A DNA stretch of 64,000 bases from an uncultured delta proteobacterium (GCA_963755715.1 CAVWLW010000073.1:97152-161151), one strand, 5' to 3'; positions 1-64,000 are shown, counted from the first letter of the stretch. Translations and numbers: made by a program. Notes: generated from the letters alone by a model not told the origin.

Positions 1-1070
1 AAACCCGTTGAACGGCCATTCCGCTACGCCCGTCTACAGGGAAATCCTGAACGCGCACGCCGCCCCCCTTCGCCGTTTCCAGGCCGGAAAAGACTCCATC
101 CAAATCTTCCGTGTCCTTGAAGTCCTCCCTGAGGAGGGTCGCCGCGTTCGTGTAGTTCACGACAAATGTTTTGAAGAACGGGTCTTTGTTCCAGCGCTCA
201 CTGTTAATCACATAGTTGATGACGCCGCCCAGAAAGGCGATATCCGAACCCGCGCGCACCGGCGCGTAGATATCCGCTACAGCGCTGGTGCGGGTGAACC
301 GCGGGTCGATATGAATAATCTTGGCGCCGTGCTCGACTTTGGCCTTCATCGGCCACCGGAAGGCGACGGGATGGTTCTCCGCCATGTTGGAGCCCATGAC
401 CACGATGCAGTCGGAGTCGTACATGCTTCGGGGATAAAGGGTTGCCGCGCCGCGGCCAAATCGTGTCCCCAGACCGGGGACGCTAGAGCTGTGTCATATC
501 CGCGCCTGGTTCTCGATGGCGACAATCCCGAGCCCGCGCATGAGTTTCTGCTGAACGTGGTTGAACTCAATTTCGAGCGTGGCGCCGCCGAGGGAGAAGA
601 TCGCGGGCGTCATATTGACGAGCTTGCCGTTGGGAAGCTTCTCGATAAAAGTCTCGTCGCGCGTTTTCTTCACCAGCTCGGTGATCCGGTTCATCGCGCG
701 TTCGAGGTCCCATACCTCCCAATCGGTAGCCCCGGGCGCGCGGTGCAAAACCTGGGTCGGGCGGTTCGGGATTGACGTGGAGCTGAAAGATCGCCGCGCC
801 CTTGGGGCAGAGCGTCCCTTCATTATGCGGGCTGCGCGGATCGCCTTCGATGTTGACGATCTTGCCGTCGATGGTGTGGATGAGCGTGCCGCAGCCGACC
901 GAGCAATAGGGACAGACGCTCGGTGTCACCTTGGCATTTTTGATTCGTAGCTCTTGGGCTCGGGCAACAACCGGTCCGAGATTGACCCCGGAGCCGGCAA
1001 GTCCCGCCAATGCGGTACCCCCGGCTGCGCCAACAGAAAATCGGAGAAAGTCACGTCTGGAAACTTCCAT
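1..1070 (-). CDS. fdnG: Selenocysteine-containing formate dehydrogenase alpha subunit (FdnG/FdoG type), 5' part; runs off the left edge; one frameshift near 768-770
   Basis: Tat signal SRRDFL; 4Fe-4S motif CPYCSVGCG...LCPKG; reading through the in-frame TGA at 496-494 gives ENQARI-U-HSSSVPGLGTRFGRGAAT then DCIVVMGSNMAENHPVAFRW...IIHIDPRFTRTSA; removing one C from CCC at 768-770 joins the two ORF pieces (FQLHVNPNRPTQV). Confidence 0.92.
465..496 (-). promoter_or_regulatory. Sec UGA codon and bacterial SECIS hairpin
   Basis: mRNA UGA CAC AGC UCU AGC GUCCCC-GGUCU-GGGGAC: 6-bp stem, with the GGUCU at the same offset from UGA as in E. coli fdhF (UGA CAC GGC CCA UCG GUU GCA GGU CUG). Confidence 0.88.
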
Positions 1071-1958
1071 GGACGCACCTCCAATATTTACTGAGGGGTA
1101 GATAGAGCTAGATGAAGCAATAGACCAGACTAAACGCGCCTGTCAAGTAGCGTTAGGTCGTTTGTGGTAGCAAAATGGGCCTGGACAGGAATATTTGGTC
1201 TTTTCAACCTGCAGTGATCGAACTAAACCTCTCTGATCCCTTAACGATTGGCGCCGCTCCGCCGCGCAGCGATTCACTTCCCCAAACGCGCTGCTGCGAA
1301 GCGCGCCACTGACTTTAGCGGCGGTCCGATCAGCGGCAATTCGACCAACCGGTTGCGCAGCCGCATCATCGACGATCTGTGCACGTCGACAAGATCCTGT
1401 CGGGCGCCGTTTCGCTCGGCCTCCAGCAGCGGTTTTAGCTCGCAAAGTATCGACCTCGCGAGAAAGCTGTGCGCTTAACTCTACGTGGACGACGAAATGG
1501 AGATTTACTACGAAATTAGAAATCAAGATCAGAATCAAATGGTGCGGGCGATGAGAGAACGTTGATCCTGGATATACGGGTTGATACGAAAAACTACTCT
1601 TTGTCGCTAGACGCTGAGTTCGCTCGCAAAGTTAATGTGCCGAGAGACAGATCAAGTCAGAACTCTGACCTCCGCAACGCTTCGAGAACCCTCCGAGCAG
1701 TTCCGAATCTAACATAGCCAAAGGGCGACTGGATCCACGTGTCGTGGACCCTCGACACATGTCGCGTGGCCCCCTCGACACTTTCTTCGGCGTCACGATT
1801 GAGTAATCTGAATTTTCCGGTATTCATTCACTTTTCACGATCTTAGTTCAAAGGCGACCTTGACAGGTCTTTTGCGGATGCAAGAGAAGGCAAGTTCGAA
1901 GTCTGCCGATGCAGCGGCGGAAGCCAAAACCAAGGCAACTGAAAAGGGGTAATTAACC

Positions 1959-2561
1959 ATGAGATTAATATATTTTCCGGCGTGGCTCTTAGTCACTGTT
2001 TCGCTCTCTGCCTGTGCATCCATCCAGAGCGCGGGCGACATTGCTCAAGGAAGACAAGCTCTGTTCGAGGGCAACAACCAAGCCGCCCTCGGGTATTTTC
2101 AGGCTGCGGCGCAAGTGGATCCCAATTACCTATACGGCACCGACTTGCAGGAGGGAACTTTGAGCTTTCTCGGCAGAGCTCAATACCTGAACGGCGACTA
2201 TACGCGAGCGCGGTCGACGTTGGAAAAAGCGCTGGCTCAGCACAAGGACGACAATGTCGCGCGGCTTTACCTCGGGCTTACCCTGGCTCGCCAAGGCGAG
2301 ACGCAGAAGAGTTTGCAAGATATCGATGCGGGCATGAAAGGAATTTATGACTTTCTCGACTCCATAACCGACAGCTTCAGGTTCTCGTTTGTAAAAGATT
2401 GGGATCCAGGACGAGACATACGCTCCGCGATTGAAAGAGATCGCGCGATGATCGCGAGCGGGAAAATCGACTGGCCGGCACTTATTGCCGATGGAGAATG
2501 GATCGCGATGAATATTGAACGAGAACCGGACCTGCGTAAAAAGCCGACCGTGCACGATTAG
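1959..2561 (+). CDS. TPR-repeat lipoprotein, function unknown
   Basis: Lipobox LSAC after a hydrophobic leader; TPR-like helices (ALGYFQAAAQVDPNY, LGRAQYLNGDY..A...LEKAL, ARLYLGLTL); C-terminus may be frameshifted at the A run ~2538-2542. Confidence 0.75.
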   Translation: MRLIYFPAWLLVTVSLSACASIQSAGDIAQGRQALFEGNNQAALGYFQAAAQVDPNYLYGTDLQEGTLSFLGRAQYLNGDYTRARSTLEKALAQHKDDNVARLYLGLTLARQGETQKSLQDIDAGMKGIYDFLDSITDSFRFSFVKDWDPGRDIRSAIERDRAMIASGKIDWPALIADGEWIAMNIEREPDLRKKPTVHD

Positions 2562-2934
2562 TGCGCCAGCAAGAACATCAACGACACAGGTTCCGCTAAC
2601 CGATCTAAAAGAGTTAACCAGGATAAAGCTCAGCGGAGAGGTTCGCTGTGGAGAGGCGCGGCAGGTTTTTTGCGCGTGATTATCTGGTCGGCATCGCCCC
2701 AGATCAGGAAGCGCACGGCATTGGTCGGAGATTGAAAGGAGCTTTGCCGCCGTGGCAAGAACCAAGACAGAACTGCGCGAATAAATATCGCATGGCTTCA
2801 CCCGGGTCGAGGACGTTGCCTACGTTGGCCTTGGTCTGGTGGTTGCCGTAAGTCTGCTCATTTTGATGACAGTTTCACCCGGCCCCAGATGCGATCATGG
2901 GTGAGACTCGATGACCAGGGCCACGGGAAACGTT

Positions 2935-3207
2935 CTATTCGCACGCAAGGAAACCAAGGAGATCGCTCGCTTCAGCACAACTCAATCCATACTGATGCAT
3001 GAGCATTGCCGCCGCGTCTTGGCGGCGCCCTTCGAGCAGAGCCTGTCGCACGGCAGAGGGAATCTCTCCGTCCGGGAGGAGCAATGGCACAACTGAGAAA
3101 TGACCGGAGATCTTTCCAGGTTCGCTAAGTGGTTTCTGCTTGCGAGCGGGTCCTCGGGAGCCGTGGGTTGACCGTCGGATATCGCGCTTGCGATTTCTAG
3201 AGTTCAT
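2935..3207 (-). CDS. Hypothetical small protein (90 aa)
   Basis: GGAGG RBS upstream of ATG; basic N-terminus and helical C-terminus (AVRQALLEGRRQDAAAMLMHQYGLSCAEASDLLG). Confidence 0.45.
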   Translation of the reverse strand: MNSRNRKRDIRRSTHGSRGPARKQKPLSEPGKISGHFSVVPLLLPDGEIPSAVRQALLEGRRQDAAAMLMHQYGLSCAEASDLLGFLACE

Positions 3208-3440
3208 GCGATCGATTCCTCCGGATAGCTAAAACATTTTCTTGGATGATTTCCGAGCGTCTACCCAGGACAATAACACCAGCGTTCTCGAACCAACTCA
3301 TCGTGACCAATTCTCGTTGATCCCTTGATGACGCATGTCCAAAACAATGCACAAGGCCAAATCGCTGCCGTGCGCTCGGAACTAAGAGCGGCTGTGTGCG
3401 GCTGAAATTTCGCCCGCCGACACGTTCGTTCGCGTCGCGC

Positions 3441-3551
3441 TTAACCGCGTTTGCGAGCCAGCGCTCGCTGCGTCTCCCGGACGGCTGTGCGGACCCATAA
3501 AGTTGTTCCCGCCAGAAATACAATCGGCATGATCAGTGTAGCGAAGGTCAT
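3441..3551 (-). CDS. 36-aa single-pass membrane microprotein MTFATLIMPIVFLAGTTLWVRTAVRETQRALARKRG (absent from the ORF track)
   Basis: Hand-translated; AAGGAGAGGTGG RBS; consensus sigma54 promoter ~40 bp upstream; hydrophobic N-terminus and basic tail. Confidence 0.65.
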   Translation of the reverse strand: MTFATLIMPIVFLAGTTLWVRTAVRETQRALARKRG

Positions 3552-3589
3552 AGAATTCACCACCTCTCCTTATATCGCAGATACAAGTG

Positions 3590-3604
3590 GCAACGATCGT
3601 GCCA
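3590..3604 (-). promoter_or_regulatory. sigma54 -24/-12 promoter
   Basis: TGGCAC-GATCG-TTGC, a consensus match. Confidence 0.8.
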
Positions 3605-3700
3605 GAGCACCTCCAGTTTTTTGTTATCTGCAAATGATGAGAATCGCACGGGACACCAACGATCGCGTATTCACGTTAACCAAACCCTAGCTAAAGAGCA

Positions 3701-3734
3701 TGTCGCTCCATCGGCACACGCCGAAATAGTGACG
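3701..3734. promoter_or_regulatory. Tandem 16+2+16 enhancer-like site (candidate UAS)
   Basis: TGTCGCTCCATCGGCA-CA-CGCCGAAATAGTGACG, ~97 bp upstream of the 3590-3604 promoter. Confidence 0.6.
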
Positions 3735-3875
3735 TCCGGAAAAAGCGAGGATGTTTCATCGTGGCGGAGAACTCGCGCTAGTGATTGGACACGTGGGCTT
3801 GTCAGGTACGCCGACTTGGCGCGTCACTACTCTTCGATACCGGGGGCAACGGCTGGAAACGACCGGCCTCAAGCA

Positions 3876-3909
3876 AAAGCCTGATTCGACACCTGTCGAG
3901 TATAAGGCG
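3876..3909. promoter_or_regulatory. Tandem enhancer-like site (candidate UAS)
   Basis: AAAGCCTGATTCGACA-CC-TGTCGAGTATAAGGCG, ~100 bp upstream of the 4009 promoter. Confidence 0.55.
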
Positions 3910-4008
3910 CCATTTTTTCGTCACTAGTAACCGCGCACGCTCTTGCGAGATCACCATAACTTCCCACACCCTGCTATCCATAAGCGTTTTCTCGACATTG
4001 ATAGCGGG

Positions 4009-4023
4009 TGGCATATCGATTGC
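4009..4023 (+). promoter_or_regulatory. sigma54 -24/-12 promoter
   Basis: TGGCAT-ATCGA-TTGC, 40 bp upstream of the ATG at 4064. Confidence 0.8.
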
Positions 4024-4063
4024 GCTTAGGATCCTTCAACAATAACGAAAGGAGGTGAATCAA

Positions 4064-4366
4064 ATGAAAAACGCAAAATCACTTTTAGCCGCTCTGATTC
4101 TTCTCGGTAACATCATAGCGAGTGGTGCAGCTCTAGCCGCCGACGGTACTATTTCTAAGACCGAAGAGGTGCCGGGCAGCTACTGTCATGAGAAGTTTCC
4201 CGCGATAGAAGGAAAGAGTTTGGCTGACGACGACCCGGCGCTCAAAAGCAAGAAGTCAGGAGATGTCATCGACTACTACGGACCGTGCACTGAGAGTCCG
4301 GTCGGGCAAGATCAGGCGCAAGAGCAAAAATTGGAACGAGAACATCGCATGGAGAACAACTACTGA
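4064..4366 (+). CDS. Secreted two-cysteine protein, 'VIDYYGPC' family, copy 1
   Basis: AAGGAGGTGA RBS; signal peptide ending AALA-A; SYCHEKFPAI...SGDVIDYYGPCTESPVGQDQ; paralogue at 31018-31332. Confidence 0.85.
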   Translation: MKNAKSLLAALILLGNIIASGAALAADGTISKTEEVPGSYCHEKFPAIEGKSLADDDPALKSKKSGDVIDYYGPCTESPVGQDQAQEQKLEREHRMENNY

Positions 4367-4381
4367 AACGACTATTGCCGT

Positions 4382-4421
4382 AATGGTTGGAGGGGGGAGT
4401 AACGACCCCCTTCAGACCATT
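4382..4421 (+). terminator. Stem-loop just after the 4064-4366 gene (possible terminator or stabiliser)
   Basis: AATGGTTGGAGGGGG...CCCCCTTCAGACCATT imperfect inverted repeat; no clear U-tract. Confidence 0.35.
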
Positions 4422-4815
4422 GCCTCCAGCCGACAATTATCTTTCCCCGAAAAGATTGAAGAACGACGAAACCACTGCGGCGATCCAAATCGCACGAATT
4501 ATTTGCGACGGGGTGTCTTGGCATCGAAGATCAATGTCCCGGATATCACGTCAGAGAATCATGATCTGTCAGATTTGTCTCGTAGCAGATTTCAATCTTC
4601 GTACTCACGCCAATGAATGGGGCCCCCCCGAGGATGCTCCAGATAGTAGGTCTCACTGTTCTGTAGCACCGAGCATCCAGAAATCGCGACGAGAAGTAGG
4701 AAAATTAACAGCGCAGTGTACTTCATGATAGGTTGTCGTGGCGGTTTTTGAGCGCACCTGTCGTTCCGGTTGCACGGCGTTCGCTCCTTTCTGCTTCACC
4801 TTGACGGTTTTCTAG

Positions 4816-5040
4816 CTAGAAGGAGCTGACCTCTGATTCGACGCGAGTTTTGATTTCAATCTCGTTGACAAAGACGTACGTGCTAACACCACTGTCCCAT
4901 GCGACGCTAATAAGCTGACGCCCAAGGTTATCGATGACGCCCTGAATGGTCCCCTCGGTGAATCTCCCGAGCCGCCCCCCGTGGGTTCTGATCTCCTTCG
5001 TGGTGTGACATCTCATGCCCTTTTGGATTCCGTTGATCAT
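4816..5040 (-). CDS. Hypothetical 74-aa protein (beta-rich, possibly SH3/KOW-like)
   Basis: AAGGAGG RBS and its own sigma54 promoter; alternating hydrophobic pattern EGTIQGVIDNLGRQLISVAWDSGVSTYVFVNEIEI. Confidence 0.7.
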   Translation of the reverse strand: MINGIQKGMRCHTTKEIRTHGGRLGRFTEGTIQGVIDNLGRQLISVAWDSGVSTYVFVNEIEIKTRVESEVSSF

Positions 5041-5086
5041 TTGCGAATTCCTCCTTTTCGACGCCTCCAGATAATGACTTCAAAGG

Positions 5087-5101
5087 GCAATCCGTATGCC
5101 A
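5087..5101 (-). promoter_or_regulatory. sigma54 -24/-12 promoter
   Basis: TGGCAT-ACGGA-TTGC. Confidence 0.75.
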
Positions 5102-5162
5102 TCCAACGGCAAGATATTTCTGAGCGCCCGACGCGATTAATTATCGACCGGACGACGGCCCG

Positions 5163-5196
5163 AGTCGTCATATCGACGGACGTCAAAATGACGACT
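5163..5196. promoter_or_regulatory. Tandem enhancer-like site between divergent sigma54 promoters
   Basis: AGTCGTCATATCGACG-GA-CGTCAAAATGACGACT. Confidence 0.6.
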
Positions 5197-5298
5197 GAGT
5201 AACGTCAGTTTTCTTTTTGCGAAGTCATTATGAGGATCGCTGGCCGAGTCAATTCGTGAGCTTGCATGAGGATTGACCAGAGCCGGGCGGCGGCGCAT

Positions 5299-5313
5299 TG
5301 GAACAGGATTTGC
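5299..5313 (+). promoter_or_regulatory. sigma54 -24/-12 promoter of the mdtABC-nodT operon
   Basis: TGGAAC-AGGAT-TTGC; GG-N10-GC spacing kept. Confidence 0.65.
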
Positions 5314-5341
5314 CCTTACAAAGACGCTGAGTGAAAAGTTG

Positions 5342-6556
5342 ATGCAAGAAACTGAAAAGAACGACTTTCCAAAGCGGACGCGTTCCCTCACGTTGCTCAG
5401 ACACTGGAAGATTGGTTTGCTGGCGGTCTGTCTAGCGGCAGTGATTGCCTACGTTTTCTGGAGCAATTCCGGCGGAGCCCAATCGCGCGCCGCATCCCAA
5501 GGGCCGGTTTCCGGCGCGCAAAGCGTCCCGGTTGCCACAGTAGCAGCAAAAACCGGTTCCATCCCCGTCTACCTCACCGGCCTCGGCTCTGTTACCCCGC
5601 TCAACACTGTGACAGTCAAGACTCAGGTCAACGGGCAGCTCATGAGCGTCCGGTATCAGGAAGGCCAAATCGTTCGTGCCGGCGACTTGCTGGCTGAAAT
5701 CGACCCGCGCCCACTCCAGGCCCAGCTGACCGAGTTCGAGGGACAGCTGGCGCGTGACCAGGCTCTGCTGGACAACGCGCGCCTCGATCTCCAGCGTTTC
5801 ACAGTGCTCGTCCAGCAGAATGCAATTCCAAGGCAACAATACGATACGCAAGTATCCCTTGTGCACCAGCTCGAAGGCACCGTCAAAAACGATCAGGGAC
5901 TGATCGAGGGTGTTAAAGTGCAGCTTATCTACACCCGCATCACCGCGCCGGTCAGCGGGAGGGTCGGGCTGCGCCTGGTGGATCAAGGGAACTTCGTGCA
6001 AACGACTGACACCACCGGCCTGGTTGTGATCACGCAACTCCAGCCGATCACGGTGATCTTTACTGTCGCCGAGGACAACATTCCGGCCGTGCTCGACAAG
6101 CTCAAGCATGGGGTTCGGCTGCCGGTCGAGGCGTATGACCGCGCGCTGCAACGCCGCCTTGCCACCGGATACTTATTGACGGTGGATAATCAAATCGACG
6201 CGACCACCGGCACCGTCAGGCTGAAAGCGCTCTTTCCCAACGACGACAACGCTCTTTTCCCCAACCAGTTCGTAAACGCGAGACTCCTGGTGGAAACGCA
6301 ACACGAGGCCACGTTGATTCCGACGCCGGCCATTCAGCGCAACGCCCAGGGCGCCTTTGTCTACTTGGTGAAGCCCGACCAAACCGTGGCGCTGCATACG
6401 ATTTCGGTGGGCACAACCGATGGCGAAATGACGGCGGTAGAGGGATTAAAGGCCGGCGATGTCATTGCGGCCGACAATTTCGACAGGCTGCGCGACGGAG
6501 TCAAGATAGCCGCGCGAGATCGGTCGGCGAATGCGCACGGCGGGACCGGGGCGTGA
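5342..6556 (+). CDS. mdtA: RND periplasmic adaptor (MdtA/MuxA family)
   Basis: N-terminal TM; [21 protein letters not shown]; [21 protein letters not shown]; [11 protein letters not shown]. Confidence 0.9.
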
Positions 6557-9500
6557 GTCCTTCTCGTCCGTTCATTCTTCGGCCGGTCGCGACGTCGTTG
6601 TTAATGGCAGCCATTCTACTCGTCGGCATCGCCGGCTATCTGCAATTGCCTGTTTCGGCGCTGCCGGAGGTCGACTACCCCACGATCCAGGTGCTGACTT
6701 TTTTCCCCGGAGCGAGTCCGGATGTCATGGCCTCCGGTGTTACCGCGCCGCTCGAGAGGCAGTTCGGTCAGGTACCGGGCCTAAACCAGATGACCTCGAC
6801 GAGCTCGGGCGGAAGCTCGGTCATCACGTTACAGTTCTCGCTTAACCTCGATATCGATGTGGCGGCGCAAGAGGTACAGGCGGCGATCAATGCAGCGCAG
6901 ACCTTTCTGCCCAGCGATCTTCCCAGTCCGCCCATCTACAGCAAAACCAACCCGGCGGATACGCCGGTTCTGACCTTGGCGTTGACATCGAATTCCATGC
7001 CGCTGTCGAAGGTACAGGACCTGGCAGATACACGCCTTGCTCAGAAGATCTCACAGTTGCCCGGTGTCGGACTGGTGACCATCAGTGGTGGCCAGAAGCC
7101 CGCTGTTCGGGTTCAAGCCAATCCCACGGCGCTCTCATCCTACGGCGTCAACTTGGAGGATGTGCGCACGGCGCTGCAGCAGACAAGCATCAATCGCCCC
7201 AAGGGCAACTTTGACGGGCCGCACCAGTCGTACCAAGTCGGCGCCAATGATCAGTTGTTGACGAGCAAGGAGTACCGGTCGGTTGTCGTCGCCTTTCGCA
7301 ACGGGGCGCCGGTCATGCTGTCGGATGTGGCAACGGTGATGGATGGCGTCGAGAATGTAAACCAGGCCGCGTGGAGGAACAACGTCCCGGCGGTCATCGT
7401 CAATATCCAGCGCCAGCCCGGCGCCAATATCATTCAGGTTGTCGATCGCATCAAAACGCTTTTGCCACAACTGAACAGTACGCTGCCCTCGTCCATTCAG
7501 GTCTCGGTTCTGACGGATCGCACCTTGACCATTCGCGCGTCGGTCGAGGACGTCCAGTTCGAGCTCATGTTGACCGTGGCGCTCGTGGTGCTGGTGATTT
7601 TTCTCTTCTTACGGAATGTCGCGGCGACGATCATCCCGAGTGTTGTGGTACCGCTGTCTCTCGTGGGCACGTTTGCCGTGATGTATCTGCTCGGCTACAG
7701 CCTCAACAACCTGACCCTCATGGCGTTGACGATCTCGACCGGTTTTGTTGTCGATGACGCGATCGTCATGATTGAGAACATCGTTCGTTACATCGAAGAG
7801 GGCGAGAAGCCGCTGGCGGCGGCGCTGAAGGGAGCGGAGCAAATCGGGTTTACCATTGTATCGCTGACGGTTTCGCTGATTGCCGTATTGATACCGTTGC
7901 TGTTCATGGGGGACATCGTCGGGCGCCTGTTCCGGGAATTTGCGATTACCCTCAGCGTCACCATTCTTGTCTCCGCAGTGGTCTCACTGACCCTCACTCC
8001 CATGATGTGCTCTAAGTTGTTGCGGCACAAATCCTCGAGCCAGCAGGGACGCCTTTACCGGGCATCGGAGCGCGCATTCGACAGTATCATCGAGTTTTAT
8101 GGCAAGACTCTCCGATGGGTGCTGCGCCACCAGACCGCGACTCTGTTTACGGCCGCTGCCACGCTCGCGCTGACCGCGTGGCTTTACATCATCGTCCCGA
8201 AAGGGTTTTTCCCGGTGCAGGATACCGGTGTGATCCAGGGCATTTCCGAAGCGCCCCAGACCACTTCCTTTCCTGCGATGGCCCAGAGACAGCAAGCCCT
8301 CGCTCAAGTCATTCTCAAGGATCCCGCGGTCGAGAGTCTTTCCTCGTTCATCGGTGCGGATGGCATCAACACCACCCTTAATAGCGGGCGCATTCTCATC
8401 AATCTCAAGCCGCTGGCCGAGCGCAGAATAAGCGCGACTGAGGTGATGCGCCGGTTGCAGCCGGCGTTGGCGAACGTCGACGGACATCAGGTTGTACATG
8501 CAGCCGGTGCAGGATTTGACCATTGAGGATCGGATCAGCCGAACGCAGTATCAGTATACGCTGGAAGATCCCGACGCGAATGAGTTGAGCCTATGGACCG
8601 CGCGGCTGGTCGACAAGCTCAAGGCGCTGCCTCAGCTCCGCGATGTCGCCACCGATCAGCAGACGGAGGGTTTGCAAGCGGCGCTTGTCATCGACCGCGT
8701 GACCGCTTCCCGGCTGGGGATCACGCCACAGATGATCGACGACGCCCTTTACGACGCCTTCGGTCAACGCCAGGTCTCAACCTTGTTCACACAGTTGAAT
8801 CAATATCACGTGGTGCTGGAAGCCCTGCCGGAGCTCCAGCAGAATCCGGCCAAATTGGCAGAGATCTATGTCCGTTCCTCAGCCACAGCTCCGACATCAC
8901 CACCGGCTACCGGTTCGGACGCGTCGGTCGCGATTGGACCTTCGACTTCAGCGGCGGCAACGGTAGGCTCATCCGCGCCTAGCACGACAACGAGTATTCC
9001 TACCACCTCCAACATCAATGGAGCGGCCGTGCCTCTCAGCACGTTTACTCATTTTGAGTCGGGCACCGCGCCCCTTGCCATCAACCATCAGGGGCAATTC
9101 CCTGTCGTCACCATTTCATTCAATCTCGCTCCCGGCGCCTCTTTGGGAGAGGCCACGAATGCAATTGAGCAGACGCGCAAGGAGCTTGGCATGCCGCTAA
9201 GCATCCAGGCGGCATTTCAAGGCACGGCAGAAGCGTTTCAAGCCTCGCTGGCCAATGAGCCAGTGCTCATTTTGGCAGCGCTGGTGACCGTCTACATCGT
9301 GCTCGGGGTTCTTTATGAGAGCTACATCCACCCGATCACGATTCTGTCCACCCTGCCCTCGGCCGGGGTGGGCGCGATTCTAGCACTGCTGATCTGCCGC
9401 TCGGAACTGAGCGTCGTTGCGCTCATCGGCATTATCCTGCTGATCGGCATCGTGAAAAAGAACGCGATCATGATGATCGATTTTGCGCTCGACGCCCAGC

Positions 9501-9799
9501 GCCATGGGGGCAAAAGCCCGGTGGACGCGATTTATCAGGCGTGTCTGCTGCGCTTTCGTCCCATCATGATGACCACCCTGGCCGCTCTCTTGGGTAGTCT
9601 GCCGCTGGCTCTCGGTTCCGGGATCGGTTCGGAATTGCGCCGGCCCCTCGGCATCACCATCGTGGGCGGACTGCTCCTGAGCCAACTCCTTACCCTATAC
9701 ACGACGCCGGTCATTTACATCTTCTTCGACCGGCTTGCCATGAAAACCTCAAAGTTCCGCGCCGGCCAAGAAGGCGCGGAGCCCGTTCCAGTGGAGTAG
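6553..9799 (+). CDS. mdtB: RND transporter MdtB/MuxB; frameshift near 8490
   Basis: [15 protein letters not shown]; [11 protein letters not shown]; [14 protein letters not shown]; [15 protein letters not shown]; ORFs 6553-8526 and 8492-9799 are consecutive parts of one protein. Confidence 0.9.
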
Positions 9800-9801
9800 C
9801 C

Positions 9802-12800
9802 ATGAGCCTTTCCGCCCCATTCATTCACCGGCCCGTGGCGACCGTTTTACTGACCGCGGCAATTGCACTGGCGGGGGCCGTCGCCTTCACGGTCCTGCCG
9901 GTATCGCCGCTGCCCCAGATTGACTTCCCCACCATTACGGTGGCAGCGGCTTTTCCGGGAGCAAGTCCCGAGACCATGGCTTCCTCGGTCGCGGCACCGC
10001 TGGAGCGGCAGTTCGGGCGGATCGCCGGCGTGACGGAAATGACGTCAACGAGCTCTCTCGGCGCGACTGCGATCACACTGCAGTTCGACTTGAACCGGAA
10101 TATCGACGCGGCGGCGAGAGACATTGAAGCCGCCATCAATGCCGCTCGTGGTTATCTGCCGACTGATCTGCCGAACAATCCGACGTATCGAAAGGTCAAT
10201 CCGGCAGATGCGCCAATTCTGATTGTGGCGCTGACGTCGGACGTCTACGATCCCGGCCGCCTCTATGATGTGGCCTCGACGATCTTGCAGCAGAAGCTGT
10301 CGCAGATAGACGGAGTCGGGCAAGTCACTGTCGGTGGCAGTTCGTTGCCTGCTGTGAGGGTAGAGGTGAATCCCACCGCGTTGAACAAGTACGGGCTCGG
10401 CCTGGAGGATATTCGCAACATGTTGAGCGTACAGAATGCCAATCGGCCGAAGGGACGGATAGCGGATGATACGACCACGTCGGATCTGGCGGCGAACGAC
10501 CAGCTCCTCAAGGCCGACGCCTATAGGCCGCTGATCGTCAGCTATCAGAATGGCGCTGCCCTCAAGTTGTCGGATGTCGCCAACGTACAGGATTCGGTGG
10601 AAGACTTACGAGCGGCCGGAATAACCAATGGAAAGCCGTCCGTGCTGGTGGTTATTTCTCGCGAGCCGGGGGCGAATATCATCGCTACCGTGGACCGCGT
10701 GCGGGAGGCCCTTCCTCAGCTCAAGGCTTCCATTCCTGCAGCGATCGATCTCACGGTTGTCCTCGATCAGACGACCACGATCCGGGCATCCGTGCATGAC
10801 GTGGAGCAGACGCTGCTTATCTCGATTGGGCTCGTCATTATCGTCGTGTTCATCTTTCTCAGAAATGTCCGCGCAACGTTTATTCCAAGCGTGGTGGTCC
10901 CGGTCTCGTTAATCGGCACCTTCGGGGTGATGTATTTGTGTGGTTACAGTCTCGACAACCTCTCGTTGATGGCGCTCACGATTTCAACCGGCTTCGTCGT
11001 CGATGACGCGATTGTCGTCATCGAAAACGTGACCCGGCATCTCGAGCAGGGAATGCGACCGATGGAAGCCGCGTTGAAAGGAGCCCAAGAAATCGGCTTC
11101 ACGGTACTGTCCATCAGTATCTCGCTGGTTGCCGTATTCATTCCGATCTTGCTGATGGGTGGCATCGTCGGGCGCTTGTTCCGCGAATTTGCCGTCACCC
11201 TCTCGACTGCCATTCTCGTTTCGCTCGTCGTTTCATTGACCACCACTCCCATGATGTGCGCCAGGCTTCTCAAGCACCAGCGCGAGGAAGATCACGGCAG
11301 ACTCTATCGGGCGAGCGAGGAAGTTTTCCTTTGGGTACTGCGCCTGTACGAACACAGCCTTGCATGGGTCCTGCGCCACGCGGCCTTGACGCTGGGTGTT
11401 CTCCTGCTCACGATCGGCGTGAATGTCTATCTCCTCGTCATTGTGCCTAAAGGATTTTTTCCGCAGCAGGATACCGGGCGCATCATTGGAGGCATTCAGG
11501 GTGTCCAAGATACGTCCTTTCAGGCGATGCGGCAAAGGATTACGCGCTTCGTAGACATTGTTAGAGCTGATCCGGCCGTAGCCAACGTGATGGCCTTTAC
11601 AGGCAGCGGGGCAGGCACGACGACGAATACCGGCAGAGTATTTATGGCGTTGAAGCCGCTCGAGGAGCGCAACGTCAGCGCAGATCAACTGATCAATCGT
11701 TTGCGGCCAAAACTGGCGACGGTGCCGGGAGCGGCGCTTTATCTGCAAGGGGTGCAAGACTTGCGCATCGGAGCCAGGCTGGGGAACGCGCAATATCAAT
11801 ACACGATTCAGAGCGATAATCTTGAGGATTTGACCCGATGGGGGCCCACTCTCCTCCAACAAATGAGGAAGCTCCCCGGCCTGGCGGACGTCAGCAGCGA
11901 TCAACAGAACAACGGCCTTCAGGCATCACTCGTATACGACCGTTTGACGGCATCGAGATTAGGAATCACGCCGCAGATGATTGATGACACGCTCTCCGAT
12001 GCCTTCGGGCAACGGCAGGTATCGACGATGTTCACGCAATTGAACCAGTACCACGTTGTCATGGAAGTGGAGCCAGAGTTCTGGCAAAGCCCGGAAGGAC
12101 TGAAACAGATCTACGTTCGCGCGGCTAACGGCGGCGGTGGTTCCGCTAAGCGCATTCACCCATTACGAGCCAACCACGGCGCCCCTCGCTGTGAACCATC
12201 AGGGACAGTTTCCGTCGGTGACGCTTGTCGTTCAATCTTGCGCCCGGTGTCGCCCTCAGTGATGCCGTAAGCCGCATCCATCAGACTGGAACAGAGTATG
12301 GGAATGCCGGCGACAATTCATGGAAGCTTTTCCGGGACACTGCAAGCGTTCCAGGCGTCTTTGGCGAACTCAACCCCTTCTGATTACTGCCGCGCTGATA
12401 GCAGTCTACATCGTGCTCGGGTATTCTCTATGAAAGCTACATTCACCCGATCACGATTCTATCGACTCTGCCGTCGGCGGGCATGGGCGCGGTCCTGGCG
12501 CTGTTGATCTGCCGCACGGATCTCAGTGTGATCGCTCTGATCGGCATCATCCTCTTAATTGGTATCGTGAAGAAGAACGCGATCATGATGATCGATTTCG
12601 CGCTCGAGGCGGAGCGCCAGGAAGGCAAGAGCCCGCAGGAGGCGATCTACCAGGCATGCCTGTTGCGCTTTCGGCCGATCATGATGACCACGATGGCGGC
12701 GCTCTTCGGGGCGCTGCCCCTGGCTTTGGGGACGGAGTCGGGTCGGAGCTGCGCCGCCCGCTCGGCATCGCCATCGTCGGCGGCCTGATCGTGAGCCAGA

Positions 12801-12922
12801 TGCTCACCTTGTACACCACGCCGGTGGTGTATCTCTATCTTGACCGCTGCCGGCTGTGGTTCGAGCGCCGCCGACAGAACTTGCGCGACCGATGGCGCGC
12901 AGAAGCAGCGCCGGAATTGTGA
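9802..12922 (+). CDS. mdtC: RND transporter MdtC/MuxC; several frameshifts between ~12130 and ~12740
   Basis: [12 protein letters not shown]; [11 protein letters not shown]; fragments 12298-12507, 12483-12788 and 12656-12922 carry the successive C-terminal motifs ([29 protein letters not shown]). Confidence 0.88.
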
Positions 12923-12925
12923 TCA

Positions 12926-14395
12926 ATGGGTTGCATGCAGAAAATATTGCGCGCCGCGATGAAACATCGCCGTTTCGCCCCAGCGATCGTAGCGGCAATG
13001 CTGATGCCCTTGAGCGCATGCATGGTAGTGGGGCCGGACTACGTCCGGCCTACGGTCATCACGCCCGATGCTTACAAAGAGATCGACGGCTGGAGAGTCG
13101 CGCAGCCAAAGGACGACCTGATCCGCGGCGCTTGGTGGGAAATCTTCGGTGATCCCCAGCTGAACGCGTTGGTTGCTCAGGTCAGCGTCTCGAACCAGAA
13201 CCTCGCCGTGGCGGAGGCACAGTACCGCGAGGCTCAGGCGCTGGTGCGTGAGGCCCGCGCTAGTTACTTTCCGACGGCGACGATCGGCATCGGCGCCAAC
13301 CGATCGAGCTCATCGACTACCACCGGGGGAGGTCCAGCGTCGCCGAGGACTGCCATTTCCAACTATTCATTGCCTCTCGACGTATCGTGGGAGATCGACG
13401 TCTGGGGTCGAATTCGCCGCACGGTGGAGTCCAACCAGGCGAGCGCTCAGGCGAGCGCTGGAGACGTGGAGGCCGCGCGCCTGAGCGCTCAGGGGGCTTT
13501 GGCACAGAATTACTTTCTATTGCGCGAGCTCGATGCGCAGAAACAGCTCCTGACAGAGACAGTCGCTGCCTTTCAGAAGTCCCTAGATCTCACCGAGGGA
13601 CTGTATAGCCAAGGAGTGGACTCCGAGGCGGACGTGCTACAGGCGGAGACCCAGCTCAAGACTACGCAGGCCCAGCTCATCAATGTGGGCGTCCAGCGCG
13701 CGCAGCTCGAGCACGCGATCGCGGTGCTGATTGGGAAACCGGCCTCCGATTTTTCCATTCCGGCCACGCCCCTTGCAGGTACACCGCCGGAGATTCCCGT
13801 CGGCGTGCCCTCTGAGTTGCTCGAGCGCCGGCCGGACATCGCTGCCTCCGAGCGGAGCGTTGCGGCTGCGAATGCACAAATCGGCGTTGCCGAAGCTGCG
13901 TTTTACCCAACGGTCACGCTCAGCGCCTCCCTTGGCTTGGAGAGCTCGAGCCTGGGGAAATTGGCCACGGCGGCGAGTCGCTTCTGGTCGGTAGGGGCGT
14001 CCATTTCGGAGACCGTATTCGACGGTGGCCTGCGGCGGGCGCAAACCGACTTCGCGCGGGCGGCTTACGACGCGACCGTCGCAACCTATCGGCAGACCGC
14101 GCTGACCGCCTTTCAGGGGGTAGAGGACAATCTCGCTGCGCTGCGTATCCTCGAGGAAGAAGCTGGGGTGCAGAACGAAGCGGTAAAGGCGGCGGAAAAG
14201 TCCGTCGTCTTGACGATGGACCAATACAAGGCGGGCACCGTCAGCTATCTCAACGTGGTTACAGCGCAGACAATCGCCCTGACGAACGAGACGACTGCAG
14301 TCCAGATCCTCGGCCAGCGCATGACCGCTGCCGTGCTCCTCGTCCAGGCCCTGGGCGGCGGTTGGAACATCTCCGACCTACCATCGAACCCGTGA
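12926..14395 (+). CDS. NodT/OprM-family outer-membrane efflux lipoprotein
   Basis: LSACMVGPDY-like lipobox; WWEIFGDPQLNALV; PSELLERRPDIAASER; ALGGGW. Confidence 0.92.
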   Translation: MGCMQKILRAAMKHRRFAPAIVAAMLMPLSACMVVGPDYVRPTVITPDAYKEIDGWRVAQPKDDLIRGAWWEIFGDPQLNALVAQVSVSNQNLAVAEAQYREAQALVREARASYFPTATIGIGANRSSSSTTTGGGPASPRTAISNYSLPLDVSWEIDVWGRIRRTVESNQASAQASAGDVEAARLSAQGALAQNYFLLRELDAQKQLLTETVAAFQKSLDLTEGLYSQGVDSEADVLQAETQLKTTQAQLINVGVQRAQLEHAIAVLIGKPASDFSIPATPLAGTPPEIPVGVPSELLERRPDIAASERSVAAANAQIGVAEAAFYPTVTLSASLGLESSSLGKLATAASRFWSVGASISETVFDGGLRRAQTDFARAAYDATVATYRQTALTAFQGVEDNLAALRILEEEAGVQNEAVKAAEKSVVLTMDQYKAGTVSYLNVVTAQTIALTNETTAVQILGQRMTAAVLLVQALGGGWNISDLPSNP

Positions 14396-14506
14396 GCAAC
14401 AAGCGACTGGGATTGAAGTCGATTTGCATCGCTCCGACGCTTGAATGAAAAGTTCAACGCCGGTGCAAGAGATTCGTTGATGACATTAAACGAACGTTCT
14501 GACGAA

Positions 14507-15913
14507 CTAGCGCTTTACCGGCTGTGGCAGATCTTTAGATGCCTCTTCCTGCGTCAATGGAGAGTAGTTTGTATTCCGTGCGATGCCAAGTTTTTGCATT
14601 TTAGACAACAAAGTAGTGCGCTTGAGGCCCAGCCGGACTGCCGCGCCATGCGGTCCTCCGATGACCGCGCCGGCTTCCCGCAAAGCCTGCAGGATTCGCT
14701 GCCGTTCCACATCTTCCAGCGTGCCCGCCATAGATGCCAAGACTCGATTGGATTCTTGCAGGTCGCTGACTTGAATCTGCAAAACGTTTCCTGGCGTCAT
14801 TATCACGGCTCGTTCGATCAAGTTTTGGAGCTCGCGTATGTTTCCCGGCCAAGAATAACGACAAAGCGCGGCCATCGTCTCTTCGGGAACCACGTCAATT
14901 TGCTTGTTCATGCGCTGTGAATATTTATCCACGTAATATTGCACCAAGAGCGAAATGTCCTCCGATCGCTCGCGCAGCGGTGGTATCCGAATTGGAAATA
15001 CGTTCAGCCGAAAATACAGATCTTCGCGGAATTGTTTTTCGGCCACCATCTCTTCCAAATCACGGTTCGTCGCCGCTATCAGCCGCACGTCGACGCGAAC
15101 GGTTCGGGAGTTTCCTAGTCGTTCAAACTCCTGCTCCTGCAGGACCCGCAAGAGCTTAGGCTGCAGCTCCAACGGAATATCGCCTACTTCATCGAGAAAC
15201 AGCGTCCCTCCGTTCGCCAGCTCGAAGCGGCCGATTTTCTGTGAAACCGCGCCGGTAAAAGCTCCCTTTTCATGACCAAACAACTCGCTTTCCAATAACC
15301 CCGAGGGAATCGCCGCGCAATTGAGCTTGACGAAGGGACGATTGGAACGGGAACTGACGTTGAGGATCGCTCGCGCGATAACTTCCTTGCCGGTGCCGGT
15401 CTCGCCGAGAAGCAGCACGGTCGAATCCGTCGGCGCTACGACCTCAACTTGATTCAAAACGTTTCTTAGTGCGGCGCTCTTGCCGACTATGTCGCCAAAT
15501 TTATGGGTGGCAAGATCCCCTTTTTGCTTCGGCGCCCGCTGATTCCGGGCGATCCCTTGCTGGATCGCATCCAGCAGGTCCTCATCATTGAAAGGCTTGG
15601 TTAAAAACTCCAGCGCGCCGGCTTTGATCGCTCGCACCGACGTCGGAATGTCGCCGTGACCCGTGAGAAAAACAATTGGGATCTGAATATCCGCCTTGGC
15701 AAGCTCCTGTTGCAGATCGAGTCCGCTTAGCCCGGGGAGCTGCACATCCAGCACCAAACAGCTCGGTGCATCGGTTTGCGGATGGGCCAAAAACTCCTGC
15801 GCGGAGGCAAAGGCCTCGACCCTCAACCCCACTGATCGGATCAAGCTGCTCAGAGCCTCGCGCACTGACGCATCATCATCCACGACATATATAAGAGGAG
15901 CTATCTTACTCAT
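14507..15913 (-). CDS. sigma54 enhancer-binding response regulator (FixJ-type REC + FhlA-like AAA+ + HTH)
   Basis: VVDDD receiver; GETGTGKE Walker A; ESELFGHEKGAFTGA; FLDEVGD; WPGNIRELQNLIER; AAVRLGLKRTTLLSKMQKLGI. Confidence 0.95.
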   Translation of the reverse strand: MSKIAPLIYVVDDDASVREALSSLIRSVGLRVEAFASAQEFLAHPQTDAPSCLVLDVQLPGLSGLDLQQELAKADIQIPIVFLTGHGDIPTSVRAIKAGALEFLTKPFNDEDLLDAIQQGIARNQRAPKQKGDLATHKFGDIVGKSAALRNVLNQVEVVAPTDSTVLLLGETGTGKEVIARAILNVSSRSNRPFVKLNCAAIPSGLLESELFGHEKGAFTGAVSQKIGRFELANGGTLFLDEVGDIPLELQPKLLRVLQEQEFERLGNSRTVRVDVRLIAATNRDLEEMVAEKQFREDLYFRLNVFPIRIPPLRERSEDISLLVQYYVDKYSQRMNKQIDVVPEETMAALCRYSWPGNIRELQNLIERAVIMTPGNVLQIQVSDLQESNRVLASMAGTLEDVERQRILQALREAGAVIGGPHGAAVRLGLKRTTLLSKMQKLGIARNTNYSPLTQEEASKDLPQPVKR

Positions 15914-16042
15914 GGGGGCACCTCTTTCCTTTGCTACAGGATCTTCAGTAAGAAAATTAACCGTGTCCTATTCGCCCAACCCCGACAGCTACATGATGTC
16001 TCTGCTTGTCATGGGTTGTCAACGATTGTTACCTATAATTAA

Positions 16043-16058
16043 CAATCCATCTGGATAG
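16043..16058. promoter_or_regulatory. Degenerate copy of the 6-4-6 regulator box upstream of the sigma54 activator gene
   Basis: CAATCC-ATCT-GGATAG versus TTATAC-TTTG-GTATAG. Confidence 0.35.
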
Positions 16059-16125
16059 GCGTAGGTTGGGAAATTGTCCGGAGTTTGTTTTATCTTTTGC
16101 AATCTCGAAAATCTTTCGTTTTATG

Positions 16126-16512
16126 TCATTTAGACTTGAGAGCCGTGTCGATTGCCTTCAATAACGCTTCCTCGCTGAATGGTTTGAGTAAGTATTCCAC
16201 TGCGCCGCCGTTGAGGGCCCGCACCCGCGCCTCTTCATCGCCATGAGCGGTGATGAAGATAACCGGGATCGACATATGACTGGCAGCTAAGCGACGTTGA
16301 AGCTCGAGTCCATTCATGCCAGGCATGCGCACATCGAGGATCAGGCAGTCCGTATCGGAGAGATGATTCGAATTCAAAAACTCTTCGGCCGAAGCAAACA
16401 CCAGAGCTCCGAACCCGACAGAACGGATTAAACCGCTGAGAGATTCGCGGACCGAGTCGTCATCATCGACGATTGATATAAGTGGAAGAATTAGGCATGC
16501 TGACTCTTTCAT
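16126..16512 (-). CDS. Single-domain response regulator (FixJ-like receiver)
   Basis: IVDDDDSVRESL...LILDVRMPGMNG...FITAH...LLKPF. Confidence 0.92.
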   Translation of the reverse strand: MKESACLILPLISIVDDDDSVRESLSGLIRSVGFGALVFASAEEFLNSNHLSDTDCLILDVRMPGMNGLELQRRLAASHMSIPVIFITAHGDEEARVRALNGGAVEYLLKPFSEEALLKAIDTALKSK

Positions 16513-16552
16513 ATCGCTGGTGATGATTTAAGTTAGCAGCGTTTTAAACGAA

Positions 16553-16575
16553 GAATCTATTATACTTTGGTATAG
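16553..16575. promoter_or_regulatory. Conserved palindromic regulator box, copy 1
   Basis: GAATCTATTATACTTTGGTATAG; differs at one base from 30242-30264. Confidence 0.7.
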
Positions 16576-16608
16576 GTGGTTAAGAGGCCTTGAGCTCCGC
16601 CGCCGCTC

Positions 16609-17240
16609 CTACAATATTTTGGCGCGAGGAATTCTCAGCTTCTCACACATCCTGACCAGATCCGCCAGAGACTCCGCCTGCATTTTTTGCATGACTTGAC
16701 CGCGATGAACTTTGACAGTGATCTCGCTGGTGCCCAGCTCGGCGGCGACTTGTTTGTTGAGCATGCCCGGAGACCACCAACTCCATCACCTCTCGCTCGC
16801 GCGGCGTCAGCGATTCGTACCGGGCCATAAAGTTCCGCCATCTCGGCATGTTGTCGGCGTGCGGCCCGGTCGCGTTTTATCGCCTGATGAATCGCATCCA
16901 ATAGATCCCGATCACGGAATGGCTTGGTAAGAAACTCAATGGCTCCCGCTTTCATCGCCTGCACCGAGGTTGGAACATCGCCATGGCCCGTAATAAAAAT
17001 AATCGGAATCTCAATGTTGGCTTCCGCCATCCGTTTCTGCAGATCGAGCCCGCTCAGACCCGGCAGTCGAACATCCAAGACCAGACAGCTCGGCACATCC
17101 GACCGCGGGCGTGCCAAAAACTCCTGTGCAGAGGCAAAGGTCTCAACTCCCAAGCCGGCCGATCGAATCAGACTTCCCAAACCTTCTCGCACTGACACGT
17201 CGTCGTCCACGACAAAGACGATTGCTTTGGGTCCGGCCAT
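16609..17240 (-). CDS. NodW/FixJ/TodT-family response regulator (REC + LuxR HTH), frameshifted in the HTH region
   Basis: Receiver, then [15 protein letters not shown] and [39 protein letters not shown] in alternate frames. Confidence 0.9.
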
Positions 17241-17248
17241 AGCGCTCC

Positions 17249-17759
17249 CTAGAGGTACTTCAAAAGCGTAAATTGAAATGTTGTACCGGGACTCTCATTA
17301 GGTACGGTCCAAAGGTGCCCGCCGTGGTTCTCGATAATCGAACGACTGATCGCCAGCCCCATCCCCATTCCCTGCGATTTGGTGGTGTAAAAGGTATCGA
17401 AAATCTTTTCCAGATTCTGCCGAGTCGATCCCAATACCGGAATCTTGCACGGCGACGAGTACTTTGTCTGATTCATGTTGACGAGAACGGATGAACAACT
17501 CTCGAGGTCGATCGGCTACTGATGCCATCGCTTCGATACCGTTCATCACCAGATTGAGAATCACTTGTTGAAACTGGATCCGGTCACCCATCACAAACGG
17601 CAGATCATCGGCTAGCTCTGTCGGTAATGCAACACGATTTCGTCGCACTTCACCCTCGGCAAGCGCAATGACCTCCCCAATGGTGTCGTTGATGTTTAGT
17701 CGCACTTTCTCTGTATCCGTTTTCCTGACGAGCGCTCGAATGCGCGCGATCACCTCACC
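17249..17759 (-). pseudogene. Orphan second half of a NodV-like kinase core (end of HisKA + HATPase), abutting the upstream kinase
   Basis: Begins abruptly at GEVIARIRALV with no H-box; QQVILNLVMNGIEAM and GMGMGLAISRSIIENHGG present. Confidence 0.7.
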
Positions 17760-20701
17760 CTGATCGCGAGTCCCATCCCCATTCCCTGCGACTTGGTGGT
17801 GTAGAAAGTATCGAAGATCTTTTCAAGATTCTGCCGATCAATCCCGATCCCAGAATCTTGCACGGCGACGAGCACATTATCGGATTCGTGCGGAGAGGAT
17901 CGAATAAGCAGGTCCCGCGGTCGATCCGTGACCGTATCCATGGCTTCGATACCGTTCATCACCAGATTAAGAATTACTTGTTGCAACTGGATTCGATCGC
18001 CCAATACAGGCGGGACATTGGTGGCCAAGTCCATGCGTATCGCCACTCCTTTTCGCACCGCTTCATTTTGCATCAGAAGGATGACTTCCTGAATGGTTTG
18101 GTTAATGTCGAGGCGCACTTGCTCGGTATCGGTTTTTTGTACGAGCGCTCGAATGCGCGCGATCACCTCGCCTGCCCGATTGCCATCGCGGACAATGCGG
18201 CTCACGGCGTTGCGCGCTTCGTCGAGGTTTGGGGTCGCCGCGGCAAGCCAGCGCAGCGAGGCATTGGCGTTTGCGATGACGGCGGTGAGCGGCTGGTTGA
18301 CTTCATGCGCAATCGAGGCGGTCATCTCGCCCAGAGTTGCCACCCGCGTAACGTGGGCGAGCTCCATCTGTGCATGGTGCAACGCATCTTCGGCGCGCTT
18401 GCGCTCGATGAACTGACCTATCTGGCTGCCTATGGTAGCCATCATGTCGAGCAGATCCTGATCGGGCTGCCTGATCTCGTAGCTGAAGAACTCCATGACC
18501 CCCAAAACTTCGCCGCCGAGCAGGATGGGAAAACCGAAGGCCGCGTGCAGCACTTCGCGCGCGGCGATGGGCGCGCGCGGAAAATTAGCATCACGGACGA
18601 CATCGGGAATGTACAGGGGCTCACGGCTGAACCAGACTCGGCCGGGCAGCCCGATCCCGGGGATAAAAGTGGTCGCGTGGCTGGTGGCCTCAAATTCCGG
18701 GACCTCTATGGATTCTTTATGCCAAACCTCGACGCATCGTAGTACGCCCGCCTCTTTGTCTAGGCTCCATAGCGCCCCCACGTCCCATACCAGACACTCA
18801 CACACGGCTCGAAGAATTTTTGCAGTGGCTTCCTGGAGAGTAGCCGCCTGCGCCAGTATCTGTGTGACGGTATGTTGCGCCACTAGGCGCTGCTCGGCCT
18901 GCTTGCGCTCGGTGATGTCTTGCACCGTGCCGAACATGCGCCGGGGCCGGCCCGACTCGTCCCACATGACATCGCCCTGACTATGCACGAGTCGCACCTC
19001 GCCGTTGGGCCGGACCACTCGGTACTCCACATCGTAGCGCGGGCCACCCCGAAGCGCCTCCGCCACGGCTTTAATTACGATCTGTTTATCTTCGGGATGA
19101 ACCAGTTCCGGCAATTGGGCTAGGTTTAGAATCCGTTCTTGCGGGCTGCAGCCCAAAGATGCGGTAGGTTTCGTCCGACCAAGTGATAAGATCCGTATCG
19201 GTGTCGCGCTCCCAGTGGCCGACGTGCGCGAGGCTCTGGGCTTCTTCCAGCTTGCGCTCGCTTTCGCCCTGGTTGCGAAACATCAATAAGCTGGTCAGAG
19301 CATCTTCCAACCGTCGGCCGATCTCCTGGAAAAGCCGCTCTTCCTGCGAGTGTCCAGACTCGCGGGTACGAGCACTGGTGCAGCCCCAACATGTAGGGCT
19401 TGTCCCCTTTGGGATAAACCGCCATGGCAATAATGAGACTGTATGCTGAAACGCTTCGCCGTTTCTGCCGGCAGCGAATGTTCCGATGCCGGACCAAATC
19501 GCACAGGACCACTGGAAGCTCTGACGGTTTGGAACGCCTTCGCGACGTCCGGAACCACGGGCAGATCGAGTCCCAAGGCGAAGGCACCGGGAAATTCGGG
19601 TCGAACATGTTCCATCGACACTTTCCACGATGCAGCCTCCGGATCACAGGGATAGACCAGCCACGCTCGATCGCAATTAAAGATCGCAAGCATTGCGTCA
19701 AGCACATCGCTCATCATCTGCTCGAGGTCGTTCGTTCCCTGGATGGCTCGGTTAACCTGATCCATGCTCTCCAGGAACCAGAGATGAGCCTGGCGCTCCT
19801 CCTCGGCCCGCTTACGCTCGATCGCGATACTCGCAAGATCGGTGATCTGTTCGATGATGCTTTGCTGTTGTGGCGTAGGACTTCGCGGTTCGCGGGAGTA
19901 GATCGCGAAGGTTCCCAGCACCCGGCCATCCGACGCGAGTACCGGCGTAGACCAACACGCTCGGAGCCCGTGTGGTAAGGCCAGCTCGCGATAGTTGGCC
20001 CACAGCGGATCCGTGGCGATGTCGGAGACGATTACTGGTTCTTTGCGATAAGCGGCCGTTCCGCACGATCCCGCGGCAGGACCGATAAAGCCACCGTCGA
20101 TCGCGTCGGTATAGCTCTTTGGAAGGCTCGGCGCTGCGCCGTGCCAAAGGCGATTGCCATCCGGATCCAACAACAGAATCGAAGCCAGAGAACCTTCGGA
20201 CAGCTCTTCGACAAGCCGGCACAAGGCTTCGAGGATCATGGAGAGGGAATTGCCTTTGGCGATCATTTCTAAAAGCCGTTTCTCTTCCGACAGTAATGCT
20301 TCGGCGCGCTTGCGCTCGCCTCTCTCCTTCGCTTCACGTAATGCTCGGTGCACCGAGGGCGCAATTCTCGATAGCCGCTGTTTTAAAATATAATCGGTTG
20401 CGCCAATCTTGAGTGCTTCAACCGCCACTTCTTCGCCCAGGGTTCCAGAGACAAAGATGAAAGGCACATCGGGACATTTTTCCAGGGCGATTTTCAATGC
20501 AGAAAGGCCGTCGAAGGAGGGCAGGGTGTAATCTGTAAGGATCAGGTCAAAACCCCCGCGCTCGATTGAAGCGAAGAAATCAGCCTGAGTGTCAACGCGT
20601 GTTACAGCACAGATAATGCCTTCGGTCTCAAGAATTCCCTGAATAAGTTCTGCATCCGTGGGGTTATCTTCAAGATGCAGAATACGCAAAGGAGGCTTCA
20701 T
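17750..20701 (-). CDS. Hybrid sensor kinase REC-GAF-GAF-PAS-GAF-HisKA-HATPase, frameshifted and cut off after GMGMGLAI
   Basis: LRILHLEDNPTD receiver; GAF motifs (GSCGTAAYRKEPVIVSDIATDPLW; GIGLPGRVW); PAS (VHPED, DITERK); H-box SIAHEVNQPL; pieces 19295-20701, 19126-19707, 19086-19628 and 17750-19156. Confidence 0.85.
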
Positions 20702-20736
20702 AATTACTATCTAGCTCGCTTTTGAAATCATTCTGG

Positions 20737-21189
20737 TCATTTCTTTCTTATGCTTCCTGGTGGCGGCTCATTGATGACTGCCCAGAAAATGCCAAGTTCT
20801 TTGATCGCATTGACAAACTCGTGGAAATCAACCGGCTTTACCACGTAGGCGTTCACGCCAAGTTTATAGCTTGCTACCATGTCTCTTTCCTCACGAGAGG
20901 ATGTGAGCACTACCACAGGAATCATTTTCAGTTTCTCATTGGATTTAATCTGCTGCAGCACCTCCAAGCCATCGACCTTGGGCAACTTTAGATCGAGCAG
21001 CAGGACAGCTGGGTTATCACTGGTGCGCATCTTGAAATTCCCCCGGCAATAAAGATAATCCAGAGCCTCTTCGCCATCACGCGTGACGACAACCTCGTTG
21101 GCAAGGTTATATTCCTCCAGAGCTGTCAGAGTAAGTTCCACGTCTTTGGGATCGTCCTCCACGATCAAAATACGTCCTAACTCGCTCAT
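20737..21189 (-). CDS. Rcp1-like single-domain response regulator
   Basis: VEDDPKDVEL; LLDLKLPKVDGLEVL; LTSSREERD; YVVKPVDF; FWAVINEPP. Confidence 0.92.
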   Translation of the reverse strand: MSELGRILIVEDDPKDVELTLTALEEYNLANEVVVTRDGEEALDYLYCRGNFKMRTSDNPAVLLLDLKLPKVDGLEVLQQIKSNEKLKMIPVVVLTSSREERDMVASYKLGVNAYVVKPVDFHEFVNAIKELGIFWAVINEPPPGSIRKK

Positions 21190-21192
21190 AAT

Positions 21193-22698
21193 TTACTCCT
21201 CCCATGATTTAGGAACCGAGAAATAAAAGGTTGCGCCTTGATCGACCAGACCTTCAGCCCAGACCCTGCCGCCGTGACGATGGATAATGCGCTGAACGGT
21301 AGCCAGTCCTATACCCGTGCCTTCAAATTCTTCAGCCCGGTGCAGACGTTGGAATACGCCAAATAGCTTATTTACATACTTCATGTCGAAACCGACTCCA
21401 TTGTCTCTAATGAAAACGACGATATCGTTTTCCTTCCCATCGACGCAGCCAATCTCAATCTCGGGTTGCGGGCGTTTGCGCGTAAATTTAACCGCGTTGG
21501 ATACGAGATTCACCAGTGCAAGTCGCAGCATCGCACGGTCGCCATACAAATTGGGCAATGCGTCAATTCTCCAACCCACATTGTGCCCATCTGTCTCCGG
21601 TCGTACTTCACTTAAGACTTCTTTCACAAGCTGTTCGAGGCTCACCATTGTTTTTTGGGTCTCAGCACGTCCGATTCTTGAAAAGGCCAGCAGGTCATCG
21701 ATCAAGTCGCCCATTCGTTTTGCCGATTCCAGTATCATCGTCATATACCGGCGGCTCTTTTCATCGAAACTTGAAGAGGCGTTTTTTTGAAGCAGCTCTG
21801 CATACCCGGCCATATGGCGAAGTGGCGCGCGCAGGTCATGCGATATGGAATAAGCAAATGCTTCTAATTCTTTATTGACCATTTCAAGGTCTCCGGTGCG
21901 CTCGACGACCCTTTGTTCGAGCTCTTCGTTCAGTTTGCGAATTTCTCCTTCCGCTCGCTTGCGCTCGGTGACGTCATTGTTTGTCTCCAGGATCGCGTCG
22001 GGCTGCCCCTGGGCATTGCGCTGCAGCGCCCACCTGCTCCCCACAATGAGTTTTGTCCCGTCCAGTTTTGTGTGGGTAAGATCTCCTTCCCAGCGGCCAC
22101 TACGCAGCAACTCCGCGTTAATCTCTTCAAGCGGTGCGGGAAAGATCGTTTGCAACAAGTCGTGAGTGCGCCGCCCAACCGCGTCCTCTGCCGTCCACCC
22201 GTACAACTCCCGAGCCCCTCGATTCCAGTAAGTGATGACATCGCTCATATCGCGGACGAAGACCGTATCATGCGTCAGATTGAGAAGGCTCGCCTGCTGG
22301 GTTCGCTCAGCCACTTCAATCTCGAGTTTATCCCGCGCCTCCCGAAGCTCTCGCTCGATCCGGCGTCGCCTGGAGCTGAACCACGCCATTATGAATCCGA
22401 ATAAAATAAAGAGGACAAATAAAGGGCGATCAGCAGGATGGACGTAGAAACTGAACCGGGGCTCCGCAAAAAAGTATTCGAAGCTCAGGACTGCCACTAA
22501 AAGCGCGAGGGCACCCGGCCCGTTCCCCGCATACCAAATCGTTATGGCTATGGCGCCGAGCAAAAGCGGGAATTCGAGGTTGGGGATCGCGTAGACTTGC
22601 GCGAGGAGCGCCAACCCCAATGCGATTGCAACGGAGACGATTGCCAAGCCGAATTTCAGCACTGTGACGCGCGGCGATGAAATTTCAGGTTTCGACAT
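21193..22698 (-). CDS. Membrane sensor kinase DUF4118-like TM-PAS-HisKA-HATPase (Cph1/bacteriophytochrome-type kinase core)
   Basis: AFAYSISHDLRAPLRH; NAVKFT; LFGVFQRLH..EEFEGTGIGLA. Confidence 0.92.
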   Translation of the reverse strand: MSKPEISSPRVTVLKFGLAIVSVAIALGLALLAQVYAIPNLEFPLLLGAIAITIWYAGNGPGALALLVAVLSFEYFFAEPRFSFYVHPADRPLFVLFILFGFIMAWFSSRRRRIERELREARDKLEIEVAERTQQASLLNLTHDTVFVRDMSDVITYWNRGARELYGWTAEDAVGRRTHDLLQTIFPAPLEEINAELLRSGRWEGDLTHTKLDGTKLIVGSRWALQRNAQGQPDAILETNNDVTERKRAEGEIRKLNEELEQRVVERTGDLEMVNKELEAFAYSISHDLRAPLRHMAGYAELLQKNASSSFDEKSRRYMTMILESAKRMGDLIDDLLAFSRIGRAETQKTMVSLEQLVKEVLSEVRPETDGHNVGWRIDALPNLYGDRAMLRLALVNLVSNAVKFTRKRPQPEIEIGCVDGKENDIVVFIRDNGVGFDMKYVNKLFGVFQRLHRAEEFEGTGIGLATVQRIIHRHGGRVWAEGLVDQGATFYFSVPKSWEE

Positions 22699-22764
22699 GC
22701 CTTTGCAGCCTCAGATGTTCATCCTGGTCTTGTTCCACGATAAGGGCGACTGCGTCTGCCTCAG

Positions 22765-24690
22765 TCATGACGCCGTCCCGTCACCAGCCGGCAAGGTGAA
22801 TTGAAATACAGCGCCTCTGTCGTCATTCGCTGTCGCCCAGAGTCGCCCGCCGTGCGCCTCGACAATTGAGCGGCTGATGGCCAGTCCCAGGCCCATGCCG
22901 TGAGGCTTGGTTGTATAGAAAGCCTGGAAGAGGCCATCGAGACTACCCGGATCCAAGCCAGGACCCGAATCTCGAACTGCCACCAACACGCTCTCCGAAT
23001 CATCTTTGGCGCAACCGATTAACAACTCTCGCGGCGCATCGCTGATTCCGTTCATCGCGTCGATGGCGTTGATCATCAAGTTGAGAATCACTTGTTGCAA
23101 TTGAATTCGATCTCCCAGAATGCGCGGCACGTCATCGGACAGTTGGGTTTGTAGTGACACGCGATTCTCATACACTTCGCTGCCCACTAGCGCGATGACT
23201 TCACGTATCGTTTCGTTGAGGTCGACCCAGTCTTTCCGCGATGGAGTTTTGTTGACGAAGGCGCGAATCCGGCCGATGATTTCGCCGGCACGATGACCGT
23301 CTGCGATGATACGCGCGGCGGACTCTCGGGCCTCCTCCAGGTTCTGCGCCGCGAGCCAGCGCAAGCAAGCACTGGCGTTGTTGACCACTGCGGTAAGCGG
23401 CTGGTTGATTTCATGGGCGATAGAGGCTGACATTTCTCCCAGCATGGCCACTCGCGTGACGTGGGCCAACTCTGCCTGTGCATGGTACAGCGCGTCTTCG
23501 GCCTGCTTGCGCTCGGTCACGTCCATCACGGTACCCACGGCCTCTACGAGATCGCCGGATGCGTTGAAAACAGGATGACCTATGGCATGGATGTATTTCA
23601 TCGCACCGTCTGGCAGAACGATTCGGCAATCCAGTTCGTAGCCCGTCCTCTCGCTGACTGCTCGCTCGAGGATTTCGGCGGCCTTGGCTCGATCGTCCGG
23701 ATGAATCCGCTGGCGAAATGTTTCGAATGACGGCATCCCGTGTTCTGGATCGAAGCCGAATATGCGGAAGTGTTCCAGCGACCAGTGGACGATCTGTCTG
23801 GTGGCGACATTGAATGCCCAACTGCCCGTATGGCTCAGTCTCTGCCCCTCAGCCAAATAGGTTTCAGTGCGATGGAGAGACTCGTTTGCCCGCGCCAATT
23901 CTGCGGTTCGTTCTGCGACCAACCCCTCCAGATCGTCATGAGCACGATGGAGCGCCTGCTCTGTCTGCCGGCGCACGGCGATCTCGCCCTCCAATTGGGC
24001 GTTTTGCCTGGCAAGCTGCTCAAGCATGCCGTTGACTGTTTGTGCAAGAGTGTCGAGTTCGCCCGATCCGCTTGGCGTTGCGACGCGGCGTGAGAGATCG
24101 CCTTCGACGATGGCCGACGCCGTGCGGCTGATTTCATGCACCTCGAAAAGCAGCGCACGTCGAATCATCCAGCCGAAAGCAGCACCCAGGACCAACACGA
24201 GGCCCATTGCGCCTGCAAGCCCATACCAGAAGCGGTCGACGAGCGACTCGAAGCGGACGCTTTCGCGGCCCATCAGAAGGTGGTACCCGCCCGGTAACGT
24301 CACATGCGAAGCGACTACCCGCATCGTCGATCCGCCGCGCAGACCTATCACCAGTCCATACGTTCCGGGTGCGTCGGGGACCTCGGCGGGCCACGCGGTC
24401 AAATTTCCAGCGAGCCGCAGTTTCGACGCGTCTGCGAAGACCATGATTTCGTCCCTGGGCAAGCTTCTCGCCTGTGACTCCATCGCTGTAGTAAGTCCCT
24501 TCGCGCCTTCGCTGTGGAACACCTCGACCAGGCGTTGCAGGTCCTCTCCCTGAACGTACGCCCTGAAGGTCGAGAGGTTCGCGCGCCAGGCATACCAAAG
24601 CGGAATCGCAAACAAGGCGAGCATGAGCACGCTGAGGACGACGTAAGCAAGCGCTAACCTGGAAGGAGAGAGGCGGAAGAATCTGATCAT
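22765..24690 (-). CDS. Sensor kinase TM-periplasmic-TM-HAMP-PAS-HisKA-HATPase (NodV-like core)
   Basis: Two TMs; HAMP GDLSRRV..SGELDTLAQTVNGML; SIAHEINQPL; GMGLGLAISRSIVEAHGG. Confidence 0.9.
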   Translation of the reverse strand: MIRFFRLSPSRLALAYVVLSVLMLALFAIPLWYAWRANLSTFRAYVQGEDLQRLVEVFHSEGAKGLTTAMESQARSLPRDEIMVFADASKLRLAGNLTAWPAEVPDAPGTYGLVIGLRGGSTMRVVASHVTLPGGYHLLMGRESVRFESLVDRFWYGLAGAMGLVLVLGAAFGWMIRRALLFEVHEISRTASAIVEGDLSRRVATPSGSGELDTLAQTVNGMLEQLARQNAQLEGEIAVRRQTEQALHRAHDDLEGLVAERTAELARANESLHRTETYLAEGQRLSHTGSWAFNVATRQIVHWSLEHFRIFGFDPEHGMPSFETFRQRIHPDDRAKAAEILERAVSERTGYELDCRIVLPDGAMKYIHAIGHPVFNASGDLVEAVGTVMDVTERKQAEDALYHAQAELAHVTRVAMLGEMSASIAHEINQPLTAVVNNASACLRWLAAQNLEEARESAARIIADGHRAGEIIGRIRAFVNKTPSRKDWVDLNETIREVIALVGSEVYENRVSLQTQLSDDVPRILGDRIQLQQVILNLMINAIDAMNGISDAPRELLIGCAKDDSESVLVAVRDSGPGLDPGSLDGLFQAFYTTKPHGMGLGLAISRSIVEAHGGRLWATANDDRGAVFQFTLPAGDGTAS

Positions 24691-24870
24691 AGGTCTTCGG
24701 TATTCAGCCGGCGCGGAGTTCACCTACGCGCGGCTAATCTCCAATGATATAACCGCCGGGGTCCAGCGGGTTGTGATCGTAATGGAATGACGGGGTGTTA
24801 ATTGGTACTGCACAAAAGTCTCCAACGTATCGGCAAGCCTTGCGTCTCCGGCGATCATTCGAATACTTGG

Positions 24871-27699
24871 TCAACGGTCGTGGGTAAAGCACGTCCCGTC
24901 TTCCTTCAAAAGCGTAAATTGAAACGTCGCGCCGGGACCATCATTCGGTACGGCCCACAGCTTCCCGCCGTGGTTCTCAACAATCGATCGGCTGATCGCC
25001 AGTCCCATACCCATGCCTTGCGGCTTGGTGGTGTAGAAAGTATCGAAGATCTTATCGAGATTCCGTGGGTCGATCCCGATCCCGGAGTCTTGGACGGCGA
25101 GGAGCACGTTATCGGATTCTTGCGCAGAGGATCGAATAACCATCTCCCGCGGTCGATCCGCGACAGTATTCATGGCTTCGATACCGTTCATCACCAGATT
25201 AAGAATCACTTGTTGTAACTGTATCCGATCTCCCAACACAGGCGGGACATCGGCGGCCAAATCGATTCGTAGCGCCACACCTTTTCGCACCGCTTCATTT
25301 TGCATGAGTAGGACGACCTCTTGAACGGTTTGGTTAATATCCAGCCGGGTCTTCTCCGGATCCGTTTTCTGAACAAGCGTCCGAATCCGGGTAATGACGT
25401 CACTCGCGCGTTTGCCATCACGGACAATACGCAGCAAAGCTTCCCGCGCTTCATCGAGGTTTGGGGTCGCCGCAGCAAGCCAGCGCAGAGAGGCATTGGC
25501 GTTGGCGATGACGGCAGCAAGGGGCTGGTTGACTTCGTGGGCAATAGACGCCGTCAATTCTCCCATTGTCGTCACCCGTGTGACATGCGCGAGTTCCGCC
25601 TGCGCCTGACGCAACGCTTCTTCGGCGCGCTTACTCGCCGTAACGTCCATCACCGTGCCAACATACTCGAGGTTCATCGATTCATCTCTTACGGCAAGCG
25701 CCACAACGTGGACGTATTTGACAGATCCATCCGGCAGGAGGAATCGATTTTCAAAATCCATATCCGTTCCGCCCTGGACTCCGCGATCGAGAGTCTCTTG
25801 TACCCGAGCGATATCTTCCGGATGAATCCGTTGGAATACCATTTCGAGTGTTGGCTTAGCTCCTTGATCGACCCCAAGAATTCTATACATTTGGTCCGAC
25901 CAGAAGAGTTCTCCACTGGTAACATTCCAGCCGAAACTTCCCGTATGACTCAATCTCTGTGCTTCAGCTAAGTAGGCCTCGCTTTGCCGGATCTTCTCTT
26001 CCGTCTGCTTGCGCTCGATGCCCTGGGCGATGGCGTCGGCGACCGATGCGAGGGCGTCGAGTGTGGCCGCTGAAAGCCGCCGGCGAGCGAACATCGCCAT
26101 CACTCCGACTACACGATCCTGGACCATGAGCGGATAGCCGGCGAAGGAAACCATTACCTCATTTTGTGCCCAGGCCTTGTCGCTTACCCACGGATCGTTT
26201 AGGACGTCATTGGTCAAATGGGGTTTCTTCTCTTGAGCGATCACACCGATCTTCAGCTTTCCGACCTGGATGTGGCTGTGCGGACCGTCGAGATGCGTGT
26301 ACATCCCGGCACTGGCCTGCAGTTCCAAAAGGTTTTTATCTGTGTTGAGGGTCCAGATTCGCGCGAAGGCCGCGTCGAGGTGGCGCACGATCGCCTCTGC
26401 GCATCCGCGCAAAATCTCTCGCGAATGGGCTGGCTTGGAAAGAGCAGCGCTCACATCAGCGCGAACACTCGCCTGACGTGCCTGTGCGGCGCGAATTTCC
26501 TCCGCTTGCTTGCGGTCCTCGATATCGGTATTCGTCCCATACCATCTAACGATGTTTCCCGTCTCGTCATGCAGCGGTACAGTGCGGAACAGAAACCAGC
26601 GATACTCGCCGTCAAATCTCCGCATGCGCGCTTCAGATTCATTCGGTGCTCCAGAAGCCAGGCTTGTGCGCCATTTCTCCACTAAGTTTGTCGAATCTTC
26701 GGGATGAATTGCGACCGTCCAGCCCCAGCCCTGCGCTTCTCCCGCAGAGAGGCCCGTGTAATCGTGCCAGCGTTGATTGAGGAATTCGGCGGAGCCGTCG
26801 GGCAGAGCGCACCACGCCAGCGCAGGGATTGTGTCGATGATGATTCGAAGTTGATCTTCCGATTTTTTGATTTCGACGAGCGCCTTTTCCAAAGCAGCGT
26901 TCGCATGGTGCTGCTCGGTGATGTCCATCACCGAGCCGACATACTCCAGCTTCCCCGAATCATCTCTCACGGCATGCGCCACAATGTGGACGTACTTGAC
27001 AGATCCATCAGGCAAGAGGAATCGATGTTCGAAATCCAGATCCATTCCGTTCTGAATTCCGAGATCGAGAGTCTCTCGTACGAAGACGATGTCTTCCGGA
27101 TGAATCCGTTGAAACACCCGTTCGAGTGTTGGCTTAGTCGCTAGGTCATATCCAGCAATTCGATATGTTTCTTCGGACCAGAAAATTTCTTCTGTAGAAA
27201 CGCTCCACGCGAAACTGCCAGTCTGGCTTAATTCCTGCGCTTCAGCCAAGAGAGCTTCGCTGCGTCGCAATTCAGTGGTCCGCTCCGCCACTTTCATTTC
27301 AAGTTCATTGCGGGCCTGGCGAAGCTCTAGCTCGCTCCGGCGCAAGGCTGCCTCGGCTCGCCTCCGGAACGTGGCGCCGCAGCCAACAGCCACTCCTGTC
27401 ATTCCGAACGTCAGAAAGCGGGGCAGGTCGAAGAACCCCGCGATCAACGGATAGTTCATGGCTATCAGCTGAGGCAGTGCGAACGTGGCGAGCAGCGCGG
27501 CGAGAAACCCCGGCCCCGCACCGCCGAACCATGCTGCGGCGACGATGCCAGCCAGGAACAGCCCGGTTGGATGAAGAAAAGGTCCGATGACCGAAATGTG
27601 GAGCAACACAGCGACTGCGACACAAACAGGGGCCAGCGCATACCGCGAGGCCGTGGATTCTTCCAGCTTCGCCAGGAAGCGATGAGTACCGTCAGCCAT
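24871..27699 (-). CDS. Multi-sensor kinase DUF4118-like TM-PAS-PAS-GAF-PAS-HisKA-HATPase (NodV-like)
   Basis: AWFGGAGPGFLAALLA TM block; repeated IHPED/DITE PAS-PAC units; SIAHEVNQPL. Confidence 0.92.
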   Translation of the reverse strand: MADGTHRFLAKLEESTASRYALAPVCVAVAVLLHISVIGPFLHPTGLFLAGIVAAAWFGGAGPGFLAALLATFALPQLIAMNYPLIAGFFDLPRFLTFGMTGVAVGCGATFRRRAEAALRRSELELRQARNELEMKVAERTTELRRSEALLAEAQELSQTGSFAWSVSTEEIFWSEETYRIAGYDLATKPTLERVFQRIHPEDIVFVRETLDLGIQNGMDLDFEHRFLLPDGSVKYVHIVAHAVRDDSGKLEYVGSVMDITEQHHANAALEKALVEIKKSEDQLRIIIDTIPALAWCALPDGSAEFLNQRWHDYTGLSAGEAQGWGWTVAIHPEDSTNLVEKWRTSLASGAPNESEARMRRFDGEYRWFLFRTVPLHDETGNIVRWYGTNTDIEDRKQAEEIRAAQARQASVRADVSAALSKPAHSREILRGCAEAIVRHLDAAFARIWTLNTDKNLLELQASAGMYTHLDGPHSHIQVGKLKIGVIAQEKKPHLTNDVLNDPWVSDKAWAQNEVMVSFAGYPLMVQDRVVGVMAMFARRRLSAATLDALASVADAIAQGIERKQTEEKIRQSEAYLAEAQRLSHTGSFGWNVTSGELFWSDQMYRILGVDQGAKPTLEMVFQRIHPEDIARVQETLDRGVQGGTDMDFENRFLLPDGSVKYVHVVALAVRDESMNLEYVGTVMDVTASKRAEEALRQAQAELAHVTRVTTMGELTASIAHEVNQPLAAVIANANASLRWLAAATPNLDEAREALLRIVRDGKRASDVITRIRTLVQKTDPEKTRLDINQTVQEVVLLMQNEAVRKGVALRIDLAADVPPVLGDRIQLQQVILNLVMNGIEAMNTVADRPREMVIRSSAQESDNVLLAVQDSGIGIDPRNLDKIFDTFYTTKPQGMGMGLAISRSIVENHGGKLWAVPNDGPGATFQFTLLKEDGTCFTHDR

Positions 27700-27850
27700 G
27701 GCTGCTGACCTTCCATAGAACATAAGCCCTGAAGGTCGAGATGTTCATGCGCCTGGCATACCAGGGCGGAATGGGCAATATAGCGAGCACGGGCACGCTG
27801 AGCGCGATGTAACCGAGCGCCAACTGGGAGAAGCGGAAGAACCTGATCAT
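27692..27850 (-). pseudogene. Truncated 52-aa copy of the N-terminus of the HAMP kinase (24690-22765)
   Basis: MIRFFRFSQLALGYIALSVPVLAILPIPPWYARRMNISTFRAYV versus MIRFFRLSPSRLALAYVVLSVLMLALFAIPLWYAWRANLSTFRAYV. Confidence 0.8.
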
Positions 27851-27991
27851 ATGCGTTCGGTATTCAGCCGGCGTGAGTCCGCCTGGTCGTTATGGTACTG
27901 CACAAAGTCTCCAACATATCAGCACGCCTTGCACCTCCAGCGATTATCTCCAATGCATGGTCAGCGGTCGTGGGTAAAAGCACGTCCAGTC

Positions 27992-30113
27992 TTACTTCAA
28001 AAGCGTAAATTGAAACGTCGCCCCGGGACCGTCATTGGGCACGGCCCAAAGCCGTCCGCCGTGGTTCTCAACAATCGAGCGGCTGATCGCCAGTCCCATC
28101 CCCATTCCCTGCGACTTAGTGGTGTAGAAACTATCGAAGATCTTGTCGAGATTCTGTGAATCGATTCCAACACCGGAGTCTTGGACAGCGACGAGCACTT
28201 TGTCGGATTCGTGCGCAGAGGATCGAATAATCATCTCTCGCGGTCGGTCCGTGACAGTATTCATGGCTTCGATACCGTTCATCACCAGATTAAGAATCAC
28301 TTGTTGCAATTGGATTCGATCGCCCGATACACGGGGGAGACTGGCCGCCAGGTTCATCTTCAGCACCACGCCGGATTTTTGTATTTCGCTGTGCGTCAGA
28401 CTCACAACTTCTTGGATGACTTCGTTAATGTCCAGAAGCGTCTTCTCAGTGTCGCCTTTTTGGACCAATGCACGGATGCGTCTGATCACATCGCTGGCCC
28501 GGTTGCCGTCTCTGACGATTCGCGATATCGCATCCCGCGCTTCGTCTAAGTTCGGTGTTGAATTGGCAAGCCAGCGGAAACAAGCGTTAGCATTAGCAAC
28601 CACGGCCGCAAGCGGCTGATTGATCTCATGAGCGATCGACGCGGTCAGTTCTCCCATGATCATAACCCGCCCTACGTGCGCCAGTTCGCCTTGCGCCTCG
28701 CGCAGAGCGTGTTCCGCGCGGCTGCGTTCCGCGCGCGTGCGCAGCGCAGTCACCCCATAGGCCAGATTATCCGCCAGCTCCGTGAACAGCTCCACTGCGC
28801 GTTCATCGAAAGCACTCGATTGTTCAGCGTAAAGAGTGAGGGCGCCAAACGGTTTGCCATCAGATATCAACGGCAGTGAGATGTTCGAACGGTAGCCCCG
28901 TTTCAGGGCCTCATCCCGCCACGGCGCGATACTCGAATCGGTTTCAATATTCTTGGTCCACGTAGGTTTGCCGGTCCGGATCGCAGTGCCGGTAGGCCCA
29001 TGACCTCTTTCAGTATCTTCCCAGGTAGCCTTGACGCTTTCTACGTACCCTTCGTCGTATCCTGCTTGCGCCACCGGCCGAATCGACTTTTCCAAGTCAA
29101 GCTCCCGGTAACCGACCCACGCCATCCGCAGTCCGCCGGCGTCCACGAGAATACGACAGGCCGCCTGCAAGAGTTCGTATTCATCCGTGGCATGAACCAG
29201 AGCCTGGTTGCATTGGTAAAGAGTCTGCAAGGTCCGGTTCAGCCTGGCCAACTTGTCTTCGGCTTGTTTGCGCTCCGTTACGTCGAGCAGCGCACCGGAA
29301 AACCTGACTAAGGTACCGTCCGTATTCCGGATCGCTTCGGCCATGCTTTGCACGAAGCGAATCGAGCCATCAGGGCGGATGATGCGATATTGGATATTGT
29401 AAGGCCTACCGTCGCGAACCAGCTGATCGTAACGTTCCATCGCATATTGTCGATCTTCGGGATCAACAATGCGCTCGACAAAATCTTTGCGAGCCCAGGC
29501 GCCGTTTTGCGGATTCAGGCCCAAGATGCGAAATATCTCATCTGACCAACGGCTCGCCCCAGTGAAGCAGATCGATTTCGTAGCTTCCCAGATGGGCGAT
29601 CCTCTGGGCCTGCTTGAGCTGGGCTTCGCTTGATCGGAGCGCTATCTCGGCTTCTTTTCGCTCAGTGATTTCTCGCTAGCAGCTCTTGGTTGGCGCGCTG
29701 AAGCTCCACGGTGCGCTCTTGCACCTTCAATTCCAGCTCGTCGCGGGCCTGCCGAAGTGACTCTCTGGCGCGCTTCTGACTTGCGCTCAACCAACTGATC
29801 GAGGCCGCAGAAAGGAAAAATACAATCATGCGCGGCAAGTCCTCCGCGCTCAAGGCTCCAGAGTATAGTAGGGCGACGTAAAGTGATAGTCGATCAGCCC
29901 GACTGAAAGTGAACTCGCGAGCAATCCGGGTCCAAGCCCGCCCAGCCAGCTGCTGAGCACGACTGCACAAAAGAACAATGAGTTGGGTGTGGGATCAAAG
30001 TAGGTCCTCAGCAACTCTTTGATAATAAGCGCGGTGGCGACAGATAAGACAGCGAGCCCGTACCTGAGAAGGATCGACGTGATGCGCCGTTTTGGCGTCC
30101 CAAACTTCGACAT
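27992..30113 (-). CDS. Sensor kinase DUF4118-like TM-PAS-GAF-HisKA-HATPase, frameshifted between ~29520 and ~29930
   Basis: LRYGLAVLSVATA...SSWLGGLGPGLLA; GAF HGPTGTAIRTGKP; SIAHEINQPL; pieces 29850-30113, 29662-29970 and 27992-29524. Confidence 0.85.
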
Positions 30114-30241
30114 AACTTTACGTCCAATTCACAGCATCTTATCCAAACGCAGCGAGCATGGATTGGCCATGCCGAACTCTTGGGTCGTTCGGGATTGCGT
30201 CAGTCGCGCACCAAGAGATATCTAACCGCGTCGCGCGGCGG

Positions 30242-30264
30242 GAATCTATTATACTTTCGTATAG
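30242..30264. promoter_or_regulatory. Conserved palindromic regulator box, copy 2, upstream of the kinase array
   Basis: GAATCTATTATACTTTCGTATAG. Confidence 0.7.
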
Positions 30265-30495
30265 TGTGTTGAAAGCGCCCACACAGCCAGATAGAAAATT
30301 CCGTGCTGGTCGGCTGAAGCTTTTGCAGCCACGCCGAAGCGGAATAAGCTTTAGCGCTGTACAGGGTTATGAAACGGTCCGTTCCGCTTCCGCGAGCCCG
30401 GAAGAACACTCAGCACTCTACGCTGCTTGGCCCCGGATCCATCGACTCGCAGTGAAATCGATCGAGACTGGCGCGAAGTTCGGACGCAATCCGTT

Positions 30496-30963
30496 CTAGC
30501 GGTGCTGTAATTCATCCAGCTGTTGCTGGCTCTGGTTGAGCCGTTCCTGAAGCTGTTGCTGGTTCAACTCACGCTCGTTTTGGAGTTGCTCTAGTTGGTC
30601 TGGCCGCCGCAGCTGTTGCTGGCGTAGTTGGTTCAACTGCTGATCGTCCTGCAGCCGCTTCAACTGCTGCTCGTTCTGTATTTGATTCAATTGCTGCTGA
30701 ACGTCATCGAGCCGGTCCTGTCGCTGAACGGGATTGGTTTGGCCGTGCTGTTGCAGTTGGTCCAACTGCCGCTGAACCTGATTTAATTGCTGATCGCGCT
30801 GGAGCTGGTCGAGCCGTTGTTGGTCGCGCAGCTCGTTCGCTTGCGCGCGCCCAAGAAACCGATTTCCCCCAAAAGGCTGAGCTGCAAAGGCTAACTCTCC
30901 GACCGGTAAAGCGTGAAACGATAAGATGATGAATGCGAATAAATAGAACTTCCCCATGGACAT
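30496..30963 (-). CDS. Secreted glutamine-rich coiled-coil repeat protein
   Basis: AAGGAAGG RBS; signal peptide ending AFA-A; repeated (D/E)QQL(N/D)QLQ units. Confidence 0.75.
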   Translation of the reverse strand: MSMGKFYLFAFIILSFHALPVGELAFAAQPFGGNRFLGRAQANELRDQQRLDQLQRDQQLNQVQRQLDQLQQHGQTNPVQRQDRLDDVQQQLNQIQNEQQLKRLQDDQQLNQLRQQQLRRPDQLEQLQNERELNQQQLQERLNQSQQQLDELQHR

Positions 30964-31017
30964 CCTTCCTTACCATCGTCTGTTGGCTCTGCACGCCGCC
31001 GACGATTGGGCTCAGGT

Positions 31018-31332
31018 TTAATCCGGTACAGTGTTTTCCCAGCGATACTGGTCCATCTGCTGCGCGTCCGGCTGATCTTGTCCGACGGAAGTCTCGCTAC
31101 AGGGGCCGTAATAGTCGATGACTTCGCCAGAGTTCGGGCGTTTAGGAACCAGCTGTTGGCCGGCGGGACCCTGCGTGGTCAGTGCCATAATCTCCATCCG
31201 ACAAAAGCTGTCGGAACCAGATTCCTCTTTGAAAAGGAGCCCGGGAATTTCTTTTGCGCTGACCGGCGTGTAAGTCGCCACAACGCTTCCACTCAGCAGC
31301 AGGGCTGCGAAAAAGAACTTTGCAGTTTTCAT
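31018..31332 (-). CDS. Secreted two-cysteine protein, 'VIDYYGPC' family, copy 2
   Basis: GAGGTGA RBS; signal peptide; SFCRMEIMAL...SGEVIDYYGPCSETSVGQDQ. Confidence 0.82.
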   Translation of the reverse strand: MKTAKFFFAALLLSGSVVATYTPVSAKEIPGLLFKEESGSDSFCRMEIMALTTQGPAGQQLVPKRPNSGEVIDYYGPCSETSVGQDQPDAQQMDQYRWENTVPD

Positions 31333-31371
31333 TTCTATCACCTCTGGGCGCGTCTCCTGACAATTACTAAA

Positions 31372-31386
31372 GCAAGGGCTGCGCCA
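31372..31386 (-). promoter_or_regulatory. sigma54 -24/-12 promoter
   Basis: TGGCGC-AGCCC-TTGC(T), 40 bp upstream of the ATG. Confidence 0.78.
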
Positions 31387-31482
31387 AACCGCCTCGACGC
31401 ATCTGCGGTGAGCAAATCTATCGTGAGTCGGGTAGTTACGGCCTAAGCGGCTGTTTTGGCGCTGATTGCGCGAACCTCGCCG

Positions 31483-31516
31483 TGACGAATTTTCGGCATG
31501 AGCTTAAATGTCGACA
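31483..31516. promoter_or_regulatory. Tandem enhancer-like site (candidate UAS)
   Basis: TGACGAATTTTCGGCA-TG-AGCTTAAATGTCGACA, ~97 bp upstream of the promoter. Confidence 0.62.
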
Positions 31517-31732
31517 TTGACTTCGGCATCGGGGGTGCCGAGCTCTTCTAGCCGTGAAATACGTTTGCCGCGCGGATTCTGCGTGCGTCGTCCAGATTCG
31601 TTAATTCGTCTGCTTGGTGCGGACAATCGCTTGCTGTTACCGTGAGCGTCGACGGTTTCGATCTGTTGGCAGATGTGGGAACAGAGTCAGTCATGAAACA
31701 ATCTTTTTCTTCAGGCAATGCCGTGCGTTCGG

Positions 31733-33158
31733 CTAGAGCTGCGGCAGATCGGCAACGTTCCAGCCACCGCCGAGCGCTTTGACCAATAGTACGCTGGCGT
31801 CCATGCGCCGGCGCATGATGTCGACTTGGTTGCGTTCATTGGTCAGCGCCACGGTCTGAGCCGTGATGACCTGGAGGTAGTTATCGACTCCGCCTTTGTA
31901 GCGATTGGTAAAGAGCTGCAGGGATTCCCGCGCCGACACCACCGCGCGCTCTTGTTGCTGCGTTTCCTGCTCGAGGATGCGCAACGCGGCGAGATTGTCT
32001 TCCACTTGTTGAAAGGCATCCAGCGTGGCCTGGCGGTAGCTCGCCACGGTCGCGTCATAATTGGCAAGCGCCGCTTCGGAAGTGGCTCGCCGCCGCCCGC
32101 CATCGAAAATCGTTTGCGCCAAAGAACTTCCGACCGCCCACAAAAAGCTTTGCCAACCCCCCAAATTTCGAATCGAGCTGCTTTCGAAGCCGAGCAAAGC
32201 ATTGAGTGTTACGGTCGGAAAGTAAGCCGCCTTGGCGATGCCGATCTGCTCATTGGCTTCGGCGACCCGACGCTCTGCGGCAGCGATGTCCGGCCGTCGC
32301 TCTAAAAGTTCCGACGGGAGACCCGCCGGTATATCCGGTGGCTGGAGATCCAGCGGCGCCGGCTGCAAGCTGAACTCCGCAGGGGGTTTTCCGATCAGGA
32401 CGGCGATGGCATGTTCGAACTGCGCCCGCTGCACGGCGATGTCCGTGGCCTGCACTTGCGTCGTTTCCAGTTGCGTCTGCGCCTGCGCCACATCGGACTT
32501 CGGCGCGGCGCCGCCTTCGAAGCGATTGATCGTGAGCTGCAAGGCTTCCTTGAAGGCCTGGACCGTGTCATTGAGGAGCCGTTGTTGTGCGTCGGCGCTG
32601 CGCAGCTCTAAATAATCGACGGCGAGCTCTGCCTGAATGCTGAGTCTGGCGCTTTCCAGGTCGCCGGCGGTTGCTTGCGCTTCTTCGCGGGCGGCGGTCA
32701 CGCTGCGGCGGATCCGTCCCCACAAGTCGATCTCGTAGGATATGTCGCCGGTCAAAAGAAAGTCGCCGGTGGAGGCCCCGTTCGCCGACGTTACAAAGGG
32801 TCTGTTCGTCGAATCGCGCAGGGAACTCGCGCTGAACCCGGCCGAAACCGTAGGGAACAATCCCGCGCGGGCAAAACCGATTAACGCGCGCGCCTGGCGA
32901 AAATGCGCCTCGGCCACTTTCACGTTTTGGTTGGCCTCGCTCACTTGTTCTTCCAGCGCATTCAGCTGCGGATCTCCAAAGATCTCCCACCATTTACCGC
33001 GGGGGATAGTGTCGCTGGGGCGCGCGAGCTTCCAGCCCTGGTCCTCCTTGTAGGTCGCCGTCATCGGCACCGATGGCTTGAAATAGTCCGGTCCCACCAT
33101 GCAACCGGCGCACAGCAACACCACAGCAGCAGTAAGACCGAGGCTAAAACGATTTCAT
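31733..33158 (-). CDS. NodT/OprM-family outer-membrane efflux lipoprotein (true start probably 33158, with one extra A just after ATG)
   Basis: LCAGCMVGPDY lipobox; PSELLERRPDIAAAER; ALGGGW; ATGA overlap with the adaptor stop. Confidence 0.9.
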
Positions 33159-34369
33159 CGCGCGGTGGCCTGAGCGGGTGATGGATTGACTCGAACGGCA
33201 GTGCCGTCGATCAGAGAGTCGCTTGGATTGATGATGACCGGATCCGTAGGTTGGAGCCCAGTCACAACTTCTACGCTGTTGCCGTAGTCACGGCCGATGG
33301 TCACCGGGACGAGTTGCGCGCGGCCGTTGCGAACCACGCCGACGCGCAAGCCCTCGGAGCGGAACAGCAGGGTGTTGGCCGGCAGCGTGACGGAGCTGAC
33401 CGATTGCGGCAATTTGAGATGAACGCTGACGTAAGCGCCGGGAAGCAGCGTGCCGCTGCGATTATCCACATCGACCTCGACCAGCAGAGTTCGTGACGCC
33501 GGATCGATGGAGTTGGAGTTTCGCGCGATCGTGCCGCTGAAAGTTTTGCCGGGAAATTCGTCGAGCGTCAGGAATGCCGTCGCGCCCGGGCGCACTGCCT
33601 GCGCATAGAGTTGCGGCACGGCGACAAAGACCCGCAAGATGTTGATTGCCGCAAGGTGGAACAGCTCCTGCGTCGGCGTACTTGCGCCTGAATTAATGAG
33701 CGCGCCGATATCCGTGTTGCGCGCCGTGATCACGCCGTCGAAAGGAGCATAAATCTTCTGAAACCCCTGCAGTTCCTCCAGGCGGCGGACATTGGAGGTG
33801 TTTGAGTCGACCGTGGCTTTCATCGCATGGAAGGCGCTCACCGCCACGTCGGTTTCCTGCTTTGACACGGAGTTCGTTTTCCAGAGGGCCTCCCAGCGGT
33901 CCGCGGTGATTTCGGCCTGGCGCAGGTTGGCCTGCGCGGTTTGAAGATCCGCCCGAGCTTGTTGCAACTGCTGGTCCACTTCCGGCGTCTCGATCTCGGC
34001 CAGCAACTGGCCTTTCTTCACACGTGTCCCGATGTCAACGTGCCAGCTTTTCACATAACCGTTCGTCCGCGCAAAGATCGGCGCATCGGTAAAAGCCTGG
34101 GTATTTCCCGGCAGAACAATTTCATTGGTAGGAGCGCCGGTCTTTGGATAGACCACATTGACGGAGGGTATCGCGGCGGCCGCGGTCGACTGTTTCAGAT
34201 CCGCCTCCGCTTTTCTCCGGCTGATGAAGCCGAAGCCAATCACGACGATAAATATGACCAAGAGCGCGGCTGAAATTACATAGGTACCGAGCTTAGCGCT
34301 CCGGCGCTTTGCCTCCTGTGTGGTATCTTTGAGCTGGGTTTCTGGCCCTGTTTCCTCTGCAGTTGCCAT
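33155..34369 (-). CDS. RND periplasmic adaptor (MFP)
   Basis: N-terminal TM; PIFARTNGYV; IYAPFDGVITARN; IDPASRTLLVEVD. Confidence 0.92.
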   Translation of the reverse strand: MATAEETGPETQLKDTTQEAKRRSAKLGTYVISAALLVIFIVVIGFGFISRRKAEADLKQSTAAAAIPSVNVVYPKTGAPTNEIVLPGNTQAFTDAPIFARTNGYVKSWHVDIGTRVKKGQLLAEIETPEVDQQLQQARADLQTAQANLRQAEITADRWEALWKTNSVSKQETDVAVSAFHAMKATVDSNTSNVRRLEELQGFQKIYAPFDGVITARNTDIGALINSGASTPTQELFHLAAINILRVFVAVPQLYAQAVRPGATAFLTLDEFPGKTFSGTIARNSNSIDPASRTLLVEVDVDNRSGTLLPGAYVSVHLKLPQSVSSVTLPANTLLFRSEGLRVGVVRNGRAQLVPVTIGRDYGNSVEVVTGLQPTDPVIINPSDSLIDGTAVRVNPSPAQATAR

Positions 34370-34408
34370 CGAAATTACTCCTTGAATAGACTGTCCGCCG
34401 TTCGCTTG

Positions 34409-37400
34409 TTATTGACGTGTCGATTGAGCGGCGCGCCGTCTGCCGTGGAAAATACTAAACACCGCCGGCACAAAAATCATCGTGGCCACCGTGGCGCACA
34501 GCAGCCCACCGATGACGGCCCGCCCGAGGGGCGCGTTCTGCTCACCGCCGTCGCCCAAGCCAAGGGCCATGGGAACCATGCCGATGATCATTGCGAGCGC
34601 CGTCATGAGCACGGGGCGAAAACGCGTAAACCCGGATTCGATAGCGGCCTCGAGCGCATTTCCATGCTCCGCAAGCCGCTCTTTGGCAAACGACACGACG
34701 AGGATGCTATTGGCGGTGGCGACGCCCATGCACATGATCGAGCCCATCAACGCCGGGACGCTAAGCGTGGTGTGAGTGATAAACAGGAAAACGATGATGC
34801 CGGCCAACGCGGCGGGCAACGCCGTGATGATAATGAAAGGATCCAGCCAGGACTGGAAATTCACCACGATCAATAGATAGACCAGGACGATCGCGAAACC
34901 GAGACCCGCCAGCAAGCCGATATAGGATGTGCGCATCGTGGAGAGCTGTCCGCGAATCGTGATGAAGCTGCCGCGCGGCAATAGCTTTTGGTTGGCATCG
35001 ACGATGCGGGTGATTTCACTGCCGACGGCGCCGAGGTCCCGGTCCTGCACGGAGGCATAAATGTCCACGACGCGGCGGATGTCATAGTGATTCAGCACCG
35101 CCATCTCACTCGATCGCGTGATCGAGGCGACGTCGGCCAAAATCTCCGGACTCTTCATCGTCGCCGAAGTAATCGGCATGTTCTGAAGATCTTGCAGGGA
35201 TTGAATCCGGTATTGGGGGGTCTGGGTCGCCAAGTTATAGTTGACGCCGTTTTGCCAATTCAGGAAAAAGGTCGGAGTCGTCTGAAAACTTCCGCTCAGC
35301 GACACCAACAAGCTGCTGGCGACGTCCCGCTGGGTGAAGCCGCCGCCGGCTGCTTTCGTGCGGTCCACGTCGATATGGAATTTCGGGTAATCGAAGTCTT
35401 GCTGAATGCGCGGGTCGACGATACCCGGTACTTGGCGTATCTCGTTCAGTATCTTGTCGGCGATCTTTCGATTGCTTTGGACGTCGGCGCCCTCGATCTG
35501 AATATCGATCGGGCGCCGGCAAGCCAAAGTTCAAAATTTGAGTGACGATGTCGGCGGGTAGGAAATAAAAGGTATTGCCTGGGAATTCAGCCCCGAGAGT
35601 TTTGCGCAGCTCTCGGACATATTCCGCCGTCGGGACGATGATTTTCCTTGAGGGAGACTAGGATGTCTGCGTCCGCGGCGCTGATCAGGCCAGAGGTGTT
35701 GTGCATGTAATTAATAGTGCTGTAGGGCAACCCGATGTTGTCGAGAATATTGTCCAGTTCCTGGGCCGGAATGACCCGGCGGATCGAGTTTTCAACGAGA
35801 TCGGCAAGGCGTGCAGTCTCTTCAATGCGCGTACCGGTCTTGGCACGCATGTGAAGGCTAAACTGGCCGCTGTCGGTGTCAGGAAAAAAGTTTTCACCCA
35901 GCCAGGGCACGAGGGCCCAGGCGGAAAGACAGAGCAGAAGAAACACAGGGACAAACATGAACCGCCGATGAACCAGCGTCGTGAGTAGGCGCTGGTAGCC
36001 GAGGCGAAGACGCTCAAACCCGCGCTCGAACGAGTCCTGAAACCGGATGAATGGATTGCGCGAAGTAGCCGCATGGTGATCTTTCGGTTTCAGGAGATAC
36101 AGCGCCATCGTAGGCACGAGGGTTCGAGACAAGAAATACGACGCGAGCATGGCGAAGACCACCGCCTCGGCTAGCGGCACGAAGAGGTAACGCGCGACGC
36201 CGCTCAAAAAAAACATCGGCAGGAACACGATGCAAATGCTGAGCGTGGACACCAGGGCGGGAACGGCGATTTGCGACGCGCCGTCGAGGATCGCCTGCTT
36301 GATTTCCTTACCCTGATCCAGATTCCGGTTGGTGTTCTCGATCTCCACGGTGGCGTCATCCACCAGCATGCCCACCGCGAGCGCGAGCCCGCCAAGCGTC
36401 ATAATGTTGATGGTTTCTCCTAAGGCACTGAGAACGATGATCGAGACTAGAATGGAGAGCGGGATGGAAACCGCAATGATCAACGTGCTGCGCCAGCTTC
36501 CCAGGAAAATCAGGATCATCAAACCGGTGAGGCAGGCGGCGATAACGGCTTCGCGGATTACGCCGCTCACGGCGGAGCGCACGAAGATCGATTGATCCGC
36601 AAGCGCCTGAACTTTTAGCTGGGGCGGCAGCGTGGCGGCGACACGCGGAAGAATCGTCCGAATGCCGTTGACGACGTCCAGTGTGGACGCGCTCCCCGCC
36701 TTGAGCACGGTGACGAGCACGCCGCGCAGGCCATCGTGCCGGACAATGTTGGTCTGCGGCGCAAAGCCGTTGCGCACGTGGGCCACGTCCCGAAGATAGA
36801 TCGTCGAGCTGCCCACCTGCTTGATTGGAAGGTCGTTCAGTTGCTCGACGGTTCTGGGTGCGCCGTTGATATCGACGTCATATTCAAATTGACCGATTTT
36901 CGCCGTGCCGGAAGGCAATACCAGGTTTTGCAGATTTACCGCGTTCACCACGTCGGTCGCCGACAAACCCTTGGATTGAAGCAACGCCGGGTTCAAATCG
37001 ATCATCACTTGGGTTTGTTTGCCGCCGTAGGGATAAGGCACCGCCGCGCCGGGAACCGTGACGAGTTGGGTTCGCAAAAAATTCAAACCGAGGTCGTTGA
37101 GCTGCTGCTCGGAAAGGCCTTCTCCTGAAAGAGCAAGCTGGATGATCGGCACGGTTGAAGCGCTGAAGTTGAGGATCAACGGGGGCTGCGCGCCGGCGGG
37201 CAACTGGCGCAGAGCGACCTGCGATACCGCCGTGATCTGCGCGTTGGCGATAGCGAGACTGGCATTCGGCTGAAGAAAAACTTTGATGATCGATTGACCA
37301 TTGATGGTCGTCGATTCGATGTGCTCGATGTTGTCGACGACCGTAGTGAGAATGCGTTCGAAGCCGGTCGTGAAGCGGCCTTCCATCTCTTCCGGATTTA

Positions 37401-37560
37401 GTCCTGTGAACTGCCAGGCGACAGCGACCACGGGAATATTGATATTCGGAAAGATGTCCGTCGGCGTGCGCTGGATCACCACGGGGCTCGCCAACAAGAT
37501 CAATAGCGAGAGGACGATAAAGGTATACGGACGATTAAGTGCGAGTCTAACTATCCACAT
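34409..37560 (-). CDS. RND permease (AcrB/AcrD/AcrF family), frameshifted at ~35520-35630
   Basis: MWIVRLALNRPYTF; TPTDIFPNINIPVV; VGMLVDDATVEIEN; GVATANSILVV; RFRPVLMTALAMIIGM. Confidence 0.9.
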
Positions 37561-37669
37561 ATTGCCATCACTTTACTGTTTGTTAATTGGAGGGAGATGC
37601 CAAAGCGAGCGGAAGCGGAGCTTCACTCTAGAATTAGATCTCCCCTGTTTCTTGGTAACAACTCTATGG

Positions 37670-37684
37670 GCAATCGATGTGCCA
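37670..37684 (-). promoter_or_regulatory. sigma54 -24/-12 promoter of the second RND operon
   Basis: TGGCAC-ATCGA-TTGC. Confidence 0.82.
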
Positions 37685-37769
37685 ACTTCACCGAGTATTG
37701 CAGAGACGCTTTGGGCGGTGAAATTGAACAAGTTATCTTTTAAAGTTGCCGAACATGAGAAGGTCGCCG

Positions 37770-37803
37770 TGCCGCTGTGTCGACAGGTGCCGAAATACGG
37801 GCG
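37770..37803. promoter_or_regulatory. Tandem enhancer-like site (candidate UAS)
   Basis: TGCCGCTGTGTCGACA-GG-TGCCGAAATACGGGCG. Confidence 0.62.
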
Positions 37804-38116
37804 TTGAGTTCGGTGCGGTAGCGGAGTGAGCAAAAAATAAGCAAATTTGACACCGAGTTTTCCCTGGGATGACGACGCCGTTTGCCGCGCCATCGACGTA
37901 ATCGGGTTTGGATTTGCGGCCAAAGCCACCGGCCGAAATACCGTGCGCTGTCTAAATGACAACACTAACCGTGGCGGGAAAACGTAGCCAAAGATATTTG
38001 AAATGGTCGGTTGAAATTGGCACTACGGATTCGGCAAAGGATCCCGGCAGCCACTCGGAGTATGCCCGCATTCCAACCGACGGCTCATCTCTTCACCAGC
38101 GGTAATAAAACTTGCG

Positions 38117-38590
38117 TCAGACTGTAACTATGCCCAAGCGGCGCGCTGGCGTCTGCGTTGCCAGAATCCGATCTACGGAAAAAGCGCCCGCTCCTTTAAT
38201 GAAAATGGCCAGTCCCAACGCGATGGCAAGCAGATGAAATTCATATCCTTCGCCTGGTTGTTTACCGCTCCAATTCATAAAGAAGCCAACCCTGCTGTGT
38301 ACCATCAAGATAGCTACGACCATATTGACAATGATTCCTAGCGCAGCGATGCGAGTGAGAAATCCGACCAACAGCCCCAGTCCGCCCAGAAACTCGGCCG
38401 CGATCGCGAGAACCGCTAGCCAGGCTGGAATACCGATTTGTTGGAAAAAACCTATGGTGCTGCTAAAGCCCGGGCCGCCGAACAAACCCAGCGCCTTTTG
38501 CGCGCCGTGCGCGAAAAACACAATCCCGAAAATCAGCCGAATGATTGTAATGGTGCGGTCGTTCGCAGTGTCGACAAGTTTATGAAACAT
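38117..38590 (-). CDS. DoxX-family membrane protein
   Basis: RLIFGIVFFAHGAQK; AEFLGGLGLLVGFLTR; GYEFHLL; GAGAFSVD. Confidence 0.9.
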   Translation of the reverse strand: MFHKLVDTANDRTITIIRLIFGIVFFAHGAQKALGLFGGPGFSSTIGFFQQIGIPAWLAVLAIAAEFLGGLGLLVGFLTRIAALGIIVNMVVAILMVHSRVGFFMNWSGKQPGEGYEFHLLAIALGLAIFIKGAGAFSVDRILATQTPARRLGIVTV

Positions 38591-38912
38591 AAATTTTTCT
38601 CCCTTACGTTCCAATTTTACATGGACACAGTGCGCTGCTTGCAAAAATGCTGCAGCCAACTGTGCTCATAATCGCGTTTAGCACTTGGCCGTCCATAATT
38701 AACCAGAATTGCTGCCTCCACATTCGTCGTGTAACGGGAACCCTATCGCACGGTTGAGCTTTACTGGCAATTACAAGCTTCACTGGGTTTCTTGAATCTC
38801 CCAATCATTGCATAAATCGGCTAAGCCGTGGTTATTCTCCGGAGTAACGTAGTGGCTATCGTCCTCGGTAATTTCTCGATATCCGTGAACCGCAACAGGA
38901 GCTAAAAGCTTA

Positions 38913-39534
38913 ATGCCAGACTTGACACAGCTCATTGGCCATTGGGGATATTCGGCCATTTTTTTCATTGTCATCCTCGGCAGTATTGGAATTCCGGTGC
39001 CTGAAGAAGCGATAATGTTTCTGGCGGGCCTCCTGGTGTGGAAGAAAAAGCTTGAACTTTCGGTCGTTCTTATTGTTGGTTTTCTGAGCACGGTAATCGG
39101 CGACAACCTCGGTTACTGGGCTGGCAGAACCTATGGGCGAGCGACAATCGAGCGCTACGGACAAAAGCTATTTATTAGTTCCGAACGCTTGGACGTGATG
39201 CAAAATTTTGTAAATCGTCACGGTCAAGTCGCGGTTTTTTTGGCGCGGTTTATTCCAGGACTTCGGTTCCTGGCCGGACCCATGACCGGCATCGCGGGCA
39301 TGCCGTTTCCACGGTTTTTCCTAGCGAACATTTGCTGGCGCCGCGGTCTATGTTCCCTTGACTGTCGCATTCGGCTACGCCTTCGGCTTAGGTTTTGGCG
39401 AGTATATTCACTGGCTCGAGGGTTACCTGACAAAAGCCGAACACATCGTTCTCGCTGCAATCATGATGACTGCAGTGACTTCTTTCGGTTGGAGAGCTCT
39501 TAAGCCCAAGCGTTTGCGTCGCCGTGAGAAATAA
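38913..39534 (+). CDS. DedA-family membrane protein, frameshifted after ~39335
   Basis: GIPVPEE; GDNLGYWAGR; ARFIPGLR; AGMPFPRFFLAN. Confidence 0.85.
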
Positions 39535-39607
39535 ACTATCGGAGCAGCAGATCGAGCGGCGTCGCGTTTGTTGTGAAGTGGAGAATCCTCGATCCAGCTT
39601 CTAAAGC

Positions 39608-40165
39608 CTACTTTCCCTTTGCCTCGGCTTTTATAATTACGCCACAGGCGATCCGATCTCCAGAATTACCCGCGGGATCAGTGACATTATCGTCCGCAGT
39701 TGCGTGGACGACGATGGCGCTTCCATCTGCGTCAAATACAGACGTCTCTCCAGCGCCCAGCGTCATGCTCTCCATGAGCGCCTCATATCGTCCCATCCCG
39801 TCTTTGTTGACAAACATATCCGGTAGATCACCGGCGTGAGGACCATCGGGATTTTTTAAACCATGCTTTTTGTTCTGCGGATTGAAATGACCTCCGGCGC
39901 TCGTAAAGGCGGGCGCGTCACATTTGCCGACCGTGTGGACATGCACCGCGTGCAACCCTTGAGGCAGCCCTTTGACGTTTACAGTTATGACCACTCCATC
40001 CTTCGTCTCACGAAGGGAAGCGGTGCCAACACTTTTTCCCTCGGCGTTCTTGATATCAGCGCGCGCTTGGTTCTGCGCGCCGGCGTTCGCCGTGTGGATC
40101 AACAGAAATAATAAGATCAACAAGACCGTGGCTAACGCAACGATGTCTCGCGTTGTATTGAACAT
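39608..40165 (-). CDS. sodC: Periplasmic Cu/Zn superoxide dismutase
   Basis: Signal peptide; HAVHVH..GKC; SAGGHFNP..KHG; PHAGDLP; GNSGDRIACGVI. Confidence 0.92.
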   Translation of the reverse strand: MFNTTRDIVALATVLLILLFLLIHTANAGAQNQARADIKNAEGKSVGTASLRETKDGVVITVNVKGLPQGLHAVHVHTVGKCDAPAFTSAGGHFNPQNKKHGLKNPDGPHAGDLPDMFVNKDGMGRYEALMESMTLGAGETSVFDADGSAIVVHATADDNVTDPAGNSGDRIACGVIIKAEAKGK

Positions 40166-40335
40166 GACGCTCTTCCTCCGGTTTTCAGAACGTGTACTGC
40201 AGTGCCGCGTAGAAGAAGTTGCTATTCTTGTCGCGGCCGTGTTGCCGCGCGAGTCTGTTCGATCTAACCCGTCGATTCTTTCGGTCAATTGCTCAGCGAT
40301 CCGACGGCCGGCTGGTTGTCCGCAATCAGCGTAAG

Positions 40336-40953
40336 CTACAGTCCCAAGTCCAGAGTGCGAACTTTCTGCAGGCGTTGGCGGACGTCCTCCCAGTTGACGA
40401 TCTTCCAGAAGGCCTTCACCCATTCCCCCTTCACGTTCTGGTATTGCAGATAGTAGGCATGCTCCCACATGTCGAGCACGAGAAGCGGCACGGTGCCGTT
40501 GCCGATGTTGCCTTGGTGGTCGTACACCTGCTCGGTCACGAGCCGCTTGGCGAGCGGCTCCCAGGCGAGCGTGCCCCAGCCCGAGCCTTGGACGTTGAGT
40601 GCCGCCTCGTTGAGCTGGCCCTTGAGGTTGGCCACTGAGCCGAACGATTCTTTGATGGCCGCAGCCAGTTCCCCGTCGGGCTCGCCCCCACCGTGCGGGC
40701 TCATGTTGCGCCAGAAGAGCGAGTGCAATACGTGCCCGGAAAGATGAAAGGCGAGATTCTTCTGTAACTGGTTGATGGCCGCGAAATCGCACTTCTCTCG
40801 AGCCTCGGCGAGCTTCTCAAGAGTCGTATTCGCGCCCGCAACGTAGGCGGCATGGTGCTTGTCATGATGCAGCTCGAGCAGCCTCGCCGAGTAGTGCGGT
40901 TCGAGCGCCGCGTAGTCATAGGGCAAGTCGGGAAGCGTGTAACGGTTATCCAT
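40336..40953 (-). CDS. sod: Fe/Mn superoxide dismutase
   Basis: [11 protein letters not shown]; [10 protein letters not shown]; GHVLHSLFW; QGSGWG; LDMWEHAYY. Confidence 0.95.
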
Positions 40954-41171
40954 TGTTACCCTCCAAATTTTTTACCTCGTGATAATCGATGAGACTTTGT
41001 GCACTGAATACGCTGGAGTCAGCCTCGGAACGCCGAATATATAAAGCAAGGCTGATCGGAAGCGTGATGGGTTTGGCAACACGACAAGCGCATTGAAGAA
41101 TTGCCCACGTTTGTAGAAAAAGGGAGACGCCACCGAATTCCTCTGCGGTGAATTAGCTGCGTGATGAGGCA

Positions 41172-41186
41172 GCAAGCATTGAGCCA
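41172..41186 (-). promoter_or_regulatory. sigma54 promoter upstream of the two SOD genes
   Basis: TGGCTC-AATGC-TTGC(T). Confidence 0.65.
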
Positions 41187-41317
41187 ACCGGCCAAAGGGT
41201 TCGGCTCTTGCAGAAGTCGATTACTCGGAACGTCGCAACACCTGGGGAACTGAGATGAAGCAGCGGTTCAGAATCGGCACGGTTCTTTTTATATCGGCTG
41301 CTCCCACGGAGATGCCG

Positions 41318-41352
41318 TGTCGATATGTCGGAACAGTGTCGATATTTCGACA
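41318..41352. promoter_or_regulatory. Tandem enhancer-like site centred between divergent sigma54 promoters
   Basis: TGTCGATATGTCGGAA-CAG-TGTCGATATTTCGACA (3-bp gap; second half nearly a perfect palindrome). Confidence 0.65.
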
Positions 41353-41487
41353 CCACCGGCGGCTGCGATTTACTTTTCAGCCGGACCGCGAAGCACGAGC
41401 GATCAACTTCCACCAGCAACTAGGTAAGTAGAAACGTCGCTCGCTCCGCATTCGGATCATCGCGAGCTAATCTTCTCTTACAGAGGA

Positions 41488-41502
41488 TGGCACACGCCTT
41501 GC
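41488..41502 (+). promoter_or_regulatory. sigma54 promoter with no recognisable downstream gene
   Basis: TGGCAC-ACGCC-TTGC. Confidence 0.7.
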
Positions 41503-41863
41503 CAAAGTCCCGAAGGGAATAAGTCTTCGGGATGGAATTCATTAGGGGCACTCCAAATCGGGGGCACGTGGAACGCAGCAGGCTCTCATGCTGAAACAGA
41601 GCCACCACCCAAACCTCGCGCAGTTTCATGCGCGGCGACTACGGCTCGAAGACGACCCCGCGGGTCTCGGACATCTGATCCCCGAGGAACTGAGCGAGCG
41701 GGCACGGCATCCATTCCATCGCGAAAACACTGAAACGAAACGAACGGCACACCGGCCGCATTCCCGAAGCTGCGATACGCATAGTGAATTCTATGTGCTT
41801 CAACGTGGCGGGTTGGGCAGTTTTACGGTTTCGATTATTGAAATCGACGTCTCCTCGTCTAAA

Positions 41864-42367
41864 TCAGACGGCTCGCGATTCTTTTGCCGATCGTTCAGCC
41901 TTCTTGATCAAGTTCGCTAGTTTTGTATCGAGAGATCGCGCCACGGTGGTGACGTCCGGATTACCGAACTGCCCGAAGAGAGAAGAAGGCTGATCAAATT
42001 CGATGCGCGTCGACTGGTCGTTGGCCTCATAGACCAACACTCTCAGCGGCGCATAGAGTGCCGCTCTAATATCACGGCGGGTCATCGTCACCGCGATGAG
42101 CGGGTTTCCCAGAACGTACTGCTTAGCTTTGGTTGGCGCTCCGACGATGTTCAGGAGTTTGCCATGCTCCTGGACGTTGAAAAGCATAAGACCTTCTTCT
42201 CCAGCCGATGCTTCAAGGCGCTTTTCTACCGACCGAGGATCCGTTTCGAGATCCTTAGCTAGAGAGGAGTCGAATCGACCGAGAGATTTTTCGAGCGTTT
42301 GAGTGAAACTCTCAAAGTCGGCCTTTATTTCCAACGACACGTGGCGGACTTCAATTTTGCGTTCCAT
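41864..42367 (-). CDS. DUF302-family protein
   Basis: HGKLL; QYVLGNPLIAVTM; AALYAPLRVLVYE; FDQPSSLFGQFGN. Confidence 0.85.
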   Translation of the reverse strand: MERKIEVRHVSLEIKADFESFTQTLEKSLGRFDSSLAKDLETDPRSVEKRLEASAGEEGLMLFNVQEHGKLLNIVGAPTKAKQYVLGNPLIAVTMTRRDIRAALYAPLRVLVYEANDQSTRIEFDQPSSLFGQFGNPDVTTVARSLDTKLANLIKKAERSAKESRAV

Positions 42368-42560
42368 TTCAGGCTCCTTTTATTGACGTCATTCCTACCG
42401 ATAAAACCGAACTAAACACTCGCCGGGTATTTTCAATCTCTACCTGACCCAATCGTTCATTGAACCTCTTGAATTCACGTCGTAACGCGTGTCAGGAAAC
42501 CCGCGCGTCTCTCGGAAGCCCTGAAAACCCGAATCGCTTCTCTTTCTTTAAGTTAGCTCG

Positions 42561-42575
42561 GCAAGGCTTGTGCCA
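42561..42575 (-). promoter_or_regulatory. sigma54 promoter of the DUF302 gene
   Basis: TGGCAC-AAGCC-TTGC. Confidence 0.78.
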
Positions 42576-42674
42576 AAGCAGATCGATGTCTAGATGACAC
42601 CTGGAAGTAACGGAAACTTGGAACATAGGAGATTGCTCCGTCTTTCGGTTGGAAAAACTGTGACGAAAGAAATG

Positions 42675-42708
42675 TGACGGCCTATCGACAGCAGGCAAAA
42701 TATCGGCA
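42675..42708. promoter_or_regulatory. Tandem enhancer-like site (candidate UAS)
   Basis: TGACGGCCTATCGACA-GC-AGGCAAAATATCGGCA, 100 bp upstream of the promoter. Confidence 0.62.
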
Positions 42709-42820
42709 ATCGTGTCGTCTTCAACGTGATTGGAATTGCGTGCGTTGTTATTGAAGTGTCCTGTCTGCCCAAGGTCAAAGAAAAAATGGCAACAGTTTCT
42801 ATCCCAATCTTCGTCGTGCA

Positions 42821-43009
42821 TTAGTCGCGCTCTGCCACTCGGCTTGCTTGCGGAAGATTAGAACGCTTTCCGCTTCGCCGGCGGCGCTGTTTAGCTCGTC
42901 GTACGCGCTGCGCTTTGAGAATAATTCGCTCCGGCAGGTCTGGATCGGCGGGATGGAACCGGCGATGACCGAGCAGCGTGTCGAGTTTGTCGTTTTGATT
43001 TTCTCGCAT
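42821..43009 (-). CDS. Small basic hypothetical protein (62 aa), possibly a truncated remnant
   Basis: GAGAG before ATG; helical DKLDTLL..RR...DPDLPERIILKA; sigma54-like site at 43094-43108. Confidence 0.4.
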   Translation of the reverse strand: MRENQNDKLDTLLGHRRFHPADPDLPERIILKAQRVRRAKQRRRRSGKRSNLPQASRVAERD

Positions 43010-43093
43010 GGAACTCTCACGCGTTAGACATCATGCGATCTCTTCTAGTGTCGAGATTTCGTCTGGAACACACCCACTCATCTCTGGAACAGA

Positions 43094-43108
43094 GCAAGGG
43101 ATATACCA
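43094..43108 (-). promoter_or_regulatory. sigma54-like promoter
   Basis: TGGTAT-ATCCC-TTGC(T). Confidence 0.5.
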
Positions 43109-43290
43109 GTTACGGAAAGCGATTGCCTGGCACTCAGCGTTTGCCGCAGACGTTGGGGTGAGGCTTCTTTCCTGACGATCTTCCTCTTAGCCACACCTCT
43201 CTCCTCTTAGCCACACCAGTTTTGAATGTTCGACACCGCGGTATCTTTGGATGAACGCGTATTTTCGCCGTCGATGTGCAGCACAATCCA

Positions 43291-43305
43291 TGGCGTGGGT
43301 CTTGC
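43291..43305 (+). promoter_or_regulatory. sigma54 promoter of the Pro-rich protein / glycine-zipper pair
   Basis: TGGCGT-GGGTC-TTGC(T), 36 bp upstream of the ATG. Confidence 0.72.
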
Positions 43306-43341
43306 TCTAATCTGTTCACGTGAACAAGTAGGAGAAGTCCT

Positions 43342-43824
43342 ATGGGGAAAAACACGCGAATAAAAAAAATATCCAGAATTGCATTTGCTCTGTTGGCATT
43401 GACCGCATGGATGACAATTGTCGCTGTGCCGGTCGGAGCGGCGCCTTGGCGCGGGGGAGGCCCTGGTTGGCACGGCGATATCGGACATTTTCGCGGGCAC
43501 GACTTTGTCGTGTGGCGTGGTGGTCATTGGTCGCATGGGTGGCACAGCGGTCGGTTCGGCTGGTGGTGGGTCATACCGGGAGGATGGTACTTCTATCCGG
43601 CCCCGGTCTATCCCTATCCAGATCCGTATGTTCCTCCGGTCATAGCGGTTCAGCCGGCACCGCCGGTTGCGCAGGCGCAGCCACAAACTCAAGTGTGGTA
43701 TTACTGCGATAGGCCCTCCGGCTATTACCCCTACGTTACCGAGTGCCCTTCAGGCTGGAGGACCGTGCCCGCAACACCTCCGCCGACGGCCGCACCCGGT
43801 GCACCTCCACCTCCCGTGCGATAA
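43342..43824 (+). CDS. Secreted Gly/His/Trp- and Pro/Tyr-rich protein
   Basis: AGGAG RBS; signal peptide; WRGGHWSHGWHSGRFGWWWV; YPAPVYPYP; WYYCDRPSGYYPYVTECPSGWRTVP. Confidence 0.8.
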   Translation: MGKNTRIKKISRIAFALLALTAWMTIVAVPVGAAPWRGGGPGWHGDIGHFRGHDFVVWRGGHWSHGWHSGRFGWWWVIPGGWYFYPAPVYPYPDPYVPPVIAVQPAPPVAQAQPQTQVWYYCDRPSGYYPYVTECPSGWRTVPATPPPTAAPGAPPPPVR

Positions 43825-43836
43825 GCGGAGTTAAAT

Positions 43837-44343
43837 ATGAACGCGAGACTACTCTTCATCATTTTATTGGCGACGATCACAGGGTGCGCCACGATCCCGA
43901 CCGGACCGACTCTAGCGGTGATGCCCGCCCCGGGAAAACCTTTCGAAGTTTTTGTCGCCGATGACACCGTGTGCCGGCAGTTTGCTGATCGGCAAACCGG
44001 CATCAATCCTCAAACAGCCGCCACGCAAGACACTGTGAGTGGTGCGGCGATTGGGACAGCGGTGGGAGCTATCGCTGGAGCGGCGATCGGAGCCGCCGCA
44101 GGTAATCCCGGAATAGGCGCCGGCGTCGGCGCCGGAACGGGATTGCTCGTAGGTACCGGAGCTGGTGCGCATGTCGGGTATGGAACAGGCTTCACGCTGC
44201 AACAGCGATATAATATTGCCTACGAGCAATGCATGTACGCCAAAGGAAACCAAATTCCAGGTCTTGTCCCGATGAGTCCTCCAGCAATAGCGCCGTCATC
44301 GTCGTTTCCGCCGCCACCGCCAAATTACCAACCGGCGCCATGA
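43837..44343 (+). CDS. Glycine-zipper lipoprotein (YMGG-like)
   Basis: Lipobox ITGC; GAAIGTAVGAIAGAAIGAAAG; QQRYNIAYEQCMYAKGNQIP. Confidence 0.85.
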   Translation: MNARLLFIILLATITGCATIPTGPTLAVMPAPGKPFEVFVADDTVCRQFADRQTGINPQTAATQDTVSGAAIGTAVGAIAGAAIGAAAGNPGIGAGVGAGTGLLVGTGAGAHVGYGTGFTLQQRYNIAYEQCMYAKGNQIPGLVPMSPPAIAPSSSFPPPPPNYQPAP

Positions 44344-44821
44344 CGATGACTTTCAGCAAGGTGCTGCCTCGCTATCGTAGGCGTTGGCTGACTTTCTTCC
44401 TTGGGCGCTTAGTGGCGAAGACACGGCAGCCATGCCTTGAACAGCGATCCACGGCCTATGCCCTCATTTGCCGAGTGGTTTGGCGATGGAGCGGCCGATC
44501 TGGTTCGAAGCATCGGCCTATTGAGACCCTATTCTCCGCAATCTTGACCGGAGTCGAAGGAAGGAAAAGCTGGTACACAAGACATTTTGTGTCACGCATT
44601 TCTCCCGCGACAGGCACACCCCGTTTAGTTCAAGTATTCCAAAAGTCCGCCGCGCAGAAGGGCAAGCTTAGCTGCGTGGAGCGTCGCCGGGCCGTATGTG
44701 GCTCGGAGCTTTTGATCACCCTGCGGCTTTGATAGGATGGTTGAGTTCAGACTTCTACGCATTCATTCGACCAGATACATTGAGAAGTATCTCTAATTCA
44801 TCGGATGGAGGCGCGGGCGTC

Positions 44822-46380
44822 TTGAAGCTAGATTCTCTGGCACAGCGAATTCCCTGCGGTTTGGCAATACGGATTTGCCATGCTGGGTGTCGCAGTGGCG
44901 CTGGGCATCACGAACTCGCTGGAGCGCCACACCACACTCCGAACGCCGCTCTTTTACATAGCAGTCATCATCAGCGCATGGTTCGGTGGAATCGGGCCGG
45001 GGTTGCTTGCCGTAGCGCTCTCCACGCTGGTAGTAGGCTACTACTTTGCGCCAGGGAACCAGATGCCGACGGTAAGCATAGACAACCGGCCATTCATCCT
45101 CCTGTTCTTATTGTCAGCCCTGCTCGCCTGCTGGATAAGTGTTCAACGGCGGAGGGCAGAGGAGGCGCTCAAGGAGGCGCGCGATGAGTTAGAAGCTCGA
45201 GTCGAGGAGCGGACCGCCGACCTGCGGCGGGTTACTGAAGGAGTTGCAGGCCGAGATCGCGGAACGCAAACGCGGCGAAGAGGTTTTGCGAGAAAGGGCA
45301 AACCTCCTCGATCTCACGCACGACACAGTCTTCGTGCGCGACATCAACGACGTCATCACCTTCTGGAATCGTGGCGCCGAAAAACTGTACGGATGGACAA
45401 AGGACGAGGCGGTCGGGCAGGTTTCTCACCACCTCACGCAGACGATCTTCCCGGCACCGTTGGAAGAGATCACAGCAGAGCTCAAGAGCACGGGTCGCTG
45501 GGAGGCGGAATTGATCCACACTCGGCGCGACGGAACACAGGTGGTGGTGGCGAGCCGCTGGGCGCTGCAATTGGACGAACGGGGAAAACCGGTTGGAGTC
45601 CTGGAGACTAATAATGACATCACCGAGCGCAAGCGGGCCGAAGAAGCGCTACACAAGGCGCAGGCGGAGCTGGCGCATGTCACGCGCGTGGCGACTCTGG
45701 GCGAGATGACTGCCTCCATTTCCCACGAGGTAAACCAGCCGCTCTCCGCTGTTATCACCAATGCTAATGCCTCTTTGCGTTGGCTCACCCGCCAATCGCC
45801 TGATCTAGATGAGGCACGGGCCGCCGTGGAGCGCATCATCCGTGATAGCAGCCGTGCAAGCGAAGTGATCGGGCGAATTCGCGACCTCGTCAAAAAATCG
45901 CTTCCGCGGCAGGACTGGCTCAATATCAATGACGCGGTCCTAGAAGTCATTGCACTGGCTCGCAGCGAAATGCACATGAATCGTGTTTCGTTACAAACTC
46001 AACTCGCGGATAATTTGCCGGCCGTACGCGCAGATCGAATTCAGCTTCAACAAGTAATCCTCAATCTGCTTATCAACGGCATCGAAGCGATGAACCGGAG
46101 TAACGAAGGGAGCCGCGAGTTAGGGGTCAGTACTGAGAGAGACGGATCGAGCGGCGTGGTGATTGCCATACGCGATGCGGGGGTGGGGCTGAATCCAGAA
46201 AATCTAGAACATCTCTTCGACCCTTTCTACACGACGAAGCCGGATGGAATGGGGATGGGGCTGGCGATCAGCCGCTCGATCATCGAGGCACACGGGGGCC
46301 TTCTTTGGGCTACGCCCAATACGCCTTGCGGTGCAGTCTTTCAATTCACGCTGCCCCATGACAGCGAGAGAGAATCATGA
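44822..46380 (+). CDS. Sensor kinase DUF4118-like TM-PAS-HisKA-HATPase (NodV-like core), frameshifted near 44852 and 45240
   Basis: AWFGGIGPGLLAVAL; LLDLTHDTVFVRD PAS; SISHEVNQPL; GMGMGLAISRSIIEAHGG. Confidence 0.88.
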
Positions 46381-46483
46381 CTCTCCTACCCTGTGTAAGC
46401 CAATTCGAAAACTGGTGCCCATCACGAATGACGAGCGCACCTTTGAAGTAACCGCACAGTTTTTCTAAACGTCGCCGTATTTG

Positions 46484-46912
46484 CTAAAGCAGTTTTGCGG
46501 TCAGGCGAATGTTCGTTCCGGCCAGCGCCTTTGACACAGGACAATTCAGTTTGGCGTCCAGCGCATATTTTTGAAATGTCGCGTCGTCCATGCCAGGAAT
46601 GTCGGCCTCGGTCTCCAACTCGATCGATGTGATGGAAAATCCTTCGCCGATCTTTTCCAGTTTCACTCGCGCTTCGGTATGGATGCGCGTTGGCGTGATT
46701 CTCCCGCGCGAGAGCTGCGCGGTCAGCGCCATCGTGAAGCACCCGGCGTGAGCCGCGCCAATCAACTCTTCCGGGTTGGTGGCCGATTGGCCTTCCTCAA
46801 ATCGGGACTTAAACGAATACGGGCCGTCAAACGCGCCACTGGCCAATTTCAACCGTCCGCTGCCTTCGGCCAAATTGCCTTGCCATTCTGCTTCCGCTTT
46901 CCGTGTTGGCAT
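46484..46912 (-). CDS. osmC: OsmC peroxiredoxin
   Basis: AEAEWQGNL; SFKSRFE; TNPEELIGAAHAGCFTMAL; NCPVSKAL. Confidence 0.93.
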   Translation of the reverse strand: MPTRKAEAEWQGNLAEGSGRLKLASGAFDGPYSFKSRFEEGQSATNPEELIGAAHAGCFTMALTAQLSRGRITPTRIHTEARVKLEKIGEGFSITSIELETEADIPGMDDATFQKYALDAKLNCPVSKALAGTNIRLTAKLL

Positions 46913-46962
46913 AAAGACTCCTGTCGATTTGCTGCTGCGATGCGACCGCAGTGGTTTCAGCC

Positions 46963-47647
46963 CTACCGGGCTGAGTATTTCGGGGCTGAGTATTTCGATA
47001 GAACCTGCAGCAACTTCTGTTCACCCGCCGGCGGTTTTACCTTGCCCGCGAGAATGTCCTTGGCCGCGACCGGCTTACCGTAGTATTCCGCGTTGGCCTC
47101 ATCCCGGGTCGCGATTACCGTGCCCTCCAAAGAAATACCGGCAAAAAGTCCCTGGCTGATACTATAACGTATACATGGCCGCCTGCAGCGCCACATTTCC
47201 CTCGGCGGTACGCCCGACCGGACCGGCCGCTGCGCTCAGGTTGCCCCCGAGGGTAACATTGCCGCCCTTCGAGAATGCGTCAACAGCTTCTTGAGTGTTG
47301 AGGACAATCACAAATTCAGTGATCTCCACGCCAGCTTGAAAGCCGACTCCTATCCCTCCCGTACCGATTGCCGAAGGACCGCTCCAACCCTTTCCGGTTC
47401 GCGCGACGACAATGCCGCTCCCGCCTCTGCCACTGCCGATGAACCCGGCTTTCGTAACGGTCAAGATCGCTAAACCTTTAGCGTCTCGCAGAACTCTATC
47501 GGGAATTGCTCGGTCAGGGATTTCCTGGAAGCGCTGAATAATCGTCACGGCCTGATTGACGTCGTCCTGCGTGCTCGCATGCGCGGCGGTGGCATTCAGA
47601 AACACGACGAGAAGAACTGCAACAATTGAAAAAGTAATTGGTCTCAT
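46963..47647 (-). CDS. SYLF/Ysc84-like lipid-binding secreted protein, frameshift near 47163
   Basis: Signal peptide; KAGFIGSGRGGSG; WSGPSAI; GFQAGVE; AAAGPVGR; SQGLFAGISLEG. Confidence 0.88.
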
Positions 47648-47757
47648 CTTGGCACTCTCCTTTTTTTTCGGCCGAGCGTTCATGCATACCGCGGTGGATG
47701 ATCGCTGCGCGCCGCGGTTTCATTTGAATGATCGCTCGGCTGCTAGACCATGGAACA

Positions 47758-47772
47758 GCAAGGATTAAGCCA
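47758..47772 (-). promoter_or_regulatory. sigma54 promoter of the SYLF-osmC unit
   Basis: TGGCTT-AATCC-TTGC(T). Confidence 0.68.
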
Positions 47773-47912
47773 GCCAGCCAACGGCTTTGACTTTTGTGTC
47801 ATCGATCTATGGGAGCACCGCAATTTATTATCTATTGTGAGTAACAGAGATGAAGAAGCGGGTCACAATCGACAAGCTTTTTGTTCTGTCGCTGCTTCTG
47901 ACGAAAATGTCG

Positions 47913-47946
47913 TGTCGATATACCGGAGTGAGTCGAAATCTCGACA
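47913..47946. promoter_or_regulatory. Tandem enhancer-like site (candidate UAS)
   Basis: TGTCGATATACCGGAG-TG-AGTCGAAATCTCGACA. Confidence 0.62.
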
Positions 47947-48079
47947 GAAGAACACGCGCCTTCTGTTGCGCTCTACGAATACATGTCTCTCAGTCATGCT
48001 CAACCCGGGATCGACGCCACCTCCATGTTTCTCGATACTCTCGCGCGCTCTGTCCCGAAACTGATCGACGTTTAAGCCG

Positions 48080-48189
48080 GTCTTTTTCGGCGCCACCGGC
48101 GATCTCGCCAAAAAATTTTTCCGTCGCTGCAGACGATGATCAAAACACGGCCATCTCAATGTGCCGATCATCGTGTGGGCAAGGCCGGC
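48080..48189 (+). pseudogene. zwf: Remnant of the glucose-6-phosphate dehydrogenase N-terminus
   Basis: Translates with frameshifts as VFFGATGDLAKK/IFPSLQTMIK/GHLNVPII; GATGDLA is the G6PDH nucleotide-binding motif. Confidence 0.75.
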
Positions 48190-48222
48190 GCATCCTAATG
48201 CGGAACATATATAGCTCCCTTC

Positions 48223-49242
48223 TCATCCGGCCGATTTTTCCAAGTGACCGCCGAACTCATAGCGCATAGCCGAGAGCAGTTTATCGGCGAAATCCGCCTC
48301 ACCGCGCGAGCTAAAACGCTCATAGAGGGCCGCTGTCAGAACGTGGGCCGGCACGGCCTCGTCGATGGCGGCCTTGATGGTCCATCGCCCTTCGCCCGAG
48401 TCCGACACCCGGCCGGAAAAATTTGCCAGATCGGGATTTTTGATCAGCGCGCTTGCTGTTAGATCCAGCAGCCACGACGCGATCACGCTGCCGCGCCGCC
48501 ATACCTCAGTGATGTCCGGCAGATTGAGGTCATATTGATAGTGCTCGGGATCGCGCAAGGGCGTCGTCTCAGCATCGATCTCATGTTTTTGCTTGCCGAT
48601 GTTGGCGGCGCGCAGCACGCTCAGCCCTTCGGCATAAGCCGCCATGATGCCGTACTCGATGCCGTTGTGAACCATTTTGACAAAGTGCCCCGCGCCGTTT
48701 GGGCCGCAGTGCAGATAACCCTGTTCGGCCGTGCCGACGATCTTTTCGCGCCCCGGAGTGCGCGCGATGTCGCCCCCGCCGGGAGCCAACGTGGCAAAGA
48801 TCGGATCGAGATAGTCGATCACCGGCTTCTCGCCTCCGATCATCAAACAGTATCCCCGTGTCAATCCCCAAACTCCGCCGCTGGTTCCGCAATCGACGTA
48901 GTGAATCCCCCTGGTAGCGAGGTATTTGGCTCGGCGGATGTCGTCGATGTAATACGAGTTGCCGCCATCGATGAGGATGTCCTCCTGCTGCAGCCGGTTC
49001 GCAACATCGTCCAACGTTTTATCGACCGCGGCCGCGGGCACCATTAGCCAGATCACACGTGGCGGCTTTAGCTTGGCAACAAGGTCGTCAATCGAGGCAG
49101 CCGCAAGGGCGCCGGTCTCCTTTGCAAAGCTCTCCCTCGTTTTCGCCGTAGCGGAATACACGATGACTTCGTGTCCGGCGCTCATCAGTCGGCGCACCAT
49201 ATTTCCGCCCATCCTGCCAAGACCAATCATTGCAAGTCGCAT
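48223..49242 (-). CDS. gnd: 6-phosphogluconate dehydrogenase, short YqeC-type
   Basis: [10 protein letters not shown]; IDGGNS; [10 protein letters not shown]; [16 protein letters not shown]; SDSGEGRW; FGGH. Confidence 0.95.
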
Positions 49243-49280
49243 AGTTAATTCCTTTCTCTCAGCAGATTGTTTGTGAATCA

Positions 49281-49428
49281 AAATCCGAAATCGGAAGCAC
49301 GAAATCCGAAACAAATGAAACAGTCGAAACCGAAATCAAAAATTAAAATCCGAAATGAACTTGTTTGGAATTTTCTGCTTTTTGATCATTTGGATTTGTT
49401 TCGAATTTCGGATTTCGAGTTTCGAATT
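49281..49428. repeat. AT-rich short-unit (CGAAATC-like) array forming a long imperfect inverted repeat
   Basis: AAATCCGAAATCGGAAGCACGAAATCCGAAACAAAT ... ATTTGTTTCGAATTTCGGATTTCGAGTTTCGAA. Confidence 0.7.
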
Positions 49429-49953
49429 CATTCTGTCTTTTGTCCCTTCAGCTTTCGGTAACGCCGGATCAGGTTGTTGGTCGAACTATCATGGTTGAGA
49501 GTCGGCTCTTCCTTGCTCTCTAATTCCGGGATAATGCGTTGGGCCAACACTTTACCCAGCTCCACACCCCACTGGTCTAAGGAATCAATGTTCCAGATAA
49601 CACCTTGGGTGAAGACCGAGTGCTCGTAGAGAGCGACGAGCTTAGGCGAGCGTTTCCGGCGTGAGCCCGTTTTCGGCGAGGAGACGTATTCGACGGACGG
49701 TTGCATGGCGTCGATGCGTTCGCGCAGCCCGGATTCCTCGGCAAGTTGCAGCAGGAGCTTGAGGGTTTCGTCGGTGATGCGATTCTTCGAGTAGTCCAGA
49801 TAGAGGCCCAGCGCTTCGGCCGTCATGCGCTCGCCGCGTTTCGGGTCGTCTGCGAAGAGCTTGCGCAGATGGAACTCGCGGATATTCTTGATGGTGAGCT
49901 TCAAGGGCCTTCCATGCTTGGCGCTGAGTAAGCGGCGCGATTTGTTTTGTCAT
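49428..49953 (-). pseudogene. pgi: Glucose-6-phosphate isomerase with a large internal deletion
   Basis: N-terminus ([15 protein letters not shown]...RIDAM) joined directly to the C-terminus ([31 protein letters not shown]); the central catalytic region is absent. Confidence 0.88.
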
Positions 49954-50672
49954 CTCTGACTCCTTTTATTTCTTTGTGGTGAGGCGGAGCGAGTCTTTGC
50001 GGGAATTGAAGTCCTGCGCTTATCCGCGTTCTCCCAGAGGCGAAACCCGCCCAGGAAAGCATTGGCGTTGTCGCCCTCGCGGCAGCCTTTAGGTAGCTCC
50101 TTCAATTTTTTTACGTTGCCACCGCCAAGAACCACGTCGTCCGGTTCGAGGGCGGCGATCAGGCAATTCACCACTTCCGCGACATGGCTCCGCCATTTCT
50201 TTTTTCCGCGCTTCGCCAAGCTTCGCGCGCCGACATAATCTTCATAGGTACCCTTTTTGTAGGAAAGGTGGGCCAGCTCCATCGGCTCAAGAATACCATC
50301 GACGATCATAGCGGAACCGAGACCGGTTCCCAGCCCCAGGAACAACATCTTGCCGCCCTTGTAGCTTCCCAGAGCTTGCATGGCGGCGTCATTCACAACT
50401 TTGACCGGACGCTTGAACGCGGCTGCAAAATCAAACCCCATCCAGCCGCGTCCGAGGTTATGCGGTTCCGCAACCAGCCGATTCCGTACAACCATCCCGG
50501 GATAGCCAATCGATATCACGTCATACTTCCAGTCCCCGGCGAGCTTCTTGACTCCCGCGACCATCTGCTTCGGTGTCAAGCTGGGTCCGGACGAAAACTT
50601 CCGCGGCTCGTTTTGTCCGCTGGCGAGAATTTTTACGTTGTTCCCGCCGATATCGATAACCAGCACATTCAT
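49950..50672 (-). CDS. ppgK: ROK-family sugar kinase (polyphosphate glucokinase-like)
   Basis: IDIGGNNVK; SIGYPG; VVNDAAMQALG; LGLGTGLGSA; ELAHL; LGGGN. Confidence 0.8.
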   Translation of the reverse strand: MNVLVIDIGGNNVKILASGQNEPRKFSSGPSLTPKQMVAGVKKLAGDWKYDVISIGYPGMVVRNRLVAEPHNLGRGWMGFDFAAAFKRPVKVVNDAAMQALGSYKGGKMLFLGLGTGLGSAMIVDGILEPMELAHLSYKKGTYEDYVGARSLAKRGKKKWRSHVAEVVNCLIAALEPDDVVLGGGNVKKLKELPKGCREGDNANAFLGGFRLWENADKRRTSIPAKTRSASPQRNKRSQR

Positions 50673-51006
50673 GATGAAGCTTTCGTTATTACTATCGTTG
50701 AGATTTTTTTCCCCACGATGTGAAGCCACGAAGGTTCATAATCTTTCTTTAAACTTCGTGCTCTTCGTATCACTATAGTCAAAATCGCGGCCTGCGCAAA
50801 TATCTGGCATCGAAAGTCCGGAACGGAATTCCTCCAAGCGAAATCCAAAGATCGAAATGAAAAGAGCTCTTTAAATGATTTTCACTCTCAATCTCTGAAC
50901 TTTGTGCCCTTTCGCTTTCGGATATTCGAGTTTGGTTGCCTCGCCGCACTGGGTGCTTCGTGGTGAAATTTGGGTCATTTGTCGTTCCGACTCCAATGCG
51001 CTAGGA

Positions 51007-52092
51007 CTAGCTCGCTTTCGCAAGCGTCGCGCTCTTGGAAGCGATTACACCCATGAGTTCGTTCCAGGAATTGACGAACGATTTGGCGCCTTCGTCTTGC
51101 AGCCTTGCGGCCAATGCGTCGATGTCGATGCCGGCCTTGGCGAACTCGGCCAATACCACTTCGCAATCGCCGCCATCGGCCGACATGATTTCGCTCAGTT
51201 CACCGTGATCGGCAAGAGCCTTTAACGTTCCCTCGGGCATCGTGTTCACCGTGAAAGGCGCGGCGAGCGCTTTGATATAAAGGACATCGGAGGCTTTGGG
51301 GTCTTTGGTTCCGGTGCTCGCCCACAGCAGGCGTTGCCGACGACTTCCGGCGTTGTAGATGCGCTGCCAGCGCGGCGAGCCGAGCAGATCGCGGGATGCC
51401 TTGTAAATACGGTTGGCGATGGCGATGCCGAGTGTATTGGTCAGTGTGGCCGGCACCTTGCCTGCCACTGCGGCGTCCCAGCGGCTAATGAACACCGAGG
51501 CCACGGAACCGACCTCGGGGTTGAGCCCGGCATCGATGCGCCGCTCGATGCCGCGCAGGAATGCCTCGGCCGCCGCCACGTAGTGCTCGCGGGAGAATAA
51601 GAGTGTTACGTTGATCGGTATTCCAGCAAAGATCGCCTCTTCGATCGCGGGCAGCCCTTCCTTGGTGCCAGGAATCTTGATTAATAAATTCGGCCGTCCC
51701 GCCCGGAGGTGCAGTTCCTTCGCCGCCGCGAGAGTGCTGGCCGTGTCGTAGGCCAGCAGGGGAGATACCTCCAGCGATACCCATCCGTCCACGCCATTGG
51801 TCCGGTCGTAAATGGGTCGAAAGAGATCGGCGGCCTGGGTGAGATCTTCCAGCGCCAGATCGAAAAACAGCGCCTCGCCCGATTTTCCTTTTGCCAGACC
51901 TGCGCGGATCGCAACGTCGTAAGCGCTGCTGTTCTTGATGGCGTGATCGAAGATCGTCGGATTCGACGTGAGCCCCGTCACCGACAGCTCGTCGATGTAG
52001 CGCTTGAGCGTGCCGTTGGTCAGTAGATCGCGCGTGATGTTGTCGAGCCAGAGACTCTGGCCCAGGTTGTGGAGCAGTTGGGTCGCTTTCAT
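51007..52092 (-). CDS. tal: Transaldolase
   Basis: GQSLWLDNITR; GLTSNPTIF; VSLEVSP; IKIPGT; NVTLLFS; LLWASTGTK. Confidence 0.95.
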   Translation of the reverse strand: MKATQLLHNLGQSLWLDNITRDLLTNGTLKRYIDELSVTGLTSNPTIFDHAIKNSSAYDVAIRAGLAKGKSGEALFFDLALEDLTQAADLFRPIYDRTNGVDGWVSLEVSPLLAYDTASTLAAAKELHLRAGRPNLLIKIPGTKEGLPAIEEAIFAGIPINVTLLFSREHYVAAAEAFLRGIERRIDAGLNPEVGSVASVFISRWDAAVAGKVPATLTNTLGIAIANRIYKASRDLLGSPRWQRIYNAGSRRQRLLWASTGTKDPKASDVLYIKALAAPFTVNTMPEGTLKALADHGELSEIMSADGGDCEVVLAEFAKAGIDIDALAARLQDEGAKSFVNSWNELMGVIASKSATLAKAS

Positions 52093-52799
52093 GGTTTCAC
52101 CTCCGGAGAAATTTGGGTCGATTGTTGGCCCGCCAGCAGCGCGGGCAAGTCATAATCAAGCAGGTTGCCGATGCACTCCACGGTCAGGTCCGCGGGCGGA
52201 CATGCGGCGACGACCTTCGGATCGTGAGCATACTGACCTTGCCGCGGAAAGATGGTGCTCACGCGGTCACCCCAGATTTTTTTGACGGCGGTTAGGATGC
52301 GCAGCTTGTCGTCCACCAAGACATAGTGCTCAGCGGGGTAACGCCGTTCGACGTCATCCAACGCCTTTTCCTTGTGGATGTAAATCAGCACGTGCCCCTC
52401 CACCGCTTCGAAGATGCCTGAGCGTTCGACCTTGCGCGGTTGAAAGACCACGTCTCCGTCCGACAAGATGACCGTCTGTCCCCACCCGCGAAATCGTTCC
52501 AACACATCGAGCGATCCGGGATACAAACGATTGGCGAAGGGGTAGTCGACCAAGAACGACGACATCGACAGCAGGTGAATATCTCGTGGATGCTCGACCC
52601 GGTAGCGTTGCAGGGCGCCGAGATAATCGCGATAGCCCAAGTCGGCAAACAGCTGCTCGAGAATCGTCCAGTAGCGCTCGCGGGCGGCAACTCCGAACTC
52701 ACGGTCGAGGTGGCGCTTGATGTCGTCCTGGATGCGGTCGTTGTCGAGCAGCGTATTGTCCACGTCGACGAGAAAAACAATGGAGTTAGGTGATGTCAT
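52089..52799 (-). CDS. HAD-superfamily hydrolase
   Basis: DVDNTLLD motif I; LSDGD; VDDK. Confidence 0.85.
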   Translation of the reverse strand: MTSPNSIVFLVDVDNTLLDNDRIQDDIKRHLDREFGVAARERYWTILEQLFADLGYRDYLGALQRYRVEHPRDIHLLSMSSFLVDYPFANRLYPGSLDVLERFRGWGQTVILSDGDVVFQPRKVERSGIFEAVEGHVLIYIHKEKALDDVERRYPAEHYVLVDDKLRILTAVKKIWGDRVSTIFPRQGQYAHDPKVVAACPPADLTVECIGNLLDYDLPALLAGQQSTQISPEVKP

Positions 52800-52924
52800 A
52801 GCGACTCGAAGTTTAGATGAATCATCTTCTGACTACGCAAGGTCGACGAAGGGTTCGGATATCTTTGATTATAAACTTCGTTTCCATCGTTTCCTTCGAT
52901 GCGCAGCAGAGACCTCTTCCTAGT

Positions 52925-53079
52925 CTAGCAGGTTGCGGAAAAAAAATTCGGAATGCTTCGAGTGCCTCAGCATGAACGGGACATCATTAGTGAAATCAAT
53001 TCCCCTCCGTCGTTCTTGTAAGTCAGGATGGCCTGAGCGATGTCGAAGGACTCCGAGAGGATTTTCATTAACCGGCTAG
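52925..53079. repeat. REP/MITE-like palindromic element bounded by CTAG
   Basis: CTAGCAGGTT...AACCGGCTAG ends; internal CTTCGAGTGCCTCAG / CTGAGCGATGTCGAAG palindromes. Confidence 0.55.
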
Positions 53080-55595
53080 TCCACCGGACAGGGCTTCGCA
53101 TTCCAGATCTCTGCCGCATACTCGGCGATACGTGCGGTCGCTGGAGAATTTCCCTGAACCGGCCACATTTAAAATCGCCTTACGCATCCAGCCCTCAGTG
53201 TCATTATACAACTCGCGCAGGCGCTGGTCCGCCTCGAGATAGGACCTGAGATCCGCCAAGTGCATATAGTAGTCGCCGCGCGCCAGTAGCGCGTCGCGCA
53301 GCGGACCGAAGACGCCTGGCTCATAGCGGCTGAAGTAGTTGGAGAAGATCAGGTCCAACGCCGCGCGGGTCTCCGGTTCGTTGTCATAGTGCCATTGCGG
53401 GCTGTACCAGCCACGGCTGGCCGTCACCTGTTCCGCAGTGAGGCCAAACAGGAAAAAATTTTCTGCGCCGGCTTCTTCGGCCATTTCGATCGTCGCGCCG
53501 TCGCGCGTGCCGATCGTCAGCGCGCCGTTCATCATGAACTTCATGTTGCTCGTGCCGCTGGCTTCGTAGCCGGCGGTTGAGATCTGGTTGGAGACGTCGC
53601 TGGCGGGGATCAGCCGCTCCGCGAGCGAAACGCAGTATTCCGGCAGGAACAAAACCTTGAGCCGGCCGCGCATGGCCGGATCGCCATCGATGGTGCCGGC
53701 GAGGTTGTTGATGAACTTTATGATGACCTTGGCGAGCTGATAGGCGGGCGCCGCCTTGCCGGAAAAGAAGAAACGTCCGCGGCGTCATATCAAGGTTCGG
53801 GTTCTCGCGCAGACGATTGTACAGCACCACGACGCGCAATGCGTTGAGCAGCTGTCGCTTGTATTCGTGGATGCGCTTAATCTGGCAATCGAAGATGCTA
53901 TCCGGGTCCACCGTCTCGCCGGAGGTGCGCTTGAGCCAATCGACAAATTTTGTCTTGGCCTCGCGCTTGGCCTTGCGAAAATCGTCGCGCAAAGCTCGGT
54001 CTTCAGCTAGCGGCTTCAATTTTCTTAATTGGCTGAGGTCGGTCATCCAGCCGTCACCGATGGCGGCGGTGATCGTGCGCGCGAGCGCCGGGTTGGCCAT
54101 CAGCAGCCAGCGGCGTGGGGTGACGCCGTTGGTCTTGTTGCTGAAGCGCTCGGGATAGATTTCAGCCAGATCTTTGACCGTCGTCGCGCGCAGCAGGCGC
54201 GAGTGTATGGCGGCGACTCCGTTCGTGCTGTGCGAGCCGACGATCGCCAGATTGGCCATGCGAATCTTGCGCTGGGCGCCCTCCTCGACGAGGCTGACGC
54301 GCTGAACGCGACCTTCGTCGCCCAAGAAGCGGTGCCGAACCGTATCGAGGAAGCGCCGATTAATCTCCAAGATAATCTGCAACTGACGCGGCAGCATGAT
54401 CTCAAACCACGCGAGCGGCCATTTCTCGAGAGCTTCGGGGAGCAAAGTGTGATTGGTGTATCCCAGAGTCTTTTGCGTAAGGTCCCAGGCTTCGTCCCAT
54501 CCGAGGTGCGCGTCATCGAGGAGGATCCGCATCAACTCGGGGACCGCCAGCGCCGGATGAGTATCGTTGAGCTGGATGGCGACTTTGCCGGGAAGCGCGC
54601 TCCAGTCGGCGTTGCTCGCCTGGAAGCGCCGCACGAGATCCGCCAGGGAACAGGCGACCAGAAAATACTCCTGCATGAAACGCAATCCCTGCCCCTGGCT
54701 CGTCGAGTCGTCGGGATATAAGACCCGCGTCAGCGATTCGGCCTCGAGCGTCTCGGCCAGCGCGCCGACGAAATCGCCGCTGCTGAATTCCTGAAAGTTG
54801 AAGTAATCATGTGCGGCCGCAGCCCAGAGCCGGAGCGTATTGATAGTCTTGCCGCCGTAACCCACGACGGGACGATCGAAGGGAATGCCGATCAGACTGG
54901 ATGGCTGGCCGATGATCGCGCGCAAGTTACCACCGCGCATTTCAAACGAGCAGTTGAGTTTCACTTCCACCGTTTCACAAGGACGGACAACCTCCCATGG
55001 GTCGGGTCGACGGAGCCAGTTGTCCGGGACTTCGCGTTGCCAGCCGTCCTGAATCGTCTGCTTGAAGATGCCGTATTCGTAGCGCAAGCCATAGCCCATG
55101 GCGGGAATTTGCATCGTCGCCATCGAGTCAAGGAAGCAAGCGGCAAGGCGGCCGAGCCCGCCGTTACCCAGACCCGCATCGGGTTCCTGCTCCAGCAACT
55201 CGAACCAGTCGATCTTCTCTTGCTTGACCGCTTCTTGCGCGACCGGATCGAGGAGAAGGTTGGTAACGTTGTTGGCGAGCGAGCGGCCAATAAGAAACTC
55301 CATCGAGAGATAATAGACGCGCTTGGGGTCCGCGTGCGCGTAGGCCTTCTCGGTATGAATCCAGCGCTGCGACATAATATCGCGCACCGAGCGGGCGAAG
55401 GCCTCAAAACGCTCGCGCGGGCCGGCAGCCATCAGTTCAATGACATTGTCGAAAACAAGATGGCGTTCATAAAATGCACTCGTCCGTTCCCGCGAACGGA
55501 ATCGGCCCGCAGTCGTATCGCCGGATGAGCTTCGACATATCATCGGATGCACTCGACGTTGGCGGAACTGGAATTTCCTGCGTCTCTGCTTTCAT
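53076..55595 (-). CDS. glgP: Glycogen/alpha-glucan phosphorylase, several frameshifts
   Basis: YYLSMEFLIGR; DAGLGNGGLGRLAACF; QLNDTHP; KRIHEYKRQLL; EASGTSNMKF PLP motif; FSSDRT. Confidence 0.93.
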
Positions 55596-55676
55596 CAAAG
55601 ATTCCTCTCTGAAGTTGAACTTCCGGTCAAAATGCTATGCGCCCCTCCAGTCGAACGCTCCCCTCTGATGGGAGGT

Positions 55677-55820
55677 TGTGTCGCAATGTCATCCTGAGGT
55701 CCTTCGATGTTCTCAGGATAAACTCCACCGAAGGATTTCGACTTATGCAACCTATTAATCGGGCGAGATTCTTCACTTCGTTCAGAATGACAACCCTGGC
55801 ATTTTCGTGTTTGCGACACA
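55677..55820. repeat. REP/MITE-like element with 10-bp terminal inverted repeats
   Basis: TGTGTCGCAA...TTGCGACACA enclosing GTCATCCTGAG...TTCAGAATGAC palindromes. Confidence 0.65.
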
Positions 55821-55862
55821 GTCCCCGTGGGGAGGGAAGGGTAGCGGTTAAATCCCATCGGT

Positions 55863-56459
55863 TTACGTCTCCACATGACGAATATCGTTCCACAACCGGA
55901 TCACCGGTTCGGACAAGTTGTGTTCATAGCTCAACACACTCACGCTCGCTGTGCTCAACAGGAAAAACTTGCCGGCCGCCGCGTCGAGACCGAGCCAGCG
56001 GGCGGCGAGCACCCGAAGAAAATGGCCGCTCGAAAAAAGCAACACATCGCCCTGGATCGCGCGCAACCGGCGCACGACACGATCAGCGCGCGCCCCCACC
56101 TGGCTGGGCGATTCTCCTCCGGGGCAACCGTCACGGAACAGCTGCCAGTCCGGGCGCTCCACGAGGATCTCCGCCGTGCGGCGGCCCTCATAATCTCCGT
56201 AGTTCCATTCGAGCAAATCGCGATCGATTTCGGCGACTGCCGCGAAACCGGCCAGCTCAGAAGTTCGCACAGCTCGCTGCAACGGGCTGGTGAACACTTT
56301 GGCGAAAGCCAAGCCGCTAAGCCGCTGTCCAAGCTGGCGGGCGTTACGTTCGCCGCGCTCTGTCAGCGCCAGATCAGTAAGTCCGGTGTGTTGGCCCGAT
56401 AAGCTCCACGCCGTCTCACCGTGCCGGGCCAGGTAGATAGTAGGAAACATTTCGCTCAT
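55863..56459 (-). CDS. Histidine phosphatase (phosphoglycerate mutase family)
   Basis: RHGETAWS; SPLQRA; EWNYGDYEG; GGES; SSGHFLR. Confidence 0.92.
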   Translation of the reverse strand: MSEMFPTIYLARHGETAWSLSGQHTGLTDLALTERGERNARQLGQRLSGLAFAKVFTSPLQRAVRTSELAGFAAVAEIDRDLLEWNYGDYEGRRTAEILVERPDWQLFRDGCPGGESPSQVGARADRVVRRLRAIQGDVLLFSSGHFLRVLAARWLGLDAAAGKFFLLSTASVSVLSYEHNLSEPVIRLWNDIRHVET

Positions 56460-56664
56460 CGGTTTACTCTCTCAGATATTTCGTGTTGGCCATTCGAATA
56501 ATTGTCCCGCGCTCATGATTTTGGCAGGAATCGCGACTTCATGAAATCAAGGTAATCCTGTTCTGGCATCTCTCTCCTGGCCCGCGCATAACCGACTTGT
56601 GTCAGCTCGACGCAAGGGTTAGGTCGGGACACTCTCGGTCACCGGGTCAGCCGCGTTTTCCTGC

Positions 56665-57210
56665 CTACCGTTTGGCAACGTAGAAGTAATACGTAGCTTT
56701 GTAGCCTACCCGAGCCACTTTGCCCGCCTGCGCCTGGCTACAGGGTTCGGTGGGCGCTTTGCCGCCTACGGTATGTACACGTTGGATGCTCTTGGTCTGA
56801 CTGAAGGCTCCGGTCCCCGAAGTTGATTTCGCGCTCAACAGTAACCATGGAATGGCCCCGGAGTCTGGACCCGTGTCTTGCGCCTTCACTTCACCAACCA
56901 CCTTGCTTCCATCATTCGATTCCCAGGTCGGGCCTGCATAGTGTTTGCCGATCTTGTTGCCTGCCTCATCGAACAGGTCAGCTTCCGGCGCTTTGAAGAC
57001 CCACTCGAACCGTGTCGGCACATCTTTGCTGGCGTTGCACTCGTAGATCTGCACACCGGTGGCCTGTGTCTCAAGCGATAACACTTCGGTGGCCGGGGGC
57101 CTTAGATTTTCAGGTACCAAAGGAATCGTCCCGAACCTAGACGTTGCGCAGCCCGCGACGAGCGCGACGAGTGACATCCGCGTCATTGCTATGACATCGT
57201 GCCTTTTCAT
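56665..57210 (-). CDS. DUF3455-like lipoprotein
   Basis: Lipobox VAGC; GVQIYEC; APEADL; HYAGPTW; AIPWLLL; IQRVHTVGG. Confidence 0.8.
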   Translation of the reverse strand: MKRHDVIAMTRMSLVALVAGCATSRFGTIPLVPENLRPPATEVLSLETQATGVQIYECNASKDVPTRFEWVFKAPEADLFDEAGNKIGKHYAGPTWESNDGSKVVGEVKAQDTGPDSGAIPWLLLSAKSTSGTGAFSQTKSIQRVHTVGGKAPTEPCSQAQAGKVARVGYKATYYFYVAKR

Positions 57211-57308
57211 TTGGTCCTCTTGAACGCCGAAGATTTGGTCATGGTCATGCTTAATGAGGGTACGTGATTTCGCCGGGAAGGAAACAACAAAGCATCCCCG
57301 CCCAACAG

Positions 57309-57410
57309 GCGTATTTTTGAAATGTCGCGTCGTCAATGCCAGAAATGTCGGCCTCGGTCTCCAGCTCGATTCTTGTGGTGGAAAACCCTTCGCCAACCTT
57401 TTCCAGTTTC
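57309..57410 (-). pseudogene. ~100-bp remnant of a second osmC copy
   Basis: Aligns by eye with 46561-46664 (TATTTTTGAAATGTCGCGTCGTC..ATGTCGGCCTCGGTCTCCA..TTTTCCAGTTTC). Confidence 0.8.
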
Positions 57411-57464
57411 TATTCGATTTGCTGCTGTTGTTTTGGTGGTTTCAAACTTGACCGGTTGTTTGAC

Positions 57465-58223
57465 CTACTGGGCCGTGTAACCGCCATCAACCGCAAAAAT
57501 CTGTCCGGTAGTGAACGATGCGCCGGCGGAACAGAGCCAGATCACGATGCTGGCGATCTCTTCCGGCTGGCCGACGCGGCCGATGGGAGTCGCGGATTCC
57601 AGCATTTGCTTTGCTTCAGGCGCCCTCGCCACGAAGTCGCGATACATTCGCGTCTCGATCGCCCCGGGCGCGACGGCATTGACTCGAACATTTTGTTTGG
57701 CGTATTCCAGCGCGACCGATTTGGTCAGCCCGTTGACGGCGTGTTTGCTGGCAACGTAGACCGGAACCCCGGCAGCGCCGATCAGTCCCGCAACGGAGGA
57801 GTTGTTGACGATGGCGCCGCCGCCGGTCTTCAGCATCGCCGGAATCTCGTGCTTGAGCGACAGCCAAACGCCTTTGACGTTGATGTCCATGATCTGGTCG
57901 TAACTCTCTTCGCTCTGATCAGGGAGCGGCGTCAGCAATTGCTCGACGCCGGCGTTGTTGAAGGCAAAATCGAGCCGGCCGAAGGTCGCCAGCGTTTGAT
58001 CGATCATCGCTTTGACATCGCGCGCTTTCGAAACGTCGGTTTTCACGAAGATCGCTTCGCCGCCCAAGGCTTTGATCTCGGCGATGACTTCATGACCTTC
58101 TTTCTCGCGGCGCCCGCTGACGACGACCTTCGCGCCCTGTTTGGCAAACTCGATTGCGGCGGCACGGCCGATACCGGCATTGCCGCCAGTGATCAATGCA
58201 ACTTTTCCTGTGAATTGACTCAT
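57465..58223 (-). CDS. Short-chain dehydrogenase/reductase
   Basis: TGGNAGIG; NNAG; YVASK; VNAVAPG; VDGGYTAQ. Confidence 0.93.
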
Positions 58224-58312
58224 AGAGTGCTCCCTCCTCGAACTTTTCAGATCATTGTTGATGAGCGGCGGTTGGTGATCTTTGCCACCGGCCGCTTTGT
58301 TCTATCGCTTGA

Positions 58313-59062
58313 TCACCAGGGCAACGCCTCGCCCATATGAAAGTATCCGCCGGTCGGCCCGTCGTCCGGGAGCGTTGCCAGCCAGGCGTTTGTCTTTCCG
58401 CCTTCACTCAATTCAAGGTCGGCTGCTTCGCCACCCAACTCTGTCTTCACCCACCCGGGATGCGCAGAGTTGACTTTGATCCGCGTGTTGCGCAGCGCAT
58501 CAGCGAGATAGATCGTGAATGCGTTGATTGCCGTTTTCGAGGCTCCATAAGCAAAGTATTTGTAACCTGCCGCGCTCGAGGTCGGGTCTGCGTGTAATGT
58601 GAGGGAACCCAGTATGCTCGAGACGTTTACTATACGGCCCGACGGAGCCCGACGGATCAACGGGAGCAGAGTTTGGGTGAGCGCGAAGACACCGAAGAAA
58701 TTGACGTCGAAGGTCCTGCGTAGCAGGTCGATCGACGTAGTGCTTGTTGTGTTGGTTTTTCCCAGCTCCGAAGCCGAGCCTTCTAGCCCCACGCCGGCAT
58801 TGTTGATGAGAATGTCGAGCCTTCCATAACGCTCTTCGAAGTATCGGTAGACGGAACGATGATGCTCGTTTTTCAGCACGTCAAACTCCAGCGCGTCCGC
58901 GTCAATGCCCGAACGCTTCAGCTCTCGCGCCGCGACTTGTCCGTTATTGTAGTCACGAGCGCCGAGAACCACAGCGATACCTTTTTGGCCTAGTTCGCGC
59001 GTCGTCTCTAGTCCGATGCCGCGATTGGCTCCGGTAATAAAGGCAACCTTCTTCTTGGTCAT
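58313..59062 (-). CDS. Short-chain dehydrogenase (carbonyl-reductase-like)
   Basis: TGANRGIG; INNAG; YGASK; HPGWVKTELGG. Confidence 0.92.
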   Translation of the reverse strand: MTKKKVAFITGANRGIGLETTRELGQKGIAVVLGARDYNNGQVAARELKRSGIDADALEFDVLKNEHHRSVYRYFEERYGRLDILINNAGVGLEGSASELGKTNTTSTTSIDLLRRTFDVNFFGVFALTQTLLPLIRRAPSGRIVNVSSILGSLTLHADPTSSAAGYKYFAYGASKTAINAFTIYLADALRNTRIKVNSAHPGWVKTELGGEAADLELSEGGKTNAWLATLPDDGPTGGYFHMGEALPW

Positions 59063-59249
59063 AATATCGCTTCCTTCCCGTCGTTTTTCTCAGTGCGTTG
59101 CCGTCCGTGTTCTGGATCTACCGCCCAGATTTTCGCCATGACCCAAGACACCAGCAATGCTACTGCACTGCCGATTGAGCCCTGCTTTGATCATGTAAAG
59201 GCTAAAGCCGATCAGTTGCTCTCGCCACTTCATTTCGCTCAAACGCGAA

Positions 59250-60908
59250 CTAAGCGTCTTCCGCCAAATCTGCGAGCGCGGTGGTGAGCTTGGTGTTTTC
59301 GGAATAGTCCACCGGGCAAGTGATCACCGAGACCGTATTGGAAGCCAATGCTTCCCGTAGCGCCGGCAGGAGTTGATCGGCAGCCGTGATGCGATAGCCC
59401 TTTGCGCCAAAACTCTCGGCGTATTTGACGAAATCGGGATTGGTGAAACTCATGTGAGATGAGCGGCCCAATTCAAGCTCCATCTTCCACTTGATCAAGC
59501 CGTAGGCGCCGTCTTCCCAGATCAGGATCACGAAAGGAATCTTCTCGCGCATCGCCGTTTCGATCTCCTGCGAGCTCATCATGAATGCGCCGTCTCCCAC
59601 CACCGCCAGCACCTTGCGTTGCGGAAAGACGAGCTTCGCAGCCAATGCGCCGGGAATTGCGAAGGCCATGCTGGCCAGCCCATTTGAGATCAAACAGGTG
59701 TCAGGTTTGTAGGTTGGGTAGAGACGCGCCATCCACATCTTCGCCGCTCCCGTGTCCGCGAGAACAATATCTTCCGGCTCCATCGCAGCGCGGATGTCAG
59801 CCACGATACGTTGCGGCTTCACCGGGAAGGAGTCGTTCCGCTTGCCTTTCTCGATCTCGGTTTCGCGCAGCCGCCGCGGCGCAAAATCTTGAGTGGGAAT
59901 GCCGTATTTCTGCGACACGGCAGCACCGAGCGCATCCAGCGCGGAAGGAATGTGCCCCTCAATGCCCACTGAAATGGGATAATGCGCGTCGACTTCCGCG
60001 GGGATACGGTGAATGTGAATGATTTGCTTGTCCGCCTTGGGATTGATGCGTGTGGGAGAGAATTCCAGCAGGTCGTAACCCACCGTGATGATGACATCCG
60101 AATGTTCGAAAGCGTAATTTTGATAGTCCCGCACCATAAATCCCACAACCCCGAGGGAGTTTGGATGCTCGTCCGAGATAACTCCCTTGCCCATGAAGGT
60201 TGTCGCGACAGGGATATGCAGTTTTTCGGCGAAGCGTACCAATGCTTCAGAAGCCTGATTACGCACCGCCCCGTGTCCGGCAAGAATAACTGGATTATGT
60301 GCTGCTTTGAGCAGCGCGCTTGCTCGCGCGACCTGCGATGGCGACGGCGCGTCGTCGTGCACCACGTTGACTTCCAGCGGTCGCGCGCCTATTGGCGCGG
60401 GCGCCGCTTCTATATCTTCGGGGATTGCCAGATAGACTGCCCCGGGTCGCTCTGACTGCGATTGTTTGAATGCTTTGCGTATCAGTTCGGTAGTAGACGC
60501 CGGCGTCAACAACATGTCCGCCCATTTAGTTGCCGGCTTAAAGATGCTGACCAGATCGAGGCTCTGGTGCGACTCCTTGTGGAGACGATTGACTCCGGCC
60601 TGCGCCGAGATCGCGACCAGAGGCGCCGAATTCAGATGTCCATCGGCCACCCCGAGCAAAAGGTTGATAGCTCCCGGGCCGAGCGTGGCAGCGCAAACCC
60701 CCGCCTTACCTGTGAGGCGGCCGTAGACCTCCGCCATGAACGCAGCGCCTTGCTCGCTGCGGACGAGAATGAACCTGATCGACGAACCGCTCACGGCATC
60801 CACGATCCGGATGTTCTCCTCGCCGGGAAGGCCGAATACATATTCGACTCCCTCTTTTTCCAAACACTCAACCAAGAGTTGCGCGACAGTTTTGTCTGAT
60901 ATCAGCAT
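59250..60908 (-). CDS. Acetolactate synthase large subunit-like ThDP enzyme
   Basis: FGLPGEEN; EQGAAFMA; TLGPGAIN; GDGAFMM ThDP motif. Confidence 0.9.
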   Translation of the reverse strand: MLISDKTVAQLLVECLEKEGVEYVFGLPGEENIRIVDAVSGSSIRFILVRSEQGAAFMAEVYGRLTGKAGVCAATLGPGAINLLLGVADGHLNSAPLVAISAQAGVNRLHKESHQSLDLVSIFKPATKWADMLLTPASTTELIRKAFKQSQSERPGAVYLAIPEDIEAAPAPIGARPLEVNVVHDDAPSPSQVARASALLKAAHNPVILAGHGAVRNQASEALVRFAEKLHIPVATTFMGKGVISDEHPNSLGVVGFMVRDYQNYAFEHSDVIITVGYDLLEFSPTRINPKADKQIIHIHRIPAEVDAHYPISVGIEGHIPSALDALGAAVSQKYGIPTQDFAPRRLRETEIEKGKRNDSFPVKPQRIVADIRAAMEPEDIVLADTGAAKMWMARLYPTYKPDTCLISNGLASMAFAIPGALAAKLVFPQRKVLAVVGDGAFMMSSQEIETAMREKIPFVILIWEDGAYGLIKWKMELELGRSSHMSFTNPDFVKYAESFGAKGYRITAADQLLPALREALASNTVSVITCPVDYSENTKLTTALADLAEDA

Positions 60909-60918
60909 GTTTCCAATC

Positions 60919-61852
60919 TCAAAGTTTTGCTACGTTACTCGGGGGACCGAGGTCCGTTCCTTCTTTGAGAGGATCGCCCATCTTCTTCGTCTTCATGAGC
61001 GCGACAAAGCGCTCGGTGAACGCCGCGCGCACGGGCTCGACGACGATAAATCGCTTCGCGGCGATGCAGCTCTGGCCGGCATTGATCAGTCGCGAGTTGA
61101 CGCACGTCTGCACCGCCTGGTCGAGATCCGCGTCCTCGAGCACGACGTAGGGATCCGAACCGCCCAGTTCGAGCACCGTCTTTTTCAGCACCGCCCCCGC
61201 CTGCGAAGCGACGGCCATCCCCGCGGGCGTGCTGCCGGTGAGCGTCACTGCGCGCACCAGAGGGTGCTCGATCACCGCCCGCACCTGCGCGTTGCCGATG
61301 AGCAGTGAACGAAACGCGCCCTCAGGGAAGCCTGCCTGGTTGAAGATCTCTTCGATGACGAGCGCGCAGCCCGGCACGTTCGAGGCGTGCTTCAGCACGC
61401 CGACGTTGCCGGCCATGAGCGCAGGCGCGGCGAACCGATAAACCTGCCACAGCGGAAAATTCCACGGCATGATCGCCAGCACGACGCCGAGCGGCTCGAA
61501 TGCGACATAGGATTTGGCGCCTTCCGTCTTGATGATGTCCGGCGCCAAGTGCGCTTCTGCGTTGTCGGCGTAGTAGTCGCACGCCCAGGCGCACTTCTCG
61601 ACTTCCGCGGCGCCCTGCATGAGCGGTTTGCCCATCTCCACGGCCATAAGCTTTGCGAGCTCGTCTTTGCGCTTGCGCAGCATCTCGGCAGTCTTCTTCA
61701 TCGGCTTGACCCGCTCGGCGAACGGACGTTGTTCGCCATGTCCGCCAGGTCTCGTGCGCCTGCGCGACAGCAGCCGCGGTCTGTTCGGGGGTCGTTTCGT
61801 CGTAGCTCTTGATCGTCTTGCCGGTGGCCGGATTGATTGATGTGATTGCCAT
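60919..61852 (-). pseudogene. NAD(P)-dependent succinate-semialdehyde dehydrogenase-like ALDH, C-terminally truncated, frameshift near 61720
   Basis: SINPATG; IMPWNFP; LTGSTPAG; LELGGSDP; AGQSCIAAKR; stops just after GTDLGP and lacks the EExFGP C-terminal part. Confidence 0.8.
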
Positions 61853-62340
61853 AATTCACCTCAGTCTTTTTGATTTTAGTTTAGAACAAAGATTGAGCGA
61901 ATCCATATCAACTGCTGCTGGAAACCCTGCCTCCGGTTAAATCGAATTTCATGGCTTTCGCCTTTTCGATTTCCATATTGAAGTCACGCCACTGATGCGA
62001 ACGCCATCGAAGGACAGACGAATAGCGGATTCAACCCCACGCGAGAGAACGACGCGATGCAACCGCTGCGGCAGCCGCACTCGCTGCAGCGGAGGCGACG
62101 AAGCTGCGCAGTTTGATCATGCGATCTAGCGCTGGTCTTCTCTTAGAACGTACTTAGCCTGATGCGTCAGCCGGTCACTGTTTCAAAGATAGTTTGGCCA
62201 TGCTTGTGCCAAACTACAGCGGCGCCAGAAAGCATCTATAAATTGCGCAAATCTAATCTCGGTTTCGCAGCGGGATCTCGTCGCGGCACTCGCTCCTCCA
62301 TCACCTGTCATGCCATTTGTGATCAAGTGATAGGAATTTG

Positions 62341-62868
62341 CTATGGCGCCATCCGCTTCAGGAGTCCGTCCCGCACGATCAGCGTGTGAAACAAGATCGC
62401 CCCAAAGTGAGCGATGAACGTCAGGAAAAAGAGGTATGCAAGGAGGGTGTGCGCCGTCCGCAAAAGCGCATACAGCATAGCATCATGCGGCAGGATGAAA
62501 GGCAGATGCACGGCGCCAAAAAGGACAATCGGATAGCGCGCGGCCGACAGCATTCCCCAGCCGACCAGCGGGAGAACGAACATCAAACCATACATCGTGA
62601 ATTCCGACGCCGTTGCCATCAGACCCTCCATGTGTGACATCGTGGCCGGAAAAGGCGGCGGCGGATTCAAGAGCCGGTTCACGAAGCGAACGACGACCAG
62701 GATCAGAATCGTGATGCCCAGCGGGCGATGGATCGATACGAGCACATGGTAGTTGTTCAACGAAGCGACCATGGCAACGCCGATGCAAAGCATGGTCAAG
62801 ATCATCGCGGCCATCGTCCAGTGCAGCAGCCGCGAGAAGGCGGTGAATTGAAGGCGTTGGGTTGCCAT
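62341..62868 (-). CDS. Cytochrome b561-family membrane protein
   Basis: RLLHWTMA; HRPLGITIL; PLVGW; AHTLLAY; AHFGAILFH. Confidence 0.9.
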   Translation of the reverse strand: MATQRLQFTAFSRLLHWTMAAMILTMLCIGVAMVASLNNYHVLVSIHRPLGITILILVVVRFVNRLLNPPPPFPATMSHMEGLMATASEFTMYGLMFVLPLVGWGMLSAARYPIVLFGAVHLPFILPHDAMLYALLRTAHTLLAYLFFLTFIAHFGAILFHTLIVRDGLLKRMAP

Positions 62869-62870
62869 TC

Positions 62871-63982
62871 TCAGCCTCCTTTACCCACGTCGGCTGACGT
62901 GATCGCGCTCGGCTGCTTCGTTTCGCCGGCACGCCTTCTGAACGACTGCGCGTACACCGCTGAGCGAGCACTCAGTAAAGGATCGTCGGATGGCTTGATA
63001 CCCGCGGGCAGCACCAAGGGGTCGAAGTTGATATCCGTCGCGGCGCTGGTCTCATCGCTTTCCACTCGATCAAGCGTCAAGGTTCCCACATCGACCTGTT
63101 GGCGCTCCGCTGGCCAGGCGATGCTGGCGTCGTTGGTGGGATCGCCCGGTTGCCCAATGATGACGACGAGGCGCCATTGCAGCGGTTGGCGATGGATCGC
63201 GGCGATCAGCGCGTCAAAGAGATAATTCTTGTCTTGAGGTGCCGAACCGGTGCCTGCCACCTCGAACGGCTGTATCGGCGTCATCAGCCAGCGTACCGGG
63301 ATGGAATCGCCCGCCGAATTGATGAAGCGAAACGCATTGAGACCATGGAACGTGCTGTTGCCAAACCCGGATGAGACCGGCTGGCCCTTGATGACCGTCA
63401 GCGCCTTTCACGGTTTCAGGATGGCGTGCGAAAAACGCCTCCATCTTGGCTGGATCAGGCTTGCTCGTGGCGGCGTCGGGCTTGGACGCGATCAACAGCT
63501 CGTAAAATGCCTCGGGCATACGTACCGGAAACACCGGCAGACTGACCATCGCGGTTCGCCATACTTCACCATCGGGAAGGGAAAACTGAAGTCCCAGGCC
63601 GCGCACGGCATCCGGCCGGTCGGCAACATAGGGCTGTCCTCCTCCGAAGGAGAAGCGACCGATCACAGGCACGCGTCCCGGTCGAAAGACGACTGCCCGC
63701 GAAAGACGGACTCCATTTCCATTGCTTTCAAAGAACCCCGAAACACCCACTCCCTTGGCATGATTGCGACGGAAGCCAGGGTGAACCCCATCGACGTACT
63801 CGAAAACGTCGGTGAACCGGGCGGGGGTCAGATCGTTCGGAGTCAACCAGCCGCCGAAATAGGCGAACGTTCCGGCGACCACCGCAAGTGCGACGCCGAT
63901 CAATGCGAATCTTGCCAGCGTGCTGGCTTTGCCAAGGCGCAAGCCGCATGGCTTCTGCTGGGGCTCCAGGGACTTTCGACAT
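62871..63982 (-). CDS. Catalase-related peroxidase (SrpA-like), frameshifts near 63945 and 63408
   Basis: N-terminal TM; GFRRNHAKG; GRFS; INFDPLVLPAGI.PSDDPLLSARSAVYAQSF. Confidence 0.88.
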
Positions 63983-64000
63983 CTTCAACTCCAATCAAAT

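Follow-up and report, generated by a model that had tools for sequence, protein, structure and literature searches.

A candidate FhlA-clade sigma-54 regulon for detoxification and efflux, with a shared tandem enhancer, in an uncultured delta proteobacterium

In the window (the whole stretch of 64,000 nucleotides analysed here) an island of sigma-54-type promoters was found, most of which share one enhancer, consisting of two 16-bp palindromes, 18-19 bp apart, with the centre 78-157 bp upstream of the promoter. As judged from sequence, two FhlA-like activators, one encoded locally and the other elsewhere in the genome, probably act via this common enhancer. The explanation favored here, with reasonable but not high confidence, is that the island would be the largest cluster of a single genome-wide FhlA-clade regulon for detoxification and efflux, which receives two inputs.

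All twelve -24/-12 motifs listed in a preliminary description were located at their positions, which for minus-strand sites are the low coordinate, with the TGG 14 bases higher; these sites are named here by their TGG (3604, 5101, 31386, 37684, 41186, 42575, 43108, and 47772). A local sigma-54 matrix, trained on the same genome minus contig C73, assigns 15.4-20.9 bits to 11 of the 12 sites, while a published RpoN matrix with a maximum of 21.2 assigns 10.9-16.7 to all of them (PMC7658346, Table 2). By sequence, the twelve sites are therefore sigma-54-type promoters. The comparison of site density with background, which had been set beforehand, yielded 11 intergenic sites of at least 14 bits in the window, compared with 0.37 +/- 0.62 in 300 dinucleotide shuffles, none of which reached 11, and 1.67 per average 64-kb window of the genome ("intergenic" being approximate, as the gene caller overlooks some small genes). 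This count is reached by three of 233 windows, the present one plus a pair on contig C30 that overlap each other. Similarly, 14 matches to TGGC-N7-TTGC were counted in the window, compared with an average of 4.71 for the 233 overlapping 64-kb windows of the genome, and spacers of other lengths give 0-8 matches in the window, hence the excess is spacing-specific. A thirteenth site at 62211, before an aldehyde dehydrogenase (8.3 bits), and a site at 2832 (12.3 bits) were left out of the set, both having no enhancer.

The enhancer has the consensus TGTCGA-N4-TCGACA, present twice with a period of 18-19 bp and often followed by a third half-site 14 bp beyond. When scored by leave-one-out, no more than 1 in 500 shuffles equals it at nine of the twelve promoters, which correspond to seven enhancer loci. 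A model trained on 32 instances from other genomes (one of which is a homologue of the 4009 promoter) scores at least 4.5 at 8 of the 12 window promoters; among other sigma-54 sites of the genome it reaches at least 2 upstream of 5 of 231 and downstream of none of 231. In 32 instances from relatives, conservation also extends to columns beyond the searched core. Enhancer centres peak at 101-107 (17 of 61) and 111-117 (30 of 61), about one helical turn apart; helical phasing was nevertheless discarded as a conclusion, since the peaks are 11 bp apart but the circular test does not distinguish periods of 9-13 bp, and the instances include orthologues. An IHF consensus motif was absent from the 220 bases upstream of the 13 promoters tested.

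The promoters and their target genes can be followed along the window. On the minus strand, 3604 (3590-3604, 15.4 bits) is directed toward a 36-aa ORF (3441-3551), which has a 58% homologue in the related genome G067, and a 90-aa ORF (2935-3207). Its enhancer (3701-3734, centre at -113) is equalled by 0 of 500 shuffles, and the homologue of promoter and ORF in G067 is placed directly after the REC activator gene described below. The plus-strand site 4009 (4009-4023, 20.9 bits) precedes a 100-aa secreted-type small protein (4064-4366) and probably also carries the enhancer, as a weaker version with an intact core and degenerate outer arms (3876-3923, about -116) was found by core pattern match; its leave-one-out score is not significant (170/500), and the G018 orthologue scores 16.4. 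The small-protein family comprises 197 proteins with two invariant cysteines; its structure model (mean pLDDT 76) had no PDB match at E<=0.001, the nearest Atlas clusters are unnamed, and Pfam gave no match. Parts of 2001-17000, among them the small gene at 4064 but also non-coding stretches, are covered by contigs assembled from four soil RNA runs; such contigs cannot show starts or levels.

A single enhancer (5163-5196) is common to two divergent promoters, namely 5101 on the minus strand (5087-5101, 16.7 bits, -78), before a 74-aa ORF (4816-5040) with a 59-member cluster, and the weak plus-strand site 5299 (5299-5313, -119), which scores 7.7 bits with the local and 10.9 with the published matrix. 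Downstream of 5299 lies an MdtABC-like pump with an outer-membrane channel (5342-14395, NCBIfam), both permeases of which are frameshift-split in the assembly. In the genus, five of six MdtA homologues have a strong sigma-54 site and none has the enhancer, indicating that a pump of this type can be under other activators. Further along, the minus-strand promoter 31386 (31372-31386, 18.9 bits, enhancer 31483-31516 at -113) precedes a second small-protein paralogue (31018-31332) and a Gln-rich ORF (30496-30963), and is situated upstream of a signalling cluster transcribed in the same direction, while 37684 (minus, 37670-37684, 19.0 bits, enhancer 37770-37803 at -102) precedes a second RND pump (31733-37560), with promoter and enhancer kept in G018.

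The minus-strand promoter 41186 (41172-41186, 15.8 bits) lies before genes for Fe/Mn (40336-40953) and Cu/Zn (39608-40165) superoxide dismutases, both assigned by Pfam. Between it (-149) and the plus-strand site 41488 (41488-41502, 16.3 bits, -153) is the enhancer with the top score genome-wide (41318-41352, 19-bp period), which belongs to a promoter cassette homologous to that at 47758-47946. The sodA and SYLF promoters are thus copies of one enhancer-promoter cassette and are not independent instances. It holds, as described before, that 41488 is the sole site without an adjacent target: the ORF at 41588-41920 forms a three-member cluster without a Pfam match and no supported gene lies downstream. 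The Rfam scan of the window gave no match, so no known RNA stands behind 41488, and this promoter may drive nothing. The remaining minus-strand promoters with an enhancer are 42575 (42561-42575, 17.3 bits, enhancer 42675-42708 at -116), before a DUF302 gene (41864-42367, Pfam), and 47772 (47758-47772, 15.9 bits), before SYLF/Ysc84 (start 47647, frameshifted) and OsmC (46484-46912); the latter promoter is kept in G018, with an identical offset of its enhancer (47913-47946, -157).

The tandem enhancer was not found by leave-one-out scoring against 500 shuffles at 43108 (minus, 43094-43108, 19.0 bits; score reached by 169 shuffles), before a 62-aa ORF (42821-43009) with a 42-member cluster, nor at 43291 (plus, 43291-43305, 15.5 bits), before a Gly/Pro-rich protein and a glycine-zipper lipoprotein (43342-44343). 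Among four homologues of the 43291 target, two have a sigma-54 site and none the enhancer. These two promoters are probably under another activator. A search for a second palindromic enhancer, at these two promoters or at the C30 island, gave only AT-rich tracts without upstream bias. The proposal that all promoters form one inducible programme hence applies to 9-10 of the 12, for which a common enhancer is as expected of a single programme, and does not extend to 43108 and 43291, nor perhaps to 41488, which may have no target.

The local activator (14507-15913, minus strand) combines, as judged from Pfam, a tree, and a receiver comparison, a FixJ-type receiver (REC) with an FhlA-clade AAA+ ATPase, in which Walker A, Walker B, and GAFTGA motifs are present, and a helix-turn-helix. 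As the preliminary description had it, this is the only sigma-54 activator in the window with an intact loop, being the sole PF00158 protein in the 76 window ORFs scanned. The genome, however, encodes 31 full-length enhancer-binding proteins, and two of its proteins have an FhlA-type recognition helix, namely the REC activator and a 695-aa GAF-GAF paralogue on contig C67, so that an organization of the island around one activator is not supported. Over the 23-residue helix-turn-helix, each of the two is identical to E. coli FhlA at 18 positions and to the other at 17, and both fall into one clade with FhlA at 98% support in a quick tree search that omits 2 of the 31 activators. The best NCBIfam match of the local protein is FhlA (472 bits), that of the paralogue to the same model being 598 bits, both under the cut-off of 830. 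One relative of the local activator is annotated as a formate hydrogenlyase activator.

The signalling cluster (16126-30113, minus strand, by profile matches) lies upstream of the activator gene. It contains a single-domain receiver (16126-16512), a frameshifted FixJ/NodW-like regulator (start 17240), four kinases with a FixL/NodV-like H-box, and one other kinase (21193-22698) with its receiver (20737-21189); a fifth kinase with the FixL/NodV-like H-box, identified by profile match, is encoded on the plus strand at 45244-46380. Signalling genes precede the activator in the same order in G018, G057, G076, and L194. The receiver of the local activator is 75% identical to that of the adjacent FixJ-like regulator and at most 37% identical to the receivers of other activators in the genome. 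Scans of 14300-32000 bearing on read-through into this cluster found no excess over shuffles, with 7 sigma-70 promoters (9.1 in shuffles) and 15 terminators (17.0 in shuffles).

Nor is the regulon self-contained, as had been suggested, since 6 of the 231 sigma-54 sites beyond the window, on four other contigs, also have this enhancer upstream, and three of these six promoters adjoin the gene for the GAF-GAF paralogue. In 43 of 90 family genomes the composite enhancer-promoter pattern (the module) was found, with one hit for the reversed control. Of the 45 genomes with an FhlA-clade activator, 34 have it, vs. 9 of the 45 without a detected one; these nine are draft genomes in which 18 candidates per genome were scored, and related genomes are not independent samples. 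Across relatives, the module adjoins either activator type. In G018, a homologous island carries the enhancer at 7 of its 10 sites, and in G045, which yielded no REC type, it is present at all four sigma-54 sites within 40 kb of a single contig.

It is improbable, though slightly less so than the patchwork considered next, that the GAF-GAF paralogue alone drives these promoters and that the REC activator either acts on other targets, as a passenger here, or stays switched off. The GAF type is indeed far commoner (39 of the 90 genomes have it alone, while the REC type occurs in 6), and the top site of the three-part model adjoins the paralogue on C67. Yet the REC activator gene is intact, with at least 120 relatives in the full-length range at 81-100% identity, the local activator type adjoins the same enhancer in other genomes, with the module directly after the REC gene in G018, G057, and G067, and G057 has enhancer and promoter about 390 bp after this gene although no GAF type was found there.

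Least probable of all is a patchwork of promoters under several of the 31 activators, with the tandem palindrome bound by another factor, e.g., a repressor or a FixJ-like regulator. Sigma-54 is in wide use in this genome, which has an rpoN gene (one PF04552 match, contig C34), about 200 intergenic sites of high score, and, on contig C30, another island, of 15 sites without the tandem enhancer; moreover, the published 14-bp FhlA matrix shows no enrichment at promoters of the window (0.5 vs. 0.47 hits per promoter). Against this, of the 14 highest-ranking tandem sites genome-wide, 12 adjoin a sigma-54 site, tandems are about eightfold denser near FhlA-helix activators in other phyla (10 in 470,549 vs. 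4 in 1,522,836 bases), and the same half-sites recur in the target regions of E. coli FhlA (14 vs. 3.5 expected).

More plausible than either, while still rather unlikely, is an insulated regulon, close to that of the preliminary description, in which the island promoters respond to the local REC activator alone and the C67 paralogue recognizes a site variant of its own. Genomes with a close REC orthologue account for the top three module counts of the 90 (8, 7, and 6), while the 39 GAF-only genomes average 1.1 modules with a maximum of 4; the second pump was found only in G000 and G018 among 31 genus genomes, the module is found at the two island copies alone of 30 SYLF genes, and the two recognition helices differ at a few positions. 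However, one model finds both the island and the C67 sites, whichever set it is trained on, the module also accompanies close homologues of the island small-protein gene in G017 and G045, two genomes that yielded no full-length REC type, and strict matches number only 2 in two REC-type genomes and 0 in one.

Under the favored two-input regulon, both activators would bind the tandem enhancer, loop to the sigma-54 polymerase, and open the promoter. The local activator would be turned on through phosphorylation by the neighboring FixL/NodV-like kinases, as its receiver is a close copy of that of the adjacent FixJ-like regulator, while the C67 paralogue would be turned on by a small ligand. The output would be a chemical-stress programme of two RND pumps, two superoxide dismutases, OsmC, short-chain and aldo-keto reductases, and small exported proteins, the detoxification role being suggested by the gene families rather than by a known inducer. 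Accessory genes may have been recruited partly through copying of the enhancer-promoter cassette. A more specific version is possible, albeit tentative: a FixJ/NodW-type receiver could have become joined to an FhlA-type motor, plugging a five-kinase cluster into an older ligand-sensing regulon, with the enhancer acting as an OR gate on two inputs of different chemistry, 37684 and 31386 reading through into the kinase-activator cluster as positive feedback, and stress genes recruited by copying a 190-bp cassette. If true, the pair of differently sensing activators on a common operator would clearly illustrate how, in nature, a domain swap can rewire regulation.

Sigma-54 with an enhancer-binding protein is a textbook mechanism class. 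The five kinases and their receivers are comparable to the FixL-FixJ and NodV-NodW two-component clusters, the FixJ match being from NCBIfam, with one H-box type among five kinases and three related receivers. Unlike in those systems, one FixJ-type receiver is fused to a sigma-54 ATPase, by which the kinases could reach sigma-54 promoters. In the literature, nothing was found on the tandem enhancer or on sigma-54 regulation in Binatota (an 88% relative bears the name Candidatus Binatota), and subscription journals, the FhlA footprinting paper, supplements, and regulon databases may hold a matching motif; the sharply defined enhancer offers a way into the gene regulation of this uncultured lineage. 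The Desulfovibrio sigma-54 regulome (PMC4641369) and Myxococcus Nla28 (PMC9765219) are similar in having many activators, genes often beside their own sigma-54 promoters, and tandem sites, which for Nla28 are 8-bp direct repeats; the main text of the former does not mention FhlA, and the corresponding passages of both describe no pair of differently sensing activators on one site. PexR of Myxococcus xanthus, described as a metal-binding single-GAF peroxide sensor for ahpC and katB, is likewise a sigma-54 activator of antioxidant genes that uses several upstream dyad sites (PMC12754779); by that description it is set apart from the present case, in which pumps, dismutases, OsmC, and small proteins are the targets and a receiver provides one of the inputs. 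Closest is E. coli FhlA/HyfR, with its upstream activating sequences at hyc, hyp, hydN, and fdhF. The enhancer here consists of tandem 16-bp palindromes instead of the 14-bp FhlA site, with only the half-site in common and no tandem in four E. coli FhlA target regions, and the local protein has a receiver in place of the GAF domains. No formate hydrogenlyase genes (fdhF/hyc/hyp) follow any enhancer-bearing promoter, and upstream of the formate dehydrogenase start at 1070 there is no minus-strand sigma-54 site of at least 8 bits. FhlA-like genes of soil bacteria are annotated as formate hydrogenlyase activators, while the likely operator and targets here point to efflux and detoxification. The C67 paralogue, with two GAF domains arranged as in FhlA, retains the two glutamates aligned to FhlA E183 and E363 (residues from PMC11291172), which by itself is no demonstration of formate binding. 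The activator clade, a near-identical recognition helix, the half-site letters, and the sigma-54 promoters are shared with E. coli FhlA as well.

All 12 sigma-54 (-24/-12) motifs listed in the preliminary description were found in the window, where a strict sigma-54 pattern occurs 14 times, compared with a mean of 4.71 per 64 kb. With a matrix trained on this draft genome (7.4 Mb, 76 contigs) without contig C73, of which the window is the final 64 kb, 11 of the sites score 15.4-20.9 bits and the site at 5299 scores 7.7 bits. Intergenic sites of at least 14 bits number 11 in the window against a genome mean of 1.67, and the enrichment over shuffled DNA was borne out, as 300 shuffles of the non-coding DNA of the window gave a mean of 0.37 and never 11. 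A comparable density of such sites was seen elsewhere in the genome only in an island on contig C30. The published RpoN matrix, as given in Table 2 of the excerpted PMC7658346, agrees with the genome-trained one on site density, with 13 window sites of at least 10 bits versus a mean of 4.67 and 6 of 233 windows as high. Site density by itself does not establish a regulon, and the argument from a sole activator in the window proves little, because the genome holds one rpoN, 200 strong intergenic sigma-54 sites and 31 full-length enhancer-binding proteins, 22 of them with an exact GAFTGA.

Motif discovery in the 12 upstream regions yielded a 16-bp palindrome with the consensus TGTCGAAATTTCGACA, paired 18-19 bp apart to form a putative tandem enhancer. 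In a leave-one-out test, the scores of 9 promoters (7 enhancer loci) were equalled by at most one of 500 shuffles, and those of 4009, 43108 and 43291 were not significant. An enhancer at 4009 is nevertheless counted as probable, since the inner core is kept and the orthologue in the related genome G018 scores well. The proposal that all 12 promoters form one programme thus has real support, by way of a common enhancer, for 9-10 of them, but not for 43108 and 43291. Retrieval by the 14-bp core alone gave 32 instances in related genomes, and these show conservation of two features outside the search, namely the outer arms and a third half-site located 14 bp past the second. A model built from other genomes, one training instance of which is homologous to the 4009 promoter, scores at least 4.5 at 8 of the 12 window promoters and at least 2 at 5 of 231 other sigma-54 sites; the enhancer at 41318, a 19-bp variant, is missed because the spacing of the model is rigid. 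The sodA and SYLF upstream regions are homologous from enhancer through promoter (~190 bp) and are therefore copies of one cassette. The divergent promoters 43108 and 43291, both lacking the tandem enhancer, are separated by a region in which a 16-17-bp direct repeat occurs twice with a period of ~20 bp (43182-43217); the repeat is a candidate binding site of a different regulator. One good enhancer palindrome stands alone at 43047-43065. It is 234 bp upstream of 43291 and on the downstream side of the 43108 promoter, and could repress 43108 or activate 43291.

The further claim that the regulon is self-contained, with one activator, fails, as the tandem lies upstream of 6 of the 231 sigma-54 sites outside the window (downstream, 0 of 231; random intergenic positions, 0.03%) and a second FhlA-clade candidate is encoded on contig C67. 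Three of the six sites are on C67, just after the gene for this 695-aa GAF-GAF-AAA-HTH protein, in a neighborhood encoding a short-chain reductase, a luciferase-like oxidoreductase, an aldo-keto reductase and CMD, glyoxalase-like and GFA proteins; another, on C51, precedes a paralogue of an island small protein. The second sigma-54 island (C30, about 7000-66000, loci L148-L150) has 15 sites and the tandem, FhlA-type enhancer at none of them, and the enhancer is therefore specific. The genes behind these C30 sites look by eye like general-stress genes, probably encoding a CBS protein, a zinc dehydrogenase, hemerythrin-like and DUF883-like proteins, a peroxiredoxin and a superoxide dismutase.

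For both the local activator (REC-AAA+-HTH; 14507-15913, minus strand) and the C67 protein the best match is FhlA, each below the FhlA cut-off, and both fall with Escherichia coli FhlA into one clade (98% support) in a quick tree of 48 rows, from which two divergent activators were omitted. In the helix-turn-helix stretch each is identical to FhlA at 18 of 23 positions, and they match each other at 17. A regulon of the FhlA clade for chemical stress, which would be read by these two activators with different sensors, is the most likely reading of the sequences, and we favor it with somewhat better than even confidence. In sequence the local receiver resembles the adjacent FixJ-like regulator (75% identity) far more than the receivers of other activators (37% or less), and a domain swap is suggested by this difference. 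Five window kinases have one H-box type in common, a type that pairs with FixJ/NodW receivers. A sigma-70-like promoter match (10/12) lies at 15993-16022, some 80 bases ahead of the activator gene; shuffled sequence yields such matches at least as often. The local activator has an 88% relative named as from Candidatus Binatota, and one Atlas neighbor of a small protein is from Binatota; from these relatives the organism is taken to be a member of that lineage. Frameshifts in the assembly interrupt several genes, namely those for both MdtB/C-like permeases, the permease of the second pump, the FixJ-like regulator, some kinases and SYLF; genes were called with a simple model tolerant of frameshifts.

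Genome tallies are descriptive only, because the genomes are drafts and kin: among 90 family genomes, 45 have an FhlA-clade match, 43 the strict enhancer-plus-promoter pattern (1 match for its reversed control), 34 both, and 6 a full-length REC type. The enhancer accompanies both activator types, REC and GAF. In G057 the module (tandem enhancer plus promoter) follows the REC gene by ~390 bp and the GAF type was not found; in G018 and G067 it likewise follows the REC gene; in G045, where the REC type was not found, 40 kb of one contig contain four sigma-54 sites, each with the enhancer. The highest module counts (8, 7 and 6) belong to carriers of the local REC-type protein, which is in favor of a special role for it; counts in the remaining three carriers are 2, 2 and 0, and the mean in the 39 GAF-only genomes is 1.1. 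Beyond the family, activators with the FhlA helix have 10 tandems in the 470,549 bases that surround them, versus 4 in 1,522,836 for other activators.

The island cargo is accessory. At the thresholds used, 2 of 31 genus genomes were found to contain the second pump, 1 to contain DUF302 and 1 the island sodA; among 30 SYLF genes only the two island copies have the module, and for 5 of 6 MdtA homologues a sigma-54 site is present but the module is not. In G018 the island is rearranged and 7 of its 10 sites have the enhancer. In the window, G018 and locus L194 a kinase-receiver-activator cluster is located downstream of the second pump and oriented like the pump genes and a sigma-54 promoter. 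The small proteins at 4064-4366 and 31018-31332 belong to an unnamed ~100-aa family in which the start resembles a signal peptide and two cysteines are invariant. The family counts 197 relatives, was found in 26 of the 31 genus genomes and has no match in Pfam or PDB, and its closest members sit behind enhancer-bearing promoters. A 61-90-aa family without a match in Pfam (window 2935-3207; L113, L117, L147) lies directly behind or near such promoters in many genus genomes. A 102-base direct repeat (89% identity) is shared by the osmC gene (46563-46664) and the upstream end of a DUF3455 ORF (57309-57410). The stretch 48223-64000, in which strong sigma-54 sites are absent, holds pentose-phosphate and glycogen genes, short-chain reductases, an aldehyde dehydrogenase, a cytochrome b561 and a catalase-like gene. 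In G018, a stretch homologous to the reductase pair of the window is closely preceded by two divergent promoters that bear the enhancer. Next to the island (window 1-1070 and leftward on the contig) is an operon for a Tat-exported formate dehydrogenase, upstream of which neither a sigma-54 site nor an enhancer is present, despite the FhlA-like activator nearby.

No published description of the tandem 16-bp enhancer was found in a literature search of limited coverage, which included excerpts on FhlA (PMC11291172) and Myxococcus Nla28 (PMC9765219). The excerpt of PMC4987338 lists a 16-base FhlA enhancer, different from the tandem, and that of PMC3162934 an FhlA-like activator group; in Desulfovibrio, activator genes usually adjoin their promoters, according to the excerpted PMC4641369. 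Judged by clade, helix and half-site letters, the present system would work like FhlA, yet it is not FhlA. Clade and helix are common to both, and the putative enhancer has the half-site letters of FhlA targets, which number 14 versus 3.5 expected in the four target regions of E. coli FhlA; in contrast, the sensor of the local protein is of another type, the sites are tandem and 16 bp rather than 14 bp, and the targets are without formate hydrogenlyase genes. For antioxidant genes under sigma-54 control, PexR, as described in the excerpt of PMC12754779, provides a precedent.

Follow-up and report, generated by a model that had tools for sequence, protein, structure and literature searches.

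Dimer loading, nucleation of the AAA+ oligomer and looping to the sigma-54 polymerase constitute the established mechanism of bEBPs. Related sites and folds have been described for the FleQ box of Pseudomonas, GTCaNTAAAtTGAC (PMC6120874, PMC10723142), the 14-bp FhlA site TGWC-N6-GWCA, present twice per promoter (PMC7658346), the NifA UAS, TGT-N10-ACA (PMC4999443), and Fis, whose 15-bp core is read mainly by shape, with R85 in contact with the conserved G and R89 able to face the base beside it (PMC4784862). The window analyzed here, a 64,000-nt stretch of DNA from an uncultured delta proteobacterium, carries a recurrent element of two 16-bp dyads (consensus TGYCGAWATWTCGRCA) close to sigma-54 promoters (Table 1). 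In the mainly open-access literature searched, neither this tandem element nor such a helix-base code was found described.

Comparison of the element with known systems

The 14-bp GTC-N8-GAC core of the FleQ box, with its A/T-rich centre, corresponds to dyad positions 2-15, and the G.C-N8-G.C frame was found in 12 of the 16 window dyads. FleQ also has the solved HTH nearest to the window type (RRTTLVE), and one HTH dimer has been modelled per box, with paired boxes occurring (PMC6120874, PMC10723142). However, FleQ lies outside the FhlA clade and uses c-di-GMP/FleN, and its paired boxes, which these reports do not describe as 1-4 bp apart, stand at sigma-70 biofilm promoters. The window element, in contrast, has G at base 5, GC-richer sites and, instead of flagellar/biofilm genes, candidate targets encoding efflux, SOD, OsmC and small proteins.

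E. coli FhlA and HyfR carry the same helix as the window activator (GLKRTTLLS and GMKRTTLLS) and gave the best family match. They share the TGTC half-site and the two sites per promoter, whereas the published site is 14 bp long and the window dyads are 16 bp (PMC7658346); the GAF-GAF-AAA-HTH layout is found in a paralog on contig C67. The window activator was nevertheless rejected as an FhlA equivalog, given its 472 bits against FhlA family NF011958 (cut-off 830), its REC input in place of GAF-GAF, and its stress/efflux targets in place of formate hydrogenlyase genes. No gap-2 tandem was found in the E. coli hyc-hyp, hycA-hycB and hyf regions, which were taken as those of the FhlA sites; as E. 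coli FhlA has the helix of the window activator, the geometry is not set by the helix.

With the NifA UAS the dyad shares its 16-bp length and, in the ideal form TGTCG-N6-CGACA, its outer bases. However, the information of the window dyads lies in G-x-C-G and the A/T centre, and only 1/16 is a strict match. The window activator, the one scanned of the 31 bEBPs in the genome, scored 387 bits against a NifA cut-off of 529, and neither a nifH over the family cut-off nor any other nitrogenase gene was found in the 93.6% complete genome. The element was therefore rejected as a NifA UAS, only partly in line with the preliminary description, which had seen no match to NifA, as the ideal dyad is a subset of TGT-N10-ACA. 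Fis has the same HTH fold, an Arg at the helix start that reads the conserved G, and an A/T-rich centre (PMC4784862), but the window core is 14 bp and shows apparent base reading by the R89-equivalent residue.

Because the dyad has the published FleQ box geometry and the FhlA half-site, the element, first described as a new motif, is a variant and not a wholly new class. The motif alone is ordinary, since the concept of such an enhancer, the geometry of the dyad and the pairing of sites were already known.

Table 1. Elements, predicted promoters, candidate targets and candidate regulators in the window
Feature	Position	Strand	Bits	Putative promoter served and spacing, or remark
Tandem element, gap 2	3701..3734		15.1	3589-3604(-), 96 bp
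Weak tandem element, gap 2	3876..3909		-14	4009-4024(+), 99 bp; perfect inner half-pair, poor outer halves
Tandem element, gap 2	5163..5196			5086-5101(-), 61 bp; 5299-5314(+), 102 bp, MdtABC-type RND operon
Tandem element, gap 2	31483..31516		24.7	31371-31386(-), 96 bp
Tandem element, gap 2	37770..37803		20.6	37669-37684(-), 85 bp, second RND operon
Tandem element, gap 3	41318..41352		19.5	41171-41186(-), 131 bp; 41488-41503(+), 135 bp
Tandem element, gap 2	42675..42708		21.9	42560-42575(-), 99 bp, DUF302 gene
Tandem element, gap 2	47913..47946		12.0	47757-47772(-), 140 bp, Ysc84-family gene then osmC
Single dyad without partner	43049..43064		11.1	rank 9 among window 16-mers
Sigma-54 -24/-12 promoter	3589..3604	-	14.5
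Sigma-54 -24/-12 promoter	4009..4024	+	13.1
Sigma-54 -24/-12 promoter	5086..5101	-	11.9
Sigma-54 -24/-12 promoter	5299..5314	+	11.2
Sigma-54 -24/-12 promoter	31371..31386	-	15.7
Sigma-54 -24/-12 promoter	37669..37684	-	12.8
Sigma-54 -24/-12 promoter	41171..41186	-	14.1
Sigma-54 -24/-12 promoter	41488..41503	+	13.6	no clear gene behind
Sigma-54 -24/-12 promoter	42560..42575	-	14.0
Sigma-54 -24/-12 promoter	47757..47772	-	13.2
Target, RND efflux operon	5273..14395	+		adaptor, MdtB/C-like permeases in pieces, outer-membrane channel
Target, second RND efflux operon	31733..37560	-
Target, Fe/Mn superoxide dismutase	40336-40953	-		behind promoter 41171-41186
Target, Cu/Zn superoxide dismutase	C-terminal part of frame 39608-40792	-		after Fe/Mn-SOD
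Target, Ysc84-family protein	47162-47683	-
Target, OsmC	46484-46912	-		probably co-transcribed with Ysc84-family gene
Target, ~100-aa protein, no known family	4055..4366	+		signal-peptide-like start
Candidate cognate activator, REC-AAA+-HTH bEBP, FhlA clade	14507..15913	-		468 aa, intact GAFTGA
Recognition helix K431-R-T-T-L-L436-S437	14603..14623	-		aligns with Fis N84-K90; L436 = Fis R89 position
Response-regulator (single-domain, FixJ-like) and PAS histidine kinase cluster	16126..29524	-		upstream of activator

Geometry and promoter coupling of the element

The eight tandem sites and the single dyad reported in the preliminary description are all present; the single dyad stands 226 bp upstream of the 43291 promoter and on the downstream side of the 43108 promoter. 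The TGNCG-N6-CGNCA consensus given there is a recurrent motif but fits strictly in only 5/16 window dyads, and the 2-bp spacer is modal rather than fixed, as the gap among 48 loci was 2 bp in 26, 3 bp in 12, 4 bp in 6 and 1 bp in 4. An unseeded palindromic Gibbs search (width 34) was carried out on 10 upstream regions, those of 5101 and 41488 being omitted because each shares its element with another promoter. The results showed that 7/7 gap-2 sites were placed exactly, with a score of 226 compared with 145-154 in 12 shuffles. A matrix built from 16 sites of other genomes, not fully independent because these sites were chosen with the window matrix, gave 6 window gap-2 matches of at least 12 bits versus 0.115 per shuffle (200 shuffles), with low scores at 5163 (3.6 bits) and 3876 (Table 1).

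Counted as the bases lying between the element and the first T of the -24 TGG, the spacing of all eight window sites is 85-140 bp; the divergent promoter at 5101 is closer to its element. For the five sites previously placed 97-103 bp from a -24 element, the recount gave 96, 99, 102, 96 and 99 bp, a one-base counting difference. The 12 window promoters score 11.2-15.7 bits with the RpoN matrix, and 10 of them have an element, no tandem element being found at 43108 and 43291. Beyond the window, 6/7 gap-2 sites of at least 22 bits have an RpoN site of at least 10 bits 80-110 bp away, compared with 0.68% of 50,000 random positions; the element lies upstream in these six, at 84-102 bp, and at an 18-bit cut-off the coupling falls to 6/14. 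The outside site C67:85099, considered as a promoter-less site, proved to have a TTGT -12 variant promoter (13.6 bits). These results confirmed that the motif is non-random and coupled to sigma-54 promoters. The dyad pairing, promoter distance and bEBP co-occurrence bear out the paired-dyad behaviour proposed earlier and support its assignment as a putative bEBP upstream activator sequence.

Helical phasing of the element-promoter distances was not significant (Rayleigh p 0.06-0.84), and no clear IHF site was found, the best match to the IHF consensus having 2-3 mismatches in 9/9 spacers. A class-wide pattern (inner half-pair plus promoter) gave 7 matches in genome G000 and is not discriminating, since at least one match occurs in 35/151 genomes, often in GC-rich coding DNA. 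The window island is syntenic in genome G018, with sites, distances and the kinase/regulator cluster kept; site 37770..37803 is retained there although its flanks diverge, and an equivalent of 47913..47946 stands at the equal 140-bp promoter distance.

Candidate target genes

Judged by gene content, the element-driven set probably comprises stress defence (oxidative stress), efflux and small proteins. The small protein at 4055..4366 has a paralog at 31018-31341. Contigs from four metatranscriptomes, each of a different study, overlap in part with the genes behind 3604, 4009, 5101 and 5299, and the stretches 3668-4039 and 5156-5279 are covered by no contig; the contigs were not counted as evidence because they show neither start nor strand and have no DNA control.

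Candidate activators and signal input

In the AAA+ tree, FhlA, HyfR and both paralogs fall into one group (FastTree support 0.90). This grouping and the KRTTL-x-S helix place the window activator and the Gln-type C67 paralog in the FhlA clade, to which two further bEBPs of the genome, C22 (truncated) and C27, also belong. The kinase/regulator cluster is presumed to be the signal input of the window activator, by way of a putative phosphorelay. Among the 26 records from the plasmid collection, the best matches were FhlA/HyfR, and none was a close relative of REC type from a cultured host.

An element was counted as nearby when it lay within -600/+1200 bp of an activator gene. It was found near 40/79 genes with the R..L.S helix (x-R-x-[T/S]-L-X-S), 7/14 without the arginine and 1/50 with R..L but no serine (helix end Asn, His, Tyr or Thr; counted for this motif), and in 17/1500 random stretches. 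Of the 46 elements downstream of an activator gene, 21 begin -16..+6 bp from its stop codon. Gap-2 sites of at least 20 bits numbered 14 in 540 kb beside KRTTL-type genes versus 1 in 910 kb beside other bEBPs. Site-less loci made up 12/22 of the Asn and 13/39 of the Gln type, and the element was present at only 2/7 Leu-Ser loci.

The Leu-type REC activator is most likely the reader of the window sites, being the best candidate in view of the kind of helix it has, the bias of the sites towards T and the T-rich elements directly behind REC-type orthologs in two other genera (G189 and G190). Since 11/32 window half-sites carry C at base 3, the C67 paralog may cross-read them. The earlier notion of a binding code of the local activator thus keeps its candidate reader, but the code is not private, as the C67 paralog and its orthologs share the element.

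Correlation of helix residue X with base 3

Base 3 was tallied with bases 1-3 unweighted; the matrix core was trained on Gln and Leu sites, a point that weighs against the code. The majority base was C at 26/26 Gln loci, A at 9/10 Asn loci and T at 2/2 Leu loci, while base 2 was G in 158/164 half-sites for Arg helices versus 1/28 for Pro. Counts at base 3 were T17 C11 A3 G1 in the window (32 half-sites, with T in 4/4 at 5163..5196), T24 C11 A3 G2 in ten sites of other Leu-type islands, and C9 T3 in the C67 sites. The code becomes noisy with residues other than Arg at helix position 2, X=Arg giving G at 2/4 loci and Glu giving C at 1/2. These tallies showed that residue X tracks base 3, from which we infer a residue-base contact.

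Alternative explanations

The element could be a true enhancer whose residue-base match reflects shared ancestry instead of a direct code, an explanation that we consider unlikely but serious. A single clade of the AAA+ tree comprises the Leu (REC) loci, another the site-bearing Asn loci and a third the Arg pair, and the Gln loci are for the most part related, which leaves some three or four independent changes behind the code; there are exceptions among Pro-type helices, and motif likeness does not always track DNA-binding-domain likeness (PMC4641369). On the other side, in a Fis structure the residue at the X position is turned towards the matching base, and two outside lineages with hydrophobic X also have T, namely FhlA (Leu), with T 7, A 4, C 1 and G 1 at base 3 of its matrix (PMC7658346), and FleQ, with Val at this position by helix comparison.

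That the window sites are read only by the C67 GAF-GAF paralog, with the REC activator serving other promoters, appears improbable. Most loci show the element in physical linkage with the GAF type, and it is present in G003, G004, G011, G014 and G015, for which no REC type was found; sites 37770 and 3701 are C-rich, and no element lies within 1.2 kb of the window activator's own gene. However, T at base 3 occurs in 1/104 half-sites adjoining Gln-type genes versus 17/32 in the window, and the T-rich elements in G189 and G190 follow REC-type orthologs.

It is very unlikely that another bEBP of the genome (NifA-like or NtrC/AtoC-clade) reads a TGT-N10-ACA type site: the ideal dyad fits this frame, 31 bEBPs are available and bEBP motifs often show a TGT..ACA frame (PMC4641369), but strict matches are as rare as stated above, no nifH over the cut-off was found, other bEBPs have a single gap-2 site alongside, and the base changes follow the FhlA-clade helix. 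We give hardly any credence to a small repeat or to hairpins in RNA, whether as terminators or as leaders. Many elements do begin just behind a stop codon, and some fold at -14 to -25 kcal/mol. However, folding energies range down to -4, and the 8 bases after an element never contain more than 5 T (both strands of the 8 window sites, and 21 post-stop sites), so that terminators were rejected for want of U-tracts. Moreover, the distance to sigma-54 promoters is fixed, and a change of one protein residue is accompanied by changes in all four half-sites. A secondary function as a roadblock behind the activator gene may exist.

Proposed mechanism and significance

We regard as highly probable, as a whole, the explanation that combines an FhlA-like-clade UAS, helix-base reading, the Leu-type REC activator as reader and a stress/efflux output. 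Each 16-bp dyad would bind one Fis-type HTH dimer, and the two dyads, ~18 bp apart, would load two dimers and nucleate an AAA+ oligomer, which would loop to sigma-54 polymerase ~85-140 bp away. Helix K-R-T-T-L-X-S would read the half-site, with Arg (Fis R85 position) selecting G2 and residue X (Fis R89 position) setting base 3 as C for Gln, A for Asn and T for Leu. The window activator would be switched by phosphorylation from the adjacent kinase cluster, and the output would be the oxidative-stress, efflux and small-protein genes.

We lean slightly towards a wider reading, in which a large, unstudied clade of FhlA-like activators of soil bacteria, Candidatus Binatia-like, Acidobacteria, Nitrospiraceae and Verrucomicrobia, would share the tandem scaffold and divide it into separate channels by a one-residue/one-base code. 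The spellings would be Gln-C, Asn-A, Leu-T and, for a single pair, Arg-G, base 2 being determined by Arg or Pro. Three paralogs of the window genome would then use three spellings, the kinase-controlled window activator running a sigma-54 oxidative-stress/efflux response and the C67 and C52 GAF sensors their own sets.

In genomes with at least 30 bEBPs, the difficulty lies in matching each enhancer to its activator. A simple helix-to-base rule, if true, would allow regulons of uncultured soil bacteria to be assigned from sequence, test directly how Fis-type HTHs gain specificity, and supply orthogonal sigma-54 activator-enhancer pairs for synthetic circuits. In this organism, the element points to a stress and efflux response run by sigma-54.

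Tandem elements and promoters of the window

Every tandem site of the preliminary description, eight in all, was present in the window, as was its single dyad (see table). With the RpoN matrix of PMC7658346, 12 −24/−12 promoters were located (11.2–15.7 bits), 10 of which are served by the eight elements, since those starting at 5163 and 41318 each stand between divergent promoters. The remaining two of the 12 promoters checked, 43108 and 43291, had no tandem element; between these divergent promoters lies a 13-bp direct repeat with a 20-bp period, possibly the site of another activator. An unseeded palindromic Gibbs search of 10 upstream regions placed 7/7 gap-2 sites exactly, with a score of 226 versus 145–154 in 12 shuffles and 166–171 at odd widths. 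A matrix built from 16 sites of other genomes, almost wholly C-type, placed five of the described sites among its six best gap-2 matches in the window and 41318 as the best gap-3 match; 5163 scored only 3.6, owing to this C-type composition, and 3876 only −14.

Coordinates of features in the window, elsewhere in the source genome (G000) and at activator loci surveyed in other genomes
Feature	Position	Distance to sigma-54 promoter (bp)
Tandem element	3701–3734	96
Tandem element	3876–3909	99
Tandem element	5163–5196	102/61
Tandem element	31483–31516	96
Tandem element	37770–37803	85
Tandem element	41318–41352	131/135
Tandem element	42675–42708	99
Tandem element	47913–47946	140
Single dyad	43049–43064	
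REC-AAA+-HTH activator	14507–15913	
Direct repeat	43184–43216	
TGTCG...CGACA units	1740–1780	
Formate dehydrogenase alpha fragment	567–1070	
~100-aa protein family	4055–4366; 31018–31341; G000:C51 near 111250; L005; L125	
Frameshifted stretches	6553–12788; 34409–37560; 17298–20701; 49428–49904; 62871–63942	
Tandem element of third activator	G000:C52:23746–23780	63–65
Gap-4 element	G000:C41:90289	98
C-type tandems, no promoter nearby	G000:C58:6086; L208:17805; L209:895	
TTGT-type promoter	G000:C67:85229; L007; L009; L012; L014	

In gene content the window is an island of stress and efflux functions, with two RND operons, genes for an Fe/Mn- and a Cu/Zn-superoxide dismutase, OsmC, Ysc84, DUF302 and DoxX, pieces of catalase and genes of the pentose-phosphate pathway. 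These stand around clustered PAS kinases and response regulators, and the cluster ends in the REC-AAA+-HTH activator. DoxX and the metabolic block of the window have no element. The first gene behind the enhancer repeatedly encodes a member of a ~100-aa family with a signal-peptide-like start and conserved cysteines, for which neither a Pfam family nor a named Atlas cluster was found. Many genes (both RND operons, kinases, pgi, catalase) are in pieces by frameshifts, possibly assembly indel errors, and the window ends with the contig, so the catalase promoter is missing from it. A pair of TGTCG...CGACA units, set 2 bp apart and longer in their centres (8 and 11 bp), lies ~670 bp upstream of the formate dehydrogenase alpha fragment, with no sigma-54 promoter near.

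Occurrence across genomes

At a threshold of at least 18 bits, the window matrix found 20 gap-2 tandems in the genome, 14 of them outside the window, versus 4–7 for each other gap (0, 1, 3, 4, 5, 6). Of the outside sites of at least 22 bits, 6/7 had an RpoN site 80–110 bp off, versus 0.68% of random positions, a background drawn genome-wide rather than from intergenic DNA, and two targets of the outside sites are paralogs of window genes. Conversely, 18 of 917 RpoN-like sites (at least 11 bits) had a tandem of at least 21 bits upstream; 13 of these tandems have a gap of 2 and three a gap of 3, and gaps of 4 and 0 occur once each. In the syntenic island of another genome (G018), sites 37770 and 47913 were found again with unchanged distances (85 and 140 bp), and the element at 37770 is retained between diverging flanks.

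A gap-4 element on contig C41 precedes a strong sigma-54 promoter, behind which lies a gene for an alpha/beta hydrolase, probably a further regulon member. Strong C-type tandems also occur without a sigma-54 promoter nearby, two of them in G187, close to activators whose helices read PRSTLDS/PRQTLES, a hint that the element may also be used independently of sigma-54.

Assignment to an activator clade

Among 31 full matches to sigma-54 activators (bEBPs) in the genome, the window activator groups as sister with the GAF-GAF-AAA+-HTH protein encoded by contig C67 (support 100/98), and the helix G[LM]KRTTL-X-S is common to both and to E. coli FhlA and HyfR. The REC type occurs in 6/90 family genomes, and C67-like proteins in 16/151 class genomes. 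Three of the six outside sites that have an RpoN site stand just downstream of the C67 activator gene; the element adjoins C67 orthologs in G003, G004, G011, G014 and G015, in which the REC type was not found, and also accompanies relatives from Nitrospiraceae, Acidobacteria and Verrucomicrobia. In many cases its first base coincides with the stop codon of the activator gene, and a sigma-54 promoter comes ~96 bp further on. We therefore regard it as the element of a clade, not of one gene. The window activator gene itself has no adjacent element. Behind the GAF-type activator, a promoter predicted to drive an SDR gene has retained its non-standard −12 element (TTGT) at five loci across genomes.

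The preliminary description had read the element as the code of the local activator. Base 3 of the window half-sites (T17 C11 A3 G1) resembles that of other Leu-type islands (T24 C11 A3 G2), the C67 sites are C-rich (C9 T3), and in G189 and G190 T-rich elements stand right behind the REC gene; the window sites are thus assigned mainly to the window activator. The earlier reading is supported in part, the element as such belonging to a clade.

Correlation between recognition helix and half-site

We rescored 143 helix-bearing loci with bases 1–3 unweighted and a bonus for agreement among the four half-sites, not for any base. Sites were found in 48: 40/79 with R..L.S, 1/50 with R..L lacking the serine and 7/14 lacking the arginine, compared with 17/1500 random stretches. 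Among R..L.S loci, base 3 tracks X, the residue before the final serine.

Base 3 of half-sites by residue X at R..L.S loci
X	Base 3	Loci with sites
Gln	C96 A7 T1	26/39
Asn	A34 G6	10/22
Leu	T7 C1	2/7
Glu	C4	1/4
Asp	C3 T1	1/1

Rescored R..L.S loci with His, Phe or Ala at X had no sites. Base 2 was G in 158/164 half-sites with Arg and in 1/28 with Pro. Base 2 is T and base 3 is G at the loci of the C52 activator (NPSTLRS) and of its ortholog L042; at two other Pro/Arg loci, base 3 is not G. The residue–base changes are few independent events, because in an AAA+-only tree one clade holds the Leu loci, one the Asn loci that have sites and one the Arg pair. The recognition helix aligns with Fis N84–K90, and according to PMC4784862 the conserved G is contacted by Fis R85, and R89 can lie opposite the base that follows.

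The C52 activator (L246) is a third FhlA-clade activator, GAF x3, whose own tandem element, like that of L042, lies by a divergent sigma-54 promoter; the element is conserved in a Candidatus Binatia MAG with a 67% identical activator. Together with the taxa of Atlas matches, this identity suggests that the source organism is probably related to Candidatus Binatia.

Comparison with known systems

The 14-bp geometry of the FleQ box, as given in PMC6120874 and PMC10723142, is that of the dyad core; FleQ, the nearest solved HTH, has Val at X. FhlA has helix and half-site in common with the clade, but its published matrix covers 14 bp (PMC7658346, section 7) and no gap-2 tandem occurs in the hyc-hyp, hycA-hycB or hyf regions of E. 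coli. A mismatch to the NifA consensus had been claimed; only 1/16 real dyads fit TGT-N10-ACA, although the ideal dyad does (PMC4999443), and no nifH exceeded the cut-off in the genome. TGT..ACA frames with 9, 11 or 12 bp are described for Desulfovibrio bEBPs in PMC4641369. Judged from sequence, the element appears to work like any bEBP enhancer and, by membership, is not a FhlA, NifA or FleQ site.

Proposed mechanism and significance

Motif, position, conservation, linkage to the activator clade and residue–base correlation are direct observations. By analogy with established bEBP biology, one HTH dimer would bind each dyad, two dimers would seed the AAA+ ring, and DNA looping would bring the activator to the sigma-54 polymerase. 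Gene order suggests that the adjacent kinases may phosphorylate the REC activator and that the input may be a stress signal. Neither helical phasing of the element–promoter distances nor intervening IHF sites were supported. No description of the close tandem element or the helix-to-base rule was found in the mostly open-access literature searched. The element is real, and the weight of the finding lies in a testable residue–base code rather than in the motif.
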